Program-made: the position numbers and the translations under genes
NCBI GenBank assembly: GCA_044450645.1
Contig: JBIOJG010000012.1
Location: 36,566 to 100,565, forward strand
Direction of reading: 5' to 3'
Length of the DNA: 64,000 nucleotides
Source: Candidatus Binatia bacterium
GTDB lineage: Bacteria; Desulfobacterota; Binatia; HRBIN30
In this document: in pieces, positions 1-64,000 of the stretch
Position numbering within the stretch: position 1 is the first letter of the stretch
How the letters are laid out: each line of letters begins with the position of its first letter
The notes under the pieces: generated by a model
The model's input: the letters and a program-made list of their open reading frames with translations, nothing else
What the model was told of the DNA's origin: nothing
The model's database searches: none

Positions 1-281
1 TGATTCTGGAACGCGGCGATACGATTCGCCTCGAGTATCTGCCTCCCGAATTCGTAATGGCGCAGCCGGCATCCACTCCGCCGGCGGCGGAGTCTGCCTC
101 GGTAGCCGGCAGCGGATACCGCTTGCCCCCAGCCGGGATTTGCCTGGAGGATGTGGAGAAGGATTTCGTTCGCCAGGCGATGGAGCTTGCCGGCGGCAAC
201 CAAACCCGTGCGGCCCAACTCTTGGGTATCAGCCGCGATTCCTTGCGCTACCGTCTGCAAAAGCTCAACCCACGCGTCTGA
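1..281 (+). CDS. 3-prime end of a sigma-54-dependent transcriptional activator (bEBP); the 5-prime part lies outside the window
   Basis: The frame is open from the window edge (codon phase starts at nt 3). The C-terminus ...AGGNQTRAAQLLGISRDSLRYRLQKL is the Fis-type (HTH_8) DNA-binding motif that ends NtrC-family activators. Confidence 0.7.
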   Translation, partial: ILERGDTIRLEYLPPEFVMAQPASTPPAAESASVAGSGYRLPPAGICLEDVEKDFVRQAMELAGGNQTRAAQLLGISRDSLRYRLQKLNPRV

Positions 282-297
282 GGAGTTGCGCCTCCAC

Positions 298-1116
298 ATG
301 AAGAAAATACCGAGCAAGAAAGGACTGCCGATGCACACGTGGGTCAAGATACTCTTGGTTATAGTCATCGCGGCGGCTGTTCCGGCCCTGGCCGCGGAGC
401 CGACAGCGGCCGGTACACAGGAGGGCAAAGCGGACAGTTTAGCGGCGGGCCAACCGCAGGCGGTGCCGGAGGTCAAGCTCGACACTGAGGATCAGAAGAC
501 CATCTACGCCCTCGGGGTGTCTATGGGGGACAGTCTACAGCAACAGTTCAATCTCTCGTCCCAGGAACTGGAGCTGTTCAAGGCCGGGGTGATCGACGGC
601 GCGCTGAAGCGGACGCCACCGGTCAGGGTCGAGGAGTACCGGCCGAAGTTCCAGCAGTTAGCGCAGACGCGTGCGGGGCAGATTGCCGAAGCCGAGAAGA
701 AGGCTTCGGAGGATTTCCTCGGAAAAATGGCGAAGGAGAAAGGAGCCGTGAAGACGGATTCCGGACTCATCTTCATCAACCAGAAGGACGGCAAAGGGGA
801 GAGTCCGAAAGCCACCGACACCGTCAAGGCGCACTATCAGGGTACGCTGCGCGACGGCAAGGTCTTCGATAGCTCGATTGAGCGGGGAACCCCCGCGACC
901 TTTCCCCTCAACCACGTCATTCCATGCTGGGCCGAAGGCCTCCAGAAGATGAAGGTGGGCGGCAAGGCGAAACTCGTGTGCCCATCCAGCATCGCGTACG
1001 GCGATAGCGGCCGTCCGCCCACTATCAAGCCCGGGGCCACGCTGGTCTTCCAGGTCGAGTTGCTCGAGATCGTCAAGGGCACAGGGGCGCCCGGCCTGCC
1101 TGAGGGGCATCCGTAA
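298..1116 (+). CDS. Secreted FKBP-type peptidyl-prolyl cis-trans isomerase (FkpA/Mip-like, with N-terminal dimerisation domain)
   Basis: The internal ATG at 298 of ORF 151-1116 is followed by signal peptide MKKIPSKKGLPMHTWVKILLVIVIAAAVPALAAEP. The FKBP core is YQGTLRDGKVFDSS...ATFPLNHVIPCWAEGLQKMKVGGKAKLVCPSSIAYGD...GATLVFQVELLEI. Confidence 0.85.
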   Translation: MKKIPSKKGLPMHTWVKILLVIVIAAAVPALAAEPTAAGTQEGKADSLAAGQPQAVPEVKLDTEDQKTIYALGVSMGDSLQQQFNLSSQELELFKAGVIDGALKRTPPVRVEEYRPKFQQLAQTRAGQIAEAEKKASEDFLGKMAKEKGAVKTDSGLIFINQKDGKGESPKATDTVKAHYQGTLRDGKVFDSSIERGTPATFPLNHVIPCWAEGLQKMKVGGKAKLVCPSSIAYGDSGRPPTIKPGATLVFQVELLEIVKGTGAPGLPEGHP

Positions 1117-1203
1117 CTGGGGCTGGAGTTCAAGGCCCGAAGGCCAACGTTAAAAGGCTGAAGGCCTGAGGGCTTGGGGGCATGGCCGTCGGCCCTCCGA
1201 GGA

Positions 1204-1238
1204 CCGAAGGTCCAAGGTCCAAAGTCGAAGATCCAAGG
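1204..1238. repeat. Five tandem degenerate heptamers (CCGAAGG TCCAAGG TCCAAAG TCGAAGA TCCAAGG)
   Basis: Read directly from the 600-bp intergenic region between the FKBP gene and the large cytochrome gene. Confidence 0.5.
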
Positions 1239-1561
1239 TGGCACCAGGCTCCGTCCGGTGCGGGAACCGCTTCCACCCTCGCCGTCGTCCGTTCCTGGAA
1301 GTGCTCACGGAGGAGGGGACCAGAGTGGGCGTCGTTATTCCCTCCTCGATGCCGGTTCGTAAGCGCGCAGGAAGCCCAGCTTCGCCATGTGCTTTAAGTC
1401 GGCGTGGCGGAACTCCCCAGACTCCAACCCTCGGACCCATAAGGCTGAGGCATCCTTATATCTTCCCGGCTGATTGAGGTTTTTCCCTCATAGTGCGGAT
1501 TTTCCCCCAGCCGCCAGAGGGTCTGACTCCTGGTTCTCGGGAACGGTAAAGGCGGGATTGG

Positions 1562-1577
1562 CGGCACGTAGTTTGCG
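1562..1577 (+). promoter_or_regulatory. Putative sigma-54 (-24/-12) promoter of the large cytochrome gene
   Basis: cGGCACGtagtTTGCg matches TGGCACG-N4-TTGCW with the exact GG-N10-GC spacing. It lies ~145 nt upstream of ATG 1720, and a bEBP gene fragment sits at the window start. Confidence 0.55.
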
Positions 1578-1719
1578 CCATGCCATCGCGGCAGGGCGGA
1601 ATTGCGTACTTTTCCACGACTGTCAGCGAAAGGATGGGGCGGCGAAAAGAGAACAGAGAACCGGGAACAGGGGACAGCAAGTAAGGAGGACTCATGACCG
1701 GAAGGAGGAATCAACAATC

Positions 1720-4700
1720 ATGAAAGGAAAGAGAAGGACACGATCTTGGGAAGCCCCGCTCGTAGCCGCGCTGTCTTTGGCTGCGTGCGTGGGGCTGAGT
1801 GCGAGTACCGCCTCGGCGAAATACCTATGGGACGGTGCCGTGCCGGATGGGATCGGCGGCTGGAAAGTGCCTCACGACGGCATCTGCATAGTCGGCGTGA
1901 AGGCCGACGGCACCTTGGTTGTCGATACGACCATAACCACCAAGAGAGACTGCGCCTATTACACGACTGGCCTGACGTCCATATCGATGGCCGATGTGAC
2001 CAGTTTAAGTGTATGCGGAAGCGGCGGGACGTCAGCGTGTAACAGCTCTACTAACTGCAAGAATACGAACATCAACAGCGGCGGCACCCTGACGTGGAAC
2101 GCAACCGACAGTAAGTGCTATGATTCTGCCCCCTGCACCATAGCCGGTGCGACCGGAAATGATGGCTCAAAGCACGCTTTGGCCACCAGTATTTGCGTGG
2201 ACGGTTCCGGCAACGGCAAGGGGTTGGCGGGCCTAGACCGGAGTGCTGCGATCTGCATCGCTAAAGGCTACAACTGGAAGCAGACATCGGCTACACCCCC
2301 TGCCGGAGTTTCCGGTACCTTCCCCACCGCTGGCTTCGGCGGCGCTTGCGCAGCTTACGGCTGGAACTACAGAGGCATTGATGGCACCGGCACGCCTTTG
2401 GCTTTTGATTCGACGCCAGGGACCGGCAAAGGCACAACCGCTGCTGCCAACACGGGCTTCTGTTACGCCAAGATTGACACGGGTTTGACAGCAGCAACGA
2501 CCTGTCCGTCCGTGGTCGGAAGTTCAGCGGGAACCAAGACCGCCAGTTCGAGTGCGGCTTTCGGCTACACCGCTGGCACCAGCGCCCCCTACTGCACCTA
2601 CGACTACGGGATCACGGGAAAAGCTGCCGCGGACATGTACACCGCAAACGGCACCAGGATCGTCAAGGGCACTGTTGTCGATTTCAGCGCTACTACCACC
2701 ATGGGAGATTGCTTCGCCAATGGTGGATCATGGGCCAACTGGGTCCGCAACAACGGGACAGGACTAGATCCTGTCGGAGGGACAGCTACCATCGCGACGT
2801 TCGATTTCACCACACAGGGTGTCGCCACGACGGAGGGCTGCCTCCACTGCCACACCTACACGGACCAGTACAACGGCCCTACCGAGAGATTCAAAGAAAG
2901 CTACCTGAAGACCGGCCACAAGAACATGCTGAGGAAGGTCACACCAGGTCAGCCCTGGGCGGGTCCTTGCGTAGCCGGCGACATCCCGAACGCGGATGGT
3001 CTGTGTGTCTACACCACCGACGGCACCAACACCATCAACTTCATGACCTCTTTGGATCCGTTCGCAAAGGCGACGGTCGCCGGCGTAGATCAGAACCTTT
3101 ACTACATTTACGGCGACTGGATGATACGGAATCCAAGTTTAGTATACGGTACTAACGGATACGGTTCTGCCCCAGGGGCCACCAACGGCTACTCCTGCTA
3201 CGCTTGCCATGCCACCGGCTCGAAGGACAGTTCTCTAACTTGTACCGTCAATCCATCAATTAACACTACCGCGGCGTTGTGTACGGCCGCCGGCGGAACA
3301 ATGACGGCTCCTGCTGTCCCCGGTGTGCAGTCAATCGGTACTCCCGGATACTCTGGGGTTCAGCCGCAGGCGTCATTCCCGGGCATCAGCATCAATGCAG
3401 CTAACCCGAAGTGGGACCTCGAGGGTATTACCTGCGGTCGTTGCCACAATGTCACGGTTCCGTCGGTGACACAGACGCAGATTTCGGGCGGTACTTGTAA
3501 GAATGGTGCAACCGATGTGACGTCATTTTACCCCACTCAGGCAGCTTGCACTGCGGCGACTTACACCTGGACCAGCATTGGTACAGCTTCGTCATTCCCA
3601 ACGACCGCTCCCACGAGCGGCGGCATGGGCGCCCTCGCGTCAGGCACCGGCAGGAACAACCTCTGCTTCGGCTGTCACCAGTCCATCGCGAAGCTCTGGC
3701 CGGCTGGAACGAATCAACTTGATCCCACGCTGATCCCGACCGGCGTCAGCCACGGCGCAGCGGCGGGCCGCGACTTCAACGGCCACGTGCTCGGCAACTC
3801 ATTCCTGAACAGCGTGCATGCGCAGTACGCCGGCGCACAAAGCGGCAACGGATCAATTACCATTAACTCACTTGGGAAGTACGACCTCACCGACCCTAAC
3901 GGAACCTCGGAGTATGGCAGCATCTTCAAAGGCTACACCTGCTGGCAGGGAACCACCAGCAACAGCCCGGGAAAGACCAAGCCGGATGGGACGGAAATAA
4001 AGACGAAGTCGGACTGCGAAAGCCTTTACGGCGCAGGTTCGTGGAGAGCCGATCAAGATGGTTCAACGGCTGCCACCTCAATACAGGGCACCTGCACCAC
4101 CTGCCACGATGTCCACAACAGCCTGTTTATCGATACCCAGCAAGAAGCGGCGCTGCGGAAGAAATGCGACGATTGCCACGTGAACAACAGCATCACCAGT
4201 GCAACCGACGCCGCCGCTCCACAGGTAAATCTGGCGACGATTGGCCATCCGACCGGAGGAGGGACGCCGTTCGATTCCACCAAGTATGAGAGTGCATGCG
4301 TAGTCTGCCATATGGCTACGCAGGCGGAGGCGAACGGAAATCAAACCTCCATGCCGGTGCATGTGTGGAGAATCAATACGAACGCGTCTTACAGCACATT
4401 CCCGACAACCGGTCAGTTCTATGGAGGCAGTTGCTCTGTTCATACTGGTGCAATCCAAAATGCTCCTGCTCTGCCGGTTGTATACCTGTCTGACACCTCC
4501 TCTGCGAATTGCACTGGGGCTTCGCCCGCCGGCATCTGGACAGCCGTGCCAAAAGACAGGAATGCTCAAGTCGCACCTGACGGTACGTATGCCAACGCAG
4601 TGTGGGTAGACCTCGATCTCGCATGCGGCCAGTGCCACGGCGGTTCGCTCGGTGCAGCCGCTACGGTGAACAACGCACCGTATCTGACCAAAGCCCAGCT

Positions 4701-5529
4701 GGCGACCTATGCTGCGGGCATTCACAACAACGGCCCGATATCTGTGAACTTCGGCTACTCGCTCGGTAGCCCCAATACGTTGGCCGTCACCGTGTACGCT
4801 GCTGCGGACTGCGGCGGCCCATGCGGCGCCTTCGATTGGGACTGGGGCGATGGCACCGCTCACGGCTCGGGTGCGAGCGCATCTCACATCTACGCAGGCG
4901 CTGGCATGTACGCGGTCACACTCACCGTAACAGGCAACGGTCAGAATGCCTCCAAGACCAAGAACGTGAACGTCTATACTCCTGACGATTCCCCGACCGT
5001 CAGCGGCACCGCGTGCGGGACCATTCTCAATGCCAACACGTGGAGCGCAAGCCTGACGGATACCTCATCGGACAATGAAGGCGTCAGCCACGTCACCGTG
5101 AACTGGGGCGACGGCAGCCTGCTCGCACAGGGCGCGCAGGGCGTGACCCTCACGCACACCTATAGGGGTCCGGGCACGTACACGATCACCCACAAGGCCC
5201 TGGACACCATCGGACAGCAGGCGGTCAGGACCTGCACGGTATCGGTGGCGTACTTCACCATCGGCGGGACGGTGCAGGCGCTCGATTCAACCCTGACCCC
5301 ACCGGCGACAGTCAATGTGCCGTCCGCAACCGTCACCGTGACGAACGCGGGCGGCGTGGTGGTTCGGAAGGTGTACACCGCCATCGACGGGACGTTCTCG
5401 GCCGGATCACTCAAGCCGGGCACGTACACACTGAGCGTCGCCAAAGGCGGCTACACGTTCCCTGCTGTGGCACCCATCACGGTCGGACCGAGTAGCACCA
5501 GTAACAGCGTGACCGGGACGAAACCGTAG
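1720..5529 (+). CDS. Large (1269 aa) secreted octahaem c-type cytochrome with a haem-free Cys-rich N-terminal region, two PKD-like domains and a CarboxypepD_reg-like C-terminal domain
   Basis: ATG 1720 is preceded by GGAGGA (1704-1709) and followed by signal peptide MKGKRRTRSWEAPLVAALSLAACVGLSASTASA. Eight CXXCH motifs (CLHCH, CYACH, CGRCH, CFGCH, CTTCH, CDDCH, CVVCH, CGQCH) lie between residues ~373 and ~973. PKD signatures are FDWDWGDGTAHG...YAGAGMYAVTLTVTG and VTVNWGDGS...HTYRGPGTYTITHKALD. The C-terminus reads VTVTNAGGVVVRKVYTAIDGTFSAGSLKPGTYTLSVAKGGYTF. Confidence 0.85.
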   Translation: MKGKRRTRSWEAPLVAALSLAACVGLSASTASAKYLWDGAVPDGIGGWKVPHDGICIVGVKADGTLVVDTTITTKRDCAYYTTGLTSISMADVTSLSVCGSGGTSACNSSTNCKNTNINSGGTLTWNATDSKCYDSAPCTIAGATGNDGSKHALATSICVDGSGNGKGLAGLDRSAAICIAKGYNWKQTSATPPAGVSGTFPTAGFGGACAAYGWNYRGIDGTGTPLAFDSTPGTGKGTTAAANTGFCYAKIDTGLTAATTCPSVVGSSAGTKTASSSAAFGYTAGTSAPYCTYDYGITGKAAADMYTANGTRIVKGTVVDFSATTTMGDCFANGGSWANWVRNNGTGLDPVGGTATIATFDFTTQGVATTEGCLHCHTYTDQYNGPTERFKESYLKTGHKNMLRKVTPGQPWAGPCVAGDIPNADGLCVYTTDGTNTINFMTSLDPFAKATVAGVDQNLYYIYGDWMIRNPSLVYGTNGYGSAPGATNGYSCYACHATGSKDSSLTCTVNPSINTTAALCTAAGGTMTAPAVPGVQSIGTPGYSGVQPQASFPGISINAANPKWDLEGITCGRCHNVTVPSVTQTQISGGTCKNGATDVTSFYPTQAACTAATYTWTSIGTASSFPTTAPTSGGMGALASGTGRNNLCFGCHQSIAKLWPAGTNQLDPTLIPTGVSHGAAAGRDFNGHVLGNSFLNSVHAQYAGAQSGNGSITINSLGKYDLTDPNGTSEYGSIFKGYTCWQGTTSNSPGKTKPDGTEIKTKSDCESLYGAGSWRADQDGSTAATSIQGTCTTCHDVHNSLFIDTQQEAALRKKCDDCHVNNSITSATDAAAPQVNLATIGHPTGGGTPFDSTKYESACVVCHMATQAEANGNQTSMPVHVWRINTNASYSTFPTTGQFYGGSCSVHTGAIQNAPALPVVYLSDTSSANCTGASPAGIWTAVPKDRNAQVAPDGTYANAVWVDLDLACGQCHGGSLGAAATVNNAPYLTKAQLATYAAGIHNNGPISVNFGYSLGSPNTLAVTVYAAADCGGPCGAFDWDWGDGTAHGSGASASHIYAGAGMYAVTLTVTGNGQNASKTKNVNVYTPDDSPTVSGTACGTILNANTWSASLTDTSSDNEGVSHVTVNWGDGSLLAQGAQGVTLTHTYRGPGTYTITHKALDTIGQQAVRTCTVSVAYFTIGGTVQALDSTLTPPATVNVPSATVTVTNAGGVVVRKVYTAIDGTFSAGSLKPGTYTLSVAKGGYTFPAVAPITVGPSSTSNSVTGTKP

Positions 5530-5541
5530 GCAGGCAAGGGG

Positions 5542-5565
5542 GGCAGGCGGGCCACGCCGCCTGCC
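5542..5565 (+). terminator. GC-rich hairpin after the large cytochrome gene (possible attenuator or processing site; no U-tract)
   Basis: GGCAGGCGG-gccacg-CCGCCTGCC forms a 9-bp perfect stem. It starts 13 nt after stop 5529. Confidence 0.3.
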
Positions 5566-5622
5566 TCCTCATGGAAGGGGAGAGATGGAGAAATGCGAAC
5601 CCACGAAACCATTGGAGGAAGA

Positions 5623-6454
5623 ATGAAACGACACGCCCAAGGGTTGGTGCTTGTTGCACTGGGACTGTCCCTTGCGTCCGCGGCCATGGCCTACACCGGC
5701 AGCGCGCCCGCTCCTGGCCAGGGAAATCAACGGAACGGTTCACGATCTTGGCACGGCCCACAACGGAATGAACTACACGGCGAATCCGGCGGATCCGCTG
5801 CAGCGGATCTGCATTTTCTGCCATGCGCCGCACAACACCTACAAGCTCAGCCCGGCCAACGGCGGTCCGGGAGCGGGTGTGGGCGGCGGCGTGCAAGCGC
5901 CGGATGCGTTTGATTACCTGCCCCTGTGGAACCATGAGCTGACCGGCAACTACGCGTCCTACACCATGTATCAGAACGGTCCGGGCGCACCGACCAAAGG
6001 CCCCAAGGCCTCGCAGGCCATCCTCAACGGCGACATGACGCCGGGCAGCACCTCGCTGCTGTGCCTGAGCTGTCATGACGGCAGCGTGGCCGTCAACTCG
6101 TACGGCAACAGCTCGCAGCTGTCGAAGAGCGGCGGCGGCGGCACGATCGGGGCACAATATATCATCGGCAAGGACAACTACCTCGGCAACCATCACCCCA
6201 TCGGATTCGATTATGACCAGGTGCAGGCGGTGGATACCGAGATTCGGTCCGCCGACACCGCCCTGCTCGGCACGGCCGGTACCGTCCGGGATCACCTGTT
6301 GGGCGTGGGCAACACGCGGATGGAGTGCGGCACCTGCCACGCGGTCCACAACAAGGGCAATACGGGTGAGACGCTGTTGTGGAGGAGCGACAGCGGCAGT
6401 CATCTCTGTCTGACCTGCCATGACAAGGGCATCGATCCCGGCGCGACTCCGTAA
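5623..6454 (+). pseudogene. Tetrahaem c-type cytochrome with an apparent +1 frameshift between signal peptide and mature domain (paralogue of 15330-16178)
   Basis: ATG 5623 (SD GGAGGA 5614-5619) encodes signal peptide MKRHAQGLVLVALGLSLASAAMAYTGSAPAPGQG in frame 1. The homologous mature part INGTVHDLGTAHNG...RICIFCH...LLCLSCH...MECGTCH...HLCLTCH continues in frame 2 (ORF 5651-6454), which has no signal peptide. The frames switch at ~5716-5730 (GGCCAGGGAAATC). Confidence 0.7.
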
Positions 6455-6476
6455 CGCCAGCCCTGTCTGAAACTCA

Positions 6477-6510
6477 GCGAGAGGGGAATGCTCATTCCCC
6501 TCTCGCTTTC
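6477..6510 (+). terminator. Rho-independent terminator after the tetrahaem cytochrome gene
   Basis: GCGAGAGGGGAATG-ct-CATTCCCCTCTCGC forms a 14-bp perfect inverted repeat followed by TTTC. It starts 23 nt after stop 6454. Confidence 0.65.
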
Positions 6511-6623
6511 CCCCCTGGTTCACTCTCCCCTTTGCCTCGCCTCCGCAAGATGGTAGGAATTTTCCAGCGCAGCCGGAATGGAACACACGCACTGCTGTCC
6601 ACTCGGGCTACCGGAGGGCGGGA

Positions 6624-7784
6624 ATGGCTAAAGATGAACAGCTTCTGGGCTTTGTGTGCGCGGCGCTGGTAGTTCTTGCAGCGGCCTGCTCCACACCTGT
6701 CCGGAAGAAGGAAGCTCCGGTATTCTTCCCGCCCCCGCCTGCCTCTGCCCGCATCGAGTATCTGACGTCCTTCAGCGGCCTGAAGGACATTGAGGAGCAA
6801 TCCTCGTTCAACCGGTTCGTCGTGGGTGAGAAACAAGATGTGAAGCTGGACAAGCCGTATGGCGTGACGGTCTATGACGGCAAGATCTACGTTTGCGATA
6901 CCAACGCCACGGTCGCTGTCTTGGATCTGAAGCGCAAGAGCTTTGGGGCGCTGAAAGGCGCAGTCGGTCCGGGAACGCTCCGTCAACCGATCAATATCAG
7001 CACCGAGCCGGATGGCACCAAATACGTGGCGGATCCCGTACGGGGCCAGATCGTCGCTTTCGACCGAAACGACGAGTATCTGAAAGCATACGGCCTGCCC
7101 GGAGCATGGAGACCCGTGGACGCTGTGGCGTTCGAAGACCGGCTGTATGTCGCTGACGTTGGAAACGGGCAGGTGAAGGTCTTTGACAAGCAGAGCGGTG
7201 AGACGGTCAAGACCATCGGTGACAAAGGGGATCCTTCCGAACGGCTCGACCGTCCGACGAATCTCGCGTTCGACCGCGAGGGATACCTCTACGTCACCGA
7301 CGTCGGACGGTTTCAGGTGGTCAAGTTCGACCGGGACGGTCATTTCAAAGCGACGTTTGGAAGGCCCGGAGACAACCTTGGACACTTCGCGCGACCCAAA
7401 GGAATCGCTCTCGATCGTGAAGGCCGTCTCTATGCGGTCGACGCTTCTTTCAACAACGTGCAGATCTTCAACAAAGACGGACGACTGCTCATGTTCTTCG
7501 GGGGAGAGCCTGACAAGCCGGGGGGCTTGCTGTTGCCCGCAAAGGTCGCGATTGACTACGACAACCTGCAGTACTTTCAGCAATACAGCCAGCCAGGTTT
7601 TCAAATGGAATACCTGGTTTTCGTCACCAGCCAGTTTGGCGACCGCCGGGTGAACGTGCTGGCGTACGGGCAGGAGAAGGGGAAGGTATATCCCACCGAT
7701 GCGGAACTCTTGAAACAGATAGAAGAGCGACGGAAGAAGGAGCTGGAAACCGCACCGCCGCAGGAGACAGCACCACCACAGTGA
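6624..7784 (+). CDS. NHL-repeat six-bladed beta-propeller protein, probable lipoprotein (NHL-1)
   Basis: SD GGAGGG lies at 6613-6618. The N-terminus ...ALVVLAAACSTP is lipobox-like. Repeated NHL blades include PYGVTVYDGKIYVCDTN, PINISTEPDGTKYVADPVRGQIVAFD, LYVADVGNGQVKVFD, PTNLAFDREGYLYVTDVGRFQVVKFDRDG and PKGIALDREGRLYAVDASFNNVQIFNKDG. Confidence 0.85.
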   Translation: MAKDEQLLGFVCAALVVLAAACSTPVRKKEAPVFFPPPPASARIEYLTSFSGLKDIEEQSSFNRFVVGEKQDVKLDKPYGVTVYDGKIYVCDTNATVAVLDLKRKSFGALKGAVGPGTLRQPINISTEPDGTKYVADPVRGQIVAFDRNDEYLKAYGLPGAWRPVDAVAFEDRLYVADVGNGQVKVFDKQSGETVKTIGDKGDPSERLDRPTNLAFDREGYLYVTDVGRFQVVKFDRDGHFKATFGRPGDNLGHFARPKGIALDREGRLYAVDASFNNVQIFNKDGRLLMFFGGEPDKPGGLLLPAKVAIDYDNLQYFQQYSQPGFQMEYLVFVTSQFGDRRVNVLAYGQEKGKVYPTDAELLKQIEERRKKELETAPPQETAPPQ

Positions 7785-7821
7785 ATCGCGGGGCGTCCGA
7801 GCAATCGCTTTGCGAATTCCA

Positions 7822-8364
7822 ATGAAGCTATGGGCGGTAGTGGCATGCGTCGGTGTTGCGGCGATGATGTCGATAGGCTGCTCTGCGAGGACACGCTACA
7901 CAGTCCTCTCGTTCTTCTTCGATGGGGTGCCGCCTCCCAGGGCGGCCGAAGCGCCGGCGGCAGCAGGAGAGCAGGTTGCGACCTCGGCGAATGCCGCGCG
8001 GCCGCGGCGGGTCGGATACCGGGAGCATGGTCCCTATGCGGCGAAACTGTGCAATGCCTGTCACGAATCTATAGCCACCAATGCGCTCGTGGCCCCGCGT
8101 GAGCAGCTGTGCATCCGATGCCATGAGTTCAAGAGCAACAAGAGATATATCCATGGTCCCCTCGCGTCGGGTGGTTGCACGGCCTGTCATGATCCCCACA
8201 GTTCTCAGTACCGCTATCTCCTGGTGTCCGAATCCGACAGCTTCTGTTTCCATTGTCACGACCGTCAAACCGTGGCGAGAGTCGGCGCCCATGGGGGCGT
8301 CGAAGAGCAGTGCACCGACTGTCACGATGCGCACATGTCTGACAAGAAATACTTGTTGAGATGA
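7822..8364 (+). CDS. Small pentahaem c-type cytochrome (c7/c3-like), probably periplasmic, possibly lipid-anchored
   Basis: The signal peptide is MKLWAVVACVGVAAMMSIGCS. Five CXXCH motifs are present (CNACH, CIRCH, CTACH, CFHCH, CTDCH). The stop overlaps the start of the next gene (ATGA at 8361-8364). An alternative TTG start lies at 7810. Confidence 0.85.
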   Translation: MKLWAVVACVGVAAMMSIGCSARTRYTVLSFFFDGVPPPRAAEAPAAAGEQVATSANAARPRRVGYREHGPYAAKLCNACHESIATNALVAPREQLCIRCHEFKSNKRYIHGPLASGGCTACHDPHSSQYRYLLVSESDSFCFHCHDRQTVARVGAHGGVEEQCTDCHDAHMSDKKYLLR

Positions 8365-10436
8365 GGGCGGGAGACCGTTTGCGCTCGAGGGTCCTGCTCA
8401 TGCTGTGTGTGGCTGTTGGCTTCGCTCGTTCATTCGCCTTTGCCGACTGGAGGGCCTTTGTCCCGAGGCAGTTTGAGAACGGGGCCTTCCTCGACACCTT
8501 CACCTCCTTCGAGCGGGATGATATCCGCAGCGGTGCGCAACCAGCTCGATGGCATGACATCTTCGTCAGGGAGAGACTCACCCTGTACTCGAACGGTTAC
8601 TCCTATGATCCCCGGTTTCTCCAGTACCAGTTGTCTGTCGCTGAGGCAGGGAAGCAGGAGGATTACGAGTCCTCTTCTCTCGGATCGCTAGGATGGAGGT
8701 ATGGGACGGGGCTGGAGTACGACGCCAAGCTGTTTTTCCTGCCCGAGCATCACTACAACCTGCAGTTGTATGATCGTCGGTACGAACCGTTGTTCAAGGA
8801 ACAAGCCGGCACGCAGCATGACAGCGTGGAAACCAGTCGCGGCGCTTCTTTCCGGTACCGCAAGAAACCGTACTTCCTGCACGCCAGCTACGGCAACGAT
8901 TCCATCGAGTCGGCGGAGTCTTCCTCTGACGTCACACGGTTCAACGTGGATGGCGAGTACTTCAAGCGATACACGAACGGGAACGAATTGTCTTTTAACG
9001 GCGCGTTCAATCCCTCGTGGTTCAGCACCTCCCAGGGACTCACGGGTGATTCGCGGGAATATCTATTCGGCAACTTCGTGAACCTACAGCGAGTGCGACT
9101 GAGCTCCAACGTGAACTACAACACGTTTGATCAGGAGAGCAACTCGTCGGGGACGTTCAAGAATGATCAGCTGGTGGCGTACGAGCTGCTGACCGCGTAT
9201 CTACCGCTGAGATTCAGGACCGATCTCTCTTACCGCTATCAGGACAACCAGAGCACGACTCCCGGTGCAGGTACCGGAACAAACCTCTCGCGGTCCGACA
9301 ATGGCAGGGATCTTCAGCTCGACGTCGCCCACAGACTCTACGAGAGCCTGGATACGACATACACGTTCTTGGACGGTTCACGGACGTCCTCCGGTGGCGA
9401 GACAACGACCCGGTCCCATTCGCTGGCGCTCGATTACACCAAGTCGATTCCGCGCGGCCGGATCCTGGTCGGGACGAACCTGGCTACAGGTGAGACGGAC
9501 AACAGCGGCCGCGTCGATCTCGTCAACGAGCCGTATTCAGCGACGCTTCCCGTGCCGGGATCCTTTCTCCTGCGCCAGCAGAACGTGGAACAGGGAAGCA
9601 TCAACGTGTTTCTCAAGTCTCCCCTGCCGCCATTCGAGACAATTTTTCTCGTGCAGGACGAGAACTACAAGGTGACGACAGTTGGAAACAGTACGGAGAT
9701 TTTTGACATTACTCTGCCCCAGCACTCTCCGCCATTTGATCCGATCGGGACCTACGATTTCCTTGTCTCCTATTCTGCCGCGGGAGACTTCGGGCTCCGA
9801 TCCGACACGTTCGGCGGCAATGCCAGTGTGGAACTGTTTGACAATCTACTCACTCCGTACTTCAGCTATGTTACGGTTCGATCGAAGGTGTTGTCCGGGG
9901 TCTTTCCGGGGATTCCTGTCGATTCCACGACCTATACCACGGGCCTGATTGTCAACTTCGGGGTGGTGCGGATGCGGGGAGAGTACCAGGAGCTACAGTG
10001 GGAGGTCAGCCCGTACCGGTCCTGGAGAGCGGAGGTCCAATACGTGCAACCCCTCAATGCGACCACCAGCGCGTACGCTACGGCTTCCTACCTGAACAAG
10101 TATTATCCTCGCGGCACATCCCTCGAACCCTCGGCGGCATATACGGAAGAGACGGAGTCGGCTGCCGCCAACATTCAAAAGCAGCTCTTCTCGCGGAGCA
10201 TGTTTCTGTCCGCAGGCGGCTCTTACTCGCGGATGCAAGGGCTAGTCGATGCCAACGCGTATGCGTTAAATGCGTCCTTGAACTGGACCATAGGAAAGGT
10301 GAGCCTTAGCGTCGGAGCGAGCGCCTATGAGTCCGACACGGCAGGAACGACTACTGTCACGACAGGAACGACTACCGTTTCGACCCGACGTGACCATGAA
10401 TTGGTTTTCGTCAACCTCCGGCGGCGACTCTTTTAG
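8361..10436 (+). CDS. Putative large outer-membrane beta-barrel (porin-like partner of the cytochromes), 691 aa
   Basis: The signal peptide ends ...VAVGFARSFAFA/DW. There are no haem motifs. Composition is Ser/Thr/Tyr/Asn/Gly-rich with alternating hydrophobic residues. The C-terminus ...HELVFVNLRRRLF ends in Phe like an OMP beta-signal. The gene is translationally coupled to the pentahaem cytochrome gene. Confidence 0.6.
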   Translation: MRAGDRLRSRVLLMLCVAVGFARSFAFADWRAFVPRQFENGAFLDTFTSFERDDIRSGAQPARWHDIFVRERLTLYSNGYSYDPRFLQYQLSVAEAGKQEDYESSSLGSLGWRYGTGLEYDAKLFFLPEHHYNLQLYDRRYEPLFKEQAGTQHDSVETSRGASFRYRKKPYFLHASYGNDSIESAESSSDVTRFNVDGEYFKRYTNGNELSFNGAFNPSWFSTSQGLTGDSREYLFGNFVNLQRVRLSSNVNYNTFDQESNSSGTFKNDQLVAYELLTAYLPLRFRTDLSYRYQDNQSTTPGAGTGTNLSRSDNGRDLQLDVAHRLYESLDTTYTFLDGSRTSSGGETTTRSHSLALDYTKSIPRGRILVGTNLATGETDNSGRVDLVNEPYSATLPVPGSFLLRQQNVEQGSINVFLKSPLPPFETIFLVQDENYKVTTVGNSTEIFDITLPQHSPPFDPIGTYDFLVSYSAAGDFGLRSDTFGGNASVELFDNLLTPYFSYVTVRSKVLSGVFPGIPVDSTTYTTGLIVNFGVVRMRGEYQELQWEVSPYRSWRAEVQYVQPLNATTSAYATASYLNKYYPRGTSLEPSAAYTEETESAAANIQKQLFSRSMFLSAGGSYSRMQGLVDANAYALNASLNWTIGKVSLSVGASAYESDTAGTTTVTTGTTTVSTRRDHELVFVNLRRRLF

Positions 10437-10469
10437 GGTGCGGCTCGTTGCGATGAGGCAGACAACGCC

Positions 10470-11543
10470 GTGATGACCCCTATCGATCGCAAGTGCAAGA
10501 ACAGACGGCGGACGGTACTCCTCTTCACGCTCGTTTTCCTCGTCTCCGGTTGCGCCACGAAGTGGATGCTGCGGACGGCGCAGCCCGACATCGCCCTTCA
10601 ATGGCCGTACCAGCCGAACAAGGCCAAATTGACCTACGTCCGATCCCTGACCGGACTCGCGCACAACACGGACTCCGGTTCGGTACTGAGAGCCATCGTC
10701 TTCGGCAATGAGGAGAAAGACCGCAATGCCTTCGTCCTGCCGGTGGCCGTGGCAACCGGAAACGATGGACGCATCGCCGTTGCCGACATGGGGCGCAGGT
10801 GCGTCCATCTCTACATTCCTGGCCAGCAGCGCTACATGCTGCTGTCCGGTTCGGAACAGGAACCGGTCAGGTCGCCCGTTGGGCTGATCTTCGATGAGGA
10901 CTTGAAACTCTATCTTTCCGACTCGTCGGGAACAGTGTTTGCCTTCGGCGCGGACGGCGCGCTGCTCTTCACCCTGCAACAAGCCGGCGCGGATAGGCTC
11001 CAGCGGCCGACCGGTGTGGCGTACAGCTCCCGAACGAAGTTGCTCTACGTCGTGGATACGCTTGCCAACAAGGTCCATGCGTTCGGGACGAACGGCGCCT
11101 TTGCCTTCTCTTTTGGTGAGAGAGGGGACGCCCAAGGCCGCTTCAATTTTCCCACGCACATCTTCCGGTCCCCTTCCGGAGAACTCTACGTGACGGATGC
11201 ACTCAACTTCAGGGTCGAGATCTTCGACGAGCAGGGGAAAGTGCTGGGGTCCTTTGGTCATCACGGCGACGGCTCTGGTGATCTGGCGATGCCCAAGGGG
11301 GTGGCGGTGGACAAGGACGGCATCGTGTATGTAGTGGACGGCATTTTCGACAATGTCCAGCTCTTCAACCGGCAGGGAGACTTCCTCCTGACGCTCGGCA
11401 AGAGAGGCGTTGACTTCGGCGAATTCTGGCTCCCCTCGGCGGCCTTCATTAGTGACAATGATGAACTCTATGTGTGCGACACGTACAATCGACGCATCCA
11501 GGTCTTTCGCATCGCGGAGCGGTATGCCGACGGTACATCCTGA
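10470..11543 (+). CDS. NHL-repeat beta-propeller lipoprotein (NHL-2)
   Basis: The lipobox is FTLVFLVSGC/ATK. NHL blades include LYVVDTLANKVHAFGTNG, LYVTDALNFRVEIFDEQGKVL, PKGVAVDKDGIVYVVDGIFDNVQLFNRQG and LYVCDTYNRRIQVFR. Confidence 0.85.
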   Translation: MMTPIDRKCKNRRRTVLLFTLVFLVSGCATKWMLRTAQPDIALQWPYQPNKAKLTYVRSLTGLAHNTDSGSVLRAIVFGNEEKDRNAFVLPVAVATGNDGRIAVADMGRRCVHLYIPGQQRYMLLSGSEQEPVRSPVGLIFDEDLKLYLSDSSGTVFAFGADGALLFTLQQAGADRLQRPTGVAYSSRTKLLYVVDTLANKVHAFGTNGAFAFSFGERGDAQGRFNFPTHIFRSPSGELYVTDALNFRVEIFDEQGKVLGSFGHHGDGSGDLAMPKGVAVDKDGIVYVVDGIFDNVQLFNRQGDFLLTLGKRGVDFGEFWLPSAAFISDNDELYVCDTYNRRIQVFRIAERYADGTS

Positions 11544-11577
11544 GCGCAAAACCCTGGCCCCAGCTCGGAGGTCGACA

Positions 11578-13539
11578 ATGCGGAAAGCAACCGGCCGGAC
11601 GGGTGTTGGGGCAGGGGTTGTTTTTGTACGGGCGGTGGTGGGCGTCTACCTGCTCGGTTGCGGGCTGGTATTTCCAATCGAGGCGCAGACACCGGCGGAC
11701 ATGGTCAACACCAAGCACAACCTGTCAGTATCGGGCCCGGGACCGATCCGGGCGCTGACGGAAACCCGGATCTGCGTCTTCTGTCACACACCGCACAATG
11801 CGACGCCACTCTCGCCCCTGTGGAACAAGGAGATCGAGCCGCAGGTCTATACGGTGTATACAAGCCCTACGTTGAAGGCGGGTCCGCTTCAACAGCCCTC
11901 GGGCCCGACGAAGCTCTGCCTCAGCTGTCATGACGGCACCATTGCCATGGGTGCGGTTGTCAATCCGGTCGAGGGAATCGGCATGGCAGGCAGCGACGCG
12001 CTGCCTCTAGGAAGCCTCTCGAGTTTTGGTCTGGACCTATCGGGGCATCACCCGGTTTCGTTTTCCTATTCGGATGCTTTGCCCAATGCCGAGTTGGCCG
12101 CATCGCCGCCTCCCGATCTCGTTTACGGGGGCATCGATGAGGTTCACTGCATCACCTGTCACGATCCCCACAACGACCGGTACGGCAAGTTTTTGGTGAA
12201 GGACAATCGCTACTCCGCACTCTGTATCACGTGCCATCAGATGACCGGATGGAGCAACTCGGCGCATGCGACTTCGACGGCACCGGTGGGCGGGATTTTG
12301 CCCCGGCCTCCGAAGACGTGGCCCACGTACACGCAGTTGAATGAGTGGGGATGCGAGGTGTGCCATACACCCCACTTCGCACCGACCGCCGAACAGTTAC
12401 TGAACTTCACTGCCGCGCCGCCGGCTCCGTTCTCGTGTACCAGCGCAGGTTGTCATACTTCCACGCCGACCCAGCCTCACGCCGGGACCGCTCTCGCCGC
12501 GGCGCAAATCGGGGCGGTTACAGGTTCTCCTGCCGGAAGGGTGGACATCGCTCGCCAAACGCAAAAGATCTCCGCGCACCACGAACCCCTCGGCACCATC
12601 CCGCTGTCACAACGCATACCAGGAGGAGCGGCCCGTTCCGGAATTCGCAGTGTCACCTGCACGGATTGCCATAATCCTCACCTCACCAGTGACAGGAAAG
12701 TCAAGGCACCCTCCGCCTCGGGCCTGCTGCGGGGAGTGAGCGGCGTCGACCGGAATGGCGTGGAGATCCGTTCGATAACATACGAGTATGAGGTTTGTTT
12801 CAAGTGCCACGGCGACAACACTCCGGACCTGAACTACGTTCCCCGCGTCCTCAGCGTCACCAATACGCGGCGGGCCTTCGATACCGCCAATCCCTCGTAC
12901 CACCCAGTCATCGGCATGGGAAAGAACCTCAACATCCCGAGCATTCCGTCGCGTTTCGAGCCCAACATGAGCCCATCCGTGGTGATCTATTGCACGACCT
13001 GCCACGCCGATGACGAGGGCGGCTCGAGAGGACCCCATGGTTCGTCGTTTCCTCCGATCCTGAAGGAACGCTACGAAACGGCGGACAACACACCGGAGCG
13101 TTATGACAACTACGCGCTCTGCTACCGCTGCCATGACCGGTCCAGCATCAACAACGACAGAAGCTTCAAGACGACGATGGGGAAAGGCGGCCACAGCGGA
13201 CATCTGAAGGCAAATGCCCCCTGTTCCGCATGTCATGATCCGCACGGAGTGAATGCCGCCGTGGGATCGCCCTCAACCGGGGACCACACGCATCTCATCA
13301 ACTTCGATACGCGAATCGTCTCGCCCGGGACGAAGAGTTACCCGACGTTCACGGACAAAGGGATAATATTCTCAGGGAGCTGCAATCTGTGTTGTCATAG
13401 TGTGCTCCATGACGACGGTGCATGCGGCTCCGCCGGCGCGCTCAAAACAACCCGAGCGCCACAGGTCGGCGGAGCACCACAGACGGCCGGAGCGCCGACC
13501 TTGTGTTCAGGCTCGCCGGTGTGCGGTTCGTACCCGTGA
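11578..13539 (+). CDS. Multihaem c-type cytochrome: 10 CXXCH plus one CX4CH and one CX3CH; possible lipoprotein
   Basis: ATG 11578 follows GGAGG (11567-11571). The N-terminus ...VGVYLLGCG is lipobox-like. Motifs are CVFCH, CLSCH, CITCH, CITCH, CEVCH, CTSAGCH, CTDCH, CFKCH, CTTCH, CYRCH, CSACH and CNLCCH. The N-terminal signature is HNLSVSGPG...RICVFCHTPHNA...PLWN...LCLSCHDGT. Confidence 0.85.
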   Translation: MRKATGRTGVGAGVVFVRAVVGVYLLGCGLVFPIEAQTPADMVNTKHNLSVSGPGPIRALTETRICVFCHTPHNATPLSPLWNKEIEPQVYTVYTSPTLKAGPLQQPSGPTKLCLSCHDGTIAMGAVVNPVEGIGMAGSDALPLGSLSSFGLDLSGHHPVSFSYSDALPNAELAASPPPDLVYGGIDEVHCITCHDPHNDRYGKFLVKDNRYSALCITCHQMTGWSNSAHATSTAPVGGILPRPPKTWPTYTQLNEWGCEVCHTPHFAPTAEQLLNFTAAPPAPFSCTSAGCHTSTPTQPHAGTALAAAQIGAVTGSPAGRVDIARQTQKISAHHEPLGTIPLSQRIPGGAARSGIRSVTCTDCHNPHLTSDRKVKAPSASGLLRGVSGVDRNGVEIRSITYEYEVCFKCHGDNTPDLNYVPRVLSVTNTRRAFDTANPSYHPVIGMGKNLNIPSIPSRFEPNMSPSVVIYCTTCHADDEGGSRGPHGSSFPPILKERYETADNTPERYDNYALCYRCHDRSSINNDRSFKTTMGKGGHSGHLKANAPCSACHDPHGVNAAVGSPSTGDHTHLINFDTRIVSPGTKSYPTFTDKGIIFSGSCNLCCHSVLHDDGACGSAGALKTTRAPQVGGAPQTAGAPTLCSGSPVCGSYP

Positions 13540-13580
13540 CGGATTTCTGCAACCACAGACGCGCAGAGAAGGATCGGTAC

Positions 13581-14903
13581 ATGAATCAGAAGAACTTCCC
13601 AACTTGCCTCGTGTTTGCTCTGCTCCTGGCGAGCGGGCTATTGCTGACCGGCGGTGCCGCGATGGCGGAAGAGGGCTGCGTTTCCGACAAGTGCCACGCG
13701 ACGCTGTTGAAGGCCAGTACCGTCCATCCCGTTGCTGAAGGCTGCGACAGCTGTCACGAGTCCGTGGCGACGCCGCATCCGCAAAAGGGAAAGAAGACCT
13801 TCAAGCTCACGCAGGACCCGCCGGATCTCTGTTTTACCTGCCATGATCACGATGCATTTGCGAAGAGCGATGTTCATCCGCCGGTTCAGTCCGGGATGTG
13901 CACGACGTGCCATAACCCGCATGCCTCGAATCAGCCTAAACTGCTGGCGCAGCCGCTGAAGGATCTCTGCCAGACCTGTCATGCCGATCACGTAGACTTT
14001 AAAGTCGTCCACGGTCCGGTCTCCGCCGGAGACTGCACGGTGTGCCACAGCCCGCACGCGACCGACACCAAGAAGCTGCTGCTGAAGGAGCCCCCAGACC
14101 TCTGTTTCGGCTGTCATCTCGATATGCCGGAAACGTTGCAGAAGAAGCACGTGCATCCGGCGTTGGCCGGCGGCTGCACGTCGTGCCACAACCCGCATGG
14201 CTCCGACTACCCGAAGATGCTGGCTCAGGAGGGCCAAGATCTCTGTTTTCTCTGTCATCCGCAGATGGCGGACAAGGTGAAGGATTCGCCGGTGGGCCAT
14301 CCGGCCCTCCTCATGGAGAAGGGCTGCGCCACGTGCCATTCGCCGCACGCCAGCGACAACGAGAAGATGCTGCTGAACCCGGTAAAGGACACCTGTATCA
14401 CTTGTCACGACTCCATCATCCCGAAGAATGCGACCGTGTTGCATGGCCCCAACAACGACGGAAAGTGCACGCGTTGTCACGACCCGCACGGCAGCCAGAA
14501 CGAAACACTCTTGGTCGCGAAGTTCCCTACGGAGGTGTACGTTCCGTACACCGACACGGAGTTCGCACTATGCTTCAGCTGTCACAAGCGCGATCTGCTC
14601 CAGTATCCGCAGACCTCTTTCGCAACGAACTTCAGAGATGGGGAGAGAAACCTGCACTTTCTGCACGTCCACAACCAGCAAAAGGCGCGGAGCTGCAAAT
14701 TATGTCACAGCGTTCACGGCAGCAGCAATCCGAAGCTGATCGCGGAGAGCGTGCCGTTCGGGAAATGGAATCTTCCCTTGAAGTTCGTGAAGACCGAGAC
14801 GGGCGGAGGGTGCTCGCCGGGATGTCACAAGCCGCAGTACTACGACCGAAAGACTCCAGGCAAGAAACCCGAAGCACCGAAATCTACCGCAAAGAGCGAT
14901 TGA
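13581..14903 (+). CDS. Periplasmic-type multihaem cytochrome built from c7-like repeats: 13 CXXCH plus CX4CH and CX3CH
   Basis: The signal peptide is MNQKNFPTCLVFALLLASGLLLTGGAAMA. Motifs are CVSDKCH, then CDSCH, CFTCH, CTTCH, CQTCH, CTVCH, CFGCH, CTSCH, CFLCH, CATCH, CITCH, CTRCH, CFSCH, CKLCH, then CSPGCH. The unit DLCxxCH...VH(G/P)P...G.C..CH.PH.S...K(L/M)L occurs about five times. Confidence 0.85.
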   Translation: MNQKNFPTCLVFALLLASGLLLTGGAAMAEEGCVSDKCHATLLKASTVHPVAEGCDSCHESVATPHPQKGKKTFKLTQDPPDLCFTCHDHDAFAKSDVHPPVQSGMCTTCHNPHASNQPKLLAQPLKDLCQTCHADHVDFKVVHGPVSAGDCTVCHSPHATDTKKLLLKEPPDLCFGCHLDMPETLQKKHVHPALAGGCTSCHNPHGSDYPKMLAQEGQDLCFLCHPQMADKVKDSPVGHPALLMEKGCATCHSPHASDNEKMLLNPVKDTCITCHDSIIPKNATVLHGPNNDGKCTRCHDPHGSQNETLLVAKFPTEVYVPYTDTEFALCFSCHKRDLLQYPQTSFATNFRDGERNLHFLHVHNQQKARSCKLCHSVHGSSNPKLIAESVPFGKWNLPLKFVKTETGGGCSPGCHKPQYYDRKTPGKKPEAPKSTAKSD

Positions 14904-14998
14904 TTGCAGGGAAGGTTTTCTGCGTCTCTTCGCCCCGTGGCGTGTCGCGCTGAGTCTACCCGACCCAATGACGTCGCCGGGGCCGTAGCCGCAACGGA

Positions 14999-15039
14999 GT
15001 CGCATTGGCGCATTTGCCACATGCGAGTTAGCTAGCTAA
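14999..15039. promoter_or_regulatory. Two adjacent dyad-symmetric elements (candidate enhancer/UAS for the downstream sigma-54 promoter)
   Basis: TCGCAT-TGGC-gcattt-GCCA-c-ATGCGA (14999-15026) is followed by the perfect 12-nt AT-rich palindrome TTAGCTAGCTAA (15028-15039). Both lie ~200-240 nt upstream of the -24/-12 element at 15242. Confidence 0.25.
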
Positions 15040-15241
15040 ACGCCTTCCCAGCAGTCGGAGCCGAACCGCCGCCGCGCCTTCGCTCCGCCCGTCTGCCATT
15101 CTCATCGGTACAGCCATTCTGCATCGTCTGTACACCTGCGCGGTATCGCCTGAGCACAAGCCCGGTTTTCGCCAAAAACGCGATGTGGCGACAGGTCACC
15201 CGTCGGCACCATCGTTCAGGTGCTCGGCGCAGTCACCTTCC

Positions 15242-15257
15242 TGGCACATCCGTTGCC
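15242..15257 (+). promoter_or_regulatory. Sigma-54 (-24/-12) promoter of the tetrahaem cytochrome gene
   Basis: TGGCACatccgTTGCc is a full match to TGGCAC-N5-TTGC. It lies 73 nt upstream of ATG 15330. Confidence 0.65.
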
Positions 15258-15329
15258 CTGGTTATGGGCAAGCGGGATCGCATGCGGACGGTTCACTCTG
15301 CCGCATCGAAGTCACAGGAGGTGATATTG

Positions 15330-16178
15330 ATGAACGCCGCAACGAGAGTGCAGTTACTGGCTGCGTTCGCATGGTTGACGTTGATGACGTCACCTGCCTG
15401 GGCACGTGGCAGGGCAGGCTCGGGCTTGGCCGGCAGCGCGCATGATTTCGCCAACCCGGCACACGGCGTCTACCAAAGCGATGGCAACGCCGATAGATGC
15501 ATCTTCTGTCACGTCGGAGGCAACGGTTCTACGGCTGGCGGCCGAGCGCAGTGGAACGATGGGTGGACAACACCGGCCGCAGCCTGGAATACGAGGAACC
15601 GGACCGGTGGCCCGCAGGCGCCGGAGACCCTCGACTCCCTGCCGCTATGGAACCATGAGCTCACCGCCAGCTACGCGTCCTACGCGATGTACCAGAACGG
15701 CCCCGGCGCACCGCAGAAAGGCGCCAAGGCCTCACAGGCCATTCAAAACGGCATGACCCCGGGCAGTACTTCTCTGCTCTGCCTCAGTTGTCACGACGGC
15801 AGCGCGGCGATCAACTCCGGCAATGCCTCCCAGCTGACCAGGTTTCAGGACAGCGGCAGTGTGACGTTCGGTGCGTCGTACGTCATCGGCAGGGACAACT
15901 ACCTCGGAAACCACCACCCCATCGGGTTCGATTATGATGCGGTGCGGGCGGGGGACAAAGAAGTCCGCTCCCCGGATACCGCGCGGATGGGCACGGCCGG
16001 TACCGTCAGGGACCACCTCTATGGACCGGGGAGCACCCGGATGGAATGCGGAACCTGTCATTCCGTGCATAACACGGGCAACACGGGCGAAGCCTTGCTC
16101 TGGCGCAGTGACGCACGCAGTCGGCTCTGCCTCACCTGCCACGACAAGGGCACCGACCCCGTCGCCATGACGCCGTAA
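15330..16178 (+). CDS. Secreted tetrahaem c-type cytochrome (intact paralogue of 5623-6454)
   Basis: SD AGGAGG lies at 15316-15321. The signal peptide is MNAATRVQLLAAFAWLTLMTSPAWA. Four CXXCH motifs are present (CIFCH, CLSCH, CGTCH, CLTCH). Long blocks are shared with the paralogue: LPLWNHELT.SYASY.MYQNGPGAP.KG.KASQAI and DNYLGNHHPIGFDYD...GTAGTVRDHL...TRMECGTCH.VHN.GNTGE.LLWRSD. Confidence 0.85.
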   Translation: MNAATRVQLLAAFAWLTLMTSPAWARGRAGSGLAGSAHDFANPAHGVYQSDGNADRCIFCHVGGNGSTAGGRAQWNDGWTTPAAAWNTRNRTGGPQAPETLDSLPLWNHELTASYASYAMYQNGPGAPQKGAKASQAIQNGMTPGSTSLLCLSCHDGSAAINSGNASQLTRFQDSGSVTFGASYVIGRDNYLGNHHPIGFDYDAVRAGDKEVRSPDTARMGTAGTVRDHLYGPGSTRMECGTCHSVHNTGNTGEALLWRSDARSRLCLTCHDKGTDPVAMTP

Positions 16179-16250
16179 CCTCAGACCGACATACGCTCAG
16201 CCAGAAGGATGGCGACATTCGAAGTAGAGACACAACTTGTGATGTAAATC

Positions 16251-16283
16251 GGCGGGCGCGCTGTGTCCATGATCGCGCCCGCC
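16251..16283. terminator. Hairpin between convergent genes (possible bidirectional terminator)
   Basis: GGCGGGCGCG-13 nt-CGCGCCCGCC forms a 10-bp perfect stem. It lies between stop 16178 (+) and stop 16322 (-). Confidence 0.45.
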
Positions 16284-16321
16284 TCATCTACTCTGCGGAC
16301 CTCCAATGAGCGAGTGATCGC

Positions 16322-16969
16322 TCACGAGCCGCGCACGGCGCGAACGGAAAACGGCAGCGTCTTATCGAAAAGATTCAAGATGCCGTAGTTCGGGTCTACA
16401 GTCCACACGAAGCCTGGGATTGACGTATCCGCCGCCGTTGTCGACGACCAGTAATTGTTTAGGATAGTGGTGCAGCTACAGGTCAGTACCGTGCAGCCCG
16501 GTGCGCATGCCGTGTTGAAGAGCGGATCGATCGCAGGGGCAAAGCGCGCGTAGTCGACCAGGCTACGCAACTCGGTCACGCTCGGCATCCGCCAGTCGTT
16601 GTGCCCGGCGAAGTTGCTTTGGTTCAGCGTCGCGAGAAACGTCGTGAATGCCGTGCCGTCGGCGGCGGTGCCGGTACTGCTCCAGGTGTACGTACGGTCT
16701 TGATCGTGGATGCTCCCGTCGGCGCTCTTCTTCTCCCACACAAGTCTGGTGCTAGCGTCGGTAATCGTGCCGTCGCCGTTGTCTACGAAGCGCGGTCCCG
16801 GCGTCGGACAGCCGGTCAGGGCGTTATTGACCGCCGTGAGGATTTCATCGACGGTCACCTTTCCGTCGCCGTTGAAGTCGCCCTCGCATCGGTCGCAGCA
16901 CTGGGCCCGGACCCCTGCGGGCCAGAGGGCCAGAACTACGGTGGCAAACACCAGGATGATCGCATGCAT
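16322..16969 (-). CDS. Secreted DUF1566 (Lcl C-terminal domain) protein with an N-terminal dockerin/EF-hand-like Ca-binding loop
   Basis: ATG 16969 follows SD GGAGG (16976-16980, complement). The signal peptide is MHAIILVFATVVLALWPAGVRA. It is followed by QCCDRCEGDFNGDGKVTVDEILTAVNNALTGCP. DUF1566 hallmarks are LVWEKK, DWRMPSVTELRSLVDY, YWSSTT and VRAVRG. Confidence 0.75.
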   Translation of the reverse strand: MHAIILVFATVVLALWPAGVRAQCCDRCEGDFNGDGKVTVDEILTAVNNALTGCPTPGPRFVDNGDGTITDASTRLVWEKKSADGSIHDQDRTYTWSSTGTAADGTAFTTFLATLNQSNFAGHNDWRMPSVTELRSLVDYARFAPAIDPLFNTACAPGCTVLTCSCTTILNNYWSSTTAADTSIPGFVWTVDPNYGILNLFDKTLPFSVRAVRGS

Positions 16970-17187
16970 TGCAAGCCTCCTTGTCTGAGAGGTTGAGGTG
17001 GGCTTCCCCTCCTTGCGGTTTCGCGAGAACGGCATTTCACTCGGCCGCGGTGAAGTCAATGCCCACGCACCGGTTGCTACCGAATGCGGGTTCCACAGGC
17101 CGATCGATGAGGAAGACTTGATCAACAGCGTCACCTGTGGGGGAAAGTCCGCAGGGCCTGGGGCAAATTCCTCAATCGCGGCCACGG

Positions 17188-17583
17188 TCAATGACGGCGC
17201 TCCAGCGCCTGGCAAACCAGCTTCTCGAGATCGTCGAAGTTGAAGGGCTTGCGGAGATACTTGCACGCCCCAAGGCGCGCCGCCTCCGTTGCCGAGCAAT
17301 CCTCCTCGAACGCGGTCATCACGATTACGGCGGGGGTAGCTTCGCTCCCCTCGTTGATGTGTTTGAGAACCGTGGCGCCGTCCACATCTGGCAGTCGCAT
17401 ATCCAGAAACACAACAGCGGGATGGAGTTGGCGGCAGAGCGCGATGCCCTCAGTGCCTGTCCCCGCACCCACGACCTCGTAGCCGACCAAGCCGAGGGTC
17501 TGCTGGATCGACCACCGAATCATTTCCTCGTCGTCTACCACGAGTACCCTCGTCATTGACGGCGCTGCACGTTCAATCGACAT
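17188..17583 (-). CDS. Single-domain (CheY-like) response regulator
   Basis: Receiver-domain features are RVLVVDDEEMIRWSI...VVFLDMRLPDVDG...VIVMTAF...GACKYLRKPF. The start is ambiguous (ATG 17583 or ATG 17556). Confidence 0.85.
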   Translation of the reverse strand: MSIERAAPSMTRVLVVDDEEMIRWSIQQTLGLVGYEVVGAGTGTEGIALCRQLHPAVVFLDMRLPDVDGATVLKHINEGSEATPAVIVMTAFEEDCSATEAARLGACKYLRKPFNFDDLEKLVCQALERRH

Positions 17584-17771
17584 GAATACACGTTCCCGGC
17601 TCGCCTACAGTACCAGCGAAAGCCAAGGCGCTGCCCCCTCGGGCAGCCGGATGAGCAAGGAATATGCCTCGGTGCAGACTTCTCATGCATACGAGCTGGC
17701 GGCAGTTGCCACGAGGACGTTTGCGCACAAAGACGCAGCACTTTGCTCCGCCCCGGTGGGTATGGTAGGCC

Positions 17772-18404
17772 GTGCTAGTCCGTTACAGCTTCAATGTCAG
17801 CGGCAAGCTAAAGGTCGGCAATCGACCCATCAACCTCGGGGCCAGCCTCGATTTCAATTGGCTGTCGCTGTTTTACAGCGGTCAACGTCTGCGCCAGGAC
17901 GTGTTTGCCGGCGACGCCAGCGACATCCTCGGGCCCATCAACGCCGACACCATGGGGGTCGAAACGCACTGGCGCTCCGCTTTGGGAGAGGCGCGGCTGT
18001 TGAACGAGTACCTGACCTACGATGCCAACGACCTGAACTACCGGGCCTTCAGTTTCACTCAGAGCGCGCTGGGAAACCCGCGCCGCTGGCTCACCGTCGG
18101 GATGAGCGGGACCGAGAGTTTCTATGACTTCGGTATGCCGCGACGTAATCGAACGTTTTTCAGCCAACGCGGCACTGCTGGGTGGCGATCACAGTTCGGC
18201 CTCAGTATCGATGCCTTCGCGGGGTTCCATTATCAACGCGAGACGGCCGTGCCGCTCAACCAACTAGTGGAATTCGGTACCCATGCGCGCTGGGTCGCTG
18301 GCCAGTTCACTCTGAGTCTCAGTTACGATCACGCCATTCAGGACATCGGTACATTCAACCGGACGGGCGACCTGGTCCGCTTCGATACGATTCGGCGGTT
18401 CTAA
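17772..18404 (+). pseudogene. Probable 5-prime-truncated remnant of a porin-like beta-barrel gene (paralogue of the C-terminal part of 8361-10436)
   Basis: This 210-aa ORF starts at GTG directly after an in-frame TAG (17766-17768). It has no signal peptide and a beta-strand-like composition. Its C-terminus ...WVAGQFTLSLSYDH...GDLVRFDTIRRF resembles ...WTIGKVSLSVGASAY...HELVFVNLRRRLF of the 691-aa barrel. It occupies the same position (before the NHL and cytochrome genes) as the full-length barrel. Confidence 0.4.
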
Positions 18405-19463
18405 ATGACAAATCCCGACCGGAAGCGATTTGACTGCTGGACGCGTGCGATCGGTGGTGCGGTTGGCGTTTGCATCCTGACGCTGTTTGCCGGATGCGAC
18501 CACCTGCGGCCACAACCGGACGCGGCGGCGTCACGACCGCGCTTGATGTGGCCGGCGCCACCCGAGCGGGAGCGTATCGAGCTGGTGCAAATCTTCCGCG
18601 CCCCTTCGGAACTTGGCATCCGGCGCTCGTTCTGGCGCCGGCTGGGCGGCCTGATTACTGGCGGCCGTGAATCGCACCTGGTGCGGCCTGCGGGTGTTGC
18701 CGCCGCCGGAAACCTGATTGCCGTGGCGGACACCGGCGGGGGCATTCTCGACCTCTATGATCTTGAGCGCCACCGCTTCCGCGCCGTGTCGGCGTGCGGC
18801 AATGCCGAATTGCGCGAGCCGGTGGCGGCGGCGTTTCTCAACGACCGGCTCTACGTCGCTGACGCCGGCACGGCTCGCATCGAGATTTTCGACCGCGAGG
18901 GTGAGTGCGCTGGAGGCTGGCAGCTCGATGAAGGATCGCGTCCGGCTGGACTGGTTGCCGATTCAACGCGTGGCCGCCTTTACGTGGCGGACCCCGGCGC
19001 CCATCAGGTGCTGGTGTTCGACGCGACCGGTGCCGTCACGGCGCGCATCGGACATCGCGGCACCGGACCGGGTGAGTTCAATTACCCGGGTTGGCTGGCA
19101 CTGGATGCGCGGGGCCGGCTGTACGTCACCGACGCATTGAACTTCCGCATTCAGATCTTCGAGCCGGACGGTACCCTGATCTCCACCTTTGGCCATCTCG
19201 GTGACGGCACGGGAGATTTCGCGCGGCCCAAAGGCGTTGGCATTGACCGGGACGGACACGTCTACGTGGTCGACGCGCTTTTCGATGCAGTACAGATATT
19301 CGACGCGCACGGGAGTTACTTGCTGGGGTTCGGTCAGCACGGGACGCGCGAAGGACAGTTCTGGCTCCCCTCGGGTTTGACCATCGATGGCGACCGTATC
19401 TATGTGGTCGATTCCTACAACCAACGCGTGCAGGTGTTCCGCTATCTCGGAGGCAGTGAATGA
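18405..19463 (+). CDS. NHL-repeat beta-propeller lipoprotein (NHL-3, close paralogue of NHL-2)
   Basis: The lipobox is CILTLFAGC/DH. The segment LYVTDALNFRIQIFEPDGTLISTFGHLGDGTGDFARPKGVGIDRDGHVYVVDALFDAVQIFDAHG...FWLPSGL...IYVVDSYNQRVQVFR is nearly colinear with NHL-2. The ATG abuts the stop of the upstream ORF. Confidence 0.85.
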   Translation: MTNPDRKRFDCWTRAIGGAVGVCILTLFAGCDHLRPQPDAAASRPRLMWPAPPERERIELVQIFRAPSELGIRRSFWRRLGGLITGGRESHLVRPAGVAAAGNLIAVADTGGGILDLYDLERHRFRAVSACGNAELREPVAAAFLNDRLYVADAGTARIEIFDREGECAGGWQLDEGSRPAGLVADSTRGRLYVADPGAHQVLVFDATGAVTARIGHRGTGPGEFNYPGWLALDARGRLYVTDALNFRIQIFEPDGTLISTFGHLGDGTGDFARPKGVGIDRDGHVYVVDALFDAVQIFDAHGSYLLGFGQHGTREGQFWLPSGLTIDGDRIYVVDSYNQRVQVFRYLGGSE

Positions 19464-21316
19464 ATTCGAGGGTGTGCCTTTTTGGACTCGCGTTCGTGGT
19501 GATGCTTGCGTCAGCACTCCCGGCAGGCGCCGGCATCGAGCGCACCCCGCACAATCTAACGGCATCGGGGCCGGGACGGTTTCGTGGCGGCCTGCAGGCG
19601 AACCTGTGCACCTTCTGTCATACTCCGCACAACGCCAAGGCGACGCGGGCGCTGTGGAATCACCAGCTGCCGGCCCAGACGTACACGCTCTACGAGAGCA
19701 GCACCCTCGAAGCCCAGTTGCAGCAGCCGACGGGCAGCTCGCGTCTGTGTCTGAGCTGCCATGACGGCACGATTGCGCTCGGAGCCCTGGTCGAGCACCC
19801 GGAGCCGTCCCTGGGACCCCTTACCGGGCCGGCCGTTCTCGGCACCGATCTGTCCGACGATCATCCGATTTCATTCGTCTACGACCGAGTGCTGGCGTCG
19901 CATCGACAGGGCCTCGCCGATCCGACGACCTTGGTGGGGCCTGCGAAGGTCGATGAAAACAGTCAGATGCAGTGCACCTCATGTCACGACCCACACTCGG
20001 ATCGCTACCCGAATTTTCTGGTTACCGATGTGGAGTATTCACGGCTCTGCGTCACCTGCCATGTCCTACAACTCTGGCAGGATTCGGCGCACGCCACCTC
20101 GTCCGCCATGACCAAAGGGGCGGGATCCCTCCCCGGCTGGGGCTTCCCCAAAGTGGCCGAGAACGGTTGCGCCAGCTGCCATCGCACGCATAACGCCGAG
20201 CACCCCGTGCGTCTGTTGCGCTCGACGACTGAGGAGGGGGTGTGCCTGTCGTGCCACAGTGCCGGCGGCGCAAGCGGCCTGGTTGCCGAAAAAGACATCG
20301 GCACGGAGTTTCTCAAGCCGAGCACGCACCCGATTGCTGCCTACACTGACGTTCACGATCCGGCCGAGAACCCACTCACCATGCCCGTGCATGTCGAGTG
20401 CGTCGATTGTCACAACCCGCACCAGACCCGCCAGCAAAGCGTGACGGGCATGCTTGCCGGACCGCTCACCGGGGTTTCTGGGATAGATATCACCGGCGGC
20501 GTTCGGCAGCTGGCCAGCTTCGAGTACGAGGTGTGCCTCAAGTGTCATGCTGTCATCCAGTCGCCTTCGCCAGTGGTCTTCCGCGTCGATGACATCACCA
20601 ATGTGCGACTCAAGATCGATCCGGCAAACCCGTCATTCCACCCGATTGCCGCCGCCGGAAAGAATCCGATGATCCGCGGCCTGCTGCCCGGCCTGACGGC
20701 AGCAAGCATCCTCACGTGTACGAGTTGCCACAACAACAACGCCGTCTCCGGCGGCGGGACGCTGGTGCCGCGCGGGCCGCACGGGTCGATTTATACGCCG
20801 ATCCTCCAGCGCGACTACCGTCTCGAAGGCGCATCGAGTCCCGAGTCGTTTGATCTCTACGCCCTGTGCTACAACTGCCATGATCGCACGGTGCTCTTTC
20901 AGTCACCCAGTTATCCGACCCCGCCCTTGGACATCGGCGGGATACACATCAAGCACGTGCAGGAGCAGGGCGCCTCGTGCGCCGTCTGCCATGATGCGCA
21001 CGGATCACGGAGCAATTTCCACCTGATCAATTTCATGACCTCTGATCGCACTGGGAACCCGGTCGTGACGGCGTCGAGCGCTGGCTACATCAAGTACCAA
21101 TCACCCGGTGTCGGCAGTGGGAGTGGGAGCTGCACGTTGACCTGCCACGGCCAAGATCACAATCCGGGCGGTCTGCCGCCGACCGGAGTCTACGGCCCGG
21201 CAGCGCTGCTGGCTCCCGCGGCACGGAGAGCCGCGCCGGCCGGCCGTGTGCCGCAAGCGCCGGTGCCGCAGCCGGCCGGCTCGATTCCGATACGCCCCAA
21301 GACCGGCGTGCCGTGA
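19460..21316 (+). CDS. Multihaem c-type cytochrome: 11 CXXCH plus one CX3CH (paralogue of 11578-13539)
   Basis: An ATGA overlap joins it to the NHL-3 stop. The signal peptide is MNSRVCLFGLAFVVMLASALPAGAG. Motifs are CTFCH, CLSCH, CTSCH, CVTCH, CASCH, CLSCH, CVDCH, CLKCH, CTSCH, CYNCH, CAVCH and CTLTCH. It has a Pro/Ala-rich C-terminal tail. Confidence 0.85.
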   Translation: MNSRVCLFGLAFVVMLASALPAGAGIERTPHNLTASGPGRFRGGLQANLCTFCHTPHNAKATRALWNHQLPAQTYTLYESSTLEAQLQQPTGSSRLCLSCHDGTIALGALVEHPEPSLGPLTGPAVLGTDLSDDHPISFVYDRVLASHRQGLADPTTLVGPAKVDENSQMQCTSCHDPHSDRYPNFLVTDVEYSRLCVTCHVLQLWQDSAHATSSAMTKGAGSLPGWGFPKVAENGCASCHRTHNAEHPVRLLRSTTEEGVCLSCHSAGGASGLVAEKDIGTEFLKPSTHPIAAYTDVHDPAENPLTMPVHVECVDCHNPHQTRQQSVTGMLAGPLTGVSGIDITGGVRQLASFEYEVCLKCHAVIQSPSPVVFRVDDITNVRLKIDPANPSFHPIAAAGKNPMIRGLLPGLTAASILTCTSCHNNNAVSGGGTLVPRGPHGSIYTPILQRDYRLEGASSPESFDLYALCYNCHDRTVLFQSPSYPTPPLDIGGIHIKHVQEQGASCAVCHDAHGSRSNFHLINFMTSDRTGNPVVTASSAGYIKYQSPGVGSGSGSCTLTCHGQDHNPGGLPPTGVYGPAALLAPAARRAAPAGRVPQAPVPQPAGSIPIRPKTGVP

Positions 21317-21323
21317 GGCCGCG

Positions 21324-22268
21324 CTAGAACAGCGTCGTGATCAGCGTGCCGAGGACGGAGATCGGGCTCTGATCTTCGAGACCGGAGGCGGCGCGATCGA
21401 CTCCCCGGAGCGCGGACTGCGCGTCCTGATACAGCGAATCGTCCTGGACCATACGTCCGAGGGTGCCCTCGCCCTTACGTACCTGCGCGGAGACTTCCTC
21501 CAGGTTGTTGGCGGTGACGTTGAGCTGAGCGACGGCTTCGCGGACGTCGTCGTAGAGCGCGCCGTCGCTGTTCACCAACTTGCCGAGATCGCCTTCGCCC
21601 CGCGCCAGTCGGGTGGAGACCTTTTGCAGATCGGCCAGCACGGCGTCGGCGTGGTCGTACAGGCCACCATCGTTGAGCAGCTTAGCCAACGTTCCGGTGC
21701 CGCGGTCGAGCTTCGACGTGATCGAGTCGATGTTGCCGAGTGTCTGCTGCAGTGCCGTGCGGTTTTCTTCGATCATGGCGTTGACGTTGTTGAGCAGCCG
21801 GTCCTGATTCTGGTTGAGCGAGTCGGCAAGATCCTGAACGCTCTTCGCCACGCCCTTCATGTCGCCGATCATTTGAGTGAGGCTTGGCGGGATCTCGCCT
21901 TCCACCGTGTCGCCGCTTTTCAGCACCGGAGAACCGGGGGTGCCGAGGGAGATGGAGACGAAGCGGTTGCCGCTCAAGGCCTGGTAGTCGAGCCGGGCGA
22001 CAGAATCCCGATGCACGACAGTGTTGTCTTCGATCCGCAGCCTGACGCGCACGCCATCGGGCTGGAGGGTGATGCCGTCAACCTTGCCCAGCTTGAGGCC
22101 GGCCACCTGTACAGGATCGCCGGCGCGCAGGCCTTCAACGTTGGGATAGTTCACGTAGAGGTCATACGCCTTGGTGAACAGACCGGTGCCGACCGTTGAC
22201 TCCACGGCCGCGAACACCAGTAAGATGCCGATGAGAAAAAAGAGCCCAACCTTCTGTTCGTTCGTCAT
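21324..22268 (-). CDS. mlaD: MlaD/MCE-domain protein (periplasmic component of an Mla-type ABC lipid transporter) with C-terminal GTLGKL repeats
   Basis: The N-terminal TM segment is VGLFFLIGILLVFAAV. The MCE domain reads YDLYVNYPNVEGLRAGDPVQVAGLKLGKVDGITLQPDG.VRVRLRI. Three G(T/E)G(T/D)LGK(L/M)V.D..LY repeats follow. An alternative start lies at 22295. Confidence 0.8.
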   Translation of the reverse strand: MTNEQKVGLFFLIGILLVFAAVESTVGTGLFTKAYDLYVNYPNVEGLRAGDPVQVAGLKLGKVDGITLQPDGVRVRLRIEDNTVVHRDSVARLDYQALSGNRFVSISLGTPGSPVLKSGDTVEGEIPPSLTQMIGDMKGVAKSVQDLADSLNQNQDRLLNNVNAMIEENRTALQQTLGNIDSITSKLDRGTGTLAKLLNDGGLYDHADAVLADLQKVSTRLARGEGDLGKLVNSDGALYDDVREAVAQLNVTANNLEEVSAQVRKGEGTLGRMVQDDSLYQDAQSALRGVDRAASGLEDQSPISVLGTLITTLF

Positions 22269-22307
22269 GTCATTCCCTCGCTGCTTCCCTACCAAGGGGG
22301 CAATGCT

Positions 22308-23063
22308 TCAGAGATTCAGATTTGCGGCTCGTATGAACTCCTGCGTGTGTGGGTTGTCGCTGCGGCCGAGGGCGCTGGCCGGTTGATAATCCACGATCAG
22401 CCCTTTGTGCAGTACGGCGATGTGCGTCCCGATACGCCCGGCGAGTGCCAGATTATGCGCCACGATGACCTGTGTGGTGCCTCGGGTTTCCTGGATGCGC
22501 TTCACCAATTGGCCGATCTGCTCGGTGAGGATCGGATCGAGGTCCGCCGTCGGCTCGTCGTACAAGATGACTTGCGGCTCCACCGCCAGCGCGCGGGCGA
22601 TGGCGACACGTTTCCGCATACCGCCGCTCAGGTCGCTCGGCATCTTGTCTTCGGTGCCGGCGAGATCGACCTGCTCGAGACAGGTCGCCACGATTTGCTT
22701 GATCTCATGCGCGGGATGCGTACGGTGCTCCTTCAGGCGCAAGCTGACATTCTCGGCGACCGTGAGGGAGTTCAGCAACGCGCTGCTTTGGAACACCATC
22801 GACAGCCTGAACGGTTTCTCTTCGGGCGGCAGCTGCAAATACTCCTCGAGATCCAGGCCGTTCAAGCGGATCGACCCAGCATCGGGCTTCTCCAGCCCGG
22901 CGATATGCCGCAGCAGCACCGACTTCCCTTCACCGCTGCCACCGACGATCACCATGATTTCGCCCGCGTCGATGTGCAGATCGACGCCTGTGAGCACGGC
23001 AAACCCATTGAAGGATTTCCGCAGCCCGCGAACGTCGATGCTAACGCCCCTTGTCTCGGCCAT
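22308..23063 (-). CDS. mlaF: ABC transporter ATP-binding protein, MlaF-like
   Basis: The Walker A motif is GGSGEGKS. The signature motif is LSGGMRKRVAIARAL. The Walker B motif is ILYDEPTADLDP. Confidence 0.9.
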   Translation of the reverse strand: MAETRGVSIDVRGLRKSFNGFAVLTGVDLHIDAGEIMVIVGGSGEGKSVLLRHIAGLEKPDAGSIRLNGLDLEEYLQLPPEEKPFRLSMVFQSSALLNSLTVAENVSLRLKEHRTHPAHEIKQIVATCLEQVDLAGTEDKMPSDLSGGMRKRVAIARALAVEPQVILYDEPTADLDPILTEQIGQLVKRIQETRGTTQVIVAHNLALAGRIGTHIAVLHKGLIVDYQPASALGRSDNPHTQEFIRAANLNL

Positions 23064-23066
23064 GGG

Positions 23067-23897
23067 TTAGAAGAGAATTGCCAAGCGCACGATGAAGTAG
23101 TCGAAGATGATAATCAACACGAAGCTCCATACCACCGCCGCCGTAGTGGATGCGGCGATGCCCGTCGCCCCGCCTCTCGTGCGCAGGCCCAGGGTGCAGC
23201 AAATGGTGGAAACGGTCATGCCGAAGACGACACCTTTGATGAGGCCGACCACCACGTCCCGGAACTTGACCCACTCCGTCAGGTTGTCCAGGTACTGGTG
23301 AACACTGATCTTGACTGCGGGGTCGATGGCCACGACCACTGCCCCACCGGCGATGCCGACGACATCGGCGTACAGGATCAGCATCGGCAGGGCCAGCGTC
23401 ATCGCAATGAATCGCGGCACGGACAGGAACTGGATGGGATCGATGTCCATCGTCTTCAGCGCGTTGATCTCGTCGTAAACGGCCATCGAACCCAACTCGG
23501 CGGCAATGGCCGACCCGGCGCGGCCGGCGAGCAGAAAGGCCATGATGATGGGGCCCAACTCCTTGGTCATCGCCAAGCCGACGATCGAGCCTAGGATCTC
23601 CTGGGTGTACTGCTGCAACTGGTCGGCGGCCTGGACGACGAGGACCATGCCGACAAACAAGGACACCAGGAAGGTCAGCGGCACCGTGTCGGTTCCGATC
23701 CGTACCATCTGCACCATGATGCGGGTCCAGGTACGGGGGGTGAGGCGTATGCGCCGCAGCGTGCCGAAGAAGACGAATGCCGCCTCACCCATGATCTGCA
23801 GCGTATCCAGGATCGGCCGGCCGATACCACCGAGAATGCCAGGGCGGCGCGGTTTCGGGACAAGAGGTCGTTCAATGGTGCCGCTAACGCTCGCCAT
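23067..23897 (-). CDS. mlaE: ABC transporter permease, MlaE-like
   Basis: MlaE family blocks are LVSLFVGMVLVVQ...ITKELGPIIMAFLLAGRAGSAIAAELGSMAVYDEINALKTMDIDPIQFLSVPRFIA. Confidence 0.85.
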   Translation of the reverse strand: MASVSGTIERPLVPKPRRPGILGGIGRPILDTLQIMGEAAFVFFGTLRRIRLTPRTWTRIMVQMVRIGTDTVPLTFLVSLFVGMVLVVQAADQLQQYTQEILGSIVGLAMTKELGPIIMAFLLAGRAGSAIAAELGSMAVYDEINALKTMDIDPIQFLSVPRFIAMTLALPMLILYADVVGIAGGAVVVAIDPAVKISVHQYLDNLTEWVKFRDVVVGLIKGVVFGMTVSTICCTLGLRTRGGATGIAASTTAAVVWSFVLIIIFDYFIVRLAILF

Positions 23898-23902
23898 GCT
23901 GT

Positions 23903-25360
23903 TTACCGTCCGAGGTCCAAGTACACGGGATACCGGGTCTGCTTACCGTCGGATGATATCAGATCCCAAAGCAGGCTCCAGTGCGGCGGTTGGTCACCGC
24001 GTTGCTGGCGGTTATAGACCTGCCAGAGCGGCGCATACAGGCGCTCGATGGTCGGATTGCGCGGGTAGAGAGCGTCGAGCAGAGCCAGTGTGGAGAACTC
24101 CTCGTTGGCGTCTTCTTCGCTGTTGCGGAAAAGCGGGAAGACCGTCCGGAGGTGCCGCTGGTGGCCGTATTGCGGCTCGAGCTCGTCGATCTTCCGTCCC
24201 AGGGCCAGCAGCACGTCACTGCGGTCGTAACGGTACGAATCCACCTCCTGCGTCTTCCAGCGATAAGCCGGCCACAGGATGAAGCCGCGATGGACATCGC
24301 CCTGCTGCGAATCCTCGTAAAACGGCGCCAGCCGCAAGGACGTGCGCTGTCCCGTTTTGAGATCGCGCTGCGAGACCCACAACGGCCATGGAAAGCCCCA
24401 GGTGTCGGTCTGAGCATCGCGATCGGTGGTGTGGGTGAAAAACGGTCCAAGGTACGATCGGCTCCGGACACTCGGTGAATCGATGCGTGAGAAGAGCGGG
24501 AAAGAGATCAGGCGCCGTTCGCGTTCAGGCCGGGCGAAGTGGCGCTCGTACGAGATGTAGAATGGCCACATGATGTATGTGAAGCGCTTCTGTTCACCTT
24601 CCTCGTCCCAACCGTAGAACGGCCAGATCCGGAAGCCGCGGCCGAGGGTGCCGGCGGTCCGTGAGTAGAAAGGGAAGGGCATCCACGTCCGCTCCACCAG
24701 CGGCTGCTTCAGGTGCAGATAGAACGGGAATGCGATCATATGGATGCGTTCGTAGCCGAAAAAATCGCGCAGGTCGGCATAGAAAGGCAGCACGGCGAGT
24801 TGGGTGCCGAGCACCCGGTTGTAGCGGTAGAACACCAGCGGAAAGATCGTGAAACGTCGGTCCCATTCATCCGGTCGCCGGGCATTCTGCGATTGAAAGC
24901 TGATCAATCCGGCGAAGCGGTGCTTGCTCTCCTCGGTGGTCCACCGCGAAATCCACACGGGGTAGAGCACCGCAAGCTCGCTGTGCCCGGCCTCCGGCCC
25001 TCGGGTGAAGGAGAAGAGTGGCCGCACTGTCAGCTCGTACGCCTCTGGTCCGCTCTCGTACGTTATCAGCGGGCCGAGGAGACGGAGGCTGTGCTGCCCC
25101 GAGGTGTCGCTGTGGTACCGGAACAGAGGCCACAGCTGAACATTGGCGCCCCACACCGGTGCGGCGAGCACACACAGGAGCGCGGCAATGGCCGCGCTCC
25201 TCGTGAGGCGCCGGTCCCTAGTTCTCTCCTCTCTCTTTGGGAGAGGACGAAGGTGAGGGAATGTGATGAGGACTTCGACCTTACTTCCCAGCGGGAACGC
25301 GCGTCGATCCCGGTCACGAGGTGAAGGTGATGTTCTGCAGATCGCGGGCACGGATCTCAT
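23903..25360 (-). CDS. Uncharacterised secreted protein with ~20 aromatic-Pro repeats (consensus hh(W/F)P(F/L)(F/Y)), first-but-one gene of the Mla-type operon
   Basis: The hydrophobic signal-like segment is RRLTRSAAIAALLCVLAAPVWG. Repeats include LWPLFRY, VRPLFSF, LYPVWIS, IFPLVFY, VLPFYAD, AFPFYLH, MPFPFYS, IWPFYGW, MWPFYIS, SFPLFSR, LGPFFTH, FPWPLWV, LAPFYED, LWPAYRW, VFPLFRN and YAPLWQV. The only in-frame start upstream of the signal segment is ATG 25360, which overlaps the upstream gene by 47 nt. Confidence 0.6.
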   Translation of the reverse strand: MRSVPAICRTSPSPRDRDRRAFPLGSKVEVLITFPHLRPLPKREERTRDRRLTRSAAIAALLCVLAAPVWGANVQLWPLFRYHSDTSGQHSLRLLGPLITYESGPEAYELTVRPLFSFTRGPEAGHSELAVLYPVWISRWTTEESKHRFAGLISFQSQNARRPDEWDRRFTIFPLVFYRYNRVLGTQLAVLPFYADLRDFFGYERIHMIAFPFYLHLKQPLVERTWMPFPFYSRTAGTLGRGFRIWPFYGWDEEGEQKRFTYIMWPFYISYERHFARPERERRLISFPLFSRIDSPSVRSRSYLGPFFTHTTDRDAQTDTWGFPWPLWVSQRDLKTGQRTSLRLAPFYEDSQQGDVHRGFILWPAYRWKTQEVDSYRYDRSDVLLALGRKIDELEPQYGHQRHLRTVFPLFRNSEEDANEEFSTLALLDALYPRNPTIERLYAPLWQVYNRQQRGDQPPHWSLLWDLISSDGKQTRYPVYLDLGR

Positions 25361-25751
25361 AAATGCCGACGTGGGTTTGCCCGTAGATCATCAACGAATT
25401 GCGCACGCGTAGCGTCACCTCTTCCCCGTTCTTGAGGTGTAGGGTAGCGCGGCTGTAGTCATGCGAGTCGGCGGCGAAGTCGATGCTCTTGATATTCTCG
25501 AAGGCGACACGCAGATTGCCTCGTCCCATGTCGCCTTCGAGTTGCACGTCGCCGCCGATGTTCAACCGGTTCACATCTACCTTGGTGCCATCTTTGTCGA
25601 CCAGGGTGGCGCGGAAATCCACTGCCGGGTGAATCACGTCCCTGCCACCCGCACTCCCCATACCCAGGAGCAGCGGCGTCACAGCCACCAGGAGCGGAAA
25701 CAGTAGAATTATTGCAGGATTGCGCCGACGCATCATCTCTCCTCGAGTCAA
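25314..25751 (-). CDS. Small (about 140 aa) secreted or membrane-anchored hypothetical protein, first gene of the Mla-type operon
   Basis: The N-terminal hydrophobic segment is RRRNPAIILLFPLLVAVTPLLLGMG. The C-terminal region is beta-rich. I recognise no motif. The start is ambiguous (TTG 25751 or ATG 25736). Confidence 0.5.
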   Translation of the reverse strand: MTRGEMMRRRNPAIILLFPLLVAVTPLLLGMGSAGGRDVIHPAVDFRATLVDKDGTKVDVNRLNIGGDVQLEGDMGRGNLRVAFENIKSIDFAADSHDYSRATLHLKNGEEVTLRVRNSLMIYGQTHVGIYEIRARDLQNITFTS

Positions 25752-25890
25752 CGCTGAGTTTCACGCATAGCACATTGCTTTTGAACTGCAAAACCTCTGC
25801 CCGCTGCGGCTCGCGCCGCATGCAAACAGACACCGCCAGTGCGACATGACGTGGCGCGCCGGCCCAGCGCCAGCTGCTTGCACGTGCTGC

Positions 25891-25928
25891 AGGAGTGAGG
25901 CATTGAAACAGGAGTGAGGCATTGAAAG
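25891..25928. repeat. Perfect tandem duplication of AGGAGTGAGGCATTGAAA (two 19-nt units differing only in the last base)
   Basis: Read directly from the sequence. It lies in the divergent intergenic region between the minus-strand operon (start about 25751) and the plus-strand glycosyltransferase gene. Confidence 0.85.
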
Positions 25929-25980
25929 ATGACCGAACAGCCGCCACTCTCTGCCGGCGGCGGCCCGACGCACGCGATCG

Positions 25981-27792
25981 ATGTTCAAGCCGCAATCGCT
26001 CCCACCTTCAGTCGCTGAAACACGGTCGCCGCCGGGCAGGCTCGACGGGTACTTCATGCTTCGGGTTGGCGCCGTGCTTGCCGCCGGCGCTGGTATCATG
26101 CTCTGGCCGCGATCGCACCCGGGGTACCGGACGGCGTTCTGGCTGTGGGCGGGCGGCATCGTTGCCTATGTTCTCAGCTTTCGGCGCGCCGAGCGAGCGT
26201 TAACACCGCCGCCGGCGAGCGTTCAACTGGGCCTCATCGGTATTCTTGCTCTGGCGGCCGCCCTCAGGCTGGTCGCGATCGAGGATATTCCGGCCAACAT
26301 CAGCATTGATGAAATCCTGCCCAGCCTTGAGGCCCTGCATATCGCGCAGGGCGGCGCACCGAACGTGTTTTCCAGCGTCGGCTGGTTCGGTATGCCGACC
26401 CTGACCTTTTCGTTTGCCGCTGTGGTGATGAGATTCGCGGGTCCCGATGCGTTTTTAGCGGCGCGGCTCTCGTCGGTGTTGATGGGCATCAGTGGCATTG
26501 CCTGCCTATTTTTATTGGCGCGCCGGCTTTTTGGGGACCGTGTGGCGCTGGTGGCGAGCTTCTTCATGGCCATCTCGTTCTGGCATATTCACAACAGCCG
26601 GACGGGGTTTCCGTTCGTGCAGTCGTCGCTGTGGCCCTCTTTGACGCTCTACCTGCTGGTCCGTGCGCGGCAGGGCCGCAGCCGCGCCGCGTTGGCCCTT
26701 GCCGGCGTGACTCTAGGCCTCGCACTGCAATGTTATTTCCCCGTACGCATCCTGCTCCTGCTGTGCCCGCTCTTCTGGCTTGCTGACTGGTTGCGCAATC
26801 CTGTTCCGGTACGGACGATGGCGGCTGACACGGCGACGTTTCTAGTGGCGACCTTGGTCGTGGTGGCGCCGCTGTTGTTGTCGGCGCCTTGGGAGTCAAT
26901 TGCTGGCCACTCGCGCGGCGTACTACTCTGCAATTCGGGAACGTTACAGCATCTTGCTGACTTGTATAAGGTCACCGGTCTGCCGGCGGTATTCGGCCGC
27001 AACCTGCAGGAAGCAGCAGCGATGTTCACGGACTGGGCGGACGTCTGTGTGATGAACCGTTCTCCGGCCGGCTTGCTGGATACGGGGACGTTGGTTGCCT
27101 TGGTCATCGGCGTCCTGGCTGCCGTGCTACAGGGCGAGACGGCTGCGCTCCTGCTCGTGGTGTGGGCGGCCCTCACCTTTGTGCTGGGCGTGGCGTTCAG
27201 CGATGCGCCGCGGGCATCCTACCGGCTGGCACCGGCCATGCCGGCGCTGCTCATCCTCGCGGCGTTCGGCGTCGACCGCGCGCTACTAGCCGTTACGCCC
27301 CCGTGGCGATGGTACCGGCTCACCGTGCGGCCGGTAGTGATTGCCGGTATCGGGCTGTGGCTGCTCGCGCAGAATTATCACTTGTTCTTTGTCGACTATG
27401 CCAAGGGAGACGGCCGGGAGAATGCCGATTCCGCCGTTCGAAGACTGGCCGTGTCGGAGTGCGACGGACGCACGTTCTACTTCGTCGGCGACTGGCTCGC
27501 CATGAACGCGACCGTGTCTCAACAGCCGCATGCCTTGGATCTGTTTTGTCCGGATCATCAATCCGTCGCAGCGGGCGAAATCCCCGGAAGGATAGGGACT
27601 ACGCGTCCCGCCACCTTCCTGATCCTCTTGACGGATTCCCGGGTGACCGACACCCTGCGCCGCTGCTACCCTTCCGCGCAGATTACCATGCACCGGAGCC
27701 GAGATGGTCGCCCGCTCTTTACCAGTGTGGATGTTTCCGTTGCCACCCTGGTCAGCGGCAGATCATGTCCGGCCGAAGCCCAGGTGCCGTGA
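25981..27792 (+). CDS. Integral-membrane glycosyltransferase of the ArnT/PMT (GT39/GT83) type
   Basis: There are many TM helices. The N-terminal loop IDEILPSLEALHIAQGG...GWFGMPTLTF and the segment RLSSVLMGISGIACLFLLARRLFGDRVALVASFFMAISFWHIHNSRTGFPFV are typical of the family. The start is uncertain (25981 or ATG 26056). Confidence 0.7.
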   Translation: MFKPQSLPPSVAETRSPPGRLDGYFMLRVGAVLAAGAGIMLWPRSHPGYRTAFWLWAGGIVAYVLSFRRAERALTPPPASVQLGLIGILALAAALRLVAIEDIPANISIDEILPSLEALHIAQGGAPNVFSSVGWFGMPTLTFSFAAVVMRFAGPDAFLAARLSSVLMGISGIACLFLLARRLFGDRVALVASFFMAISFWHIHNSRTGFPFVQSSLWPSLTLYLLVRARQGRSRAALALAGVTLGLALQCYFPVRILLLLCPLFWLADWLRNPVPVRTMAADTATFLVATLVVVAPLLLSAPWESIAGHSRGVLLCNSGTLQHLADLYKVTGLPAVFGRNLQEAAAMFTDWADVCVMNRSPAGLLDTGTLVALVIGVLAAVLQGETAALLLVVWAALTFVLGVAFSDAPRASYRLAPAMPALLILAAFGVDRALLAVTPPWRWYRLTVRPVVIAGIGLWLLAQNYHLFFVDYAKGDGRENADSAVRRLAVSECDGRTFYFVGDWLAMNATVSQQPHALDLFCPDHQSVAAGEIPGRIGTTRPATFLILLTDSRVTDTLRRCYPSAQITMHRSRDGRPLFTSVDVSVATLVSGRSCPAEAQVP

Positions 27793-27799
27793 GGTCAGC

Positions 27800-29257
27800 T
27801 CAAGCAACCGGCTGGGGAGCGGCCAGACGCCGGTATAGATCGGCGTAGGTCTGAGCCGATCGGTCCCAAGAGAAGTCCGCGCGCATCGCATTCTGGATGA
27901 GCTTCTGCCAGGTCCCGGGGGTGCGGTACGCGTGCAGCGCGCGCTCGATGCAGGCCATGAGGGCGTCGCCGGTATAGTCCACGAACTTGAATCCCGTTCC
28001 TTCGCCGGTCTTCGGATCGAAGTCGGCGATGGTGTCCTCCAGACCTCCGGTGGCGCGGACGATCGGAACGGTGCCGTAGCGCAAGCTGTAGATCTGGTTG
28101 AGTCCACATGGTTCGTAGTGCGACGGCATGAGAAACATGTCACTGCCCGCCTCGATTTTGTGCGCCAAGGCGTTATCGAACGCGATGCGAACGGCGAGCC
28201 GCATTTTGTGCCGATGTGCCAAGCTGGCGAACAGTTCCTGATAGGAGGAGTCGCCGCTGCCCAAGACCACGATCTGGAGCCTCTTGTGCAGGAGTTGAGG
28301 TGCGACCTCACTCAGCAGGTCGAAGCCCTTCTGCGCGGCAAGACGCGACACGATGCCGATCAGCGGCTCCTCGGTGTGAACCGGCAGGCCGACGGCGGCC
28401 TGCAAGTCGGCCTTGCACGCGGCCTTGCCCCTAAGGTCCGCCTGGGAATAGTGCGTCACGATGAAGCGGTCGCGCTCCGGGCTCCACTCGCCGTAGTCCA
28501 CACCGTTGAGGATCCCGCTCAGCACTGTGCGGCGCGCCACCAAAACTCCCTCTAGGCCGCAACCGAACTCGGGTATCTGGATTTCGCGAGCGTAGGTCGG
28601 ACTGACCGTCGTGATGGCGTCGGCGCACACGATACCGCCCTTCAGGTAGTTGATCTTGCCGTAGAACTCGAGCCAGTCGGGCGCGAAGTACCGCCAGTCG
28701 AGGTTCAGCAGGTGCCAGTCGAAGTGCCAGAACAGCCCTTGATAGGCGAGGTTGTGAATGGTCAGCACGGTCCGGATGTTTTCCAGGCCCGGGTAGCGGG
28801 CGGAATCCGCGCGCAGAAATACGGGGGCGAGTGCCGTCTGCCAGTCGTGGCAGTGCAGAACGTCCACCGTCCCGAGATGCGGCAGCAGTGCCGGGATGGC
28901 GCGGGCGAAGAATGCGAAACGCTCGGCGTTGTCCAGATAGTCGCCATCGGGTGTGCCGTAGAGTCCGGTGCGCGCAAAGTACTGGTCCGCTTCGACCAGA
29001 TACACCGGCACGCCCTCTTCCATCTCCGACTCCAACACCCTGGCTGTGACGGTCTGGTCCGAGACGGGCACCTCGAGCCGCCATTCCTTCCGCCGAAGAT
29101 GGAGGCGTTCCCGGGGAATGGAACGGTAGGCTGGAATGATGACGGCAACGTCCACGCCGAGCCGTTTCAGCGCTCCCGGGAGTGCACCGACGACGTCCGC
29201 CAAGCCGCCGGTCTTGGCGAAAGGAACAGCTTCGGAAGCGGCCATTACTACCCGCAT
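27800..29257 (-). CDS. glgA: Glycogen (starch) synthase
   Basis: The N-terminus is MRVVMAASEAVPFAKTGGLADVVGALPGAL (KTGGL motif). The gene has full GT5 length, and the C-terminal block is PSHYEPCGLNQIYSLRYGTVPIVRATGGLEDT. Confidence 0.9.
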   Translation of the reverse strand: MRVVMAASEAVPFAKTGGLADVVGALPGALKRLGVDVAVIIPAYRSIPRERLHLRRKEWRLEVPVSDQTVTARVLESEMEEGVPVYLVEADQYFARTGLYGTPDGDYLDNAERFAFFARAIPALLPHLGTVDVLHCHDWQTALAPVFLRADSARYPGLENIRTVLTIHNLAYQGLFWHFDWHLLNLDWRYFAPDWLEFYGKINYLKGGIVCADAITTVSPTYAREIQIPEFGCGLEGVLVARRTVLSGILNGVDYGEWSPERDRFIVTHYSQADLRGKAACKADLQAAVGLPVHTEEPLIGIVSRLAAQKGFDLLSEVAPQLLHKRLQIVVLGSGDSSYQELFASLAHRHKMRLAVRIAFDNALAHKIEAGSDMFLMPSHYEPCGLNQIYSLRYGTVPIVRATGGLEDTIADFDPKTGEGTGFKFVDYTGDALMACIERALHAYRTPGTWQKLIQNAMRADFSWDRSAQTYADLYRRLAAPQPVA

Positions 29258-29295
29258 GCTCAGTCGTCCTTCGATTGCACCTGCGAGGGGCGGGC

Positions 29296-30294
29296 CTAAT
29301 CGCCAGCTTCACGCAGGTGGCGCGCTGCATCCTCCGGGGGCACGGGGTTGATGTAAAATCCAGTCCCCCACTCGAAACCCGCGACCTTGGTGAGTTTCGG
29401 CATGATCTCGACGTGCCAGTGGTAGAAGCCGTCCTCCGGTTCGCGTGCGGGTGAGGAATGGATGACGTAGTTGTACGGCGGGGCATCGAGCGCCTTGTTC
29501 AAGCGCCGGAGCGCATCGCGCAGGGAGCGGGCTAGGTTGCCATACTCGTGCTTGGTGATCCGCTCGAAAGCTTCGCCGTGGACCTTCGGCAGGATCCAGG
29601 TCTCGAACGGGAAACGCGGGGCAAAAGGACAAACGGTCACGAACTCGTCGTTCTCGGCTACCAGCCGCACCTGATCCTCCCGCTCCTGGCGGATGAGATC
29701 GCAGAACACACACCGTTCTTTGTGTCGGTAATATTCGCGTGCGCCATGCAACTCCTCGGCGACATTCAGTGGGATGATCGGCAATGCGATCAGCTGCGAG
29801 TGCGTGTGCTCGAGACTGGCACCGGCTTCAGCGCCGTGGTTTTTGAAGATCAGGATGTAGCGGAAGCGCCGATCCCTCTTCAGGTCGTGGACGCGATCAT
29901 GATAGGCCCACAGTACGTTCTCGATTTGCTGTTCACTGAGTTCGGCGAGATCCGCCGTGTGATCGGGATCTTCGATGATGACCTCGTGCGCGCCGATGCC
30001 GTTCATCATGTCGAAGATACCTTCGCCTCTGCGGCCCAACTCACCCTCGATGCGAAGGGCGGGGAACTTGTTCGGCACCACCCGTACGCTCCAATCACGG
30101 GAATTCAGAGCGCTGCCATTGGTGCGATACGCAAGCACTTCCGACGGTGTTTCGTCCTCATGGCCGCCGCAGAACGCGCACTCGGTTCTCTTACGTCCTT
30201 CACGGGCGTGGGAGAAATCCGAGGGGCGGCGTGCCCGTTCTGTGGAAATGATCACCCAGCGTCCCATGATCGGGTCTTTCCGGAGTTCTGGCAT
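29296..30294 (-). CDS. galT: Galactose-1-phosphate uridylyltransferase family protein (GalT / ADP-glucose phosphorylase-like)
   Basis: The sequence shows MPELRKDPIMGRWVIISTERARRP, the zinc-site motif CAFCGGHE and the active-site motif HTHSQLIALP. Confidence 0.8.
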   Translation of the reverse strand: MPELRKDPIMGRWVIISTERARRPSDFSHAREGRKRTECAFCGGHEDETPSEVLAYRTNGSALNSRDWSVRVVPNKFPALRIEGELGRRGEGIFDMMNGIGAHEVIIEDPDHTADLAELSEQQIENVLWAYHDRVHDLKRDRRFRYILIFKNHGAEAGASLEHTHSQLIALPIIPLNVAEELHGAREYYRHKERCVFCDLIRQEREDQVRLVAENDEFVTVCPFAPRFPFETWILPKVHGEAFERITKHEYGNLARSLRDALRRLNKALDAPPYNYVIHSSPAREPEDGFYHWHVEIMPKLTKVAGFEWGTGFYINPVPPEDAARHLREAGD

Positions 30295-30464
30295 GGCCGC
30301 TAAACCTTCGATCTTTTTATCTCGTATCCGTAGTGGTCAAGCAAGCTGTTTTCCACCGGGATCATCGGTGGCCCTTGAGGCGACTGGTCGGCGTGAACGA
30401 GCCCGGCATGCCGATAAATGATGCGGTCGAGATTCGATCGTCCGCGAGTGAAGAGGGGCCGTGT

Positions 30465-32882
30465 TCAGGACGCCGCCGCGTGTAGCTGTTGCGATTGGTC
30501 GCGTGGTTCGAGGGCGTGCTCCAGAACCTCGTCGATAGTGTCGACGAAGATGAAGTGCATTTCGGCGCGCACGGTATCCGGCAGGTCTTCAAGGTCCTTT
30601 TCGTTCCGTCTGGGCAAGATGATCGTGTTGATGCCGGCGCGCCGGGCGCCCAGCACTTTCTCCTTGATACCGCCGACGGCGAGCACCTTCCCGCGCAAGG
30701 TGATCTCACCCGTCATGGCCACGTCATGGCGGACCACACGGCCGGTCAGCAATGAGGCCAGTGATGTGGCAATGGTGACCCCACCGGACGGGCCATCTTT
30801 GGGCACTGCGCCCGCCGGGACATGGATATGTAGGTCCAGATTTTCGAAGAAGTCGGGTGGAATTCCCAAGCGCTCGGCGCGGGCGCGCACGTAGCTCAAG
30901 GCCGCCTGCGCAGATTCTTTCATCACCTCGCCGAGGTGGCCGGTGAGCAGCAGTCCTTTCTTGCCGCCCATCTTGGTGGATTCGATGAACATGATGTCCC
31001 CACCCATTGGGGTCCATGCCAGTCCGACCGCCACCCCGGGATCCTGCGTGCGCTCCGCGATTTCGGAAAAGAAGCGTTCCGGCCCGAGGAACTCGTGCAC
31101 CTTGACCGGATCAATGGTCACCGGATCAGTCTTGCCTTCGGTGATACGCCGGGCGACTTTGCGGCACAGGCTGCCGATCTCGCGCTCGAGATTGCGCAGT
31201 CCGGCCTCGCGCGTGTAGTGCCGAATCACATGGCTCAAGCCTTCGGTGGTGAAGGCGATCTGGCTTTCCTGCAGCCCATTTTCCCGGTGCTGCTTCGGAA
31301 TCAGATGCCGGCGTGCGATCTCGAGCTTCTCTTCTTCGGTGTATCCCGCCAACTCGATCACCTCCATGCGGTCGCGCAGGGGTGGCGGAATGGGATCGAG
31401 CAAGTTGGCCGTGGTCACAAACATCACCTTCGAGAGATCGAACGGTACATCGAGGTAATGATCGAGGAAGGTGTTGTTCTGCTCTGGATCGAGCACTTCG
31501 AGCAACGCCGAGGCGGGATCGCCGCGGAAATCGGCCCCCAACTTGTCGATCTCATCGAGCATGAACAGCGGGTTGTTGGAGCCGGCGTTGCGGATGTTCT
31601 GGACGATCCGCCCTGGCAAAGAGCCGATGTAGGTACGCCGGTGACCGCGGATCTCGGCCTCGTCGCGGATGCCGCCGAGTGACAGGCGCACGAATTTCCG
31701 CCCCATCGCCCGTGCGATGGAGCGGCCGAGCGAAGTTTTTCCGGTGCCCGGCGGTCCGACGAAGCAGAGGATGGGACTCTTCGGATCCTTCTTGAGCTGG
31801 CGCACCGCGAGGTACTCGAGAATGCGCTCCTTGATCTTGTCGAGATCGTAGTGGTCTTCGTCAAGAACCTGACGCGCGTGCACGGTATCGAGGTTGTCGT
31901 CGGTCGAGACGGCCCAGGGCAAACTGACCAGCCACTCGAGATAGGTACGCACCACGGTGTGTTCCGCCGACTCCGGCGGGATCATGCGCAGCCGGTCCAA
32001 CTCGGCCTCTGCTGCCTTGCGTGCCTCTGCCGGGAGCTGCGCCGCTTCCATCTTCTTGCGCAGCTCCTCGACGTCGCCCGAGCGGCCGTCGGCCTCGCCC
32101 AGTTCCTTCTGGATGGCCCGCATCTGCTGCCGCAGGTAGAACTCCTTCTGGTTCTTGGTGAGCTCGGACTGGACCTGCGATTGGATCTTGTGCCCCAGTT
32201 CGACCAACTCGATTTCGCGGTTGAGGATGGCAGAAAGCTTCTCGATCCGCGTGCGCACCTCGAGGGTGCTGAGCAGGTCCTGTTTCTCCTCCAGCGAAAT
32301 GTTCAAATTCGATGCGATCAGATCCGTGACCTTGCCCGGATCCTTGATGTTCATGACTACGACTTGGAGCTCGTCGGGCAGGTACGGGATCATGGAGACG
32401 AACTTGGCAAACTGGTTGACCATGTGCGCCTGCATCGCGTCGAGGTCCTTAGACGGCTCGTAGGTATCGGAGAGCAGACGAACGCGCGCCCGGAAGAACG
32501 GGGCGCGCTGGACATAGTCAGCCATTTCGATGCGGCGCAAGCCTTGGATCAGAATGCGCACGCTGTTGTCCGGGTACTTCAGCATTTTGAGGATGCGCCC
32601 GGCCGTTCCCCGGGTGTAGAGGGTGCTCACGTCGGGCTCTTCCTCTTCCGGGTTCTTCTGCGCCACCACGCCGAGCATGCGGTCCCCGGCGAGTGCCTCT
32701 TCGACCACCTTGAGCGACGCCCCCCGGGAAATGAGCAACGGAACGATCGCCGATGGGAAGATCACCACCCCGCGCAAGGGGAGAATCGCCAGCTCACTTG
32801 GCACATCGATGTCGCTCAAATCTTCTTCGAAGGCGAGGAAGCGTTGTTCCTTGCCCTCGTGCTCCTTCTCCGACGTGCTCAT
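30465..32882 (-). CDS. lon: ATP-dependent Lon protease
   Basis: The LON N-domain shows LPLRGVVIFP. The Walker A motif is GPPGTGKTS. The sequence also contains IRGHRRTYIGSLPGRIVQ and the proteolytic site PKDGPSGGVTIATSLASL. ATG 32882 is preceded by GGGGAG. Confidence 0.95.
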   Translation of the reverse strand: MSTSEKEHEGKEQRFLAFEEDLSDIDVPSELAILPLRGVVIFPSAIVPLLISRGASLKVVEEALAGDRMLGVVAQKNPEEEEPDVSTLYTRGTAGRILKMLKYPDNSVRILIQGLRRIEMADYVQRAPFFRARVRLLSDTYEPSKDLDAMQAHMVNQFAKFVSMIPYLPDELQVVVMNIKDPGKVTDLIASNLNISLEEKQDLLSTLEVRTRIEKLSAILNREIELVELGHKIQSQVQSELTKNQKEFYLRQQMRAIQKELGEADGRSGDVEELRKKMEAAQLPAEARKAAEAELDRLRMIPPESAEHTVVRTYLEWLVSLPWAVSTDDNLDTVHARQVLDEDHYDLDKIKERILEYLAVRQLKKDPKSPILCFVGPPGTGKTSLGRSIARAMGRKFVRLSLGGIRDEAEIRGHRRTYIGSLPGRIVQNIRNAGSNNPLFMLDEIDKLGADFRGDPASALLEVLDPEQNNTFLDHYLDVPFDLSKVMFVTTANLLDPIPPPLRDRMEVIELAGYTEEEKLEIARRHLIPKQHRENGLQESQIAFTTEGLSHVIRHYTREAGLRNLEREIGSLCRKVARRITEGKTDPVTIDPVKVHEFLGPERFFSEIAERTQDPGVAVGLAWTPMGGDIMFIESTKMGGKKGLLLTGHLGEVMKESAQAALSYVRARAERLGIPPDFFENLDLHIHVPAGAVPKDGPSGGVTIATSLASLLTGRVVRHDVAMTGEITLRGKVLAVGGIKEKVLGARRAGINTIILPRRNEKDLEDLPDTVRAEMHFIFVDTIDEVLEHALEPRDQSQQLHAAAS

Positions 32883-33130
32883 GATTTCACTCCCCGAGGA
32901 CGGGCAGTACAAACCCCCGCTTCCAAGTGGGTGGGGAGCCGGCTCGTTTGGATCCGCCCCATTTTCTTATCTTGGAGAGACAACATGGTCGTCAATCTAA
33001 TACACGACCCCACCCGCCTCAAGGGGGAGCGGTGCAACGAGCGTGTGGACCGCGGATCCGGGTTCCTTCTTTTGACGCCGATGTTCTGTTATCAGTGTTT
33101 TCGGCTGCAAGAAGGAACCGAGCGCTCCGA

Positions 33131-33598
33131 ATGTTGCACGTGATCAAGTGGCTGTACCTCATCGCCCTCATCGTCTGGGTGGGCGAAGTCGTGTTTTTTT
33201 CGTTCGTCAGTGCACCCAGCCTCTTTCGAGTTTTCCCGCCCGCCGAAGCGGGCCGAGCCGTCGGAGCCGTCTTCCCAACCTACTATGGGATTGGATATGC
33301 GTGCGGCGGCATTCTTCTGGTAGGTTCGCTGGTGTTCATGCGTCGTGGTGTGTCGGGGGCGTGGTGGGCCGTGAACAGTCTTCTGTCGGCCGTCATGCTT
33401 GCGGCAACGTTGTATGCCGGCGCGGTGATTCTGCCGCGGGCTACGGCGCTGCGGCCGCAAATTTTCAGGACGGAGGCGCCGCAGGAGATCAAGGACGAGT
33501 TTAGACGCCTGCACGGATTGGCCGTGACCCTCAACAGTGCGGTGTTGGTGTGCGGCCTCGCTGTCAGCGCCATCACGGCCGCTAGCCTGCGGCCGTAA
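33131..33598 (+). CDS. Small four-TM membrane protein (DUF4149/TMEM205-like)
   Basis: The internal ATG 33131 gives MLHVIKWLYLIALIVWVGEVVFFSFVSAPSLFRV... followed by further hydrophobic helices. The region upstream within ORF 32927-33598 looks non-coding. Confidence 0.6.
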   Translation: MLHVIKWLYLIALIVWVGEVVFFSFVSAPSLFRVFPPAEAGRAVGAVFPTYYGIGYACGGILLVGSLVFMRRGVSGAWWAVNSLLSAVMLAATLYAGAVILPRATALRPQIFRTEAPQEIKDEFRRLHGLAVTLNSAVLVCGLAVSAITAASLRP

Positions 33599-33633
33599 AT
33601 GCCCGCACGCCTGATCTCCGAGAACCTGCCGGC

Positions 33634-34395
33634 ATGACCTGTGTTCCGACCCGCTCCTGGCATGGGCGTGCCCTCTTGTTTGATCTGTTTGGGACGCTGG
33701 TGCACTTCCGTCCCCGTGTGCCTACAGTCGAAGCGGCGGGAGTCCCGTGGCGCTCGGCGATGCATTGGTTGCAGGAAGCGGCGGTGCGCGAACTGCCGGA
33801 CGTTCGCTTCGATGACCTGCTGACCGCCTTGATGCGCGTCACCGAGGAGGTGATCCGGCAGCGCCCACCCGAGTATCGTGAAGTCCCCTCGCGCGAACGC
33901 TTCCGCCGGGCATTGCTGCAGCTCGACATCGACGCGCAACAGGCCCCGGCGCTTGCCGAGCGCCTGTCGCTCGTACACATGTCTCACCTGGCTTCGATGA
34001 CCGTCTTGCCGCCGGCGCATCCGCGCGTGCTGCAGCAGCTCGCCGCGCGCTATCGCTTGGGACTGGTCTCGAACTTCGACCATGCCCCTACGGCGCGGCG
34101 CATTCTTGACGATCACGGTCTGACCGGCTTCTTCGAAGCCATCATCATTTCGGAGGACTTCGGCCAACGCAAACCACACCCCGCAATTTTCGAGGCGGCG
34201 CTGCGGACGCTCGAGGCGGCAGCCGAACACGCGCTGTTCATCGGCGACAGCCTCAGTGATGACGTGACCGGAGCTCAGAATGCGGGTCTGGCGGTGGCGT
34301 GGATCAACGCCAAGCATGATCCGTTGCCTCCCGGCGCGCGCGCGCCGGACTATGTCGTCGCTGAACTCAGCGATTTGCTGACGCTCCTGGAGTAA
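33634..34395 (+). CDS. HAD-superfamily hydrolase (2-haloacid dehalogenase-like motif I)
   Basis: Motif I is LLFDLFGTLV (DxF rather than DxD). Motif II is LVSNF. Motifs III/IV are KPHPAIFE...FIGDSLSDDVTGAQNAG. Confidence 0.8.
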   Translation: MTCVPTRSWHGRALLFDLFGTLVHFRPRVPTVEAAGVPWRSAMHWLQEAAVRELPDVRFDDLLTALMRVTEEVIRQRPPEYREVPSRERFRRALLQLDIDAQQAPALAERLSLVHMSHLASMTVLPPAHPRVLQQLAARYRLGLVSNFDHAPTARRILDDHGLTGFFEAIIISEDFGQRKPHPAIFEAALRTLEAAAEHALFIGDSLSDDVTGAQNAGLAVAWINAKHDPLPPGARAPDYVVAELSDLLTLLE

Positions 34396-34398
34396 CGC

Positions 34399-35322
34399 TC
34401 ACGACGAGTGTTTCTCACTGTGCTTCTTCGCCGTTGGTGCTGGGGTCTGGGTTGCGGACCCCAGCGTCGCTGAGCCCCCTGTGGCCACGGTTGCCGTGCT
34501 TTGCGGCTGCGGCGTGCGCGCTGGAGCTGTTGCGGTTGCCGGCGCAGGTGTACGCCGTGCAGTTGGGGTAAGCGGCACGGCAGCAGTTGCGGCCGCTTGA
34601 GTTGCCGACTCAGCCGGTGCGCCTTCCTCGCCTGGCGGCGGTGCTTGCCCCGTAACTGCCTCTCGAGCCCCTGCTGCTGGCGGCAGCGCTGCGGGCGGAG
34701 CTGGCGCACCGGGGATTCCCGGTGCCGCGCCGGGTGCTGAAACAATCGGTGCGGGTGCGACCGGGACGGCTGCCGGCGGTAGGGGAGGACGCACCGGGTT
34801 GTCTGGCGATCCACTAGGTGCGGAGGCGACACATGGCGTGTTTCCGACCAACGCTTGTATGGAGATGTTTTGGTCGTAAATCCGACCGCCAGTCGGGGCA
34901 GCAAAGATCAGGTTTCCAATGCTGAGGGAGCAACAGGGGGAGGAGGGGGCGCTCGCGCGGTTGAACCTGCAAGAGAACAACTCGTCGTCAGCAATGGGGC
35001 TGGTGTCGGATACGGACAGGAAGAGCACCCGCATCGTCGCGTTGTCGGAGAAGATTTTCGTCTGCACGTTCTTACGCGTCGAGGGGTTCGAGGCGCAGCT
35101 GGCGGCGTCGCCTTCCTGGCGTTCGACTGTCATGCAACTCGGATCCCAACTCAGATCCATCTGCAAGCCTCCCACTTGGCCGTTACTGCCGGACATCAGG
35201 AAGATTACATCCGTCGACACCGGCGCCGGGTTGGACGCTGCAAGCCCGCGCTCTCCACAGAGACACAGGACGGCAACAGCCAGAGCGCCGAAGGTTCGCT
35301 GCCTTGCCGAATGTGCCATCAT
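34399..35322 (-). CDS. Secreted protein with a cohesin-like beta-sandwich domain and a ~130-aa Pro/Ala/Thr-rich tail
   Basis: ATG-ATG at 35322 follows SD GGAGAGGA. The signal peptide is MMAHSARQRTFGALAVAVLCLCG. The cohesin-like block is VIFLMSGSNGQVGGLQMDLSWDPSCMTV...MRVLFLSVS. The remainder is a low-complexity PAPT tail. The rest of ORF 34399-36207 is a shadow of the plus-strand gene. Confidence 0.55.
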   Translation of the reverse strand: MMAHSARQRTFGALAVAVLCLCGERGLAASNPAPVSTDVIFLMSGSNGQVGGLQMDLSWDPSCMTVERQEGDAASCASNPSTRKNVQTKIFSDNATMRVLFLSVSDTSPIADDELFSCRFNRASAPSSPCCSLSIGNLIFAAPTGGRIYDQNISIQALVGNTPCVASAPSGSPDNPVRPPLPPAAVPVAPAPIVSAPGAAPGIPGAPAPPAALPPAAGAREAVTGQAPPPGEEGAPAESATQAAATAAVPLTPTARRTPAPATATAPARTPQPQSTATVATGGSATLGSATQTPAPTAKKHSEKHSS

Positions 35323-35448
35323 ATCTAACTCCTCTCCGTGAGAATCATCCGCAACGGCCCCGGAGCATAGCACGTCACGACACACGCTGTGAATCGCAGT
35401 AGTCAAAGAAGCGGCATCCTGGCATGGTGGGCCTGAAGGAGGAACCCC

Positions 35449-36297
35449 ATGCACTTTGGCCTGACGATGTTTGCAACCGACTTCGCCATCGCGGTTGACG
35501 AGTTGGCGCGCGAAGCCGAAGCGCGCGGCTTTGAATCGCTGTGGTTGCCGGAGCACACCCACATTCCCGCCAGCCGGCGTTCTCCCTGGCCGGGAGGGCC
35601 CGAGCTTCCGAAGGAGTACTGGCACACGCACGACCTGTTTGTCGCGCTGGCTGCCGCGGCAGCGGTGACCCGGAGGCTGAAGGTCTGCACGGGTATCTGC
35701 TTGGTGGTCGAACGCGATCCGATTACCACGGCAAAGGAGATTGCCAGCCTCGATGTGTTGTCGAATGGGCGTGTACTGTTCGGCATCGGCGGCGGGTGGA
35801 ATGCCGAGGAAATGGAAAACCACGGGACCACCTTCAAGACCCGCTGGTCGCTGTTGCGCGAGCGCGTCGAGGCAATGAAGAAGATCTGGACCGAGGATGC
35901 CCCCGAGTATCACGGCAAATTCGTCAACTTCGACCCCATCTGGTCGTGGCCCAAACCCGTGCAGAAGCCTCACCCGCCTATCTTTCTGGGAGGTCACACT
36001 CCCGCAGCCCTGCGGCGCGTGGTCGAGTACTGTGACGGGTGGATGCCGATCCCCGCACGTGCCGGCGACCTCGTCGCCGCCATCAGGGATCTGCGCCAGC
36101 GGGCGGAGAAAGCCGGACGTGACCCTAAATCCATCTCCATCGCCACCTACGGCAGCCCCGCGGATGCCGCGGTGGCGCAACAGTACCGCAAGGCCGGAGT
36201 GGACCACTTCATTTTCGGTCTGCCGCCGGCCCCGCGCGATACCGTGCTGCCGCTTCTGGACCGTTACGCGGATGTTGTTCGGCAGGCGGGGAAATAG
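35449..36297 (+). CDS. LLM-class (luciferase-like) F420-dependent oxidoreductase
   Basis: Family blocks are MHFGLTMFATDFAI...ARGFESLWLPEHTHIP...DPITTAKEIASLDVLSNGRVLFGIGGGWNAEEMENHG...HPPIFLGG. Confidence 0.8.
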   Translation: MHFGLTMFATDFAIAVDELAREAEARGFESLWLPEHTHIPASRRSPWPGGPELPKEYWHTHDLFVALAAAAAVTRRLKVCTGICLVVERDPITTAKEIASLDVLSNGRVLFGIGGGWNAEEMENHGTTFKTRWSLLRERVEAMKKIWTEDAPEYHGKFVNFDPIWSWPKPVQKPHPPIFLGGHTPAALRRVVEYCDGWMPIPARAGDLVAAIRDLRQRAEKAGRDPKSISIATYGSPADAAVAQQYRKAGVDHFIFGLPPAPRDTVLPLLDRYADVVRQAGK

Positions 36298-36303
36298 AGC
36301 GGT

Positions 36304-36765
36304 CTACTTTTCCGTGCGCTGGATCGATTCAATGTAATCGGTGAGCAACTCCAGATTGCGCCGTGCGTAGACCGAGGCGACGCCGGGAGCGCCGGAACCA
36401 CCCGTGCCGAAATGTTGGCTCCACACCGGCATTTCGCGGGTGCCGTGGGCAGCAAAGTTGCGTTCGCCCGCAATCGTCTCGACCACAAAATCGCGCGGAA
36501 AGCGTCCGCCGTGTTCGCGAGCCAGACAGGTGAGATCGGGCGTGTGCGTTTTGAGCTCGGCGGCGACAGGACCGTCGCCGGTGCCGGTGACGCCGTGACA
36601 GGAAGCACACGCACTCACGTACAGGTGCCGTCCGTCCTCTTCAACCGCTGGCGGGCACACCCGCAGCGCGCAAGCGCTTGAGAACACGAGCAGCCAAACG
36701 ATCAGCGTGACCGTCGGCAGCGCGTCCTTGGAGACGTACCGGTGCGTGCGGCAGAGTGCGGACAC
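36304..36765 (-). CDS. Monohaem class-I c-type cytochrome
   Basis: It has an N-terminal hydrophobic segment, a single CASCH motif in GRHLYVSACASCHGVTGTGDG, and a distal Met candidate (TREMPVW). Confidence 0.7.
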   Translation of the reverse strand: MSALCRTHRYVSKDALPTVTLIVWLLVFSSACALRVCPPAVEEDGRHLYVSACASCHGVTGTGDGPVAAELKTHTPDLTCLAREHGGRFPRDFVVETIAGERNFAAHGTREMPVWSQHFGTGGSGAPGVASVYARRNLELLTDYIESIQRTEK

Positions 36766-36822
36766 AACCCGCGCTGGTAGCGGAAAAAGATGTGCGGTGC
36801 AAACGTCGGTCCTGAAGAATCG

Positions 36823-37986
36823 CTACCCAAAGAGCCGCCGGGTAGCGATGTCGGCGCCGGCGCGCAGAGCTCTGAGCTTCTCCCACACGACTTCTTCGGC
36901 GACCGTCCCGAGGCCCGCGGCGGTGTCGAAGCCGCAGTCCGTGCCTGCCAGGACACGGCGTGGGTCCCCGACCGCTCGTGCGGCCAGCTCGATGCGGTCC
37001 GCAACCACCTCCGGATGCTCGACGTAGTTCGTCGTTGGATCGATGACGCCGGCGACCAAGATCATCTCGGCAGGCAGGGGATAGCGCGAGAAACACCGAT
37101 GCTCGTGCGCATGGCGCGGGTTTGCCATGGAGAGCACCAGCGCCCCGACGTTCGCCCGATAGAGACGAGGAAGGATTTCGTTCAACGGTATATCGAGGTG
37201 GTGCGGGCCCTCGTAGTTTCCCCAGCACACGTGCATACGCACGCGATCGCGAGGAACGGGCGCGATGGCGCGGTTGAGCGCCGCGATGTTGACATCGATG
37301 AACTGCAGGAAGACATCGATGTCACGGTCCGCAAATGACGTGTGCCGCTCCATGGCCAGGTCCGGACAATCAATCTGCAGCACCAGACCTTGCATCGCGA
37401 TGTACTCGTACTCGGTCTTCAGGGCGTCGGCGGCGGCCGCCACATAATCCTCGTAGCGTTCGTAGTAATCGTTCAGCATCGCAGAGGCGACGATGCCTGG
37501 TGAGGCCGCCGTCATGAACGATTCGGCGAACTGCGACGGTTGCTGGCCGGCGATTCTTCGGAAGTCGGCACATTCTTTCTCGAGCGCGGATCGATCGAGG
37601 TAGCGCACCTCGCCTATGGCCTTGGGCGCGTTGATGAGACTCACCATGGTGCGTGAGAAGTCGGGGAGTTTCAGTTCAAGGAAGCTGGGATACTGGATGA
37701 TGTCTTTCATGATGGGACGCGCACTCTGCCCGCCGAAGCCGCTCATACGGTGCTGGACGTAGGTGAAGAAGCTCTCGCGGGCCTGCTCGCCGTCGTTGCC
37801 GATATCGATGCCGGCCTCGATCTGCTTGGCGATGACGTGCCGGGTCGACCGCTCGATCGCTGCTTCCAGGGCGGGACGGTCCACAGGCTCTCGTCGGCTG
37901 AGTCGGACCTGCATTTCCACGAGGTCCTTGGGGCGCGGGAGGCTCCCACTGTGGGTGGTCATGATGCGCTGCTCACTGCGGTGCAT
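36823..37986 (-). CDS. Cobalamin-independent methionine synthase (MetE C-terminal domain) family protein
   Basis: The N-terminus is MTTHSGSLPRPKDL. It contains metal-site-like H/C residues (VCWGNYEGPHHLD; TDCGF). The length is ~380 aa. The start may be ATG 37962. Confidence 0.7.
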   Translation of the reverse strand: MHRSEQRIMTTHSGSLPRPKDLVEMQVRLSRREPVDRPALEAAIERSTRHVIAKQIEAGIDIGNDGEQARESFFTYVQHRMSGFGGQSARPIMKDIIQYPSFLELKLPDFSRTMVSLINAPKAIGEVRYLDRSALEKECADFRRIAGQQPSQFAESFMTAASPGIVASAMLNDYYERYEDYVAAAADALKTEYEYIAMQGLVLQIDCPDLAMERHTSFADRDIDVFLQFIDVNIAALNRAIAPVPRDRVRMHVCWGNYEGPHHLDIPLNEILPRLYRANVGALVLSMANPRHAHEHRCFSRYPLPAEMILVAGVIDPTTNYVEHPEVVADRIELAARAVGDPRRVLAGTDCGFDTAAGLGTVAEEVVWEKLRALRAGADIATRRLFG

Positions 37987-38004
37987 GTTTCCTCCTGTGC
38001 CGAC

Positions 38005-39222
38005 CTACGCCGTGGCCTCCGACGTGCCGTGCGGCGCGTCTGCAACGGCCCACGCTTTCACCCAGGGCAGCAGCGCGAACGCTGGCAGCGCCAGAAAGAA
38101 CGTGAGAAAGAAATACGTGGCGTAGCCAAGGTGGGCGGTTCCCCAACCGCTGAAAGCACCGGCCAGCGAGCGAGTAAGCCCGAAGATGGCCGATAGCAGC
38201 GCGTACTCGGTGGCGGCCCGCCGCTTGTCGCAAATGTGCATGAGGAAGGCAAGAAAGGCGGCGGTGCCCAGGCCAGCTGCAAAGCTCTCACCCAGTGACG
38301 CTGCGTAGATGCCAGCCCGGCCGAAATTGAAGTACGCGACGGTGGCGTACCCGAGATTGGAGAAGGCTTGGACGAGGCCCAGGCTCCAGAGCGCGTGGAA
38401 GATTCCCCACCGTGTCGTTAACAGCCCACCCGCCAAGGCACCCACAATGCTCGCACCCACACCCAATGTGGTGGAGATCAAGCCGATCTCTTTGACGCTC
38501 AGGCCACGGTCGACCCAGAACGGTTTGATCATGGGCCCCATACTGCTGTCGCCGAGCTTGTAGGTCAGCACGAACAGAAAGACCATCGGTGCACCCGGTC
38601 GTTCCAACCACTTCAGCAGCGGCGTAAACCAGCTCTGCTGCGGATCGGTCGGCGGCGTTTGTATGGTGGGACTCCACCCAGCCAACAGTGCCAGGACTGC
38701 CAAGATCGCTGCTGCCAAATAGAACACTGCGGTCCAGCCCAGGGGCTCCGCGAGAATCACCAGGCCACCGCCCCCGACAATGAGTGCGACACGGTAGGCA
38801 GAAACGCGCACGCCGTTGGCGATGCCTTCTTCGCCCGGTGCCAGCAGGCCAATGGTGTAGGCATCGATGGAAATATCCTGCGTGGCCGAAGCCGTCGTCA
38901 GGAGCATCAACGTGCCCCACAACCAGATCGTTGGTGCTGACGGGTTGAAGAACGGCAATGCTGCCATCAGCAATGCCATGGTTGCCAGGCACGAGACGAA
39001 CCAGTACTGGCGCGTACCGAAGCGATCCACGAACGGTGACCACAGGACCTTCAATGTCCACGGCGCACCGAGCAGGCTCATCAATCCGATTTCGGTCAGC
39101 GAGACGCCGTGGACCCGGAAGTAGACCGGCAGATTGTCGATGGCAATGCCGAAAGGAAATCCCTCGGCGAAGTACAACACGCTGATCCAAGCCAGCTTAC
39201 GCCGCAGATCCATCCACCCCAC
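38005..39222 (-). CDS. ampG: MFS transporter, AmpG-like (muropeptide permease family)
   Basis: It has about 12 TM helices. The N-terminal block is ISVLYFAEGFPFGIAIDNLPVYFRVHGVSLTEIGLMSLLGAPWTLKVLWSPFVDRFGTRQYW. Confidence 0.75.
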   Translation of the reverse strand: MGWMDLRRKLAWISVLYFAEGFPFGIAIDNLPVYFRVHGVSLTEIGLMSLLGAPWTLKVLWSPFVDRFGTRQYWFVSCLATMALLMAALPFFNPSAPTIWLWGTLMLLTTASATQDISIDAYTIGLLAPGEEGIANGVRVSAYRVALIVGGGGLVILAEPLGWTAVFYLAAAILAVLALLAGWSPTIQTPPTDPQQSWFTPLLKWLERPGAPMVFLFVLTYKLGDSSMGPMIKPFWVDRGLSVKEIGLISTTLGVGASIVGALAGGLLTTRWGIFHALWSLGLVQAFSNLGYATVAYFNFGRAGIYAASLGESFAAGLGTAAFLAFLMHICDKRRAATEYALLSAIFGLTRSLAGAFSGWGTAHLGYATYFFLTFFLALPAFALLPWVKAWAVADAPHGTSEATA

Positions 39223-39308
39223 CGGTCACGCGGCCCGTTGTACACGGGCCGCATGGCCGTGGGAAGCGGAGCCGCGTGATCCGCCTGTCGTTTCTCTTTG
39301 CGGGCGCC

Positions 39309-41180
39309 TCAGTAGAAGGTGAAGCGGAAGATCGATAAGTTGCCGTAACTGGAGGGCGTAGCCGTGATCATGAAGTAATAGGTTCTTCCGGCCACCGCAG
39401 TGAATGTGACTCGAGACTGCCTTGTGAGCCAAGATGCATTGTCGTTGCAGCCTCCAGGAACCGGAACAAAACCAGTGCATGAGCCCGTGTAGGTCGATAG
39501 AACCGTGTCGTAGTTGCTGCCGGAGGTATTCGCGGTGATCGTACCGTTTCGCGGCGCTGTGAACCGGTACCAGATGCTCTTTCCGCGTGCTGCGCTGTTG
39601 CACTGGGGGATCGGGTCTGTGAGCGCGGCTGTCGCGGTGCTGACATCTATCGCGTTAACATAGGCATTTGTGGCAATGACCGCGGCGCCGCCACATGCAT
39701 CATTGACCAGACCTCTCCCACTCGTAGCGGTCGGTGCGGGTGGCTGCGTCGAAGTGGGTGTGGCCCTAACGCCGGTGCTAGTGGGCGGCGGAGTCAGAGT
39801 CGAGGTCCGTGTTGCCACGCTGGTTGGTGTCAAGGTCGGAATTGGGCTGCTGGTAGGCACCAGTGTCGGAGTCCATGTCGGTGTCGAAGTCCACGTCCGC
39901 GTCGGAGTCCTAGTGAGGGTCTGGGTGGCTGTACGTGTCGGGCCTGGCGTGCCGATTTGCGGGTAGATAGCGCTCACCCCGGCCATGTCATCGGCGGCCA
40001 AGCTGGCGCAGCGCCCGTCAAAATGGGCATAGGCGTACATCGTTGCATTCGAGACGCTCGTATGGCCAAGGCCGATGGTGTGACCGAGTTCGTGCGTCAT
40101 GACCTCTGCTACGTTGCACTGATTCCAGAACGCACACCCGCCCCAGCCGTTGTTGAAGGTCACTTTGCCGACCACGATCTGCGAGAACGTGGTTCCGTTG
40201 ACGACCGTACTCCCCCCGCCGCTGCAGTACCCGCCGATAGCGAGGATGCCGCTGCAGTTGCTGGGATCCGTGATCTCGCCGTATGGATCGTTGAAGGTGA
40301 GACGGTTGATGTCGCACGGAGAGAATGGCCCCGGGCTCGTCGTTCCGCCGTCCTGGAGGATGAGACTGGAGGTGGGGACCGTGCTCCAAGCGGCCAAGGC
40401 CCCGTCCACCGCTGCCCGTGTGCTGGCAAACCCCAGGGTCTGATCCCCGGTGGAATCGATCAGATAGGTGACCGGCTGGCCGCTGTCCGGCTGGAACCAG
40501 CGGGCAGGCGGGTTGCTCAAGTAGGTGAAGGCCTCCTGGAACCGCGTTGGGGTGCTGGCCAACTCTTCCGGAACGAGGGTCAGCCGTTCCACGGGGCTAC
40601 CCGTGTGGCGTTCCGCCTGGGCGATCTGCCGCAGTCGTTTGAGTAAGGGAAGAAAGCGTTGCGTCTGCCGCGACGCTTCGACCAATTTCCCCGTGCTGGG
40701 GACGAACATGGAGGCACCCGAGCCGAAGTCGCGAACCGCCGCCGTATGCCCGGCGGCGTCGACGCGCAGGGCATATTTCCCCATTGCCAGGCTGTTGGTT
40801 TGCAGTGTGCCGTCAGGGTTGCGCGACAAGAACAGCAGGGTGCGCTCGCCCATCCGGAACTCGGGAGAGCCGAAGATCACCTGGCTCCGCTCGCCTATGA
40901 GCCCGCCGGGCTCGCGCAGTACGAGAGGCTGCAGGCCCGTCGGACCTTTGATGACACGTTCGGGCTGAACATGGACGTAGGTGTAGATGGCGCCGTCGGG
41001 ACCGGCCGTACCCGACTCGATGCCGGTTACCGTGCCAACGACAACCGCTGCTGATGAACGGAGCAGATCGTGTTCGTCCATGAGGACGAAGGTGGTGCTC
41101 CGTGCGACGGCAGGCAGCAGGCCGATTAGTCCGGAGACGAAAAGGGTAATCCTTGCGAAATGACTTGCGCGTATGCTCAC
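39309..41180 (-). CDS. Secreted zinc metalloprotease (metzincin, matrixin-like) with a Thr/Pro-rich linker and a C-terminal pre-peptidase-like beta domain
   Basis: A signal peptide is present. The zinc motif is HELGHTIGLGHTS, with a Met-turn at ATMY. The linker is TRTATQTLTRTPTRTWTSTPTWTPTLVPTSSPIPTLTPTS.... The C-terminal domain shows C..A.......SIWYRFTAP.NGTITANTSGSNYDTVLSTYTGSC. Confidence 0.8.
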   Translation of the reverse strand: MSIRASHFARITLFVSGLIGLLPAVARSTTFVLMDEHDLLRSSAAVVVGTVTGIESGTAGPDGAIYTYVHVQPERVIKGPTGLQPLVLREPGGLIGERSQVIFGSPEFRMGERTLLFLSRNPDGTLQTNSLAMGKYALRVDAAGHTAAVRDFGSGASMFVPSTGKLVEASRQTQRFLPLLKRLRQIAQAERHTGSPVERLTLVPEELASTPTRFQEAFTYLSNPPARWFQPDSGQPVTYLIDSTGDQTLGFASTRAAVDGALAAWSTVPTSSLILQDGGTTSPGPFSPCDINRLTFNDPYGEITDPSNCSGILAIGGYCSGGGSTVVNGTTFSQIVVGKVTFNNGWGGCAFWNQCNVAEVMTHELGHTIGLGHTSVSNATMYAYAHFDGRCASLAADDMAGVSAIYPQIGTPGPTRTATQTLTRTPTRTWTSTPTWTPTLVPTSSPIPTLTPTSVATRTSTLTPPPTSTGVRATPTSTQPPAPTATSGRGLVNDACGGAAVIATNAYVNAIDVSTATAALTDPIPQCNSAARGKSIWYRFTAPRNGTITANTSGSNYDTVLSTYTGSCTGFVPVPGGCNDNASWLTRQSRVTFTAVAGRTYYFMITATPSSYGNLSIFRFTFY

Positions 41181-41323
41181 AGTGAACCTTCCTATTCCGT
41201 GACTGGTACGAGCAGATCACGTACCATTGGGCGGAGTCCTACCGCTACAGCATAAGACGTCCAGCCGATCATCGAGCCGCCGACGATTTGCCGCGTTCTG
41301 GGTGACAAACTGCCGTTTATGGC

Positions 41324-41779
41324 CTAACGCGCACCTTCGGGGACTCGCACGAAATCAACCGGGTTGCCGGTGCTGATGCCATGACGGGCGCAAAAGCCAG
41401 CGTGCACCTCGAGCACGTATTGTGAGCGATCGGGAACGCCAAGCGGATTGGTTGTGAACGGCTGAGTGTCAGCGACGATTCCGACAATACGGTACTCCCT
41501 TCCGATGAATACCATATCGAGTGGTAAGGGGGTATTCTTCATCCAGAACTGTTGCTCGGTTTCGTTGGGGAAGATAAACAACATTCCTGCGTTTGGTGCC
41601 ATGTCGTTGCGATACATGAGGCCGCGGGCTCGGGACTCGGGGGTGTCGGCGACCTCAACTTCGACGGCTACCGGCCCGCGAGAGGAATGGATGACGACCT
41701 CGGGACGGTGAGAGCAGGCGGTCAGCGCCATGCAAACCATCAACAGCGCCACTTCTGATTGATATAAGTGGCGTCGCAT
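41324..41779 (-). CDS. DUF192-domain secreted protein or lipoprotein
   Basis: The internal ATG 41779 gives MRRHLYQSEVALLMVCMALTAC/S (lipobox). The DUF192 block is AVEVEVADTPESRARGLMYRNDMAPNAGMLFIF......FWMKNTPLPLDMVFI. The upstream part of ORF 41324-42832 is a shadow ORF. Confidence 0.7.
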   Translation of the reverse strand: MRRHLYQSEVALLMVCMALTACSHRPEVVIHSSRGPVAVEVEVADTPESRARGLMYRNDMAPNAGMLFIFPNETEQQFWMKNTPLPLDMVFIGREYRIVGIVADTQPFTTNPLGVPDRSQYVLEVHAGFCARHGISTGNPVDFVRVPEGAR

Positions 41780-41866
41780 CAGGTTTCCGCCACCTTGCAA
41801 TGGCTCCACTTTTCTCTTAGGAGTCCGGCGGAATGCGAAGCGTTCAGGCCCGCTGGAGGTAGAGTA

Positions 41867-43936
41867 ATGAGCACGCTGATTTTCAGCGTTTTTGTTATTG
41901 CCGCATTGGGGTATTTCGGACGCACGATCTACCGGCGCTTCGGCGTGCTCCTCAAGGTCACGCCGGTCAACCGCTTCGATGATATTCCTGCGCGCATCAA
42001 GGCGGTGCTCGTGTATGCCTTCGGGCAAAAGAAGTTCGTGCAGCGTGAGCCCCGGCCGGAGACCCGCATCAGCGAACAGTCTGCCGGATGGATGCATTTT
42101 TTCATCTTCTGGGGATTCTCCATCCTGGCCATTCAGGTCATCACCATGTTCGCGCGCGGTTTCGTCGATGACTTCTACCTGCCGCTGTTGAGTCCGCGCT
42201 GGTTCGGCGGCCCGTACCTGCTGCTCAAGGACATTATGGAGGTGGCGGTGCTGGGCGCGATCAGCGTGGCACTGTATCGCTGGGGCGTATCGCATCCGAA
42301 ACGTCTCTACGGGTTCGAGCCCGCGGAAGATCGCCTGGCCGGCCGGTCGCATTGGGAGGCCTACCTGATTCTGTGCTTTATCGGCTGCATCATGATCGGT
42401 GGCCTTCTCTACGACGGCGGGCGCATGGTGTACGAGCGGAACAACGAGTTGGTGCAAAGCGAACGGAGCTGGCAGCCCTTCAGCGCCTTGGTTGGCCTGG
42501 CTCTGAGCCGCATCGGAGATGGAAGCGCCAAGTGGTTCAGTGATTTCGGGTGGTGGCTGCATAACTGCGTCATCCTGGTGTTCGTGAACCTGCTGCCGCT
42601 GTCGAAGCACTTTCACATTATTACCTCGCTGCCCAACGTCTTCTTCCTCAAGACCGAACCGCGCGGTGCCCTCAACAAGATGGATCTGGAGAACGCCACC
42701 AGGTTCGGCACATCCTACATCAATCAGTTCACCTGGAAACAGGTTCTCGACATGTATTCGTGCACCGAGTGCGGGCGTTGCTCGTCGCACTGCCCAGCCA
42801 CCATGAGCGGCAAAGAACTGGCCCCGCGGCAACTGCTCTTGGACCTACGTGAGTACCTGTACGAGCACGAAGGCGACATCCTTACCTTGAAGCCGGCCGG
42901 TGGTGACGGTGCCGAGGCGGCGACGGTGGGCGAGAACATCGCCGGCGAAAAGGTGATCCACGATGAGGTCCTGTGGGCGTGCACGACCTGCCGCGCTTGT
43001 GAAGAGGCGTGTCCGGTGATGATCGAGTACGTCGACAAGATTGTCGACATGCGGCGCCACCTCGTGCAGGAAGAGTCGCGCTTCCCGGTGGAGCTGACGC
43101 GAACGTTCAAGGGCCTGGAGACGCAGAGTAATCCGTGGGGCATCGACGCCGCCCAACGCGGTGCTTGGGCGGAGGGGCTCGACGTGCCTACGATGGCCAA
43201 TCATCCTGACGCCGAATATCTGTATTATGTCGGCTGCGCCGGGTCTTTCGACGACCGCAACAAACGGACGACGATCGCGTTCGCCAAGATTCTGAAAAAG
43301 GCCGAGGTCGATTTCGCCATCCTCGGCGACGAGGAGATGTGCAATGGGGAAACGGCCAGGCGCATCGGCAACGAGTATCTCTTTCAGAGCATGGCACAGG
43401 CGTGCATCGAGGTCCTCAACGGTTACAAGGTGAAGAAGATCCTCACCAACTGCCCGCATTGTCTCAACACGTTGAAGAACGAGTTCCCGCAATTCGGGGG
43501 CAACTACCAAGTCACCCATGCCACCGAGTTCGTCAAAGAGCTTATTGCCGCCGGCAAGATACGGTTCAAGGCGGACGGTGCGCAGGCGATTACCTACCAT
43601 GACTCGTGTTACCTCGGCCGGTACAACGACATCTTCGATGCGCCACGCGACATCCTGCAAAGCATGCCCGGCGTCAAGCTGCAGGAGATGGAGCGCAACC
43701 GGAAATTCGGCATGTGCTGCGGAGCCGGCGGTGGCCGCATGTGGATGGAAGAGGAGCCGACGAAGCGCGTCAACATTCGCCGCGTCGAGCAAGCGCTGGA
43801 GACCAATCCGGATGCGGTGGCGGTGGCCTGCCCCTATTGCATGACGATGGTGGACGACGGCATCAAATCTAAGAACATGGAAGAGAAGGTCAAGGCACTC
43901 GACATCATGGAGCTGGTTGCCGATGCGATGGTCTAG
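41867..43936 (+). CDS. Fused membrane (cytochrome b/NarI/DsrM-like) and Fe-S/CCG-domain (HdrD/DsrK/GlpC-like) oxidoreductase
   Basis: ATG 41867 follows GGAGG. There are 5-6 N-terminal TM helices with conserved His (WMHFFIFWGF, LSKHFHIITS). Two 4Fe-4S motifs are CTECGRCSSHCP and CTTCRACEEACP. Two CCG-type Cys-rich domains contain YYVGCAGSFD, CPHCLNTLK, YHDSCYLGRYN and MCCGAGGG. Confidence 0.8.
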   Translation: MSTLIFSVFVIAALGYFGRTIYRRFGVLLKVTPVNRFDDIPARIKAVLVYAFGQKKFVQREPRPETRISEQSAGWMHFFIFWGFSILAIQVITMFARGFVDDFYLPLLSPRWFGGPYLLLKDIMEVAVLGAISVALYRWGVSHPKRLYGFEPAEDRLAGRSHWEAYLILCFIGCIMIGGLLYDGGRMVYERNNELVQSERSWQPFSALVGLALSRIGDGSAKWFSDFGWWLHNCVILVFVNLLPLSKHFHIITSLPNVFFLKTEPRGALNKMDLENATRFGTSYINQFTWKQVLDMYSCTECGRCSSHCPATMSGKELAPRQLLLDLREYLYEHEGDILTLKPAGGDGAEAATVGENIAGEKVIHDEVLWACTTCRACEEACPVMIEYVDKIVDMRRHLVQEESRFPVELTRTFKGLETQSNPWGIDAAQRGAWAEGLDVPTMANHPDAEYLYYVGCAGSFDDRNKRTTIAFAKILKKAEVDFAILGDEEMCNGETARRIGNEYLFQSMAQACIEVLNGYKVKKILTNCPHCLNTLKNEFPQFGGNYQVTHATEFVKELIAAGKIRFKADGAQAITYHDSCYLGRYNDIFDAPRDILQSMPGVKLQEMERNRKFGMCCGAGGGRMWMEEEPTKRVNIRRVEQALETNPDAVAVACPYCMTMVDDGIKSKNMEEKVKALDIMELVADAMV

Positions 43937-44011
43937 GGTGGCGCCATCTGCGGGCTGCCAGAAGGTATGGGCAGGAAGGCCCGCTTCGACGGTGCGAACG
44001 GCGCGAGCCCG

Positions 44012-46168
<2,157 letters not shown>

Positions 46169-46435
46169 GTTGGCTTTGCTCCATGTCAGCGCGGGCTGCG
46201 AGCCTAGGAATTGAGCCCGCTTCCACTGATTTGCGGCGGTGGATTTTCCCGGTATCGCAACCAGCAACACTTGACTAGCGCGAGTGGTCCGTGGTGTCAA
46301 AAGGGCGGCTGCGCATGCGTGGCTGTCTCGCCGAATCGCGTTACCAGCACCTGCCCTGCGATGCGTGCTTCGATAGGGCGTGCGTGCTAACAAAGTGTAG
46401 GTCAGTTCGGCGGTTTCGAGCCGGTACGCACCGGC

Positions 46436-48706
46436 ATGCCAGGAGTCCGCAAAAGGTACGTGATGAAGCAAACGACCTTGCTGCGGCAGCTTGATGCTGC
46501 CCAGCGCCGGGTGGCGGCGCTACGACGGTCCGCCGGCGGGCCGGGGGGAGCTCCCGCGTTGCTGCGGGACGTGCTGGTTGAGGTCTCCAAAGTCTTGGAA
46601 GATTTCCAGCAGCTGGCCGATGCCTCACCTTTGTGGTCCGACCATTCGGCCGCAGCAGACGACCCTGAAATAGAGCGCCGATGCGAGCAGGAAACGCTCG
46701 AGGCGTTGCGGTGTAGTGAAGCGCGAACGCAGGCCATCGTGAATGCCGCGGTTGACGGCATCATCACGATTGACGAGCAGGGGATCGTCCAATCGCTGAA
46801 CCCTGCCGCCGAGCGGCTGTTCGGGTACAGTGCGCAAGAAGTGATTGGACAAGACATCAAGATACTGGTGCCGCCTCCGTGGCGGGACGAGCACGACGAC
46901 TTCCTGGCGAAATACTTGAGCACGGGTGAGCGCAAGACCGCCGGTATGCGCCGCGCGGTGGTCGGGGCACGCAAGGATAGTAGCACGTTTCCTGCGGACC
47001 TCACCGTGAGTGAAATGCTGGTCGATGACCATCGCCTCTTCATCGGAATCGTACGTGACGTTACCGAGCACAGGCAAGCAGAACGGCGTCTGGCGGCGCA
47101 GTACGCGGTGACTCGAGTCCTGGCGGAGTCCACGACCCTACGCGAGGCGATTCCGAAAATGCTGGGCTGCATTTGCGAAGGTGTCGGCTGGGAGTTGGGA
47201 GAGCTGTGGCGCTTGGATGCGGAGGCCAATGTCCTGCGCTGGGATGGCATGTGGCACCGGCGATCAGCCGAGGCCTCCGAATTCGAGGCGGTCAGTCACC
47301 GTATGACGTTTGCGCCGGGTGAGGGACTGTCAGGTCGCGCGTGGGAGAGCAACCAGCCTGCATGGATCAGCAACGTTCTCGAAGACTCCGGTTTTCTCCG
47401 TCCCTCCTTGGCCACCAACATGGGTCTGTACTGTGCCTCCGCGTTCCCGATCCGGACCGGTAACGTGGTGAGCGGAGTCATGGTGTTTTTCAGCCGCGAA
47501 GTTCGCCCGCCAGACCATGACCTGCTGCAGATGTTGGACGCGCTCGGCAATCAGATCGGTGACTTCATTGCCCGCAAACGAGCCGAAGAGGCGCTGCGAG
47601 AGAGCGATCGGAGGTTCGCCTTGTTCATGCAGAACCTTCCCGGTGTGGCCTTCATGAAGGACGTCCAGGGCCGCTATGTTTATGTCAACGAACACTTCGC
47701 GAACACCTTCCACGCCCAAGGCTGGCTCGGCAAGGTCGACGACGAGTGCTGGTCTCCCGGAGTTGCCAGCCAATTCAAACAGAATGACCGCGTCGTGCTT
47801 GACAGCGGAAAGGCCCTGCAAGCGATCGAAACCGTTCCGCACGATGACGGGCTCCACTCCTGGCTGGTGAGCAAATTCCCGATTTTGAATGAAAGTGGCG
47901 AGCCGGTAATGGTTGGGGGGGTCGCCGTCGACATCACCGAGCGCGAACAGGCGGAGGCCAAGCTGCGCGAGTTGCAAAGATTGGCGCGCCAGAGGGAGCG
48001 GCTGGCCGATATCGGCGCCATCACGGCGGAGATCGTCCATGATATGGGGAACCCGCTAGCGGGTGTCTCGATGCAAGCCCAGCTCATTTTGCGGCGGGTG
48101 CAGCGTGATGAAACCCAGCCCGTCAGTACCATCATGAGACCGATGCAGCGTATCGTTTCAGAGGTGCATCGGCTCGACGCACTCATCAAGGAGTTCATGG
48201 ACTTTTCGCGCGAGCAGCGGCTGCACCTGACTACGGTTCACGTGCCGCGCTTTTTGGCGTCGGTGGCGGAACTTTGGGAGCCGCTGGCCTCCACCCGCGG
48301 GATCAGGTTGCTGCTTGAGGTTCCAGAGGAACTGCCACCGATCACGGCCGACGAAGAAAAGCTCCACCGTGTCTTCGAAAACCTGGTGAAGAACGCCGTC
48401 GAGGCGATCGACAGGGGACCCGGCCAGATCAGAATCTACGCGGCCACTCCAAGATCCGAGAAAATTCGCATCTCCATCGAGGATTCCGGCCCCGGGATTC
48501 CGCAGGATCTGGAAGTGTTTCGCTTGTTTGAGACGACAAAACCCTATGGCTCGGGGCTGGGACTTCCCATTGTTCGTCAAATCGTACTGGCACACGGTGG
48601 CGGCATCGCTTTTGCTCGGCTGGAGCCGCATGGCACTGTCTTCGACATCGAGCTTCCCTGCCGCGGACCGCTCCCGCAAGGACGCGAGGGTCCTGCTGCT
48701 CGATGA
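46436..48706 (+). CDS. PAS-GAF-PAS sensor histidine kinase
   Basis: The first PAS domain is AIVNAAVDGIITIDEQGIVQSLNPAAERLFGYSAQEVIGQDI. A GAF-like segment and a second PAS domain follow. The HisKA domain shows ITAEIVHDMGNPLAG. The HATPase domain shows IEDSGPGIP...GSGLGLPIVRQIV. An alternative start lies at 46463. Confidence 0.85.
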   Translation: MPGVRKRYVMKQTTLLRQLDAAQRRVAALRRSAGGPGGAPALLRDVLVEVSKVLEDFQQLADASPLWSDHSAAADDPEIERRCEQETLEALRCSEARTQAIVNAAVDGIITIDEQGIVQSLNPAAERLFGYSAQEVIGQDIKILVPPPWRDEHDDFLAKYLSTGERKTAGMRRAVVGARKDSSTFPADLTVSEMLVDDHRLFIGIVRDVTEHRQAERRLAAQYAVTRVLAESTTLREAIPKMLGCICEGVGWELGELWRLDAEANVLRWDGMWHRRSAEASEFEAVSHRMTFAPGEGLSGRAWESNQPAWISNVLEDSGFLRPSLATNMGLYCASAFPIRTGNVVSGVMVFFSREVRPPDHDLLQMLDALGNQIGDFIARKRAEEALRESDRRFALFMQNLPGVAFMKDVQGRYVYVNEHFANTFHAQGWLGKVDDECWSPGVASQFKQNDRVVLDSGKALQAIETVPHDDGLHSWLVSKFPILNESGEPVMVGGVAVDITEREQAEAKLRELQRLARQRERLADIGAITAEIVHDMGNPLAGVSMQAQLILRRVQRDETQPVSTIMRPMQRIVSEVHRLDALIKEFMDFSREQRLHLTTVHVPRFLASVAELWEPLASTRGIRLLLEVPEELPPITADEEKLHRVFENLVKNAVEAIDRGPGQIRIYAATPRSEKIRISIEDSGPGIPQDLEVFRLFETTKPYGSGLGLPIVRQIVLAHGGGIAFARLEPHGTVFDIELPCRGPLPQGREGPAAR

Positions 48707-49034
48707 CGATGAGGGCTTTCGCAGCGCCTTGGCGGAGAATCTTCGTGATGACGGATTCGCCGTCATCGAATACTCCACGGCTCGGGAACTGCCTCCGCTT
48801 ACCGCTCTGGGGGAGATCCGGGTGGTCGTCACTGACTACGACATGCCCGGAACCGATGGCCTCGCGTTTGCCGAGAGCTTCCGTGCCGCGTATCCAAGCG
48901 TACCGATCATCATGGTGACCGGCTGCTGCACGGTGAACCTCGAAGACCTCGCTGCTGCACGCGGCGTGTGCCTCCTCCGAAAACCGCTCGAATACGAACA
49001 ATTGCACAGCTTGCTGCATCGCCTTCCGGCGTGA
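48630..49034 (+). CDS. Single-domain response regulator, overlapping the kinase gene 3-prime end
   Basis: Receiver features are ARVLLLDDDEGFRSALAENL...VVVTDYDMPGTDG...PIIMVTG...LRKPL. The start is ambiguous within ORF 48528-49034. Confidence 0.75.
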   Translation: MALSSTSSFPAADRSRKDARVLLLDDDEGFRSALAENLRDDGFAVIEYSTARELPPLTALGEIRVVVTDYDMPGTDGLAFAESFRAAYPSVPIIMVTGCCTVNLEDLAAARGVCLLRKPLEYEQLHSLLHRLPA

Positions 49035-49169
49035 ACCCGGCGCCAGGTTAGTGGCACGGACCCGAATAGGCGTCGCCGCTGATTTCATGAGTTCTTGCGC
49101 GAAACGGCCGGTTGTCATGTGGACTCGCTCCAGTAGCCCTTGACGGTTCGCCTGTGGTAACGTCCGGCC

Positions 49170-50024
49170 ATGCAGACGATCGGCGTGGTGGTGAAACGCG
49201 ACCGTGCACAAGCGGCCGAGCTTGCTCGGGAACTGATCGCCTGGCTCTCGCAGCATAACGTCACCACTCTGGTTGAAGCAGAGATCGCCGCTCAGCTCGG
49301 CTGCAGCCGCGGAGTCACCAAAGAGGACATCATTGCGACCGCTGAGATGGTTGTCGTACTCGGTGGCGACGGAACATTGCTCAGCGTGGCACGGCTCATG
49401 CGCGCCCGGGCGATCCCAATTCTCGGCGTGAACCTGGGGAATTTCGGCTTTCTCACCGCGCTGACTAGTGATGAACTCATGCCAATGATGGGGCGCATCC
49501 TGGAAGGCCATTTCGAAGTCGAACAGCGTATGACGCTCGAAGTGACCCTCCGGCGCACCGATTGCCCCCCGATCGACCGTCAGGTGCTCAACGAAGCGGT
49601 CATTACAAAAGGCGCATTGGCACGGATCATCGATCTCGAAACGGCGGTCAATGGCCAGCATTTGTGCGTTTACAAGGCCGACGGGTTGATCGTCACAACT
49701 CCGACTGGATCAACCGCCTATTCACTGTCCGCCGGCGGCCCGATTGTGCACCCATCAGTGGGGGTGACGGTGCTTTCACCCATTTGTCCGCACACGTTGA
49801 CGCATCGGCCGATGGTGCTCCCCGACTCCGCCACGGTCGTCATTACTGTGCGCTCGCCGGATGAAGATGTGGTCCTCACATTGGACGGGCAGGAAGGCAT
49901 AGCCCTGCGTAACGACGACGTGGTGGAGATCCGCAAGGCAAAGACCAGCGTACCCCTGGTACAATCGGCTACACGCAATTACTTCGATGTTTTGCGCAGC
50001 AAATTGCGTTGGGGCGAACGGTGA
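49170..50024 (+). CDS. nadK: NAD+ kinase
   Basis: Family motifs are [30 protein letters not shown] and [25 protein letters not shown]. Confidence 0.9.
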
Positions 50025-50103
50025 GAGGCGTCGTCGTATGGCAAATCGCTTCTCGTTCCGGGCGGATGGTGTGCTTGACCCGATGATCCGATAAGCCAGA
50101 CCT

Positions 50104-51822
50104 ATGCTGCGGGCGCTGCGCATCACGAATTTTGCCATCATTGACGAGCTGTCGCTCTCTTTTGCGCCGGGAATGAATGTGCTCACCGGCGAGACCGGTG
50201 CCGGCAAGAGTATCATCATGCGAGCCATCGGCTTGCTGTGCGGCGCACGTGCTGCCACGGATCTGATCCGCACCAACGCTGACGAGGCGGAAATCGAAGG
50301 CGTCTTTGACCTGGAAGAGGCCGGCCGGGCCGTCCTGCAAGAGACCGGCCTCGCGCCTGCGGAAGAAGTCCTGGTACGCCGTACCATTACGCGCTCCGGG
50401 AAGGGGCGGGTGTACATCAACGGCGGTCTGGCGACCGCTGGTTTGCTGAACCAGCTCACCACCCGGCTGATCCACGTGTATGGCCAGCACGAACACGCGC
50501 TGCTCCTCAAGCCGGAAAACCATCTGGACTTCCTCGATGAGTTCAGCCAGCTGGGTCAACTGCGCCAGAGCATGGCGAGCGCTTACGACGCTTTTCGTGG
50601 AGCGGCGGACCGCCTGGCGGCGTTGACCGCGCACGGTGAAGCCGTGCGGCAACGGCTGGACCTGCTGCGCTTCCAGGTCAGCGAACTGCGCGAGGCCGGA
50701 CCGGCGCGTGGCGAGGAAGAAGAGCTACAGCAAGAACGTGAGGTCCAGCGGCACGCGGAGAAGCTTGCTCAGATCTGTCAAGCGAGCGAGGAATCGCTGT
50801 ACTCCGGAGACGGCGCGATCGCCGCCGGTCTGGCGCGCGTCGCGACACAACTACAGGAGGCCGGACGGATCGCCCCCGCGTTCGGCGCTGCCGCCGAGCT
50901 GTTGCGGCAGGCGACAGCAGAAGTGGAAGAGGTGGCTGCGGACCTCCGGCGTGCTGCGTCACGCCTCCGCCACGATCCCGAGCGCTTGGAAGAAATCGAA
51001 GAACGGCTCGCTCTCTTGCTGCGTCTCAAACGCAAACACGGCTGTACAGCGGATGAACTGACGGAACGGCTGGCCGAGATGGAACGCGAGCTTGCCGGTC
51101 TTGAGGAGTCTACCGGAGACGCCGGCACCTGCCGAAAAGAGCTCGTGACGCGCGCAGCGCACGCGTGGAGCGTGGCACACGAACTGTCCCGCATGCGCCA
51201 GACCGCAGCGGCGACATTGGAGCAGCGCATGGCCGAGGAACTGCGCGTGCTCGGCATGCGCGGCGGCGTCTTTCGTGTCGTCTTCACCGTCGCCGGATCC
51301 GCCGCTCCGCAGGCCGGGTGGGCGGATATCACGACACCAAGCGGTGCACATTTGGGTCCGGTCGGGGCGGACGTGGTCGAATTTTATCTCTCCGCGAATC
51401 CCGGCGAGGATCCCAAAGCCCTGGCACGGATCGCGTCCGGCGGAGAACTCTCCCGCATCATGCTGGCACTCAAGGCGCTCACCGCCGGCGCCGGTGAGGT
51501 GCCCACGGTGATCTTCGACGAAGTGGACGCGGGCATCGGAGGTGCGGTAGCGGAAGCGGTCGGTAAGCGCCTGCGCGACCTCGGCCGGTCACACCAGATA
51601 TTCTGCATTACTCACCTGCCGCAGATTGCGGTGCTGGCCGACCACCATTTTGCCGTGGAAAAGCACGTGATTGATGGCAAGACCACCGCGACGGCAACGG
51701 AGCTGGATGCCGATGAGCGGGTGCGGGAGATCACCCGCATGCTCGGCGGCGCGGACACCGCTGAGTCGCGGCGCTACGCCCGCCGCTTGATCGACGGCAT
51801 TGGCAATACCAGGCGAGCCTGA
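50104..51822 (+). CDS. recN: DNA repair protein RecN
   Basis: The N-terminus is MLRALRITNFAIIDELSLSFAPGMNVLTGETGAGKSII. A long coiled-coil follows. The C-terminus contains SGGELSRIMLALK...VIFDEVDAGIGG. Confidence 0.9.
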   Translation: MLRALRITNFAIIDELSLSFAPGMNVLTGETGAGKSIIMRAIGLLCGARAATDLIRTNADEAEIEGVFDLEEAGRAVLQETGLAPAEEVLVRRTITRSGKGRVYINGGLATAGLLNQLTTRLIHVYGQHEHALLLKPENHLDFLDEFSQLGQLRQSMASAYDAFRGAADRLAALTAHGEAVRQRLDLLRFQVSELREAGPARGEEEELQQEREVQRHAEKLAQICQASEESLYSGDGAIAAGLARVATQLQEAGRIAPAFGAAAELLRQATAEVEEVAADLRRAASRLRHDPERLEEIEERLALLLRLKRKHGCTADELTERLAEMERELAGLEESTGDAGTCRKELVTRAAHAWSVAHELSRMRQTAAATLEQRMAEELRVLGMRGGVFRVVFTVAGSAAPQAGWADITTPSGAHLGPVGADVVEFYLSANPGEDPKALARIASGGELSRIMLALKALTAGAGEVPTVIFDEVDAGIGGAVAEAVGKRLRDLGRSHQIFCITHLPQIAVLADHHFAVEKHVIDGKTTATATELDADERVREITRMLGGADTAESRRYARRLIDGIGNTRRA

Positions 51823-51924
51823 GTGTTGGCTGCGGTCCGGTCCCTCCAGCGGCTCATGGTCCGTGGCTGTCTTGGTACGGACTCACGGACGTGCTACACG
51901 TATTTCAACACGTACGGAGAAAGC

Positions 51925-52155
51925 ATGCAGAAGAAGCTGACGATTACGGTGGACGAGCGCGTCTACGAGGGTCTGCACGCGGTGGTTGGTCGGCGACGAA
52001 TTAGTCGCTTCATCGAGCGCCTGGTCCGGCCCCATGTGGAGCGCGACCATTTGGATGGAGCATACCGGCAGATGGCCGCTGACGAACAACGCGAGGCCGC
52101 GGCACTGGAGTGGGCGGAGGGGACGGTCGGCGATGTCCGTGGTGAAACGCGGTGA
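51925..52155 (+). CDS. Putative type II antitoxin (RHH/MazE-position partner of the downstream toxin)
   Basis: ATG 51925 follows GGAGA. The 76-aa product is MQKKLTITVDERVYEGLHAVVGRRRISRFIERLV.... It overlaps the toxin gene by 23 nt. Confidence 0.55.
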   Translation: MQKKLTITVDERVYEGLHAVVGRRRISRFIERLVRPHVERDHLDGAYRQMAADEQREAAALEWAEGTVGDVRGETR

Positions 52156-52480
52156 CGTGTGGTGGGTCAACTTTGAGCCGGCTGTGGGTGGAGAGATCAG
52201 AAAGAAGCGTCCGGCTGTCGTCGTAAGCAACGACGCGGCCAACCGGCACTTGAACCGCGTGCAGGTAGTGCCGCTGACGACCCAGGTCGGGCAAATCTAC
52301 CCGAGCGAAGCCGAGATTCTGGTGAACCGCCGTCCGAACAAGGCAATGGCAGACCAGCTGACCACGGTAAGCAAACTTAGATTGATCAATCGCACCGGAC
52401 GAGTCTCTGCATCGGACATGCAGAAGGTGGAGCGGGCGATCCGAGTGCAGCTCGCCCTCGGAGCCGATGCGGGCGCCTGA
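52133..52480 (+). CDS. mazF: MazF/PemK-family toxin (endoribonuclease)
   Basis: The product MSVVKRGDVWWVNFEPAVGGEIRKKRPAVVVSNDAANRHLNRVQVVPLTT... shows the family hallmark. Confidence 0.8.
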   Translation: MSVVKRGDVWWVNFEPAVGGEIRKKRPAVVVSNDAANRHLNRVQVVPLTTQVGQIYPSEAEILVNRRPNKAMADQLTTVSKLRLINRTGRVSASDMQKVERAIRVQLALGADAGA

Positions 52481-52656
52481 GATTGCAGGCGGGCGGGAAC
52501 TCAATTGTAGCCGAACAGAGTCTTGCAGCGGTCGTGCATGAACAAGTTACCTCCAAGGGACCTCGTTTGGGGTAAAACGGCCATCCCCTCGACGGCGTCC
52601 GGCAATCTGGTTGGGCACCATTTCCCGGCCGCCTGTGGCAACGCAATCATTATGTA

Positions 52657-52680
52657 GGGGCGGCCCCCTGTGGCCGCCCT
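52657..52680. repeat. GC-rich palindromic hairpin element in a ~700-bp non-coding stretch
   Basis: GGGCGGCC-ccctgt-GGCCGCCC forms an 8-bp perfect stem. It is flanked by AT-richer sequence (tcattatgta...). Confidence 0.4.
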
Positions 52681-53201
52681 CTTCCCGAGGTACTCGTCGG
52701 TAGAGGATGACACAGCGAGCTACAGTGCTCATTATGTTTCTGTCAGGCGACAGGTCTGGCTCCCCATCATGGCCAGTGGACGTGAGCTCTCGCTGCTTGC
52801 CGGCTGCGTCAACTAGGACAATGTTGCCATCGTGAACTGAAACGGCCCGTGAGTGAGCAGGAGTCGGCCAGACGGCCGCGCCGAATAGAGGGCTCTGAGG
52901 ATGGAGGCGCGTTCCGTGCTGAGCTCTTGTTCTTTCTAGACGAGAACGGTTCCATGATGGAGCGTGCCGAACAGGACGATGGAGCCGACGCGAAAAGAAC
53001 GCGCGGTTCATCGCCAACGCGTTCGGTGGCAGGGCACTTCCAACGCCCATGGATGTATGGTGCGCAAGGCCGCACAGCCTGATGAACGATTGCCGCCTGG
53101 AGCGTGCCTGCGCCGACGGCGCGACCCACAAAAGCTTGCTAACGACCCCGGCGCGGGGATAGTAAGTGTGAGCCGCCTCTTTGATTCGGGATGGTGAATT
53201 C

Positions 53202-54179
53202 ATGCGCGTGCTTGTGATCGGTGCCCAAGGCGTGCTGGGCAGCTTCATCGCGCGTCAGTTCCGCGAAGCGGCCTGGGTTGTGACCCGAGGAGGCCGGCGG
53301 CCCGAGACTGCAGAGGATTTCCGCCTCGTCGACCTCGACCGACCCGAAACCGTTGCCGAGGCTTGCCAGGAGGCGGATCTCGTGGTGAGTACGGTCCGGC
53401 ACCCAGCGTTGCTTGCGGAGCGAGCGGTGCTTGCAGCGGGAGGAGTCCTCCTCAACCTCGACGACCTGCCAGCGACGGAACGAGATCGGCTCGATCGCGA
53501 TGTGACCCACCCCCGGGGTTTGGTCGTCGATCGCGCTGGCCTCTACGGGGTCGGTGGCCTTGCCGCGGCGGAACTTCTCGCGGACCACCCGGAAGCTGAT
53601 ACGCTTGAGTACGGATTCATGGTGTCGGCCAAGGAGATCACCGGGCACGCGGGAGGTATTTTCGCGCACCGTTCGCTGAGTGGAGGGGGGCACCTCGAGA
53701 CGATGACCGTCGACCTTCCGGAACCCTTCGGACGGCGGCGGTGCCTCAGCAGCGAGCGCGGCGCGGCGGAGCTGGTCGCTCCGCTCGCCCGCGGGCGGAG
53801 AGCGCGATTGTACCTTTGTTTTCTTCCCGCTGCGGTCAACGGTCTGCTCCTCATCCTGAACGCGTTTCGGCTTGCCGCGCGGTTGCCGCTCGCGGTGTTC
53901 ACCGCTGGACGAGGCGCCGTGCCTGCCGAGCTCAGCCGGCAACCGACGTGTCACTGGACCGCGGTGGTACGGGCGGGGGAACGGTTAGCCGGGCGAGTTA
54001 TTATGGGCGATGGAGACTACCGGTCGAGCGTCGAGGCGACCCTCGTTTTCGCTGAGGCGCTCGTTGTAACCCGAGGGGAGCCGCGCCGCAGCGGTGTGTT
54101 CGGCGTCGATGAGTTACTGACGCTCCGCGAGATACACCCAGCCCTTGAGAGACACGGCGTCCGTGCCTGCGCCCTCTGA
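53202..54179 (+). CDS. NAD(P)-binding Rossmann-fold protein (saccharopine dehydrogenase/NmrA-like)
   Basis: The N-terminus is MRVLVIGAQGVLGSFIARQF (GxxGxxG). The rest shows weak family resemblance only. Confidence 0.6.
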   Translation: MRVLVIGAQGVLGSFIARQFREAAWVVTRGGRRPETAEDFRLVDLDRPETVAEACQEADLVVSTVRHPALLAERAVLAAGGVLLNLDDLPATERDRLDRDVTHPRGLVVDRAGLYGVGGLAAAELLADHPEADTLEYGFMVSAKEITGHAGGIFAHRSLSGGGHLETMTVDLPEPFGRRRCLSSERGAAELVAPLARGRRARLYLCFLPAAVNGLLLILNAFRLAARLPLAVFTAGRGAVPAELSRQPTCHWTAVVRAGERLAGRVIMGDGDYRSSVEATLVFAEALVVTRGEPRRSGVFGVDELLTLREIHPALERHGVRACAL

Positions 54180-54180
54180 G

Positions 54181-54960
54181 TTACGTCTGGAAGGCCCGCT
54201 CACTGCGCCCGCGCGCCTCGGGTGAGCAGGCCAGGATCTGCCGGATGCCCAGCACCTTCCAGGCGCGGCTGACCTGCCCGTCGGGCTCGGTGGTCGGGGC
54301 CTGCCCCGCCGTGCGCGTATGGCAGAAATGGCTGCCCCGATCGGTGTAGAGCTCCACAAAGCGCCCGCAGGTGCGCAGAATATGTTGGAGGGCGGCGAAG
54401 GTCGACAGCGTGCCCTCTTGCGGGGCAAACTGCGCATACAACATCCGCCCGTCGGCATCGTCGAGCGCCACCACCAGGTCCTGCATCGGCTCCCCCGCGA
54501 TCCCCTCGTGTGTGGAGGCGTCCAAGTGCACCAGCATCCCCCGCAGCGGCCGTCGCTCGCGCCGGCGCCGATAGCGGCCCCGGCCCGGACTCTTCTCGGC
54601 GAGCCCCGCCGCCGGTAAGACCAATTTCAGCCACGGGTAGCCAATCGCGAGGCCGTGCTCCTCGCGCACCTTCTCCCAGAAGTGCTGTACCGAGAAGTCC
54701 GCGTACCGCTCGCGCTTGAGCGTACAGATCCGCTCGATCGTCTCCACGGGAATCCGCTTGCGCCGCGGCTTGCCGCCGCGCTGATCGACCAACCCGTCGT
54801 AGCCGTGTGCCCGATACCGCTCCTTGAGCCGGCGCATGTGCCGGTCCGTAATCCCACAGATCCATGCGGCCTGAATCCACGTGATCTGTTTCGCTATCGC
54901 TTGCACGATCACTTCCCTGCCCGTCATCGCCTTCACCTCTTGCCGCAGCCCTCGCTCCAT
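54181..54960 (-). mobile_element. 3-prime-truncated DDE (rve-type) transposase gene, ISNCY/IS481-like; IS remnant
   Basis: The N-terminal HTH is ITWIQAAWICGITDRHMRRLKERYRAHGYDGLVDQRGG. DDE candidates are LVHLDASTH, LYTDRGSHF and SPEARGRSERAFQT. The ORF stops right after the GR.ER block, 2 nt from the convergent gene, so the usual ~100-aa C-terminal region is missing. Confidence 0.7.
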
Positions 54961-55050
54961 CGGCGACGCTGTAGCCGGTTAAGGCGGACTTCTTTACCTG
55001 CTTATACCCCCGGACATCTCCGGTGCTTCTAACAAGCGTGCTGTGCGTGC

Positions 55051-55080
55051 TTGACAATTTTGTAGTTCGCATCGTAGCAT
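55051..55080 (+). promoter_or_regulatory. Possible sigma-70 promoter for the downstream OMP gene
   Basis: TTGACA (55051-55056), an 18-nt spacer, then TAGCAT (75-80). It lies ~70 nt upstream of ATG 55149, next to the IS remnant. Confidence 0.35.
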
Positions 55081-55148
55081 CCGCCGCCAATTGTGGTTTC
55101 CGTTAGAGCGCGATCACGCCAGGAGTTCTGGCGGACGAAGGAGGGGCG

Positions 55149-56000
55149 ATGAAGGGTGCAGTGCAGAGATGGCTCGTAGCCAATGTTGCTGGCGCAGTCT
55201 TGGTCGTTGCAACAGGTGGCGCATGGGCGGTTGACGTCACGGATGCCGATCGTGTCTTTGTCAATTACACACGCGAGACCGCTACCGTCGGCCAGAACCA
55301 GTTCCGGCTCGAGGTCCGGGGCCTCGTGCAGGAGGACGAAAGAACGAATCCAGACCTCAATGTCGTCGGGCTGCGGTTACGTTCGATCTATCCCGATCAG
55401 CAGGCGACAAAGGCGAACGGAGGACACGTCGATCTCGTGGCTTCTTATGGTTTCGGGAAGAACGCCGAGCTTGGGTTTGTAATCCCTGGTGTGATTCAAT
55501 CCGTGCATTTCAAAGATGCCGCGACGCGCAATGACGCCGATATCGGCGATGTGGTGCTCTACACGAAGTTCAAACGGTCAGTAGCCGAGCATTGCGCGGT
55601 GGGTGCCGGTGTCGAGTTGATTACGCCATCCGCCCCCACCAGCAAAGGCTTCGGTACCGGCGAGTTGGGAGTGAACCCTATCCTTTCTACGCGCTACCAG
55701 CAGGGTAGGGTCGCAGTCGGGGCCAACGTCGGGTACCAGTTCTCCACCGGGGCCGTGAAAGACGTGTTGAACTATGGCGGTGAAGTGATCTTGCGCGGCA
55801 GCGAAACGTACGCCCTTCGCACCGAGATTGCGGGACGCTCGTTCGACGACGGCGGCAAGAGCTTTGTCGACATGACGATTCTTCCCGGCGTGGAGATCAA
55901 CGTCGCCAACAACGTGGCTATCCGCCCCACGGGCCTGGTGGGGGTCACCAGCTCAGCGCCCCAATGGGGGCTCGGCGTTGGCGTTGCCGTCACGCTGTAG
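55149..56000 (+). CDS. Putative outer-membrane beta-barrel protein (MetA-pathway/transporter-like OMP)
   Basis: SD GAAGGAGGGG is present. The signal peptide is MKGAVQRWLVANVAGAVLVVATGGAWA. Strands alternate in the amphipathic pattern. The terminal strand is WGLGVGVAVTL. Confidence 0.55.
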   Translation: MKGAVQRWLVANVAGAVLVVATGGAWAVDVTDADRVFVNYTRETATVGQNQFRLEVRGLVQEDERTNPDLNVVGLRLRSIYPDQQATKANGGHVDLVASYGFGKNAELGFVIPGVIQSVHFKDAATRNDADIGDVVLYTKFKRSVAEHCAVGAGVELITPSAPTSKGFGTGELGVNPILSTRYQQGRVAVGANVGYQFSTGAVKDVLNYGGEVILRGSETYALRTEIAGRSFDDGGKSFVDMTILPGVEINVANNVAIRPTGLVGVTSSAPQWGLGVGVAVTL

Positions 56001-56014
56001 CGGCGACACCCTCG

Positions 56015-56746
56015 CTAGTAGTTCACCTCGGTAAGACACAGGCCGCAGGCGGGTGCGGTGGGACCGGCCTGCCTGCGGTCGCGCGCTGCAAGCAACTGCG
56101 GCAAATTCTCTGCGCTGCGATTCCCTGCTCCAACCTCGACCAGTGTCCCGATGACGTTACGCACCATGTGGCGCAGGAAGCCGCTTGCCGCAATGGTGTA
56201 CGTGAGCAGATCGCCGGTGCGAGTGAGCTCGCTGCGCAGTACCCGCCGTACCGGATGCTTGGCTTCGCAGCCGGCGGCCTGAAACGAGCTGAAATCGTGC
56301 TCGCCGATCAAGTGAGCCACCGCGGCTTGCATGAGGCCGTCACCGAGCTGGCGGGGTACGTGCCAGGCGTAGCGGCGCCAGAACGGGGAGGGCCAGCGTG
56401 CGTTCCAGATGCGGTAGACATAGACACGGCTTCGGGCGGCACGGCGCGGGTCGAAATCATCGCCGACTACCGCGACAGTTCGGAGGCATATGTCCTGCGG
56501 GGTCAGGGCGTTGAGCCCGCGCAGCAACGTCTCCGCCGGCACCGTGCGCTGGAGGGAGAAGCTGATCACTTGCCCGGCGGCATGTACGCCCGCATCGGTG
56601 CGGCCGGCAGCCACGACCGCAGTGGATTCGCCGGTCATCTGTACGATCGCTTCTTGTAGGGCCGCCTGAATGGTTCGGCCGTTCGGCTGCACCTGCCAAC
56701 CGTGGTAGTCGGTGCCGTCGTATTCCAGGACAAATTTGAAACGCAT
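56015..56746 (-). CDS. truA: tRNA pseudouridine(38-40) synthase
   Basis: The N-terminus is MRFKFVLEYDGTDYHGWQVQPNGRTIQ, followed by AGRTDAGVHAAGQV (catalytic Asp). Confidence 0.9.
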   Translation of the reverse strand: MRFKFVLEYDGTDYHGWQVQPNGRTIQAALQEAIVQMTGESTAVVAAGRTDAGVHAAGQVISFSLQRTVPAETLLRGLNALTPQDICLRTVAVVGDDFDPRRAARSRVYVYRIWNARWPSPFWRRYAWHVPRQLGDGLMQAAVAHLIGEHDFSSFQAAGCEAKHPVRRVLRSELTRTGDLLTYTIAASGFLRHMVRNVIGTLVEVGAGNRSAENLPQLLAARDRRQAGPTAPACGLCLTEVNY

Positions 56747-56842
56747 ACGTTGTTGAGCCCCTCGCGCTGACTTCTCTAGCTAGGTCACCACCGACTCTGG
56801 ATGTGCCTTGCCAATTGGAGAGAAGGGACCCGAAGGAGTCGG

Positions 56843-57862
56843 CTACAGAAAATCGCGGATGAGCAGTTCCGCGATCTGCACGGCATTGACCGCGGCGCCT
56901 TTCCGCAGGTTATCGATTGCCATCCAGATGTCGAGGACATTGAGCGACTCGTCCTCACGAATACGCCCTACCAGGGTGGCGTCGTGCCCCACCGCTTCAG
57001 TCGGCGTCGGATACTCCAGAGTTCCGGCGTCATCGCGCAGCAGGACACCAGGGGCCGCCCGCAAGATGTCACGTGCATCGGTGGCGGTAAGTTTGCTGGA
57101 CGTTTCCACGTTGACAGAGAGCGCCCCTCCGTAAAAGATGGGTACACAGGCGCGGGTGACGCTTACCGGCAGCGACGGTTCAGCGAGCAACCGCCGCAAC
57201 GCCCCGGCAACCTGCAGCTCACCACGCGAGGCACCGCCGGCCAGGAACTCTCCCACTTGCGGCAGCACGTTGAACGCGATGCGGTGCGCGAATACCTCGT
57301 TGTCGACGCTTCGCCCGTTCATCAGTTCGACTGTCTGCCGTTGCAGCTCCTCAACGCCGGCCCGGCCGGCGCTGCAAACGGATTCGAACGTCGAACACAC
57401 CACGCGAACGATTCCCGCCGCATCGTGCAGTGGCTTCAAACCAACCGCCAAGGCTACCGCCGGCGAGTCGGGGCTCACCACGATACCACGGTTCACATAC
57501 GCGCTCAGGTCGGCGGCATTGACCTCCGGCACGACGAGGGGCACGTCTGGATCATCGGCCAGCAGCGAGCTCGTGTCGATGACGATGGCGCCCGACTCGG
57601 TGGCTCGTTCCATCCATTCGGCGCTTACTTGCTCACCGGCGGCGAAAAACACCAGATCGTCCCCATCGAAGCGTGCGCGCTCGAGCATCTCGACCCGCGC
57701 CGTGACCCCGCCGCAGGAGACCTCGTCGCCTGCCGAGTGGATGGAGGCATAGAGTTGCAGATCGCCGATCGGGAAGTGACGTTGCTGGAGCGCGGTCACG
57801 ATTTCATTGCCCACCAGGCCGGTGGCGCCGACGACAGCGATGGAATAGGTGGACTTCTTCAT
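56843..57862 (-). CDS. usg: USG-1-like member of the aspartate-semialdehyde dehydrogenase family (catalytic Cys, Gln and His not conserved)
   Basis: ATG 57862 gives MKKSTYSIAVVGATGLVGNEIV (NAD(P) fold). The protein has Asd-like length and blocks (DVPLVVPEVN, IAFNVLP, NLRKGAAVNAVQIAE). It has VVSPDSPAVAL where Asd has NPNC(S/T)T, STFESVCSAG where Asd has STYQAVSGAG, and PIFYGGALSV where Asd has the GH(S/A) His. It sits upstream of truA, as usg does in E. coli. Confidence 0.7.
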   Translation of the reverse strand: MKKSTYSIAVVGATGLVGNEIVTALQQRHFPIGDLQLYASIHSAGDEVSCGGVTARVEMLERARFDGDDLVFFAAGEQVSAEWMERATESGAIVIDTSSLLADDPDVPLVVPEVNAADLSAYVNRGIVVSPDSPAVALAVGLKPLHDAAGIVRVVCSTFESVCSAGRAGVEELQRQTVELMNGRSVDNEVFAHRIAFNVLPQVGEFLAGGASRGELQVAGALRRLLAEPSLPVSVTRACVPIFYGGALSVNVETSSKLTATDARDILRAAPGVLLRDDAGTLEYPTPTEAVGHDATLVGRIREDESLNVLDIWMAIDNLRKGAAVNAVQIAELLIRDFL

Positions 57863-57878
57863 GGGCGGCGGCGCGGCC

Positions 57879-58967
<1,089 letters not shown>

Positions 58968-59041
58968 GATACCCTCCAGATCACTCGTTCAAGTCACTGC
59001 GGCATCCTTCCGACCCAGATACCGCGTCAGCTTACTGTACC

Positions 59042-60592
59042 TTATGGCCCCTCCTCACGCACCTGCTGATAGTGCGTGCGCCGATACTGCAGCTTATTGA
59101 GGGCGTTCAGATAGGCAAGGGCGCTAGCTTGGATGATGTCGGTGTGCGCGCCCTGACCGGTGGCGGTGATGCCCTGGTGGTTGATCAAGCACGACACCTC
59201 ACCCAGCGCGTCGGTACCGCCGGTGATCGCCTTCACCGCATAGCGCTCGAGTTTAGGGCTGAGGCCTGTGATCTTCGAAATCACTTTGTAACAGGCGTCC
59301 ACCATGCCGTCGCCGTCCGCTTCGTCCTGACGTTCCACCCCGCCGACGCGCAGGCGCACCGCCGCATGCGGCAGCGCGCGGTTGGATGACGTCACGTTGA
59401 GCTCGAGCAGTTCGAACTGATCGGGGACCCGTACCGCTTCTTCGGTGACGATGGCGATGAGGTCTTCGTCGTACACACTCTTCTTCAGATCGGCCAGTGC
59501 CTTGAAGCGCTCGAAGGCCTTGTTCATGTCGACCTCGTACAGTTCGACGCCGAGCTGCTTGAGCCGCTCGGCGAAGGCGTGACGGCCGGAGTGCTTGCCG
59601 AGCACCAGCTTGTTGCTACTGATACCTACCGATGCCGGCTGCATGATCTCATAGTTCAACGTATCTTTGATCACGCCGTCCTGGTGGATGCCGGCCTCGT
59701 GGGCGAAGGCGTTGTCGCCGACGATGGGCTTGTTGGCCGGAACCGTCAGGCCGGTGACCTGCGCGAGCAGACGGCTGGCGGGGTAGATCTGTTCGGTCAC
59801 GATGTTGGTGCGCAGGTTGAAGAAGTCCGTGCGCGTATGAATCGCCATGACGATCTCTTCCATCGAGGCGTTGCCGGCGCGCTCCCCGATGCCGTTGATG
59901 GTGCACTCGATCTGTCGGGCGCCGTTGCGGACGGCGGCCAGAGAGTTGGCGACAGCCATGCCGAGATCATTGTGGCAGTGGGCGCTCCAGGTAACCAGTT
60001 CGCCGCCCGGCGTGTTGGCGACGAGGTAGCGGATGAGGCCGCCGAATTCCTCGGGCACCGCATACCCGGTTGTGTCCGGAACGTTGAGGACGACTGCACC
60101 GCTCTTGATCACCTCACCGAAGATTTGCACCAGGTAGTCCCGATCGCTGCGAGAAGCGTCCTCAGCCGAGAACTCGATGTAGTCGAGATACTTCTTCGCA
60201 TACTGCACCGCCCAGCATGCAGCATCGACGACTTCCTGGCGGCTCATCATCAGTTTGCGCTTGAGGTGAATGTCGGAGGTGGCGATGAAGATGTGGATAC
60301 CGGGCTGTTTGGCCTTTTCCACACTCTTGAGGGCGCGTTGGATGTCGGCTTCGCGAGTGCGCGCCAGACTGAGGACGATCGGTGCGCTCACCGCCTGCGC
60401 CACCCGGGCGACGGACTCGAAATCCCCCTGCGAGGAAGCTGCGAATCCCGCCTCGATCACGTCAACGTGCAGCTTCTCGAGCTGGCGTGCGATCAGCAGC
60501 TTCTCCTCGACGTTCATGGTTGCGCCCGGCGACTGCTCCCCATCGCGCAGGGTCGTATCGAAAATGTGTACCGTGTCCTGATTTCGCGCCAT
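59042..60592 (-). CDS. leuA: 2-isopropylmalate synthase
   Basis: ATG 60592 follows GGAGG at a 6-nt spacing. The N-terminus is VHIFDTTLRDGEQSPGATMNVEEKL. Other blocks are HCHNDLGMAVANSLAAV and ECTINGIGERAGNASMEE. A C-terminal LeuA dimer/regulatory domain is present. Confidence 0.95.
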   Translation of the reverse strand: MARNQDTVHIFDTTLRDGEQSPGATMNVEEKLLIARQLEKLHVDVIEAGFAASSQGDFESVARVAQAVSAPIVLSLARTREADIQRALKSVEKAKQPGIHIFIATSDIHLKRKLMMSRQEVVDAACWAVQYAKKYLDYIEFSAEDASRSDRDYLVQIFGEVIKSGAVVLNVPDTTGYAVPEEFGGLIRYLVANTPGGELVTWSAHCHNDLGMAVANSLAAVRNGARQIECTINGIGERAGNASMEEIVMAIHTRTDFFNLRTNIVTEQIYPASRLLAQVTGLTVPANKPIVGDNAFAHEAGIHQDGVIKDTLNYEIMQPASVGISSNKLVLGKHSGRHAFAERLKQLGVELYEVDMNKAFERFKALADLKKSVYDEDLIAIVTEEAVRVPDQFELLELNVTSSNRALPHAAVRLRVGGVERQDEADGDGMVDACYKVISKITGLSPKLERYAVKAITGGTDALGEVSCLINHQGITATGQGAHTDIIQASALAYLNALNKLQYRRTHYQQVREEGP

Positions 60593-60610
60593 CTTACACC
60601 TCCATCTTGC

Positions 60611-60750
60611 ACGCTCCGAAATAGAAAGGGCCACGAGGGAGCTACCCGTGGCCCTTCTGAAGACACAAACGCCACGGACAGCGTGCCCGCCCGTGGCGTC
60701 CTTCGGTCGCGTATTTTTGCTTACGCTCCCGTAGACGCACCGGGCGGGCC
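60611..60750 (-). promoter_or_regulatory. Putative transcription attenuator (alternative hairpins plus terminator) upstream of leuA
   Basis: On the minus-strand RNA, the segment from 60749-60734 (3-prime end of the leader ORF) is complementary (14/16) to the segment from 60700-60685. ACGCCACGG (60699-60691) pairs with CCGUGGCGU (60677-60669). That CCGUGGC can instead pair with GCCACGG at 60652-60646. The terminal hairpin AAGGGCCACG-11 nt-CGUGGCCCUU (60656-60626) is followed by UCUAUUUCGG. Confidence 0.5.
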
Positions 60751-60807
60751 CAGAAGCAGGAGGCCCAGCAACAGCGACAACCCACGTACGTCCTGAGAAG
60801 CGTTCAT
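60721..60807 (-). CDS. Putative leucine-rich leader peptide of the leuA-leuB operon (28 aa)
   Basis: The product is MNASQDVRGLSLLLGLLLLGPPGASTGA. It has 8 Leu codons (ttg ctg ttg ctg ctc ctg ctt ctg), 7 of them within 8 residues. It lies between the pssA stop (60840) and the leuA start. No clear SD is present. Confidence 0.45.
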   Translation of the reverse strand: MNASQDVRGLSLLLGLLLLGPPGASTGA

Positions 60808-60839
60808 GGCGAAATGTTTAAAGTAGGGCACCCAACTTG

Positions 60840-61751
60840 TCAAGGGGCGGCCTTGCGCCAGCGCCCGCCGACGAGACCAACCAATCCCGTTGCCTTCGGT
60901 GCGCCCACTGGCAACTCGTCGGGGCGTAGGCTGCTGGCAGACGCGCCCGGCCCCGCGTCTCCCGGACGGCCTCGACGGCGCATCTGCATCCGCAGACGCT
61001 TGCCGCGCACGAACACCCAGCGGAACGGACCCGATGACGCGTATAATAAGAAGCTGGCGAACAGCATGATCTGAGGTTCGGCGATGAACAGCTTCAGCAG
61101 CACGATGATGGCGATCAGCATCCAAAACGGTTGTCGCCGGTAGAGATCGGTTTCCTTGAAACTGAAGTACTTCAGGTTGCTGACCATCAAACCCGCCAGC
61201 GCGTATGTCACCAGCAGCAGAACCAGATGCCCCCGCGTTGGTCCTTCTCCACCGAGATAGTAGTAGAGCAGGACGATTGAAGAGATGAGCTCCGCGGCTG
61301 CGGGGATCGGCAAGCCGATGAAGTGTCGTTTCTCGGCGTTCTCGTACTGTACGTTGAAACGAGCTAGACGCAAGGCTCCGCAGGCGACGTACAACGACGC
61401 TGCCAGCCAGCCCCAGTTTCCCCACGGCTCGAGCGCCCAACGGTACACGAGGATGCCGGGAGCGACCCCGAAGGCGATGAGATCCGAGAGGGAGTCGTAC
61501 TCGATGCCGAATCGTGTGGTCGAGTGGGTCAGCCGCGCGATACGACCGTCGAGGATGTCGAAAATGTTGGCCACCAAGATGGCGATGGCGGCGCGCTCGA
61601 AGTCGGGACGAAAACTGGCGATGATTGAGTAGAAGCCGGCGAACAACCCAGCGGTGGTAATCAGATTGGGCAGGATATAGACGCCTTTACGAATCGGCGT
61701 CGCACTGCTGTGGGCTGGGAGCGTCAGCTCCCCTTCATCGGTCATGTCCAC
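60840..61751 (-). CDS. pssA: CDP-diacylglycerol--serine O-phosphatidyltransferase
   Basis: The CDP-alcohol phosphotransferase motif is DILDGRIARLTHSTTRFGIEYDSLSDLIAFGVAP. There are multiple TM helices. It overlaps the psd stop by 10 nt. Confidence 0.85.
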   Translation of the reverse strand: MDMTDEGELTLPAHSSATPIRKGVYILPNLITTAGLFAGFYSIIASFRPDFERAAIAILVANIFDILDGRIARLTHSTTRFGIEYDSLSDLIAFGVAPGILVYRWALEPWGNWGWLAASLYVACGALRLARFNVQYENAEKRHFIGLPIPAAAELISSIVLLYYYLGGEGPTRGHLVLLLVTYALAGLMVSNLKYFSFKETDLYRRQPFWMLIAIIVLLKLFIAEPQIMLFASFLLYASSGPFRWVFVRGKRLRMQMRRRGRPGDAGPGASASSLRPDELPVGAPKATGLVGLVGGRWRKAAP

Positions 61752-62392
61752 CGGGCAATCACCGTGCTACCGCCCCGGGCACGGGTACCGAGCTCGACGC
61801 ACACCTGTGCTTCCCGCGGCAGGTAGAGATCGGCGCGGGATCCGAACATGATCATTCCGAAACGCTGGCCGCGGTCTGCCTGCATACCAACGCGAAGATA
61901 GCAGACAATGCGACGGGCGAGAAACCCGGCGATCTGCACGAAGCAGAGCCGCCGGCCATGCTCGTCTTCCATCACGACGGCATTTTGCTCGTTGTCGAGG
62001 GACGCCTTGTCGGCGAAGGCGCGGAAGTACTTGCCGTGGTTGTAGCGCAGATCGATCACCCGCCCCGTCATCGGTACGCGGTTCACATGCACATCCAGCG
62101 GCGACATGAAGATGCTCACCAGTGTCGCTTCGCCATGCAGGAAGCGGTCGTCTTGAATCCGCGCCACCTTGATGACGCGCCCGTCTGCCGGTGAGACGAT
62201 GAGGTCCTGGCCGTCAGGAATAACCCGTTCCGGATCGCGAAAGAAGCCGAGGAGGAAGACGGTCAAAACCAGCGCACACGCACCCGCGATGCTCCAACCG
62301 AGGAGGCACAACAGCACGCTGAGCACGGCCGCGCTCCCGATCAGCGGATAGCCTTCACGTGTTATTCGCACCGGGCACTCCACGGTCAGCAA
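61742..62392 (-). CDS. psd: Phosphatidylserine decarboxylase proenzyme (short form)
   Basis: Family blocks are FFRDPERVIP...IVSPADGRV...FMSPLDVHVNRVPMTG. The self-cleavage-site region is MIMFGSRADLYLP. The start is ambiguous (TTG 62392, GTG 62383 or GTG 62371). Confidence 0.85.
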   Translation of the reverse strand: MLTVECPVRITREGYPLIGSAAVLSVLLCLLGWSIAGACALVLTVFLLGFFRDPERVIPDGQDLIVSPADGRVIKVARIQDDRFLHGEATLVSIFMSPLDVHVNRVPMTGRVIDLRYNHGKYFRAFADKASLDNEQNAVVMEDEHGRRLCFVQIAGFLARRIVCYLRVGMQADRGQRFGMIMFGSRADLYLPREAQVCVELGTRARGGSTVIARWT

Positions 62393-62562
62393 AGACGCTC
62401 AACGAGAGTATCTGCCGCGTACGTCTCCGTCCATTATCGAGCATCGTCGTCCTTGCCACCGGCAGGGCCAAGCGCATTCGATTCAGCAGACGGTCGGAAA
62501 CCGGCCATCCCCGCAGGACGGGCGGACTATAGCGGAATGCCGCCCGTGACCCAAGCGGGTCG

Positions 62563-62576
62563 CGTGACCGGTCACG
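62563..62576. promoter_or_regulatory. Perfect 14-nt palindrome in the psd/ilvC divergent intergenic region (candidate operator)
   Basis: CGTGACCGGTCACG was read directly. It lies ~200 nt upstream of the ilvC start and ~170 nt upstream of psd. Confidence 0.25.
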
Positions 62577-62774
62577 AACGCTCTGTCGGCGGGCGGATTG
62601 AATGTTTTCGACGCTCGTTGTGCTACCGCCGATTGAGTTTCGGACCGAAGTGTGGACAATGCTTCGATAATCCGGCATCGAGATGACGTGTTTGGGATGG
62701 GGCGTTGGCGCGTCCATTCCGATCCCGCAGCGAAACGGGGTTTCTCACGAAGCGAAGGAAGGAGGACAGGTAGC

Positions 62775-63875
62775 GTGGCAGTTATCGATTTTGGAGGGGT
62801 GAAAGAAGAAGTTGTCATGCGGAAAGAGTTTTCCATGGCGAGAGCGCGTAAGGTTCTCAAGAATGAGACGATCGCAGTGATCGGATACGGCGTGCAGGGA
62901 CCCGCACAAGCCCTGAACATGAAAGACAACGGCTTCAACGTGATCATCGGCCAGTCGAAGCAATTCCAGCGGGACTGGGATCGCGCACGGCGGGACGGCT
63001 GGAAGCCGGGCAAAGATCTGTTCGACATGGAAGAGGCCGCACGGCGTGGAACGATCGTCGAGATGCTGGTCTCCGATGCGGCACAGAAGGCAATCTGGCC
63101 CACCATCAAGCGATGCCTCAACCCTGGTGACGCGCTGTATTTCTCGCACGGCTTCTCCATCGTGTACAAGGATCAAACGAAAGTGATTCCGTCCGAAGAT
63201 GTGGATGTGATCATGGTGGCCCCGAAAGGGTCGGGGACGTCGGTTCGCCGCAACTTCCTCTCCGGTGCGGGGATCAACGCGAGCTTCGCCGTGTATCACG
63301 ACGCGACCGGCCGGGCGCGGGAACGTTGTATGGCGCTGGGGATCGCCATTGGATCAGGGTACCTCTTCCCTACGACCTTTCAGCACGAGGTGTACAGCGA
63401 TTTGACCGGCGAGCGCGGCGTCTTGATGGGGGCGCTGGCGGGCGTCATGGAGGCGCAGTACGAGGTCCTGCGGAAGAGGGGACACAGCCCCAGCGAGGCG
63501 TTCAACGAGACAGTCGAGGAGTTGACGGAGAGCCTGATCCGTCTCGTGGGTGAAAACGGCATGGACTGGATGTACGCCAATTGCTCCGCCACGGCGCAGC
63601 GCGGCGCGCTGGACTGGAAACCAAAATTCAAGAGAGCGGTGCTTCCGCTCTTCAACGAACTCTACAAGCGGGTGGCGACCGGAGTCGAAACCCGGCGCGT
63701 GCTCACTGCCTGCGGTGCCCCCGACTATCAGCGACAGCTCACCAAGGAGCTGGAGGCCATGGGGAACTCCGAGATGTGGCGGGCGGGCAAAGCCACCCGG
63801 GATCTCCGTCCGAAGGAGTCAGCGAGAACGATCTCAAAGGCAACGAAGGGGGTTGGCGGCAGAGGGGCGAACTGA
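62775..63875 (+). CDS. ilvC: Ketol-acid reductoisomerase (class I)
   Basis: GTG 62775 lies 9 nt after GGAGG (62761-62765). The N-terminus is (M)AVIDFGGVKEEVVMRKEFSMARARKVLKNETIAVIGYGVQGPAQALNMKDNGFNVIIG. Other blocks are FSHGFSIVY and VIMVAPKGSGTSVRR. Confidence 0.9.
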   Translation: MAVIDFGGVKEEVVMRKEFSMARARKVLKNETIAVIGYGVQGPAQALNMKDNGFNVIIGQSKQFQRDWDRARRDGWKPGKDLFDMEEAARRGTIVEMLVSDAAQKAIWPTIKRCLNPGDALYFSHGFSIVYKDQTKVIPSEDVDVIMVAPKGSGTSVRRNFLSGAGINASFAVYHDATGRARERCMALGIAIGSGYLFPTTFQHEVYSDLTGERGVLMGALAGVMEAQYEVLRKRGHSPSEAFNETVEELTESLIRLVGENGMDWMYANCSATAQRGALDWKPKFKRAVLPLFNELYKRVATGVETRRVLTACGAPDYQRQLTKELEAMGNSEMWRAGKATRDLRPKESARTISKATKGVGGRGAN

Positions 63876-63904
63876 AATCGGATTCCTGATGGGTGATGCG
63901 CGAT

Positions 63905-63941
63905 GCGTGAATTACGCGGAGGATTCCGCGCTTTTTCACGC
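63905..63941 (+). terminator. Rho-independent terminator of ilvC (nested hairpin)
   Basis: The inner stem CGCGGA-ggat-TCCGCG (63915-63930) is followed by CTTTTT. The outer stem is GCGTGAA...TTCACGC (63905-63911 / 63935-63941). Confidence 0.55.
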
Positions 63942-64000
63942 ATCACGGATCACGCGTCACGGTCCTTCGCCAGTGCCGCCGGGCCGGAGGCGAGCCACGG

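Follow-up and report, generated by a model that had tools for sequence, protein, structure and literature searches.

The window, by which we mean the whole 64 kb stretch of DNA analyzed, probably carries an OmcE-type extracellular electron-transfer (EET) gene cluster, that is, an outer-membrane electron-export system akin to the OmcE 'nanowire' gene cluster of Geobacter, in an uncultured Binatia-like bacterium; we put the probability of this reading at about 0.7. The key to the locus is a set of OmcE-like tetrahaem modules found in four of its proteins (tetA, tetB, cyt653 and cyt618). An initial annotation of the sequence had proposed a porin-cytochrome-type outer-membrane electron-transfer locus, which our analyses support, and had called it non-standard, with which we disagree: clusters of this class are already known (omcE clusters, EET1) and have been outlined in recent preprints.

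Layout of the locus

The core of the locus is a self-contained, conserved cassette of eight genes (1720-14903) in the order cyt1269, tetA, NHL1, penta, barrel, NHL2, cyt653 and cyt440 (Table 1). A gene for an FKBP isomerase lies upstream, and tetB and a degenerate second module, consisting of a barrel remnant, NHL3 and cyt618, lie downstream. The start of the locus had previously been set at position 1562, where no gene begins; the 1269-aa open reading frame starts with the ATG at 1720, behind the sequence AAGGAGG. The earlier haem counts were reproduced exactly, with 8, 4, 5, 10, 13, 4 and 11 CXXCH motifs in the seven successive cytochrome genes (55 in all) and five additional CX3CH or CX4CH motifs, none overlapping a CXXCH: CNLCCH and CTSAGCH in cyt653, CSPGCH and CVSDKCH in cyt440 and CTLTCH in cyt618. 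No further multihaem open reading frame was found in the whole 64 kb. The short or overlapping junctions reported between 6624 and 14903 were also confirmed, with gaps of 34-41 nt and an ATGA overlap at 8361-8364, where the stop of penta overlaps the start of the barrel gene. As had been claimed, the window encodes no inner-membrane quinol dehydrogenase of the NapC, CymA, ImcH or CbcL type, and no recurrent inner-membrane partner was found in the flanks of the 33 related loci.

Table 1 Positions and assignments of the features of the locus
Feature	Position	Strand	Assignment	Basis
FKBP	298-1116	+	FkpA-like periplasmic FKBP peptidyl-prolyl isomerase, 272 aa from ATG 298	Pfam
cyt1269	1720-5529	+	Secreted octahaem cytochrome, two PKD domains, C-terminal CarboxypepD_reg-like domain	Pfam
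tetA	5623-6454	+	OmcE-like tetrahaem cytochrome, frameshifted here	phmmer against PDB, conserved haem ligands
NHL1	6624-7784	+	NHL/six-bladed beta-propeller lipoprotein, adjoins tetA	Pfam NHL 1e-15, DUF5128
penta	7822-8364	+	Pentahaem cytochrome lipoprotein (paired-CXXCH type)	Pfam, lipobox
barrel	8361-10436	+	Outer-membrane beta-barrel, 691 aa, uncharacterised family	AF2 model, Foldseek, signal peptide
NHL2	10473-11543	+	NHL beta-propeller lipoprotein, adjoins cyt653	Pfam NHL 6e-21
cyt653	11578-13539	+	Secreted cytochrome, 12 motifs (10 CXXCH, CX3CH, CX4CH)	phmmer, Pfam
cyt440	13581-14903	+	Periplasmic MtrA/DmsE-like cytochrome, 15 motifs (13 CXXCH + 2)	PDB, NCBIfam, Geobacter homologue
tetB	15330-16178	+	Second OmcE-like tetrahaem cytochrome, intact	7tfs_A 2e-13
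Lcl_C protein	16322-16969	-	Secreted Lcl_C-domain protein	Pfam Lcl_C 2e-23; start MHAIIL
Orphan ORF	17772-18404	+	210 aa, beta-strand-rich	Ends ...IRRF, adjoins NHL3
NHL3	18405-19463	+	Third NHL beta-propeller lipoprotein	Pfam NHL 5e-32
cyt618	19460-21316	+	Cytochrome with 11 CXXCH + 1 CX3CH	phmmer, paralogy to cyt653

OmcE-like modules and the adjoining propellers

The two tetrahaem proteins are homologous to the filament-forming cytochrome OmcE (7tfs, 9yuq) over its whole length, as are the first 200 residues of cyt653 and of cyt618; a complete OmcE-like module is therefore present in four of the seven cytochromes. In phmmer searches of the PDB, tetA matched the OmcE filament of G. sulfurreducens (7tfs_A, 6e-17) and 9yuq_N (3e-12), with all four CXXCH motifs and four distal histidines conserved. 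Its gene carries one extra base in a GGGAAA run (5721-5726), so that the signal peptide lies in the frame of the ATG at 5623 and the mature protein in that of 5627-6454; its AF2 model, which was of low quality (pLDDT 49), matched nothing in the fold search. Orthologues of tetA across the related loci share a mean identity of 66%. tetB is 67% identical to tetA, has the sequence CIFCHVGGN in place of C..CH.PHN and so lacks the distal histidine after haem motif 1, and has no orthologue in the 33 loci. The frameshift in tetA and the missing distal histidine of tetB are among the points that speak against an OmcE-type reading of the window.

In cyt653, a complete OmcE-like module (7tfs_A, 8e-25, query 22-221 against chain 6-231; 9yuq_N, 2e-24) is followed by a region resembling domains II/IV of MtrC, residues 403-556 matching PF22113 (2e-11). 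All eight haem-ligand histidines of the module are conserved, and orthologues are 64% identical. The lipobox-like LLGC noted previously in this protein was rejected, as it is not conserved in 27 orthologues; these share a signal-peptidase-I site (..A|QT..DMVNTKHNL), and cyt653 is not a lipoprotein. Its paralogue cyt618 (38% identity over 614 aa) likewise begins with a complete module (7tfs_A, 8e-26, query 7-201 against chain 6-230). The four CXXCH motifs and eight haem-ligand histidines are invariant in tetA and the N-terminal modules of cyt653 and cyt618, and the same features are those conserved among OmcE homologues according to Petersen et al. (bioRxiv 10.1101/2025.10.22.684050). OmcE proteins of Geobacter and Desulfuromonas share 30-35% identity with the fused N-terminal domains of cyt653 and cyt618 but only 26-31% with tetA and tetB, so that the free tetrahaem protein is the more diverged copy. 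Filament formation by tetA is putative.

The initial annotation's three paralogous NHL proteins were borne out by Pfam NHL matches (1e-15 to 5e-32) and mutual identities of 31-38%, NHL3 being a paralogue of NHL2 (38%). Lipobox cysteines are conserved in the orthologues of NHL1 and NHL2 (LVSGC in the latter), and NHL1 is the most conserved protein of the cassette (mean 68%). A direct comparison with L034, the omcE locus of G. sulfurreducens, showed all three to be 30-32% identical over >300 aa to its NHL lipoprotein (NHL1, 30% over 305 aa, E 2e-35; NHL2, 30%, 3e-41; NHL3, 32%, 1e-42). That a propeller accompanies each module holds as far as adjacency goes, but is better worded as each propeller gene abutting a gene for an OmcE-like module: tetA with NHL1, NHL2 with cyt653 and NHL3 with cyt618. 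The same adjacency is seen in L034, L035, L036, L037 and L038.

The barrel and the remaining cytochromes

Structure prediction upheld the proposal that the 691-aa protein is a barrel. The AF2 model is all-beta (mean pLDDT 85), with about 28-30 long strands and an insert at about 400-460, and its best PDB fold match in Foldseek is MtrB (6r2q_B, E 1e-8, TM 0.43-0.45, 9% identity). A signal-peptidase-I site (...FA|DW) and a C-terminus ending in ...RRRLF are present, and orthologues are 48% identical. No Pfam or NCBIfam family matched, MtrB_PioB included, and the barrel's own family comprises 1086 representatives at E<=1e-3. Its role in the locus is assigned from predicted fold and position. A partial second barrel had been suggested at 17772-18404; what we found is an orphan fragment (GC3 0.74) that continues upstream in no frame and does not match the barrel profile significantly; it is probably what is left of the C-terminal part of a second barrel.

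The earlier analogy with Mtr/Pcc conduits stands in so far as this is a conduit-type locus, but it was drawn with the wrong genes, as the MtrA/DmsE-like protein is cyt440 and not penta. cyt440 matches the MtrA chain of the Mtr complex (6r2q_A, 1e-10), TIGR03508 (2e-40; 139 bits, below the cut-off of 192), the 9-haem cytochrome encoded in the omcE cluster of G. sulfurreducens (40% over 308 aa, 3e-71) and cytA of the minimal cluster L037 (37%, E 2e-83); its orthologues are 64% identical. penta (Paired_CXXCH_1, 1e-24; likely start ATG 7822) had been read as a small periplasmic cytochrome, whereas a lipobox ...GC conserved in 31 orthologues makes it a lipoprotein. In cyt1269, the eight CXXCH motifs fall at residues 374-969, Pfam detects PKD_4 (1e-14) and CarboxypepD_reg (3e-7), and matches in the PDB are confined to the PKD domains. 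Orthologues of ~1100-1350 aa with 7-8 CXXCH motifs occupy the same position, as first gene of the cassette, in most loci; the cysteine in the signal peptide is not conserved among them.

Conservation and relation to known systems

Cassette order is kept in all 33 loci, each from a different genome, which represent at least three phyla (Binatia, Acidobacteriota and Nitrospirota), and the cassette is present in Terriglobia and Thermoanaerobaculia metagenome-assembled genomes. The linkage of NHL genes to cytochrome and barrel genes, which the initial annotation had proposed to check in gene neighbourhoods, is conserved in each of the 33 loci, as far as the contig extends over these genes.

The closest known system is the omcE cluster of Desulfuromonadia (G. 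sulfurreducens GSU0618 region and D. soudanensis; bioRxiv 10.1101/2025.10.22.684050; 7tfs, 9yuq), which, like the window, encodes a large barrel, a pair of beta-propeller lipoproteins and, beside the OmcE-type tetrahaem protein, multihaem cytochromes of which one is MtrA-like. Sequence comparison establishes homology for OmcE (30-35% identity), for the NHL proteins (30-32%) and for the MtrA-like cytochrome (37-40%). L037 and L038, which are minimal clusters of the Desulfuromonadia type made up of an MtrA-like cytochrome, NHL, cytochrome, NHL, OmcE and a 750-aa barrel, have the same component classes as the window. Gene order, however, is permuted, and the barrel families are unrelated by profile-profile comparison (hhalign probability 1% against the Geobacter omcE-cluster barrel). 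The OmcE module fused to 6-8 further haems in cyt653 has no counterpart in L034 and L037, the window adds the 1269-aa PKD octahaem protein and the pentahaem lipoprotein, and it lacks the purHDE/resB/ccsB...ffh context and the glycosylation island. Binatota and Acidobacteriota hosts are absent from the five phyla in the omcE preprint.

By description, the barrel-NHL-cytochrome core of the window also matches EET1 (Fiorito et al., May 2026, bioRxiv 10.64898/2026.05.27.727921), in which the porin is MtrB-like, the propeller is of the NHL/DUF5128 kind and the cytochrome, with ~13 motifs, matches OmcE. The same preprint shows that Acidobacteriota in peat transcribe this porin-NHL-'OmcE-like 13-haem' core. 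The EET1 porin compares with 6R2Q in Foldseek (TM 0.48, 8.5% identity, E 9e-9) much as our barrel does. EET1 is described as a three-gene core with a signal-peptidase-I-exported 'scaffold', whereas the window holds a conserved eight-gene unit that includes an MtrA-like cytochrome and a separate gene for an OmcE-like tetrahaem protein, and in which lipoboxes are conserved in both NHL proteins and in penta; its host is Binatia-like. With MtrCAB of Shewanella (6r2q), the window shares the barrel, for which MtrB is the best fold match, the MtrA/DmsE match of cyt440 and the MtrC domain II/IV-like region of cyt653; it differs in the missing MtrB_PioB match, in the below-cut-off TIGR03508 score and 13-15 rather than 10 haem motifs of cyt440, and in a surface cytochrome that is not a lipoprotein and bears an OmcE module, while Mtr has no NHL partners.

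Two parallels drawn in the initial annotation were traced in the literature. The one with the Geobacter omcS region corresponds to the omcS companion (osc) operon of G. sulfurreducens, which encodes, with the filament cytochrome, OscH, for which a role in folding is proposed, and OscE/F/G, for which one in secretion is (Shen et al. 2025, as summarised in PMC13194489); OmcS itself has six haems and does not resemble OmcE in sequence. The one with Gallionellaceae corresponds to the undecahaem electron transfer (Uet) cluster, described in Ca. Tenderia electrophaga and in some Gallionella, with PPIase UetB and NHL proteins UetH/I (PMC9900912; bioRxiv 10.1101/2022.05.06.490989). Multihaem clusters interleaved with NHL genes are further described in Desulfovibrio ferrophilus (DFE_0448-0451 and DFE_0461-0465), where no porin is apparent, and in Ca. 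Dechloromonas occultata (occ), both expressed under EET-relevant conditions.

Proposed working and alternative readings

In the working that we propose, electrons would come from unlinked inner-membrane and periplasmic carriers, none of which is encoded in the locus, and pass to cyt440, which, judging from its homology and the modelled barrel, may sit inside the ~28-30-strand barrel as MtrA does in MtrB. At the surface cyt440 would touch cyt653, whose MtrC-like C-terminal part may extend the haem chain while its OmcE-like N-terminal module faces outward. The OmcE-like tetrahaem protein, to go by its homology, four CXXCH motifs and four distal histidines, could polymerise, or at least dock, on the cyt440-cyt653 chain and carry electrons away from the cell. 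Because each NHL gene abuts an OmcE-like module, here and in Geobacter-type clusters, the propeller lipoproteins may be dedicated partners of these modules, as chaperone, usher or anchor.

A plain Mtr-like porin-cytochrome conduit without a polymer, with cyt440 in the barrel, with cyt653, tetA and cyt1269 as monomeric surface cytochromes and the NHL proteins as static scaffolds, is in our judgement unlikely. In its favour, MtrB is the top fold match of the barrel, cyt440 is MtrA-like, cyt653 has the MtrC domain II/IV match, and those parts of the locus that come closest to OmcE are fused into large cytochromes, which cannot form polymers through both ends as OmcE does. An NHL scaffold stabilising an outer-membrane cytochrome complex has been proposed for D. 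ferrophilus (PMC5815863), as it has for EET1 (supplement of 10.64898/2026.05.27.727921). Against this, nearly all loci retain, next to an NHL gene, a separate OmcE-like tetrahaem protein that has all its histidines and is 61-85% identical, and the NHL-OmcE pairing is shared with organisms whose OmcE filaments are solved (7tfs, 9yuq). A point against the OmcE-type reading is that the importance of OmcE and OmcS filaments for Geobacter physiology is itself disputed (PMC11077965, PMC13194489). A reading of the NHL proteins as enzymes of the periplasm (of the lactonase, arylesterase or ScyF type), with the cytochromes as redox partners and the barrel importing substrate, is very improbable: the matches to SGL, Arylesterase and ScyF in Pfam and NCBIfam are weak, all below curated cut-offs, and reflect the common propeller fold only, the proteins are lipoproteins that fall into no catalytic family and are homologous to the NHL partner of Geobacter OmcE, and the barrel matches no TonB-receptor plug family in Pfam.

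The direction of electron flow in the OmcE-type system, whether mineral or humic reduction or uptake, cannot be read from sequence. Operation of the same machinery inward, with electrons taken up from Fe(II) minerals, cathodes or reduced humics as in Uet, is possible but somewhat unlikely. The Uet parts list, by description, resembles that of the window, with tetrahaem UetA, PPIase UetB, the 28-strand barrel UetC, two NHL proteins and an extracellular cytochrome of 11-12 haems (undecahaem UetJ; PMC9900912), with which the 11 CXXCH motifs of cyt618 may be compared, and multihaem conduits are bidirectional (White et al. 2013, as cited in PMC9473688). Uptake is the direction proposed for Uet. However, the window lacks the Uet-specific three trihaem c7 proteins, cupredoxin UetF and ccsAB/nrfG/bat genes, its PPIase does not belong to the conserved cassette, and one small monohaem cytochrome c is all that the window offers in the way of carbon fixation or terminal oxidases.

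Neighbouring genes

The FKBP protein has the domains expected from its earlier description (FKBP_C, 3e-30; FKBP_N, 2e-13) and a signal peptide (...AAAVPALA|AEP), and it matches the FkpA-type NCBIfam family NF008150 at 6e-46, below that family's cut-off. Its gene was said to accompany the locus, but lies outside the range then given and adjoins the cassette only in the window and in L006; its linkage to the cassette is weak and the association loose. Perhaps it helps to fold the proline- and coil-rich proteins of the locus. The Lcl_C-domain protein is a recurrent neighbour, a homologue of which adjoins the cassette in eight loci.

Gene content of the cytochrome locus

ORF listing and motif counting reproduced the haem-motif inventory of the initial annotation, 55 CXXCH and 5 variant motifs in total, and the NHL, PKD, FKBP and cytochrome domains were confirmed by Pfam. 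Eight genes, from the PKD-domain cytochrome cyt1269 to cyt440 (1720–14903), are referred to here as the cassette; the short or overlapping junctions noted previously within 6624–14903 range from −4 to 41 nt. The locus had been taken to span 1562–16178 and to include the FKBP isomerase, but no gene begins at 1562 and the isomerase gene lies outside that range. No further multihaem ORFs are present in the whole 64-kb window, and the reported absence of an inner-membrane quinol dehydrogenase extends to the flanks of 33 related loci. The remainder of the window comprises housekeeping genes, an HdrD/GlpC-like 722-aa protein with two CCG domains and a 4Fe-4S dicluster (41768–43936, 20 kb from the cytochromes) and one small monohaem cytochrome c (36304–36765, minus strand), the latter two being unlinked to the cassette. 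A promoter and terminator scan of positions 1–20000 returned counts no higher than the shuffled expectation, so no operon boundaries were drawn from it.

Genes of the cytochrome region, with mean identity of the related loci to the window protein (tetA and tetB, OmcE-like tetrahaem cytochromes; penta, pentahaem cytochrome; other cytochromes named by length in amino acids)
Gene	Position	Strand	Features	Mean identity (%)
FKBP isomerase	298–1116	+	signal peptide; Pfam FKBP	
cyt1269	1720–5529	+	8 CXXCH, two PKD domains, CarboxypepD_reg-like end	
tetA	5623–6454	+	4 CXXCH	66
NHL1	6624–7784	+	NHL propeller	68
penta	7822–8364	+	5 CXXCH	58
barrel	8361–10436	+	691 aa, no family match	48
NHL2	10473–11543	+	NHL propeller	62
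cyt653	11578–13539	+	10 CXXCH + CX3CH + CX4CH	64
cyt440	13581–14903	+	13 CXXCH + 2 variants	64
tetB	15330–16178	+	4 CXXCH	
NHL3	18405–19463	+	NHL propeller	
cyt618	19460–21316	+	11 CXXCH + 1 variant	

Conservation of the cassette

Taking one genome per species and mapping gene order by tblastn, we retrieved 33 related loci from Candidatus Binatia, Acidobacteriota (Thermoanaerobaculia and Terriglobia), Nitrospirota and some loosely labelled metagenome-assembled genomes. The proposed linkage of the NHL genes to cytochrome and barrel genes is kept in all 33 as far as the contigs reach, in the common order PKD-cytochrome, tetA, NHL1, penta, barrel, NHL2, cyt653, cyt440. There are two kinds of exception: cyt440 is inverted in around 10 loci, mostly from Thermoanaerobaculia and other Acidobacteriota, and the first two genes are inverted in one locus (L022). 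Judging from the mean identities across loci, constraint is strongest on the propellers and the OmcE-like subunit. The downstream genes NHL3, cyt618 and tetB have no orthologues in the 33 loci; NHL3 and cyt618 form a paralogue pair of NHL2 and cyt653, with 38% identity. The FKBP gene adjoins the cassette in the window and in a single other locus, L006. Thermoanaerobaculia loci with the inverted cyt440 (L017 16538–19096, L019 14953–17454, L026 and L030) carry an additional 10-CXXCH cytochrome of 830–1000 aa after it, which is absent from Binatia-type loci.

OmcE-type modules in four cytochromes

Searching all PDB sequences with phmmer, we found that four cytochromes match the G. sulfurreducens OmcE filament (7tfs_A): tetA (6e-17), tetB (2e-13), residues 22–221 of cyt653 (8e-25) and residues 7–201 of cyt618 (8e-26). 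The modules of cyt653 and cyt618 cover OmcE from about residue 6 through to its C-terminal end, while tetA and tetB each align in two stretches that, combined, cover most of it. All but tetB also matched 9yuq_N. This chain in turn matches 'Desulfuromonas soudanensis' protein P0124, and we regard it as the OmcE bundle from D. soudanensis described by Petersen et al. A joint alignment shows the four CXXCH motifs and another four haem-ligand histidines without variation in tetA and in the N-terminal modules of cyt653 and cyt618, the same set that is conserved in OmcE homologues (Petersen et al., 2025; bioRxiv 10.1101/2025.10.22.684050). A haem-free AF2 monomer of mature tetA, built from a 36-sequence OmcE-family alignment, reached a pLDDT of 48.8 and gave no Foldseek match in the PDB; OmcE-like coil-rich folds yield no matches in fold searches (PMC9473688).

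A single surplus base in a GGGAAA run (5721–5726) interrupts the reading frame of tetA, at a site where four orthologues are intact, and puts the signal peptide and the mature part in different frames. Either the gene is a genuine pseudogene or the base is a homopolymer error of sequencing or assembly. Alongside the broken tetA, tetB is an intact, diverged copy with an insert around 25 residues longer. It lacks the distal histidine after haem motif 1 (CIFCHVGGN, compared with C..CH.PHN in all other aligned OmcE-family members), so that, judged from the alignment, one of its haems may be differently ligated.

Export signals

The lipobox cysteine is kept across the orthologues of NHL1, NHL2 and penta, and signal-peptidase-I sites are found across those of cyt653, cyt440, tetA, cyt1269 and the barrel. 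The lipobox-like LLGC of cyt653 that had been pointed out is not conserved in its orthologues, and since neither cyt653 nor cyt1269 has a conserved cysteine, a lipoprotein reading was dropped for both. Cleavage of cyt653 at the conserved site leaves a mature N-terminus a few residues ahead of the TKHNL histidine, as in OmcE. In penta, many Binatia-type loci have Asp directly behind the lipobox cysteine, where the window and other loci have Ser, Asn or Thr. In E. coli, Asp at this position specifies inner-membrane retention; with Asp in many orthologues, the membrane location of penta is uncertain.

The barrel and the Mtr-like cytochromes

The 691-aa protein had been proposed to be an outer-membrane beta-barrel, and its AF2 model, based on a 32-sequence alignment (pLDDT 85), agrees: rather than a soluble or non-barrel protein it is all-beta, with around 28–30 long strands and an insert near residues 400–460. 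An SPI signal peptide precedes it and its C-terminal residue is Phe. Its best PDB fold match is MtrB of Shewanella MtrCAB (6r2q_B, E 1e-8, TM 0.43–0.45), followed by other large outer-membrane barrels. There is no Pfam or NCBIfam match, and none of its >200 close relatives is named or carries a Pfam domain. An exhaustive profile search assigned 1086 representative proteins to the family at E<=1e-3 and 208 at 1e-30, most of them 660–700 aa long.

A further ORF of 210 aa (17772–18404) abuts NHL3. It is rich in beta-strands, has a coding-like GC3 and ends in IRRF, with neither a signal peptide nor an upstream continuation in any frame; its similarity to the 691-aa barrel and the barrel profile is not significant. 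It resembles what would remain of the C-terminus of a second barrel.

Downstream of its OmcE module, cyt653 has a region resembling MtrC domains II/IV (PF22113, 44 bits), and the OmcA/MtrC family TIGR03507 was not among its reported NCBIfam matches. The MtrA/DmsE-like cyt440 matches 6r2q_A (1e-10) and TIGR03508 (2e-40); its 139 bits on the latter lie below the cut-off of 192, and it has 13+2 haem motifs rather than the 10 of the DmsE/MtrA-family decahaem cytochromes.

Comparison with Geobacter-type omcE clusters

OmcE sequences rebuilt from the PDB alignments led to G. sulfurreducens OmcE in the protein collection and thereby to its locus. This contains purHDE, resB and ccsB, then 9-haem and 8-haem cytochromes, an NHL lipoprotein, OmcE, a 752-aa unannotated protein and glycosyltransferases. 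By BLASTP, NHL1, NHL2 and NHL3 share 30–32% identity with its NHL protein over >300 aa (2e-35 to 1e-42), and cyt440 shares 40% with the 9-haem protein over 308 aa (3e-71); tetA and tetB are 30–31% identical to OmcE, and the N-terminal modules of cyt653 and cyt618 are 32–35% identical. Two minimal, metagenomic Desulfuromonadia-type clusters (L037 and L038) have the order cytA (11 haem)-NHL-cytB (8)-NHL-OmcE-barrel (750), which is the pattern given by Petersen et al. (bioRxiv 10.1101/2025.10.22.684050). Their OmcE and NHL proteins are nearer to the cyt653 and cyt618 modules and to NHL2 and NHL3 than to tetA, tetB and NHL1, and cyt440 is 37% identical to cytA of L037.

The omcE cluster as described (Petersen et al., 2025) has two beta-propeller lipoproteins beside the OmcE gene, and NHL1 and NHL2, which have homologues in the NHL proteins of Geobacter and L037, correspond to these. 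Of its two multihaem cytochromes, the MtrA-like one has its counterpart in cyt440, and for the second (cytB) similarity is at the repeat level only. The cluster differs in its large barrel, which in the window belongs to another family: homology to the Geobacter omcE-cluster barrel was rejected by BLASTP, profile-sequence and profile-profile comparison, the 32-sequence profile giving hhalign probabilities of 0.6% against that barrel and 1% against a 27-sequence Geobacter-type profile. Across phyla, NHL and OmcE parts are kept at 60–70% identity while an unrelated barrel family has been swapped in, which makes the propeller-OmcE pair a likelier conserved functional core than the porin. Every locus examined has an NHL gene directly next to one that encodes a complete OmcE module. 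At one locus (L036, 8629–10654) an NHL-OmcE pair lies beside cell-division genes with no barrel or further cytochrome gene in the 20-kb locus, which suggests that the pair is the minimal linked unit.

Interpretation of the locus

The best-supported reading, to which we assign a probability of about 0.7, is that the locus is an OmcE-type extracellular electron-transfer cluster. The MtrA-like cytochrome would be seated in the large barrel, a surface cytochrome would bear an OmcE module, the free OmcE-like subunit may polymerise, and the propeller lipoproteins would pair with OmcE modules. The main rival, a non-polymerising Mtr-like conduit with NHL scaffolds, is unlikely in our estimation. It would draw on the MtrA-like cyt440 and on the barrel. 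Set beside MtrCAB itself, the barrel resembles MtrB at the fold level, outside the MtrB_PioB family, and cyt653, unlike the OmcA/MtrC-family surface lipoprotein of that complex, has no conserved lipobox. NHL proteins as enzymes were also considered, and dropped because the matches were at fold level only and below cut-offs.

The direction in which electrons flow through this cluster is one that we infer, and uptake, as put forward for Uet, is a minority possibility, if not a negligible one. The Uet cluster, present in Ca. Tenderia and some Gallionella, combines one tetrahaem and one undecahaem cytochrome with a PPIase, a pair of NHL proteins and a barrel of 28 strands (PMC9900912). Compared by component class, the window shares the tetrahaem cytochrome, PPIase, barrel, two NHL proteins and an 11–12-haem cytochrome, but not the full uetA–J set, as the three trihaem c7 proteins and the cupredoxin were not found among the window ORFs scanned. 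NHL genes also occur within cytochrome clusters of D. ferrophilus and Ca. Dechloromonas occultata, and the osc operon is proposed, as relayed in PMC13194489, to act in the folding and secretion of OmcS (Shen et al., 2025). A further published case is EET1, a transcribed core in 49 Acidobacteriota MAGs that combines a porin resembling MtrB, a 'scaffold' protein of NHL/DUF5128 type and a cytochrome with 13 motifs that matches 7tfs (Fiorito et al., May 2026; bioRxiv 10.64898/2026.05.27.727921). The adjacent barrel, NHL2 and cyt653 occur in this order in the window and in the 33 loci, Terriglobia included, and the statistics of the EET1 porin against MtrB are almost identical to those of the window barrel. 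Description and fold statistics make it very probable that EET1 corresponds to the barrel-NHL2-cyt653 core of the cassette. Clusters of this kind have been outlined before, and the core is published as a preprint.

Electromicrobiology has yet to settle how cytochrome nanowires leave the cell, how they are anchored and how electrons are delivered to them (PMC12307469; bioRxiv 10.1101/2025.10.22.684050). Geobacter-type omcE operons encode no candidate for a tip/initiator or base, and OmcE homologues were reported from five phyla that do not include Binatota or Acidobacteriota (Petersen et al., bioRxiv 10.1101/2025.10.22.684050). Our analysis defines the unit in full as eight genes, shows that its NHL and MtrA-like proteins are homologous to those of the Geobacter omcE cluster, records that the barrel family has been replaced, identifies both propellers and the pentahaem protein as lipoproteins, and finds NHL genes adjacent to OmcE modules. 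OmcE-type modules, NHL lipoprotein partners and an MtrA-like cytochrome thus travel together far outside Desulfuromonadia, in Binatota, Acidobacteriota and Nitrospirota, lineages of soil, peat and the subsurface where extracellular humic or mineral respiration could affect carbon turnover. The fused cytochrome cyt653, with an OmcE module at its mature N-terminus followed by MtrC-like haems, is a concrete candidate for the wire-to-conduit junction, and UetJ and the '13-haem' protein of EET1 may belong to its class. One conjecture, which we hold as doubtful, is that cyt653-class proteins act as a base or adaptor through which an OmcE-type filament is plugged into an Mtr-like conduit of the outer membrane and, jointly, that the NHL lipoproteins are one-to-one assembly partners of OmcE modules instead of general scaffolds.

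Neighbouring genes

Directly after cyt618 lies an MlaD/MlaF/MlaE-type ABC lipid-transport operon (21324–23897, minus strand), probably unrelated outer-membrane housekeeping. A PMT_2 (GT39/83-like) membrane glycosyltransferase gene (25981–27792) is found around 4.6 kb past the cytochrome region, with no linkage to it seen; GT2/4/39 genes follow the Geobacter omcE clusters, whose OmcE is glycosylated. Between tetB and NHL3, a secreted Lcl_C-domain protein with a dockerin/EF-hand-like DFNGDGKVTVDE motif is encoded on the minus strand (16322–16969). Clustering of flank ORFs from the 33 loci returned this as the sole recurrent neighbouring family, and as a homologue lies beside the cassette in 8 of them, it may be an accessory adhesin.
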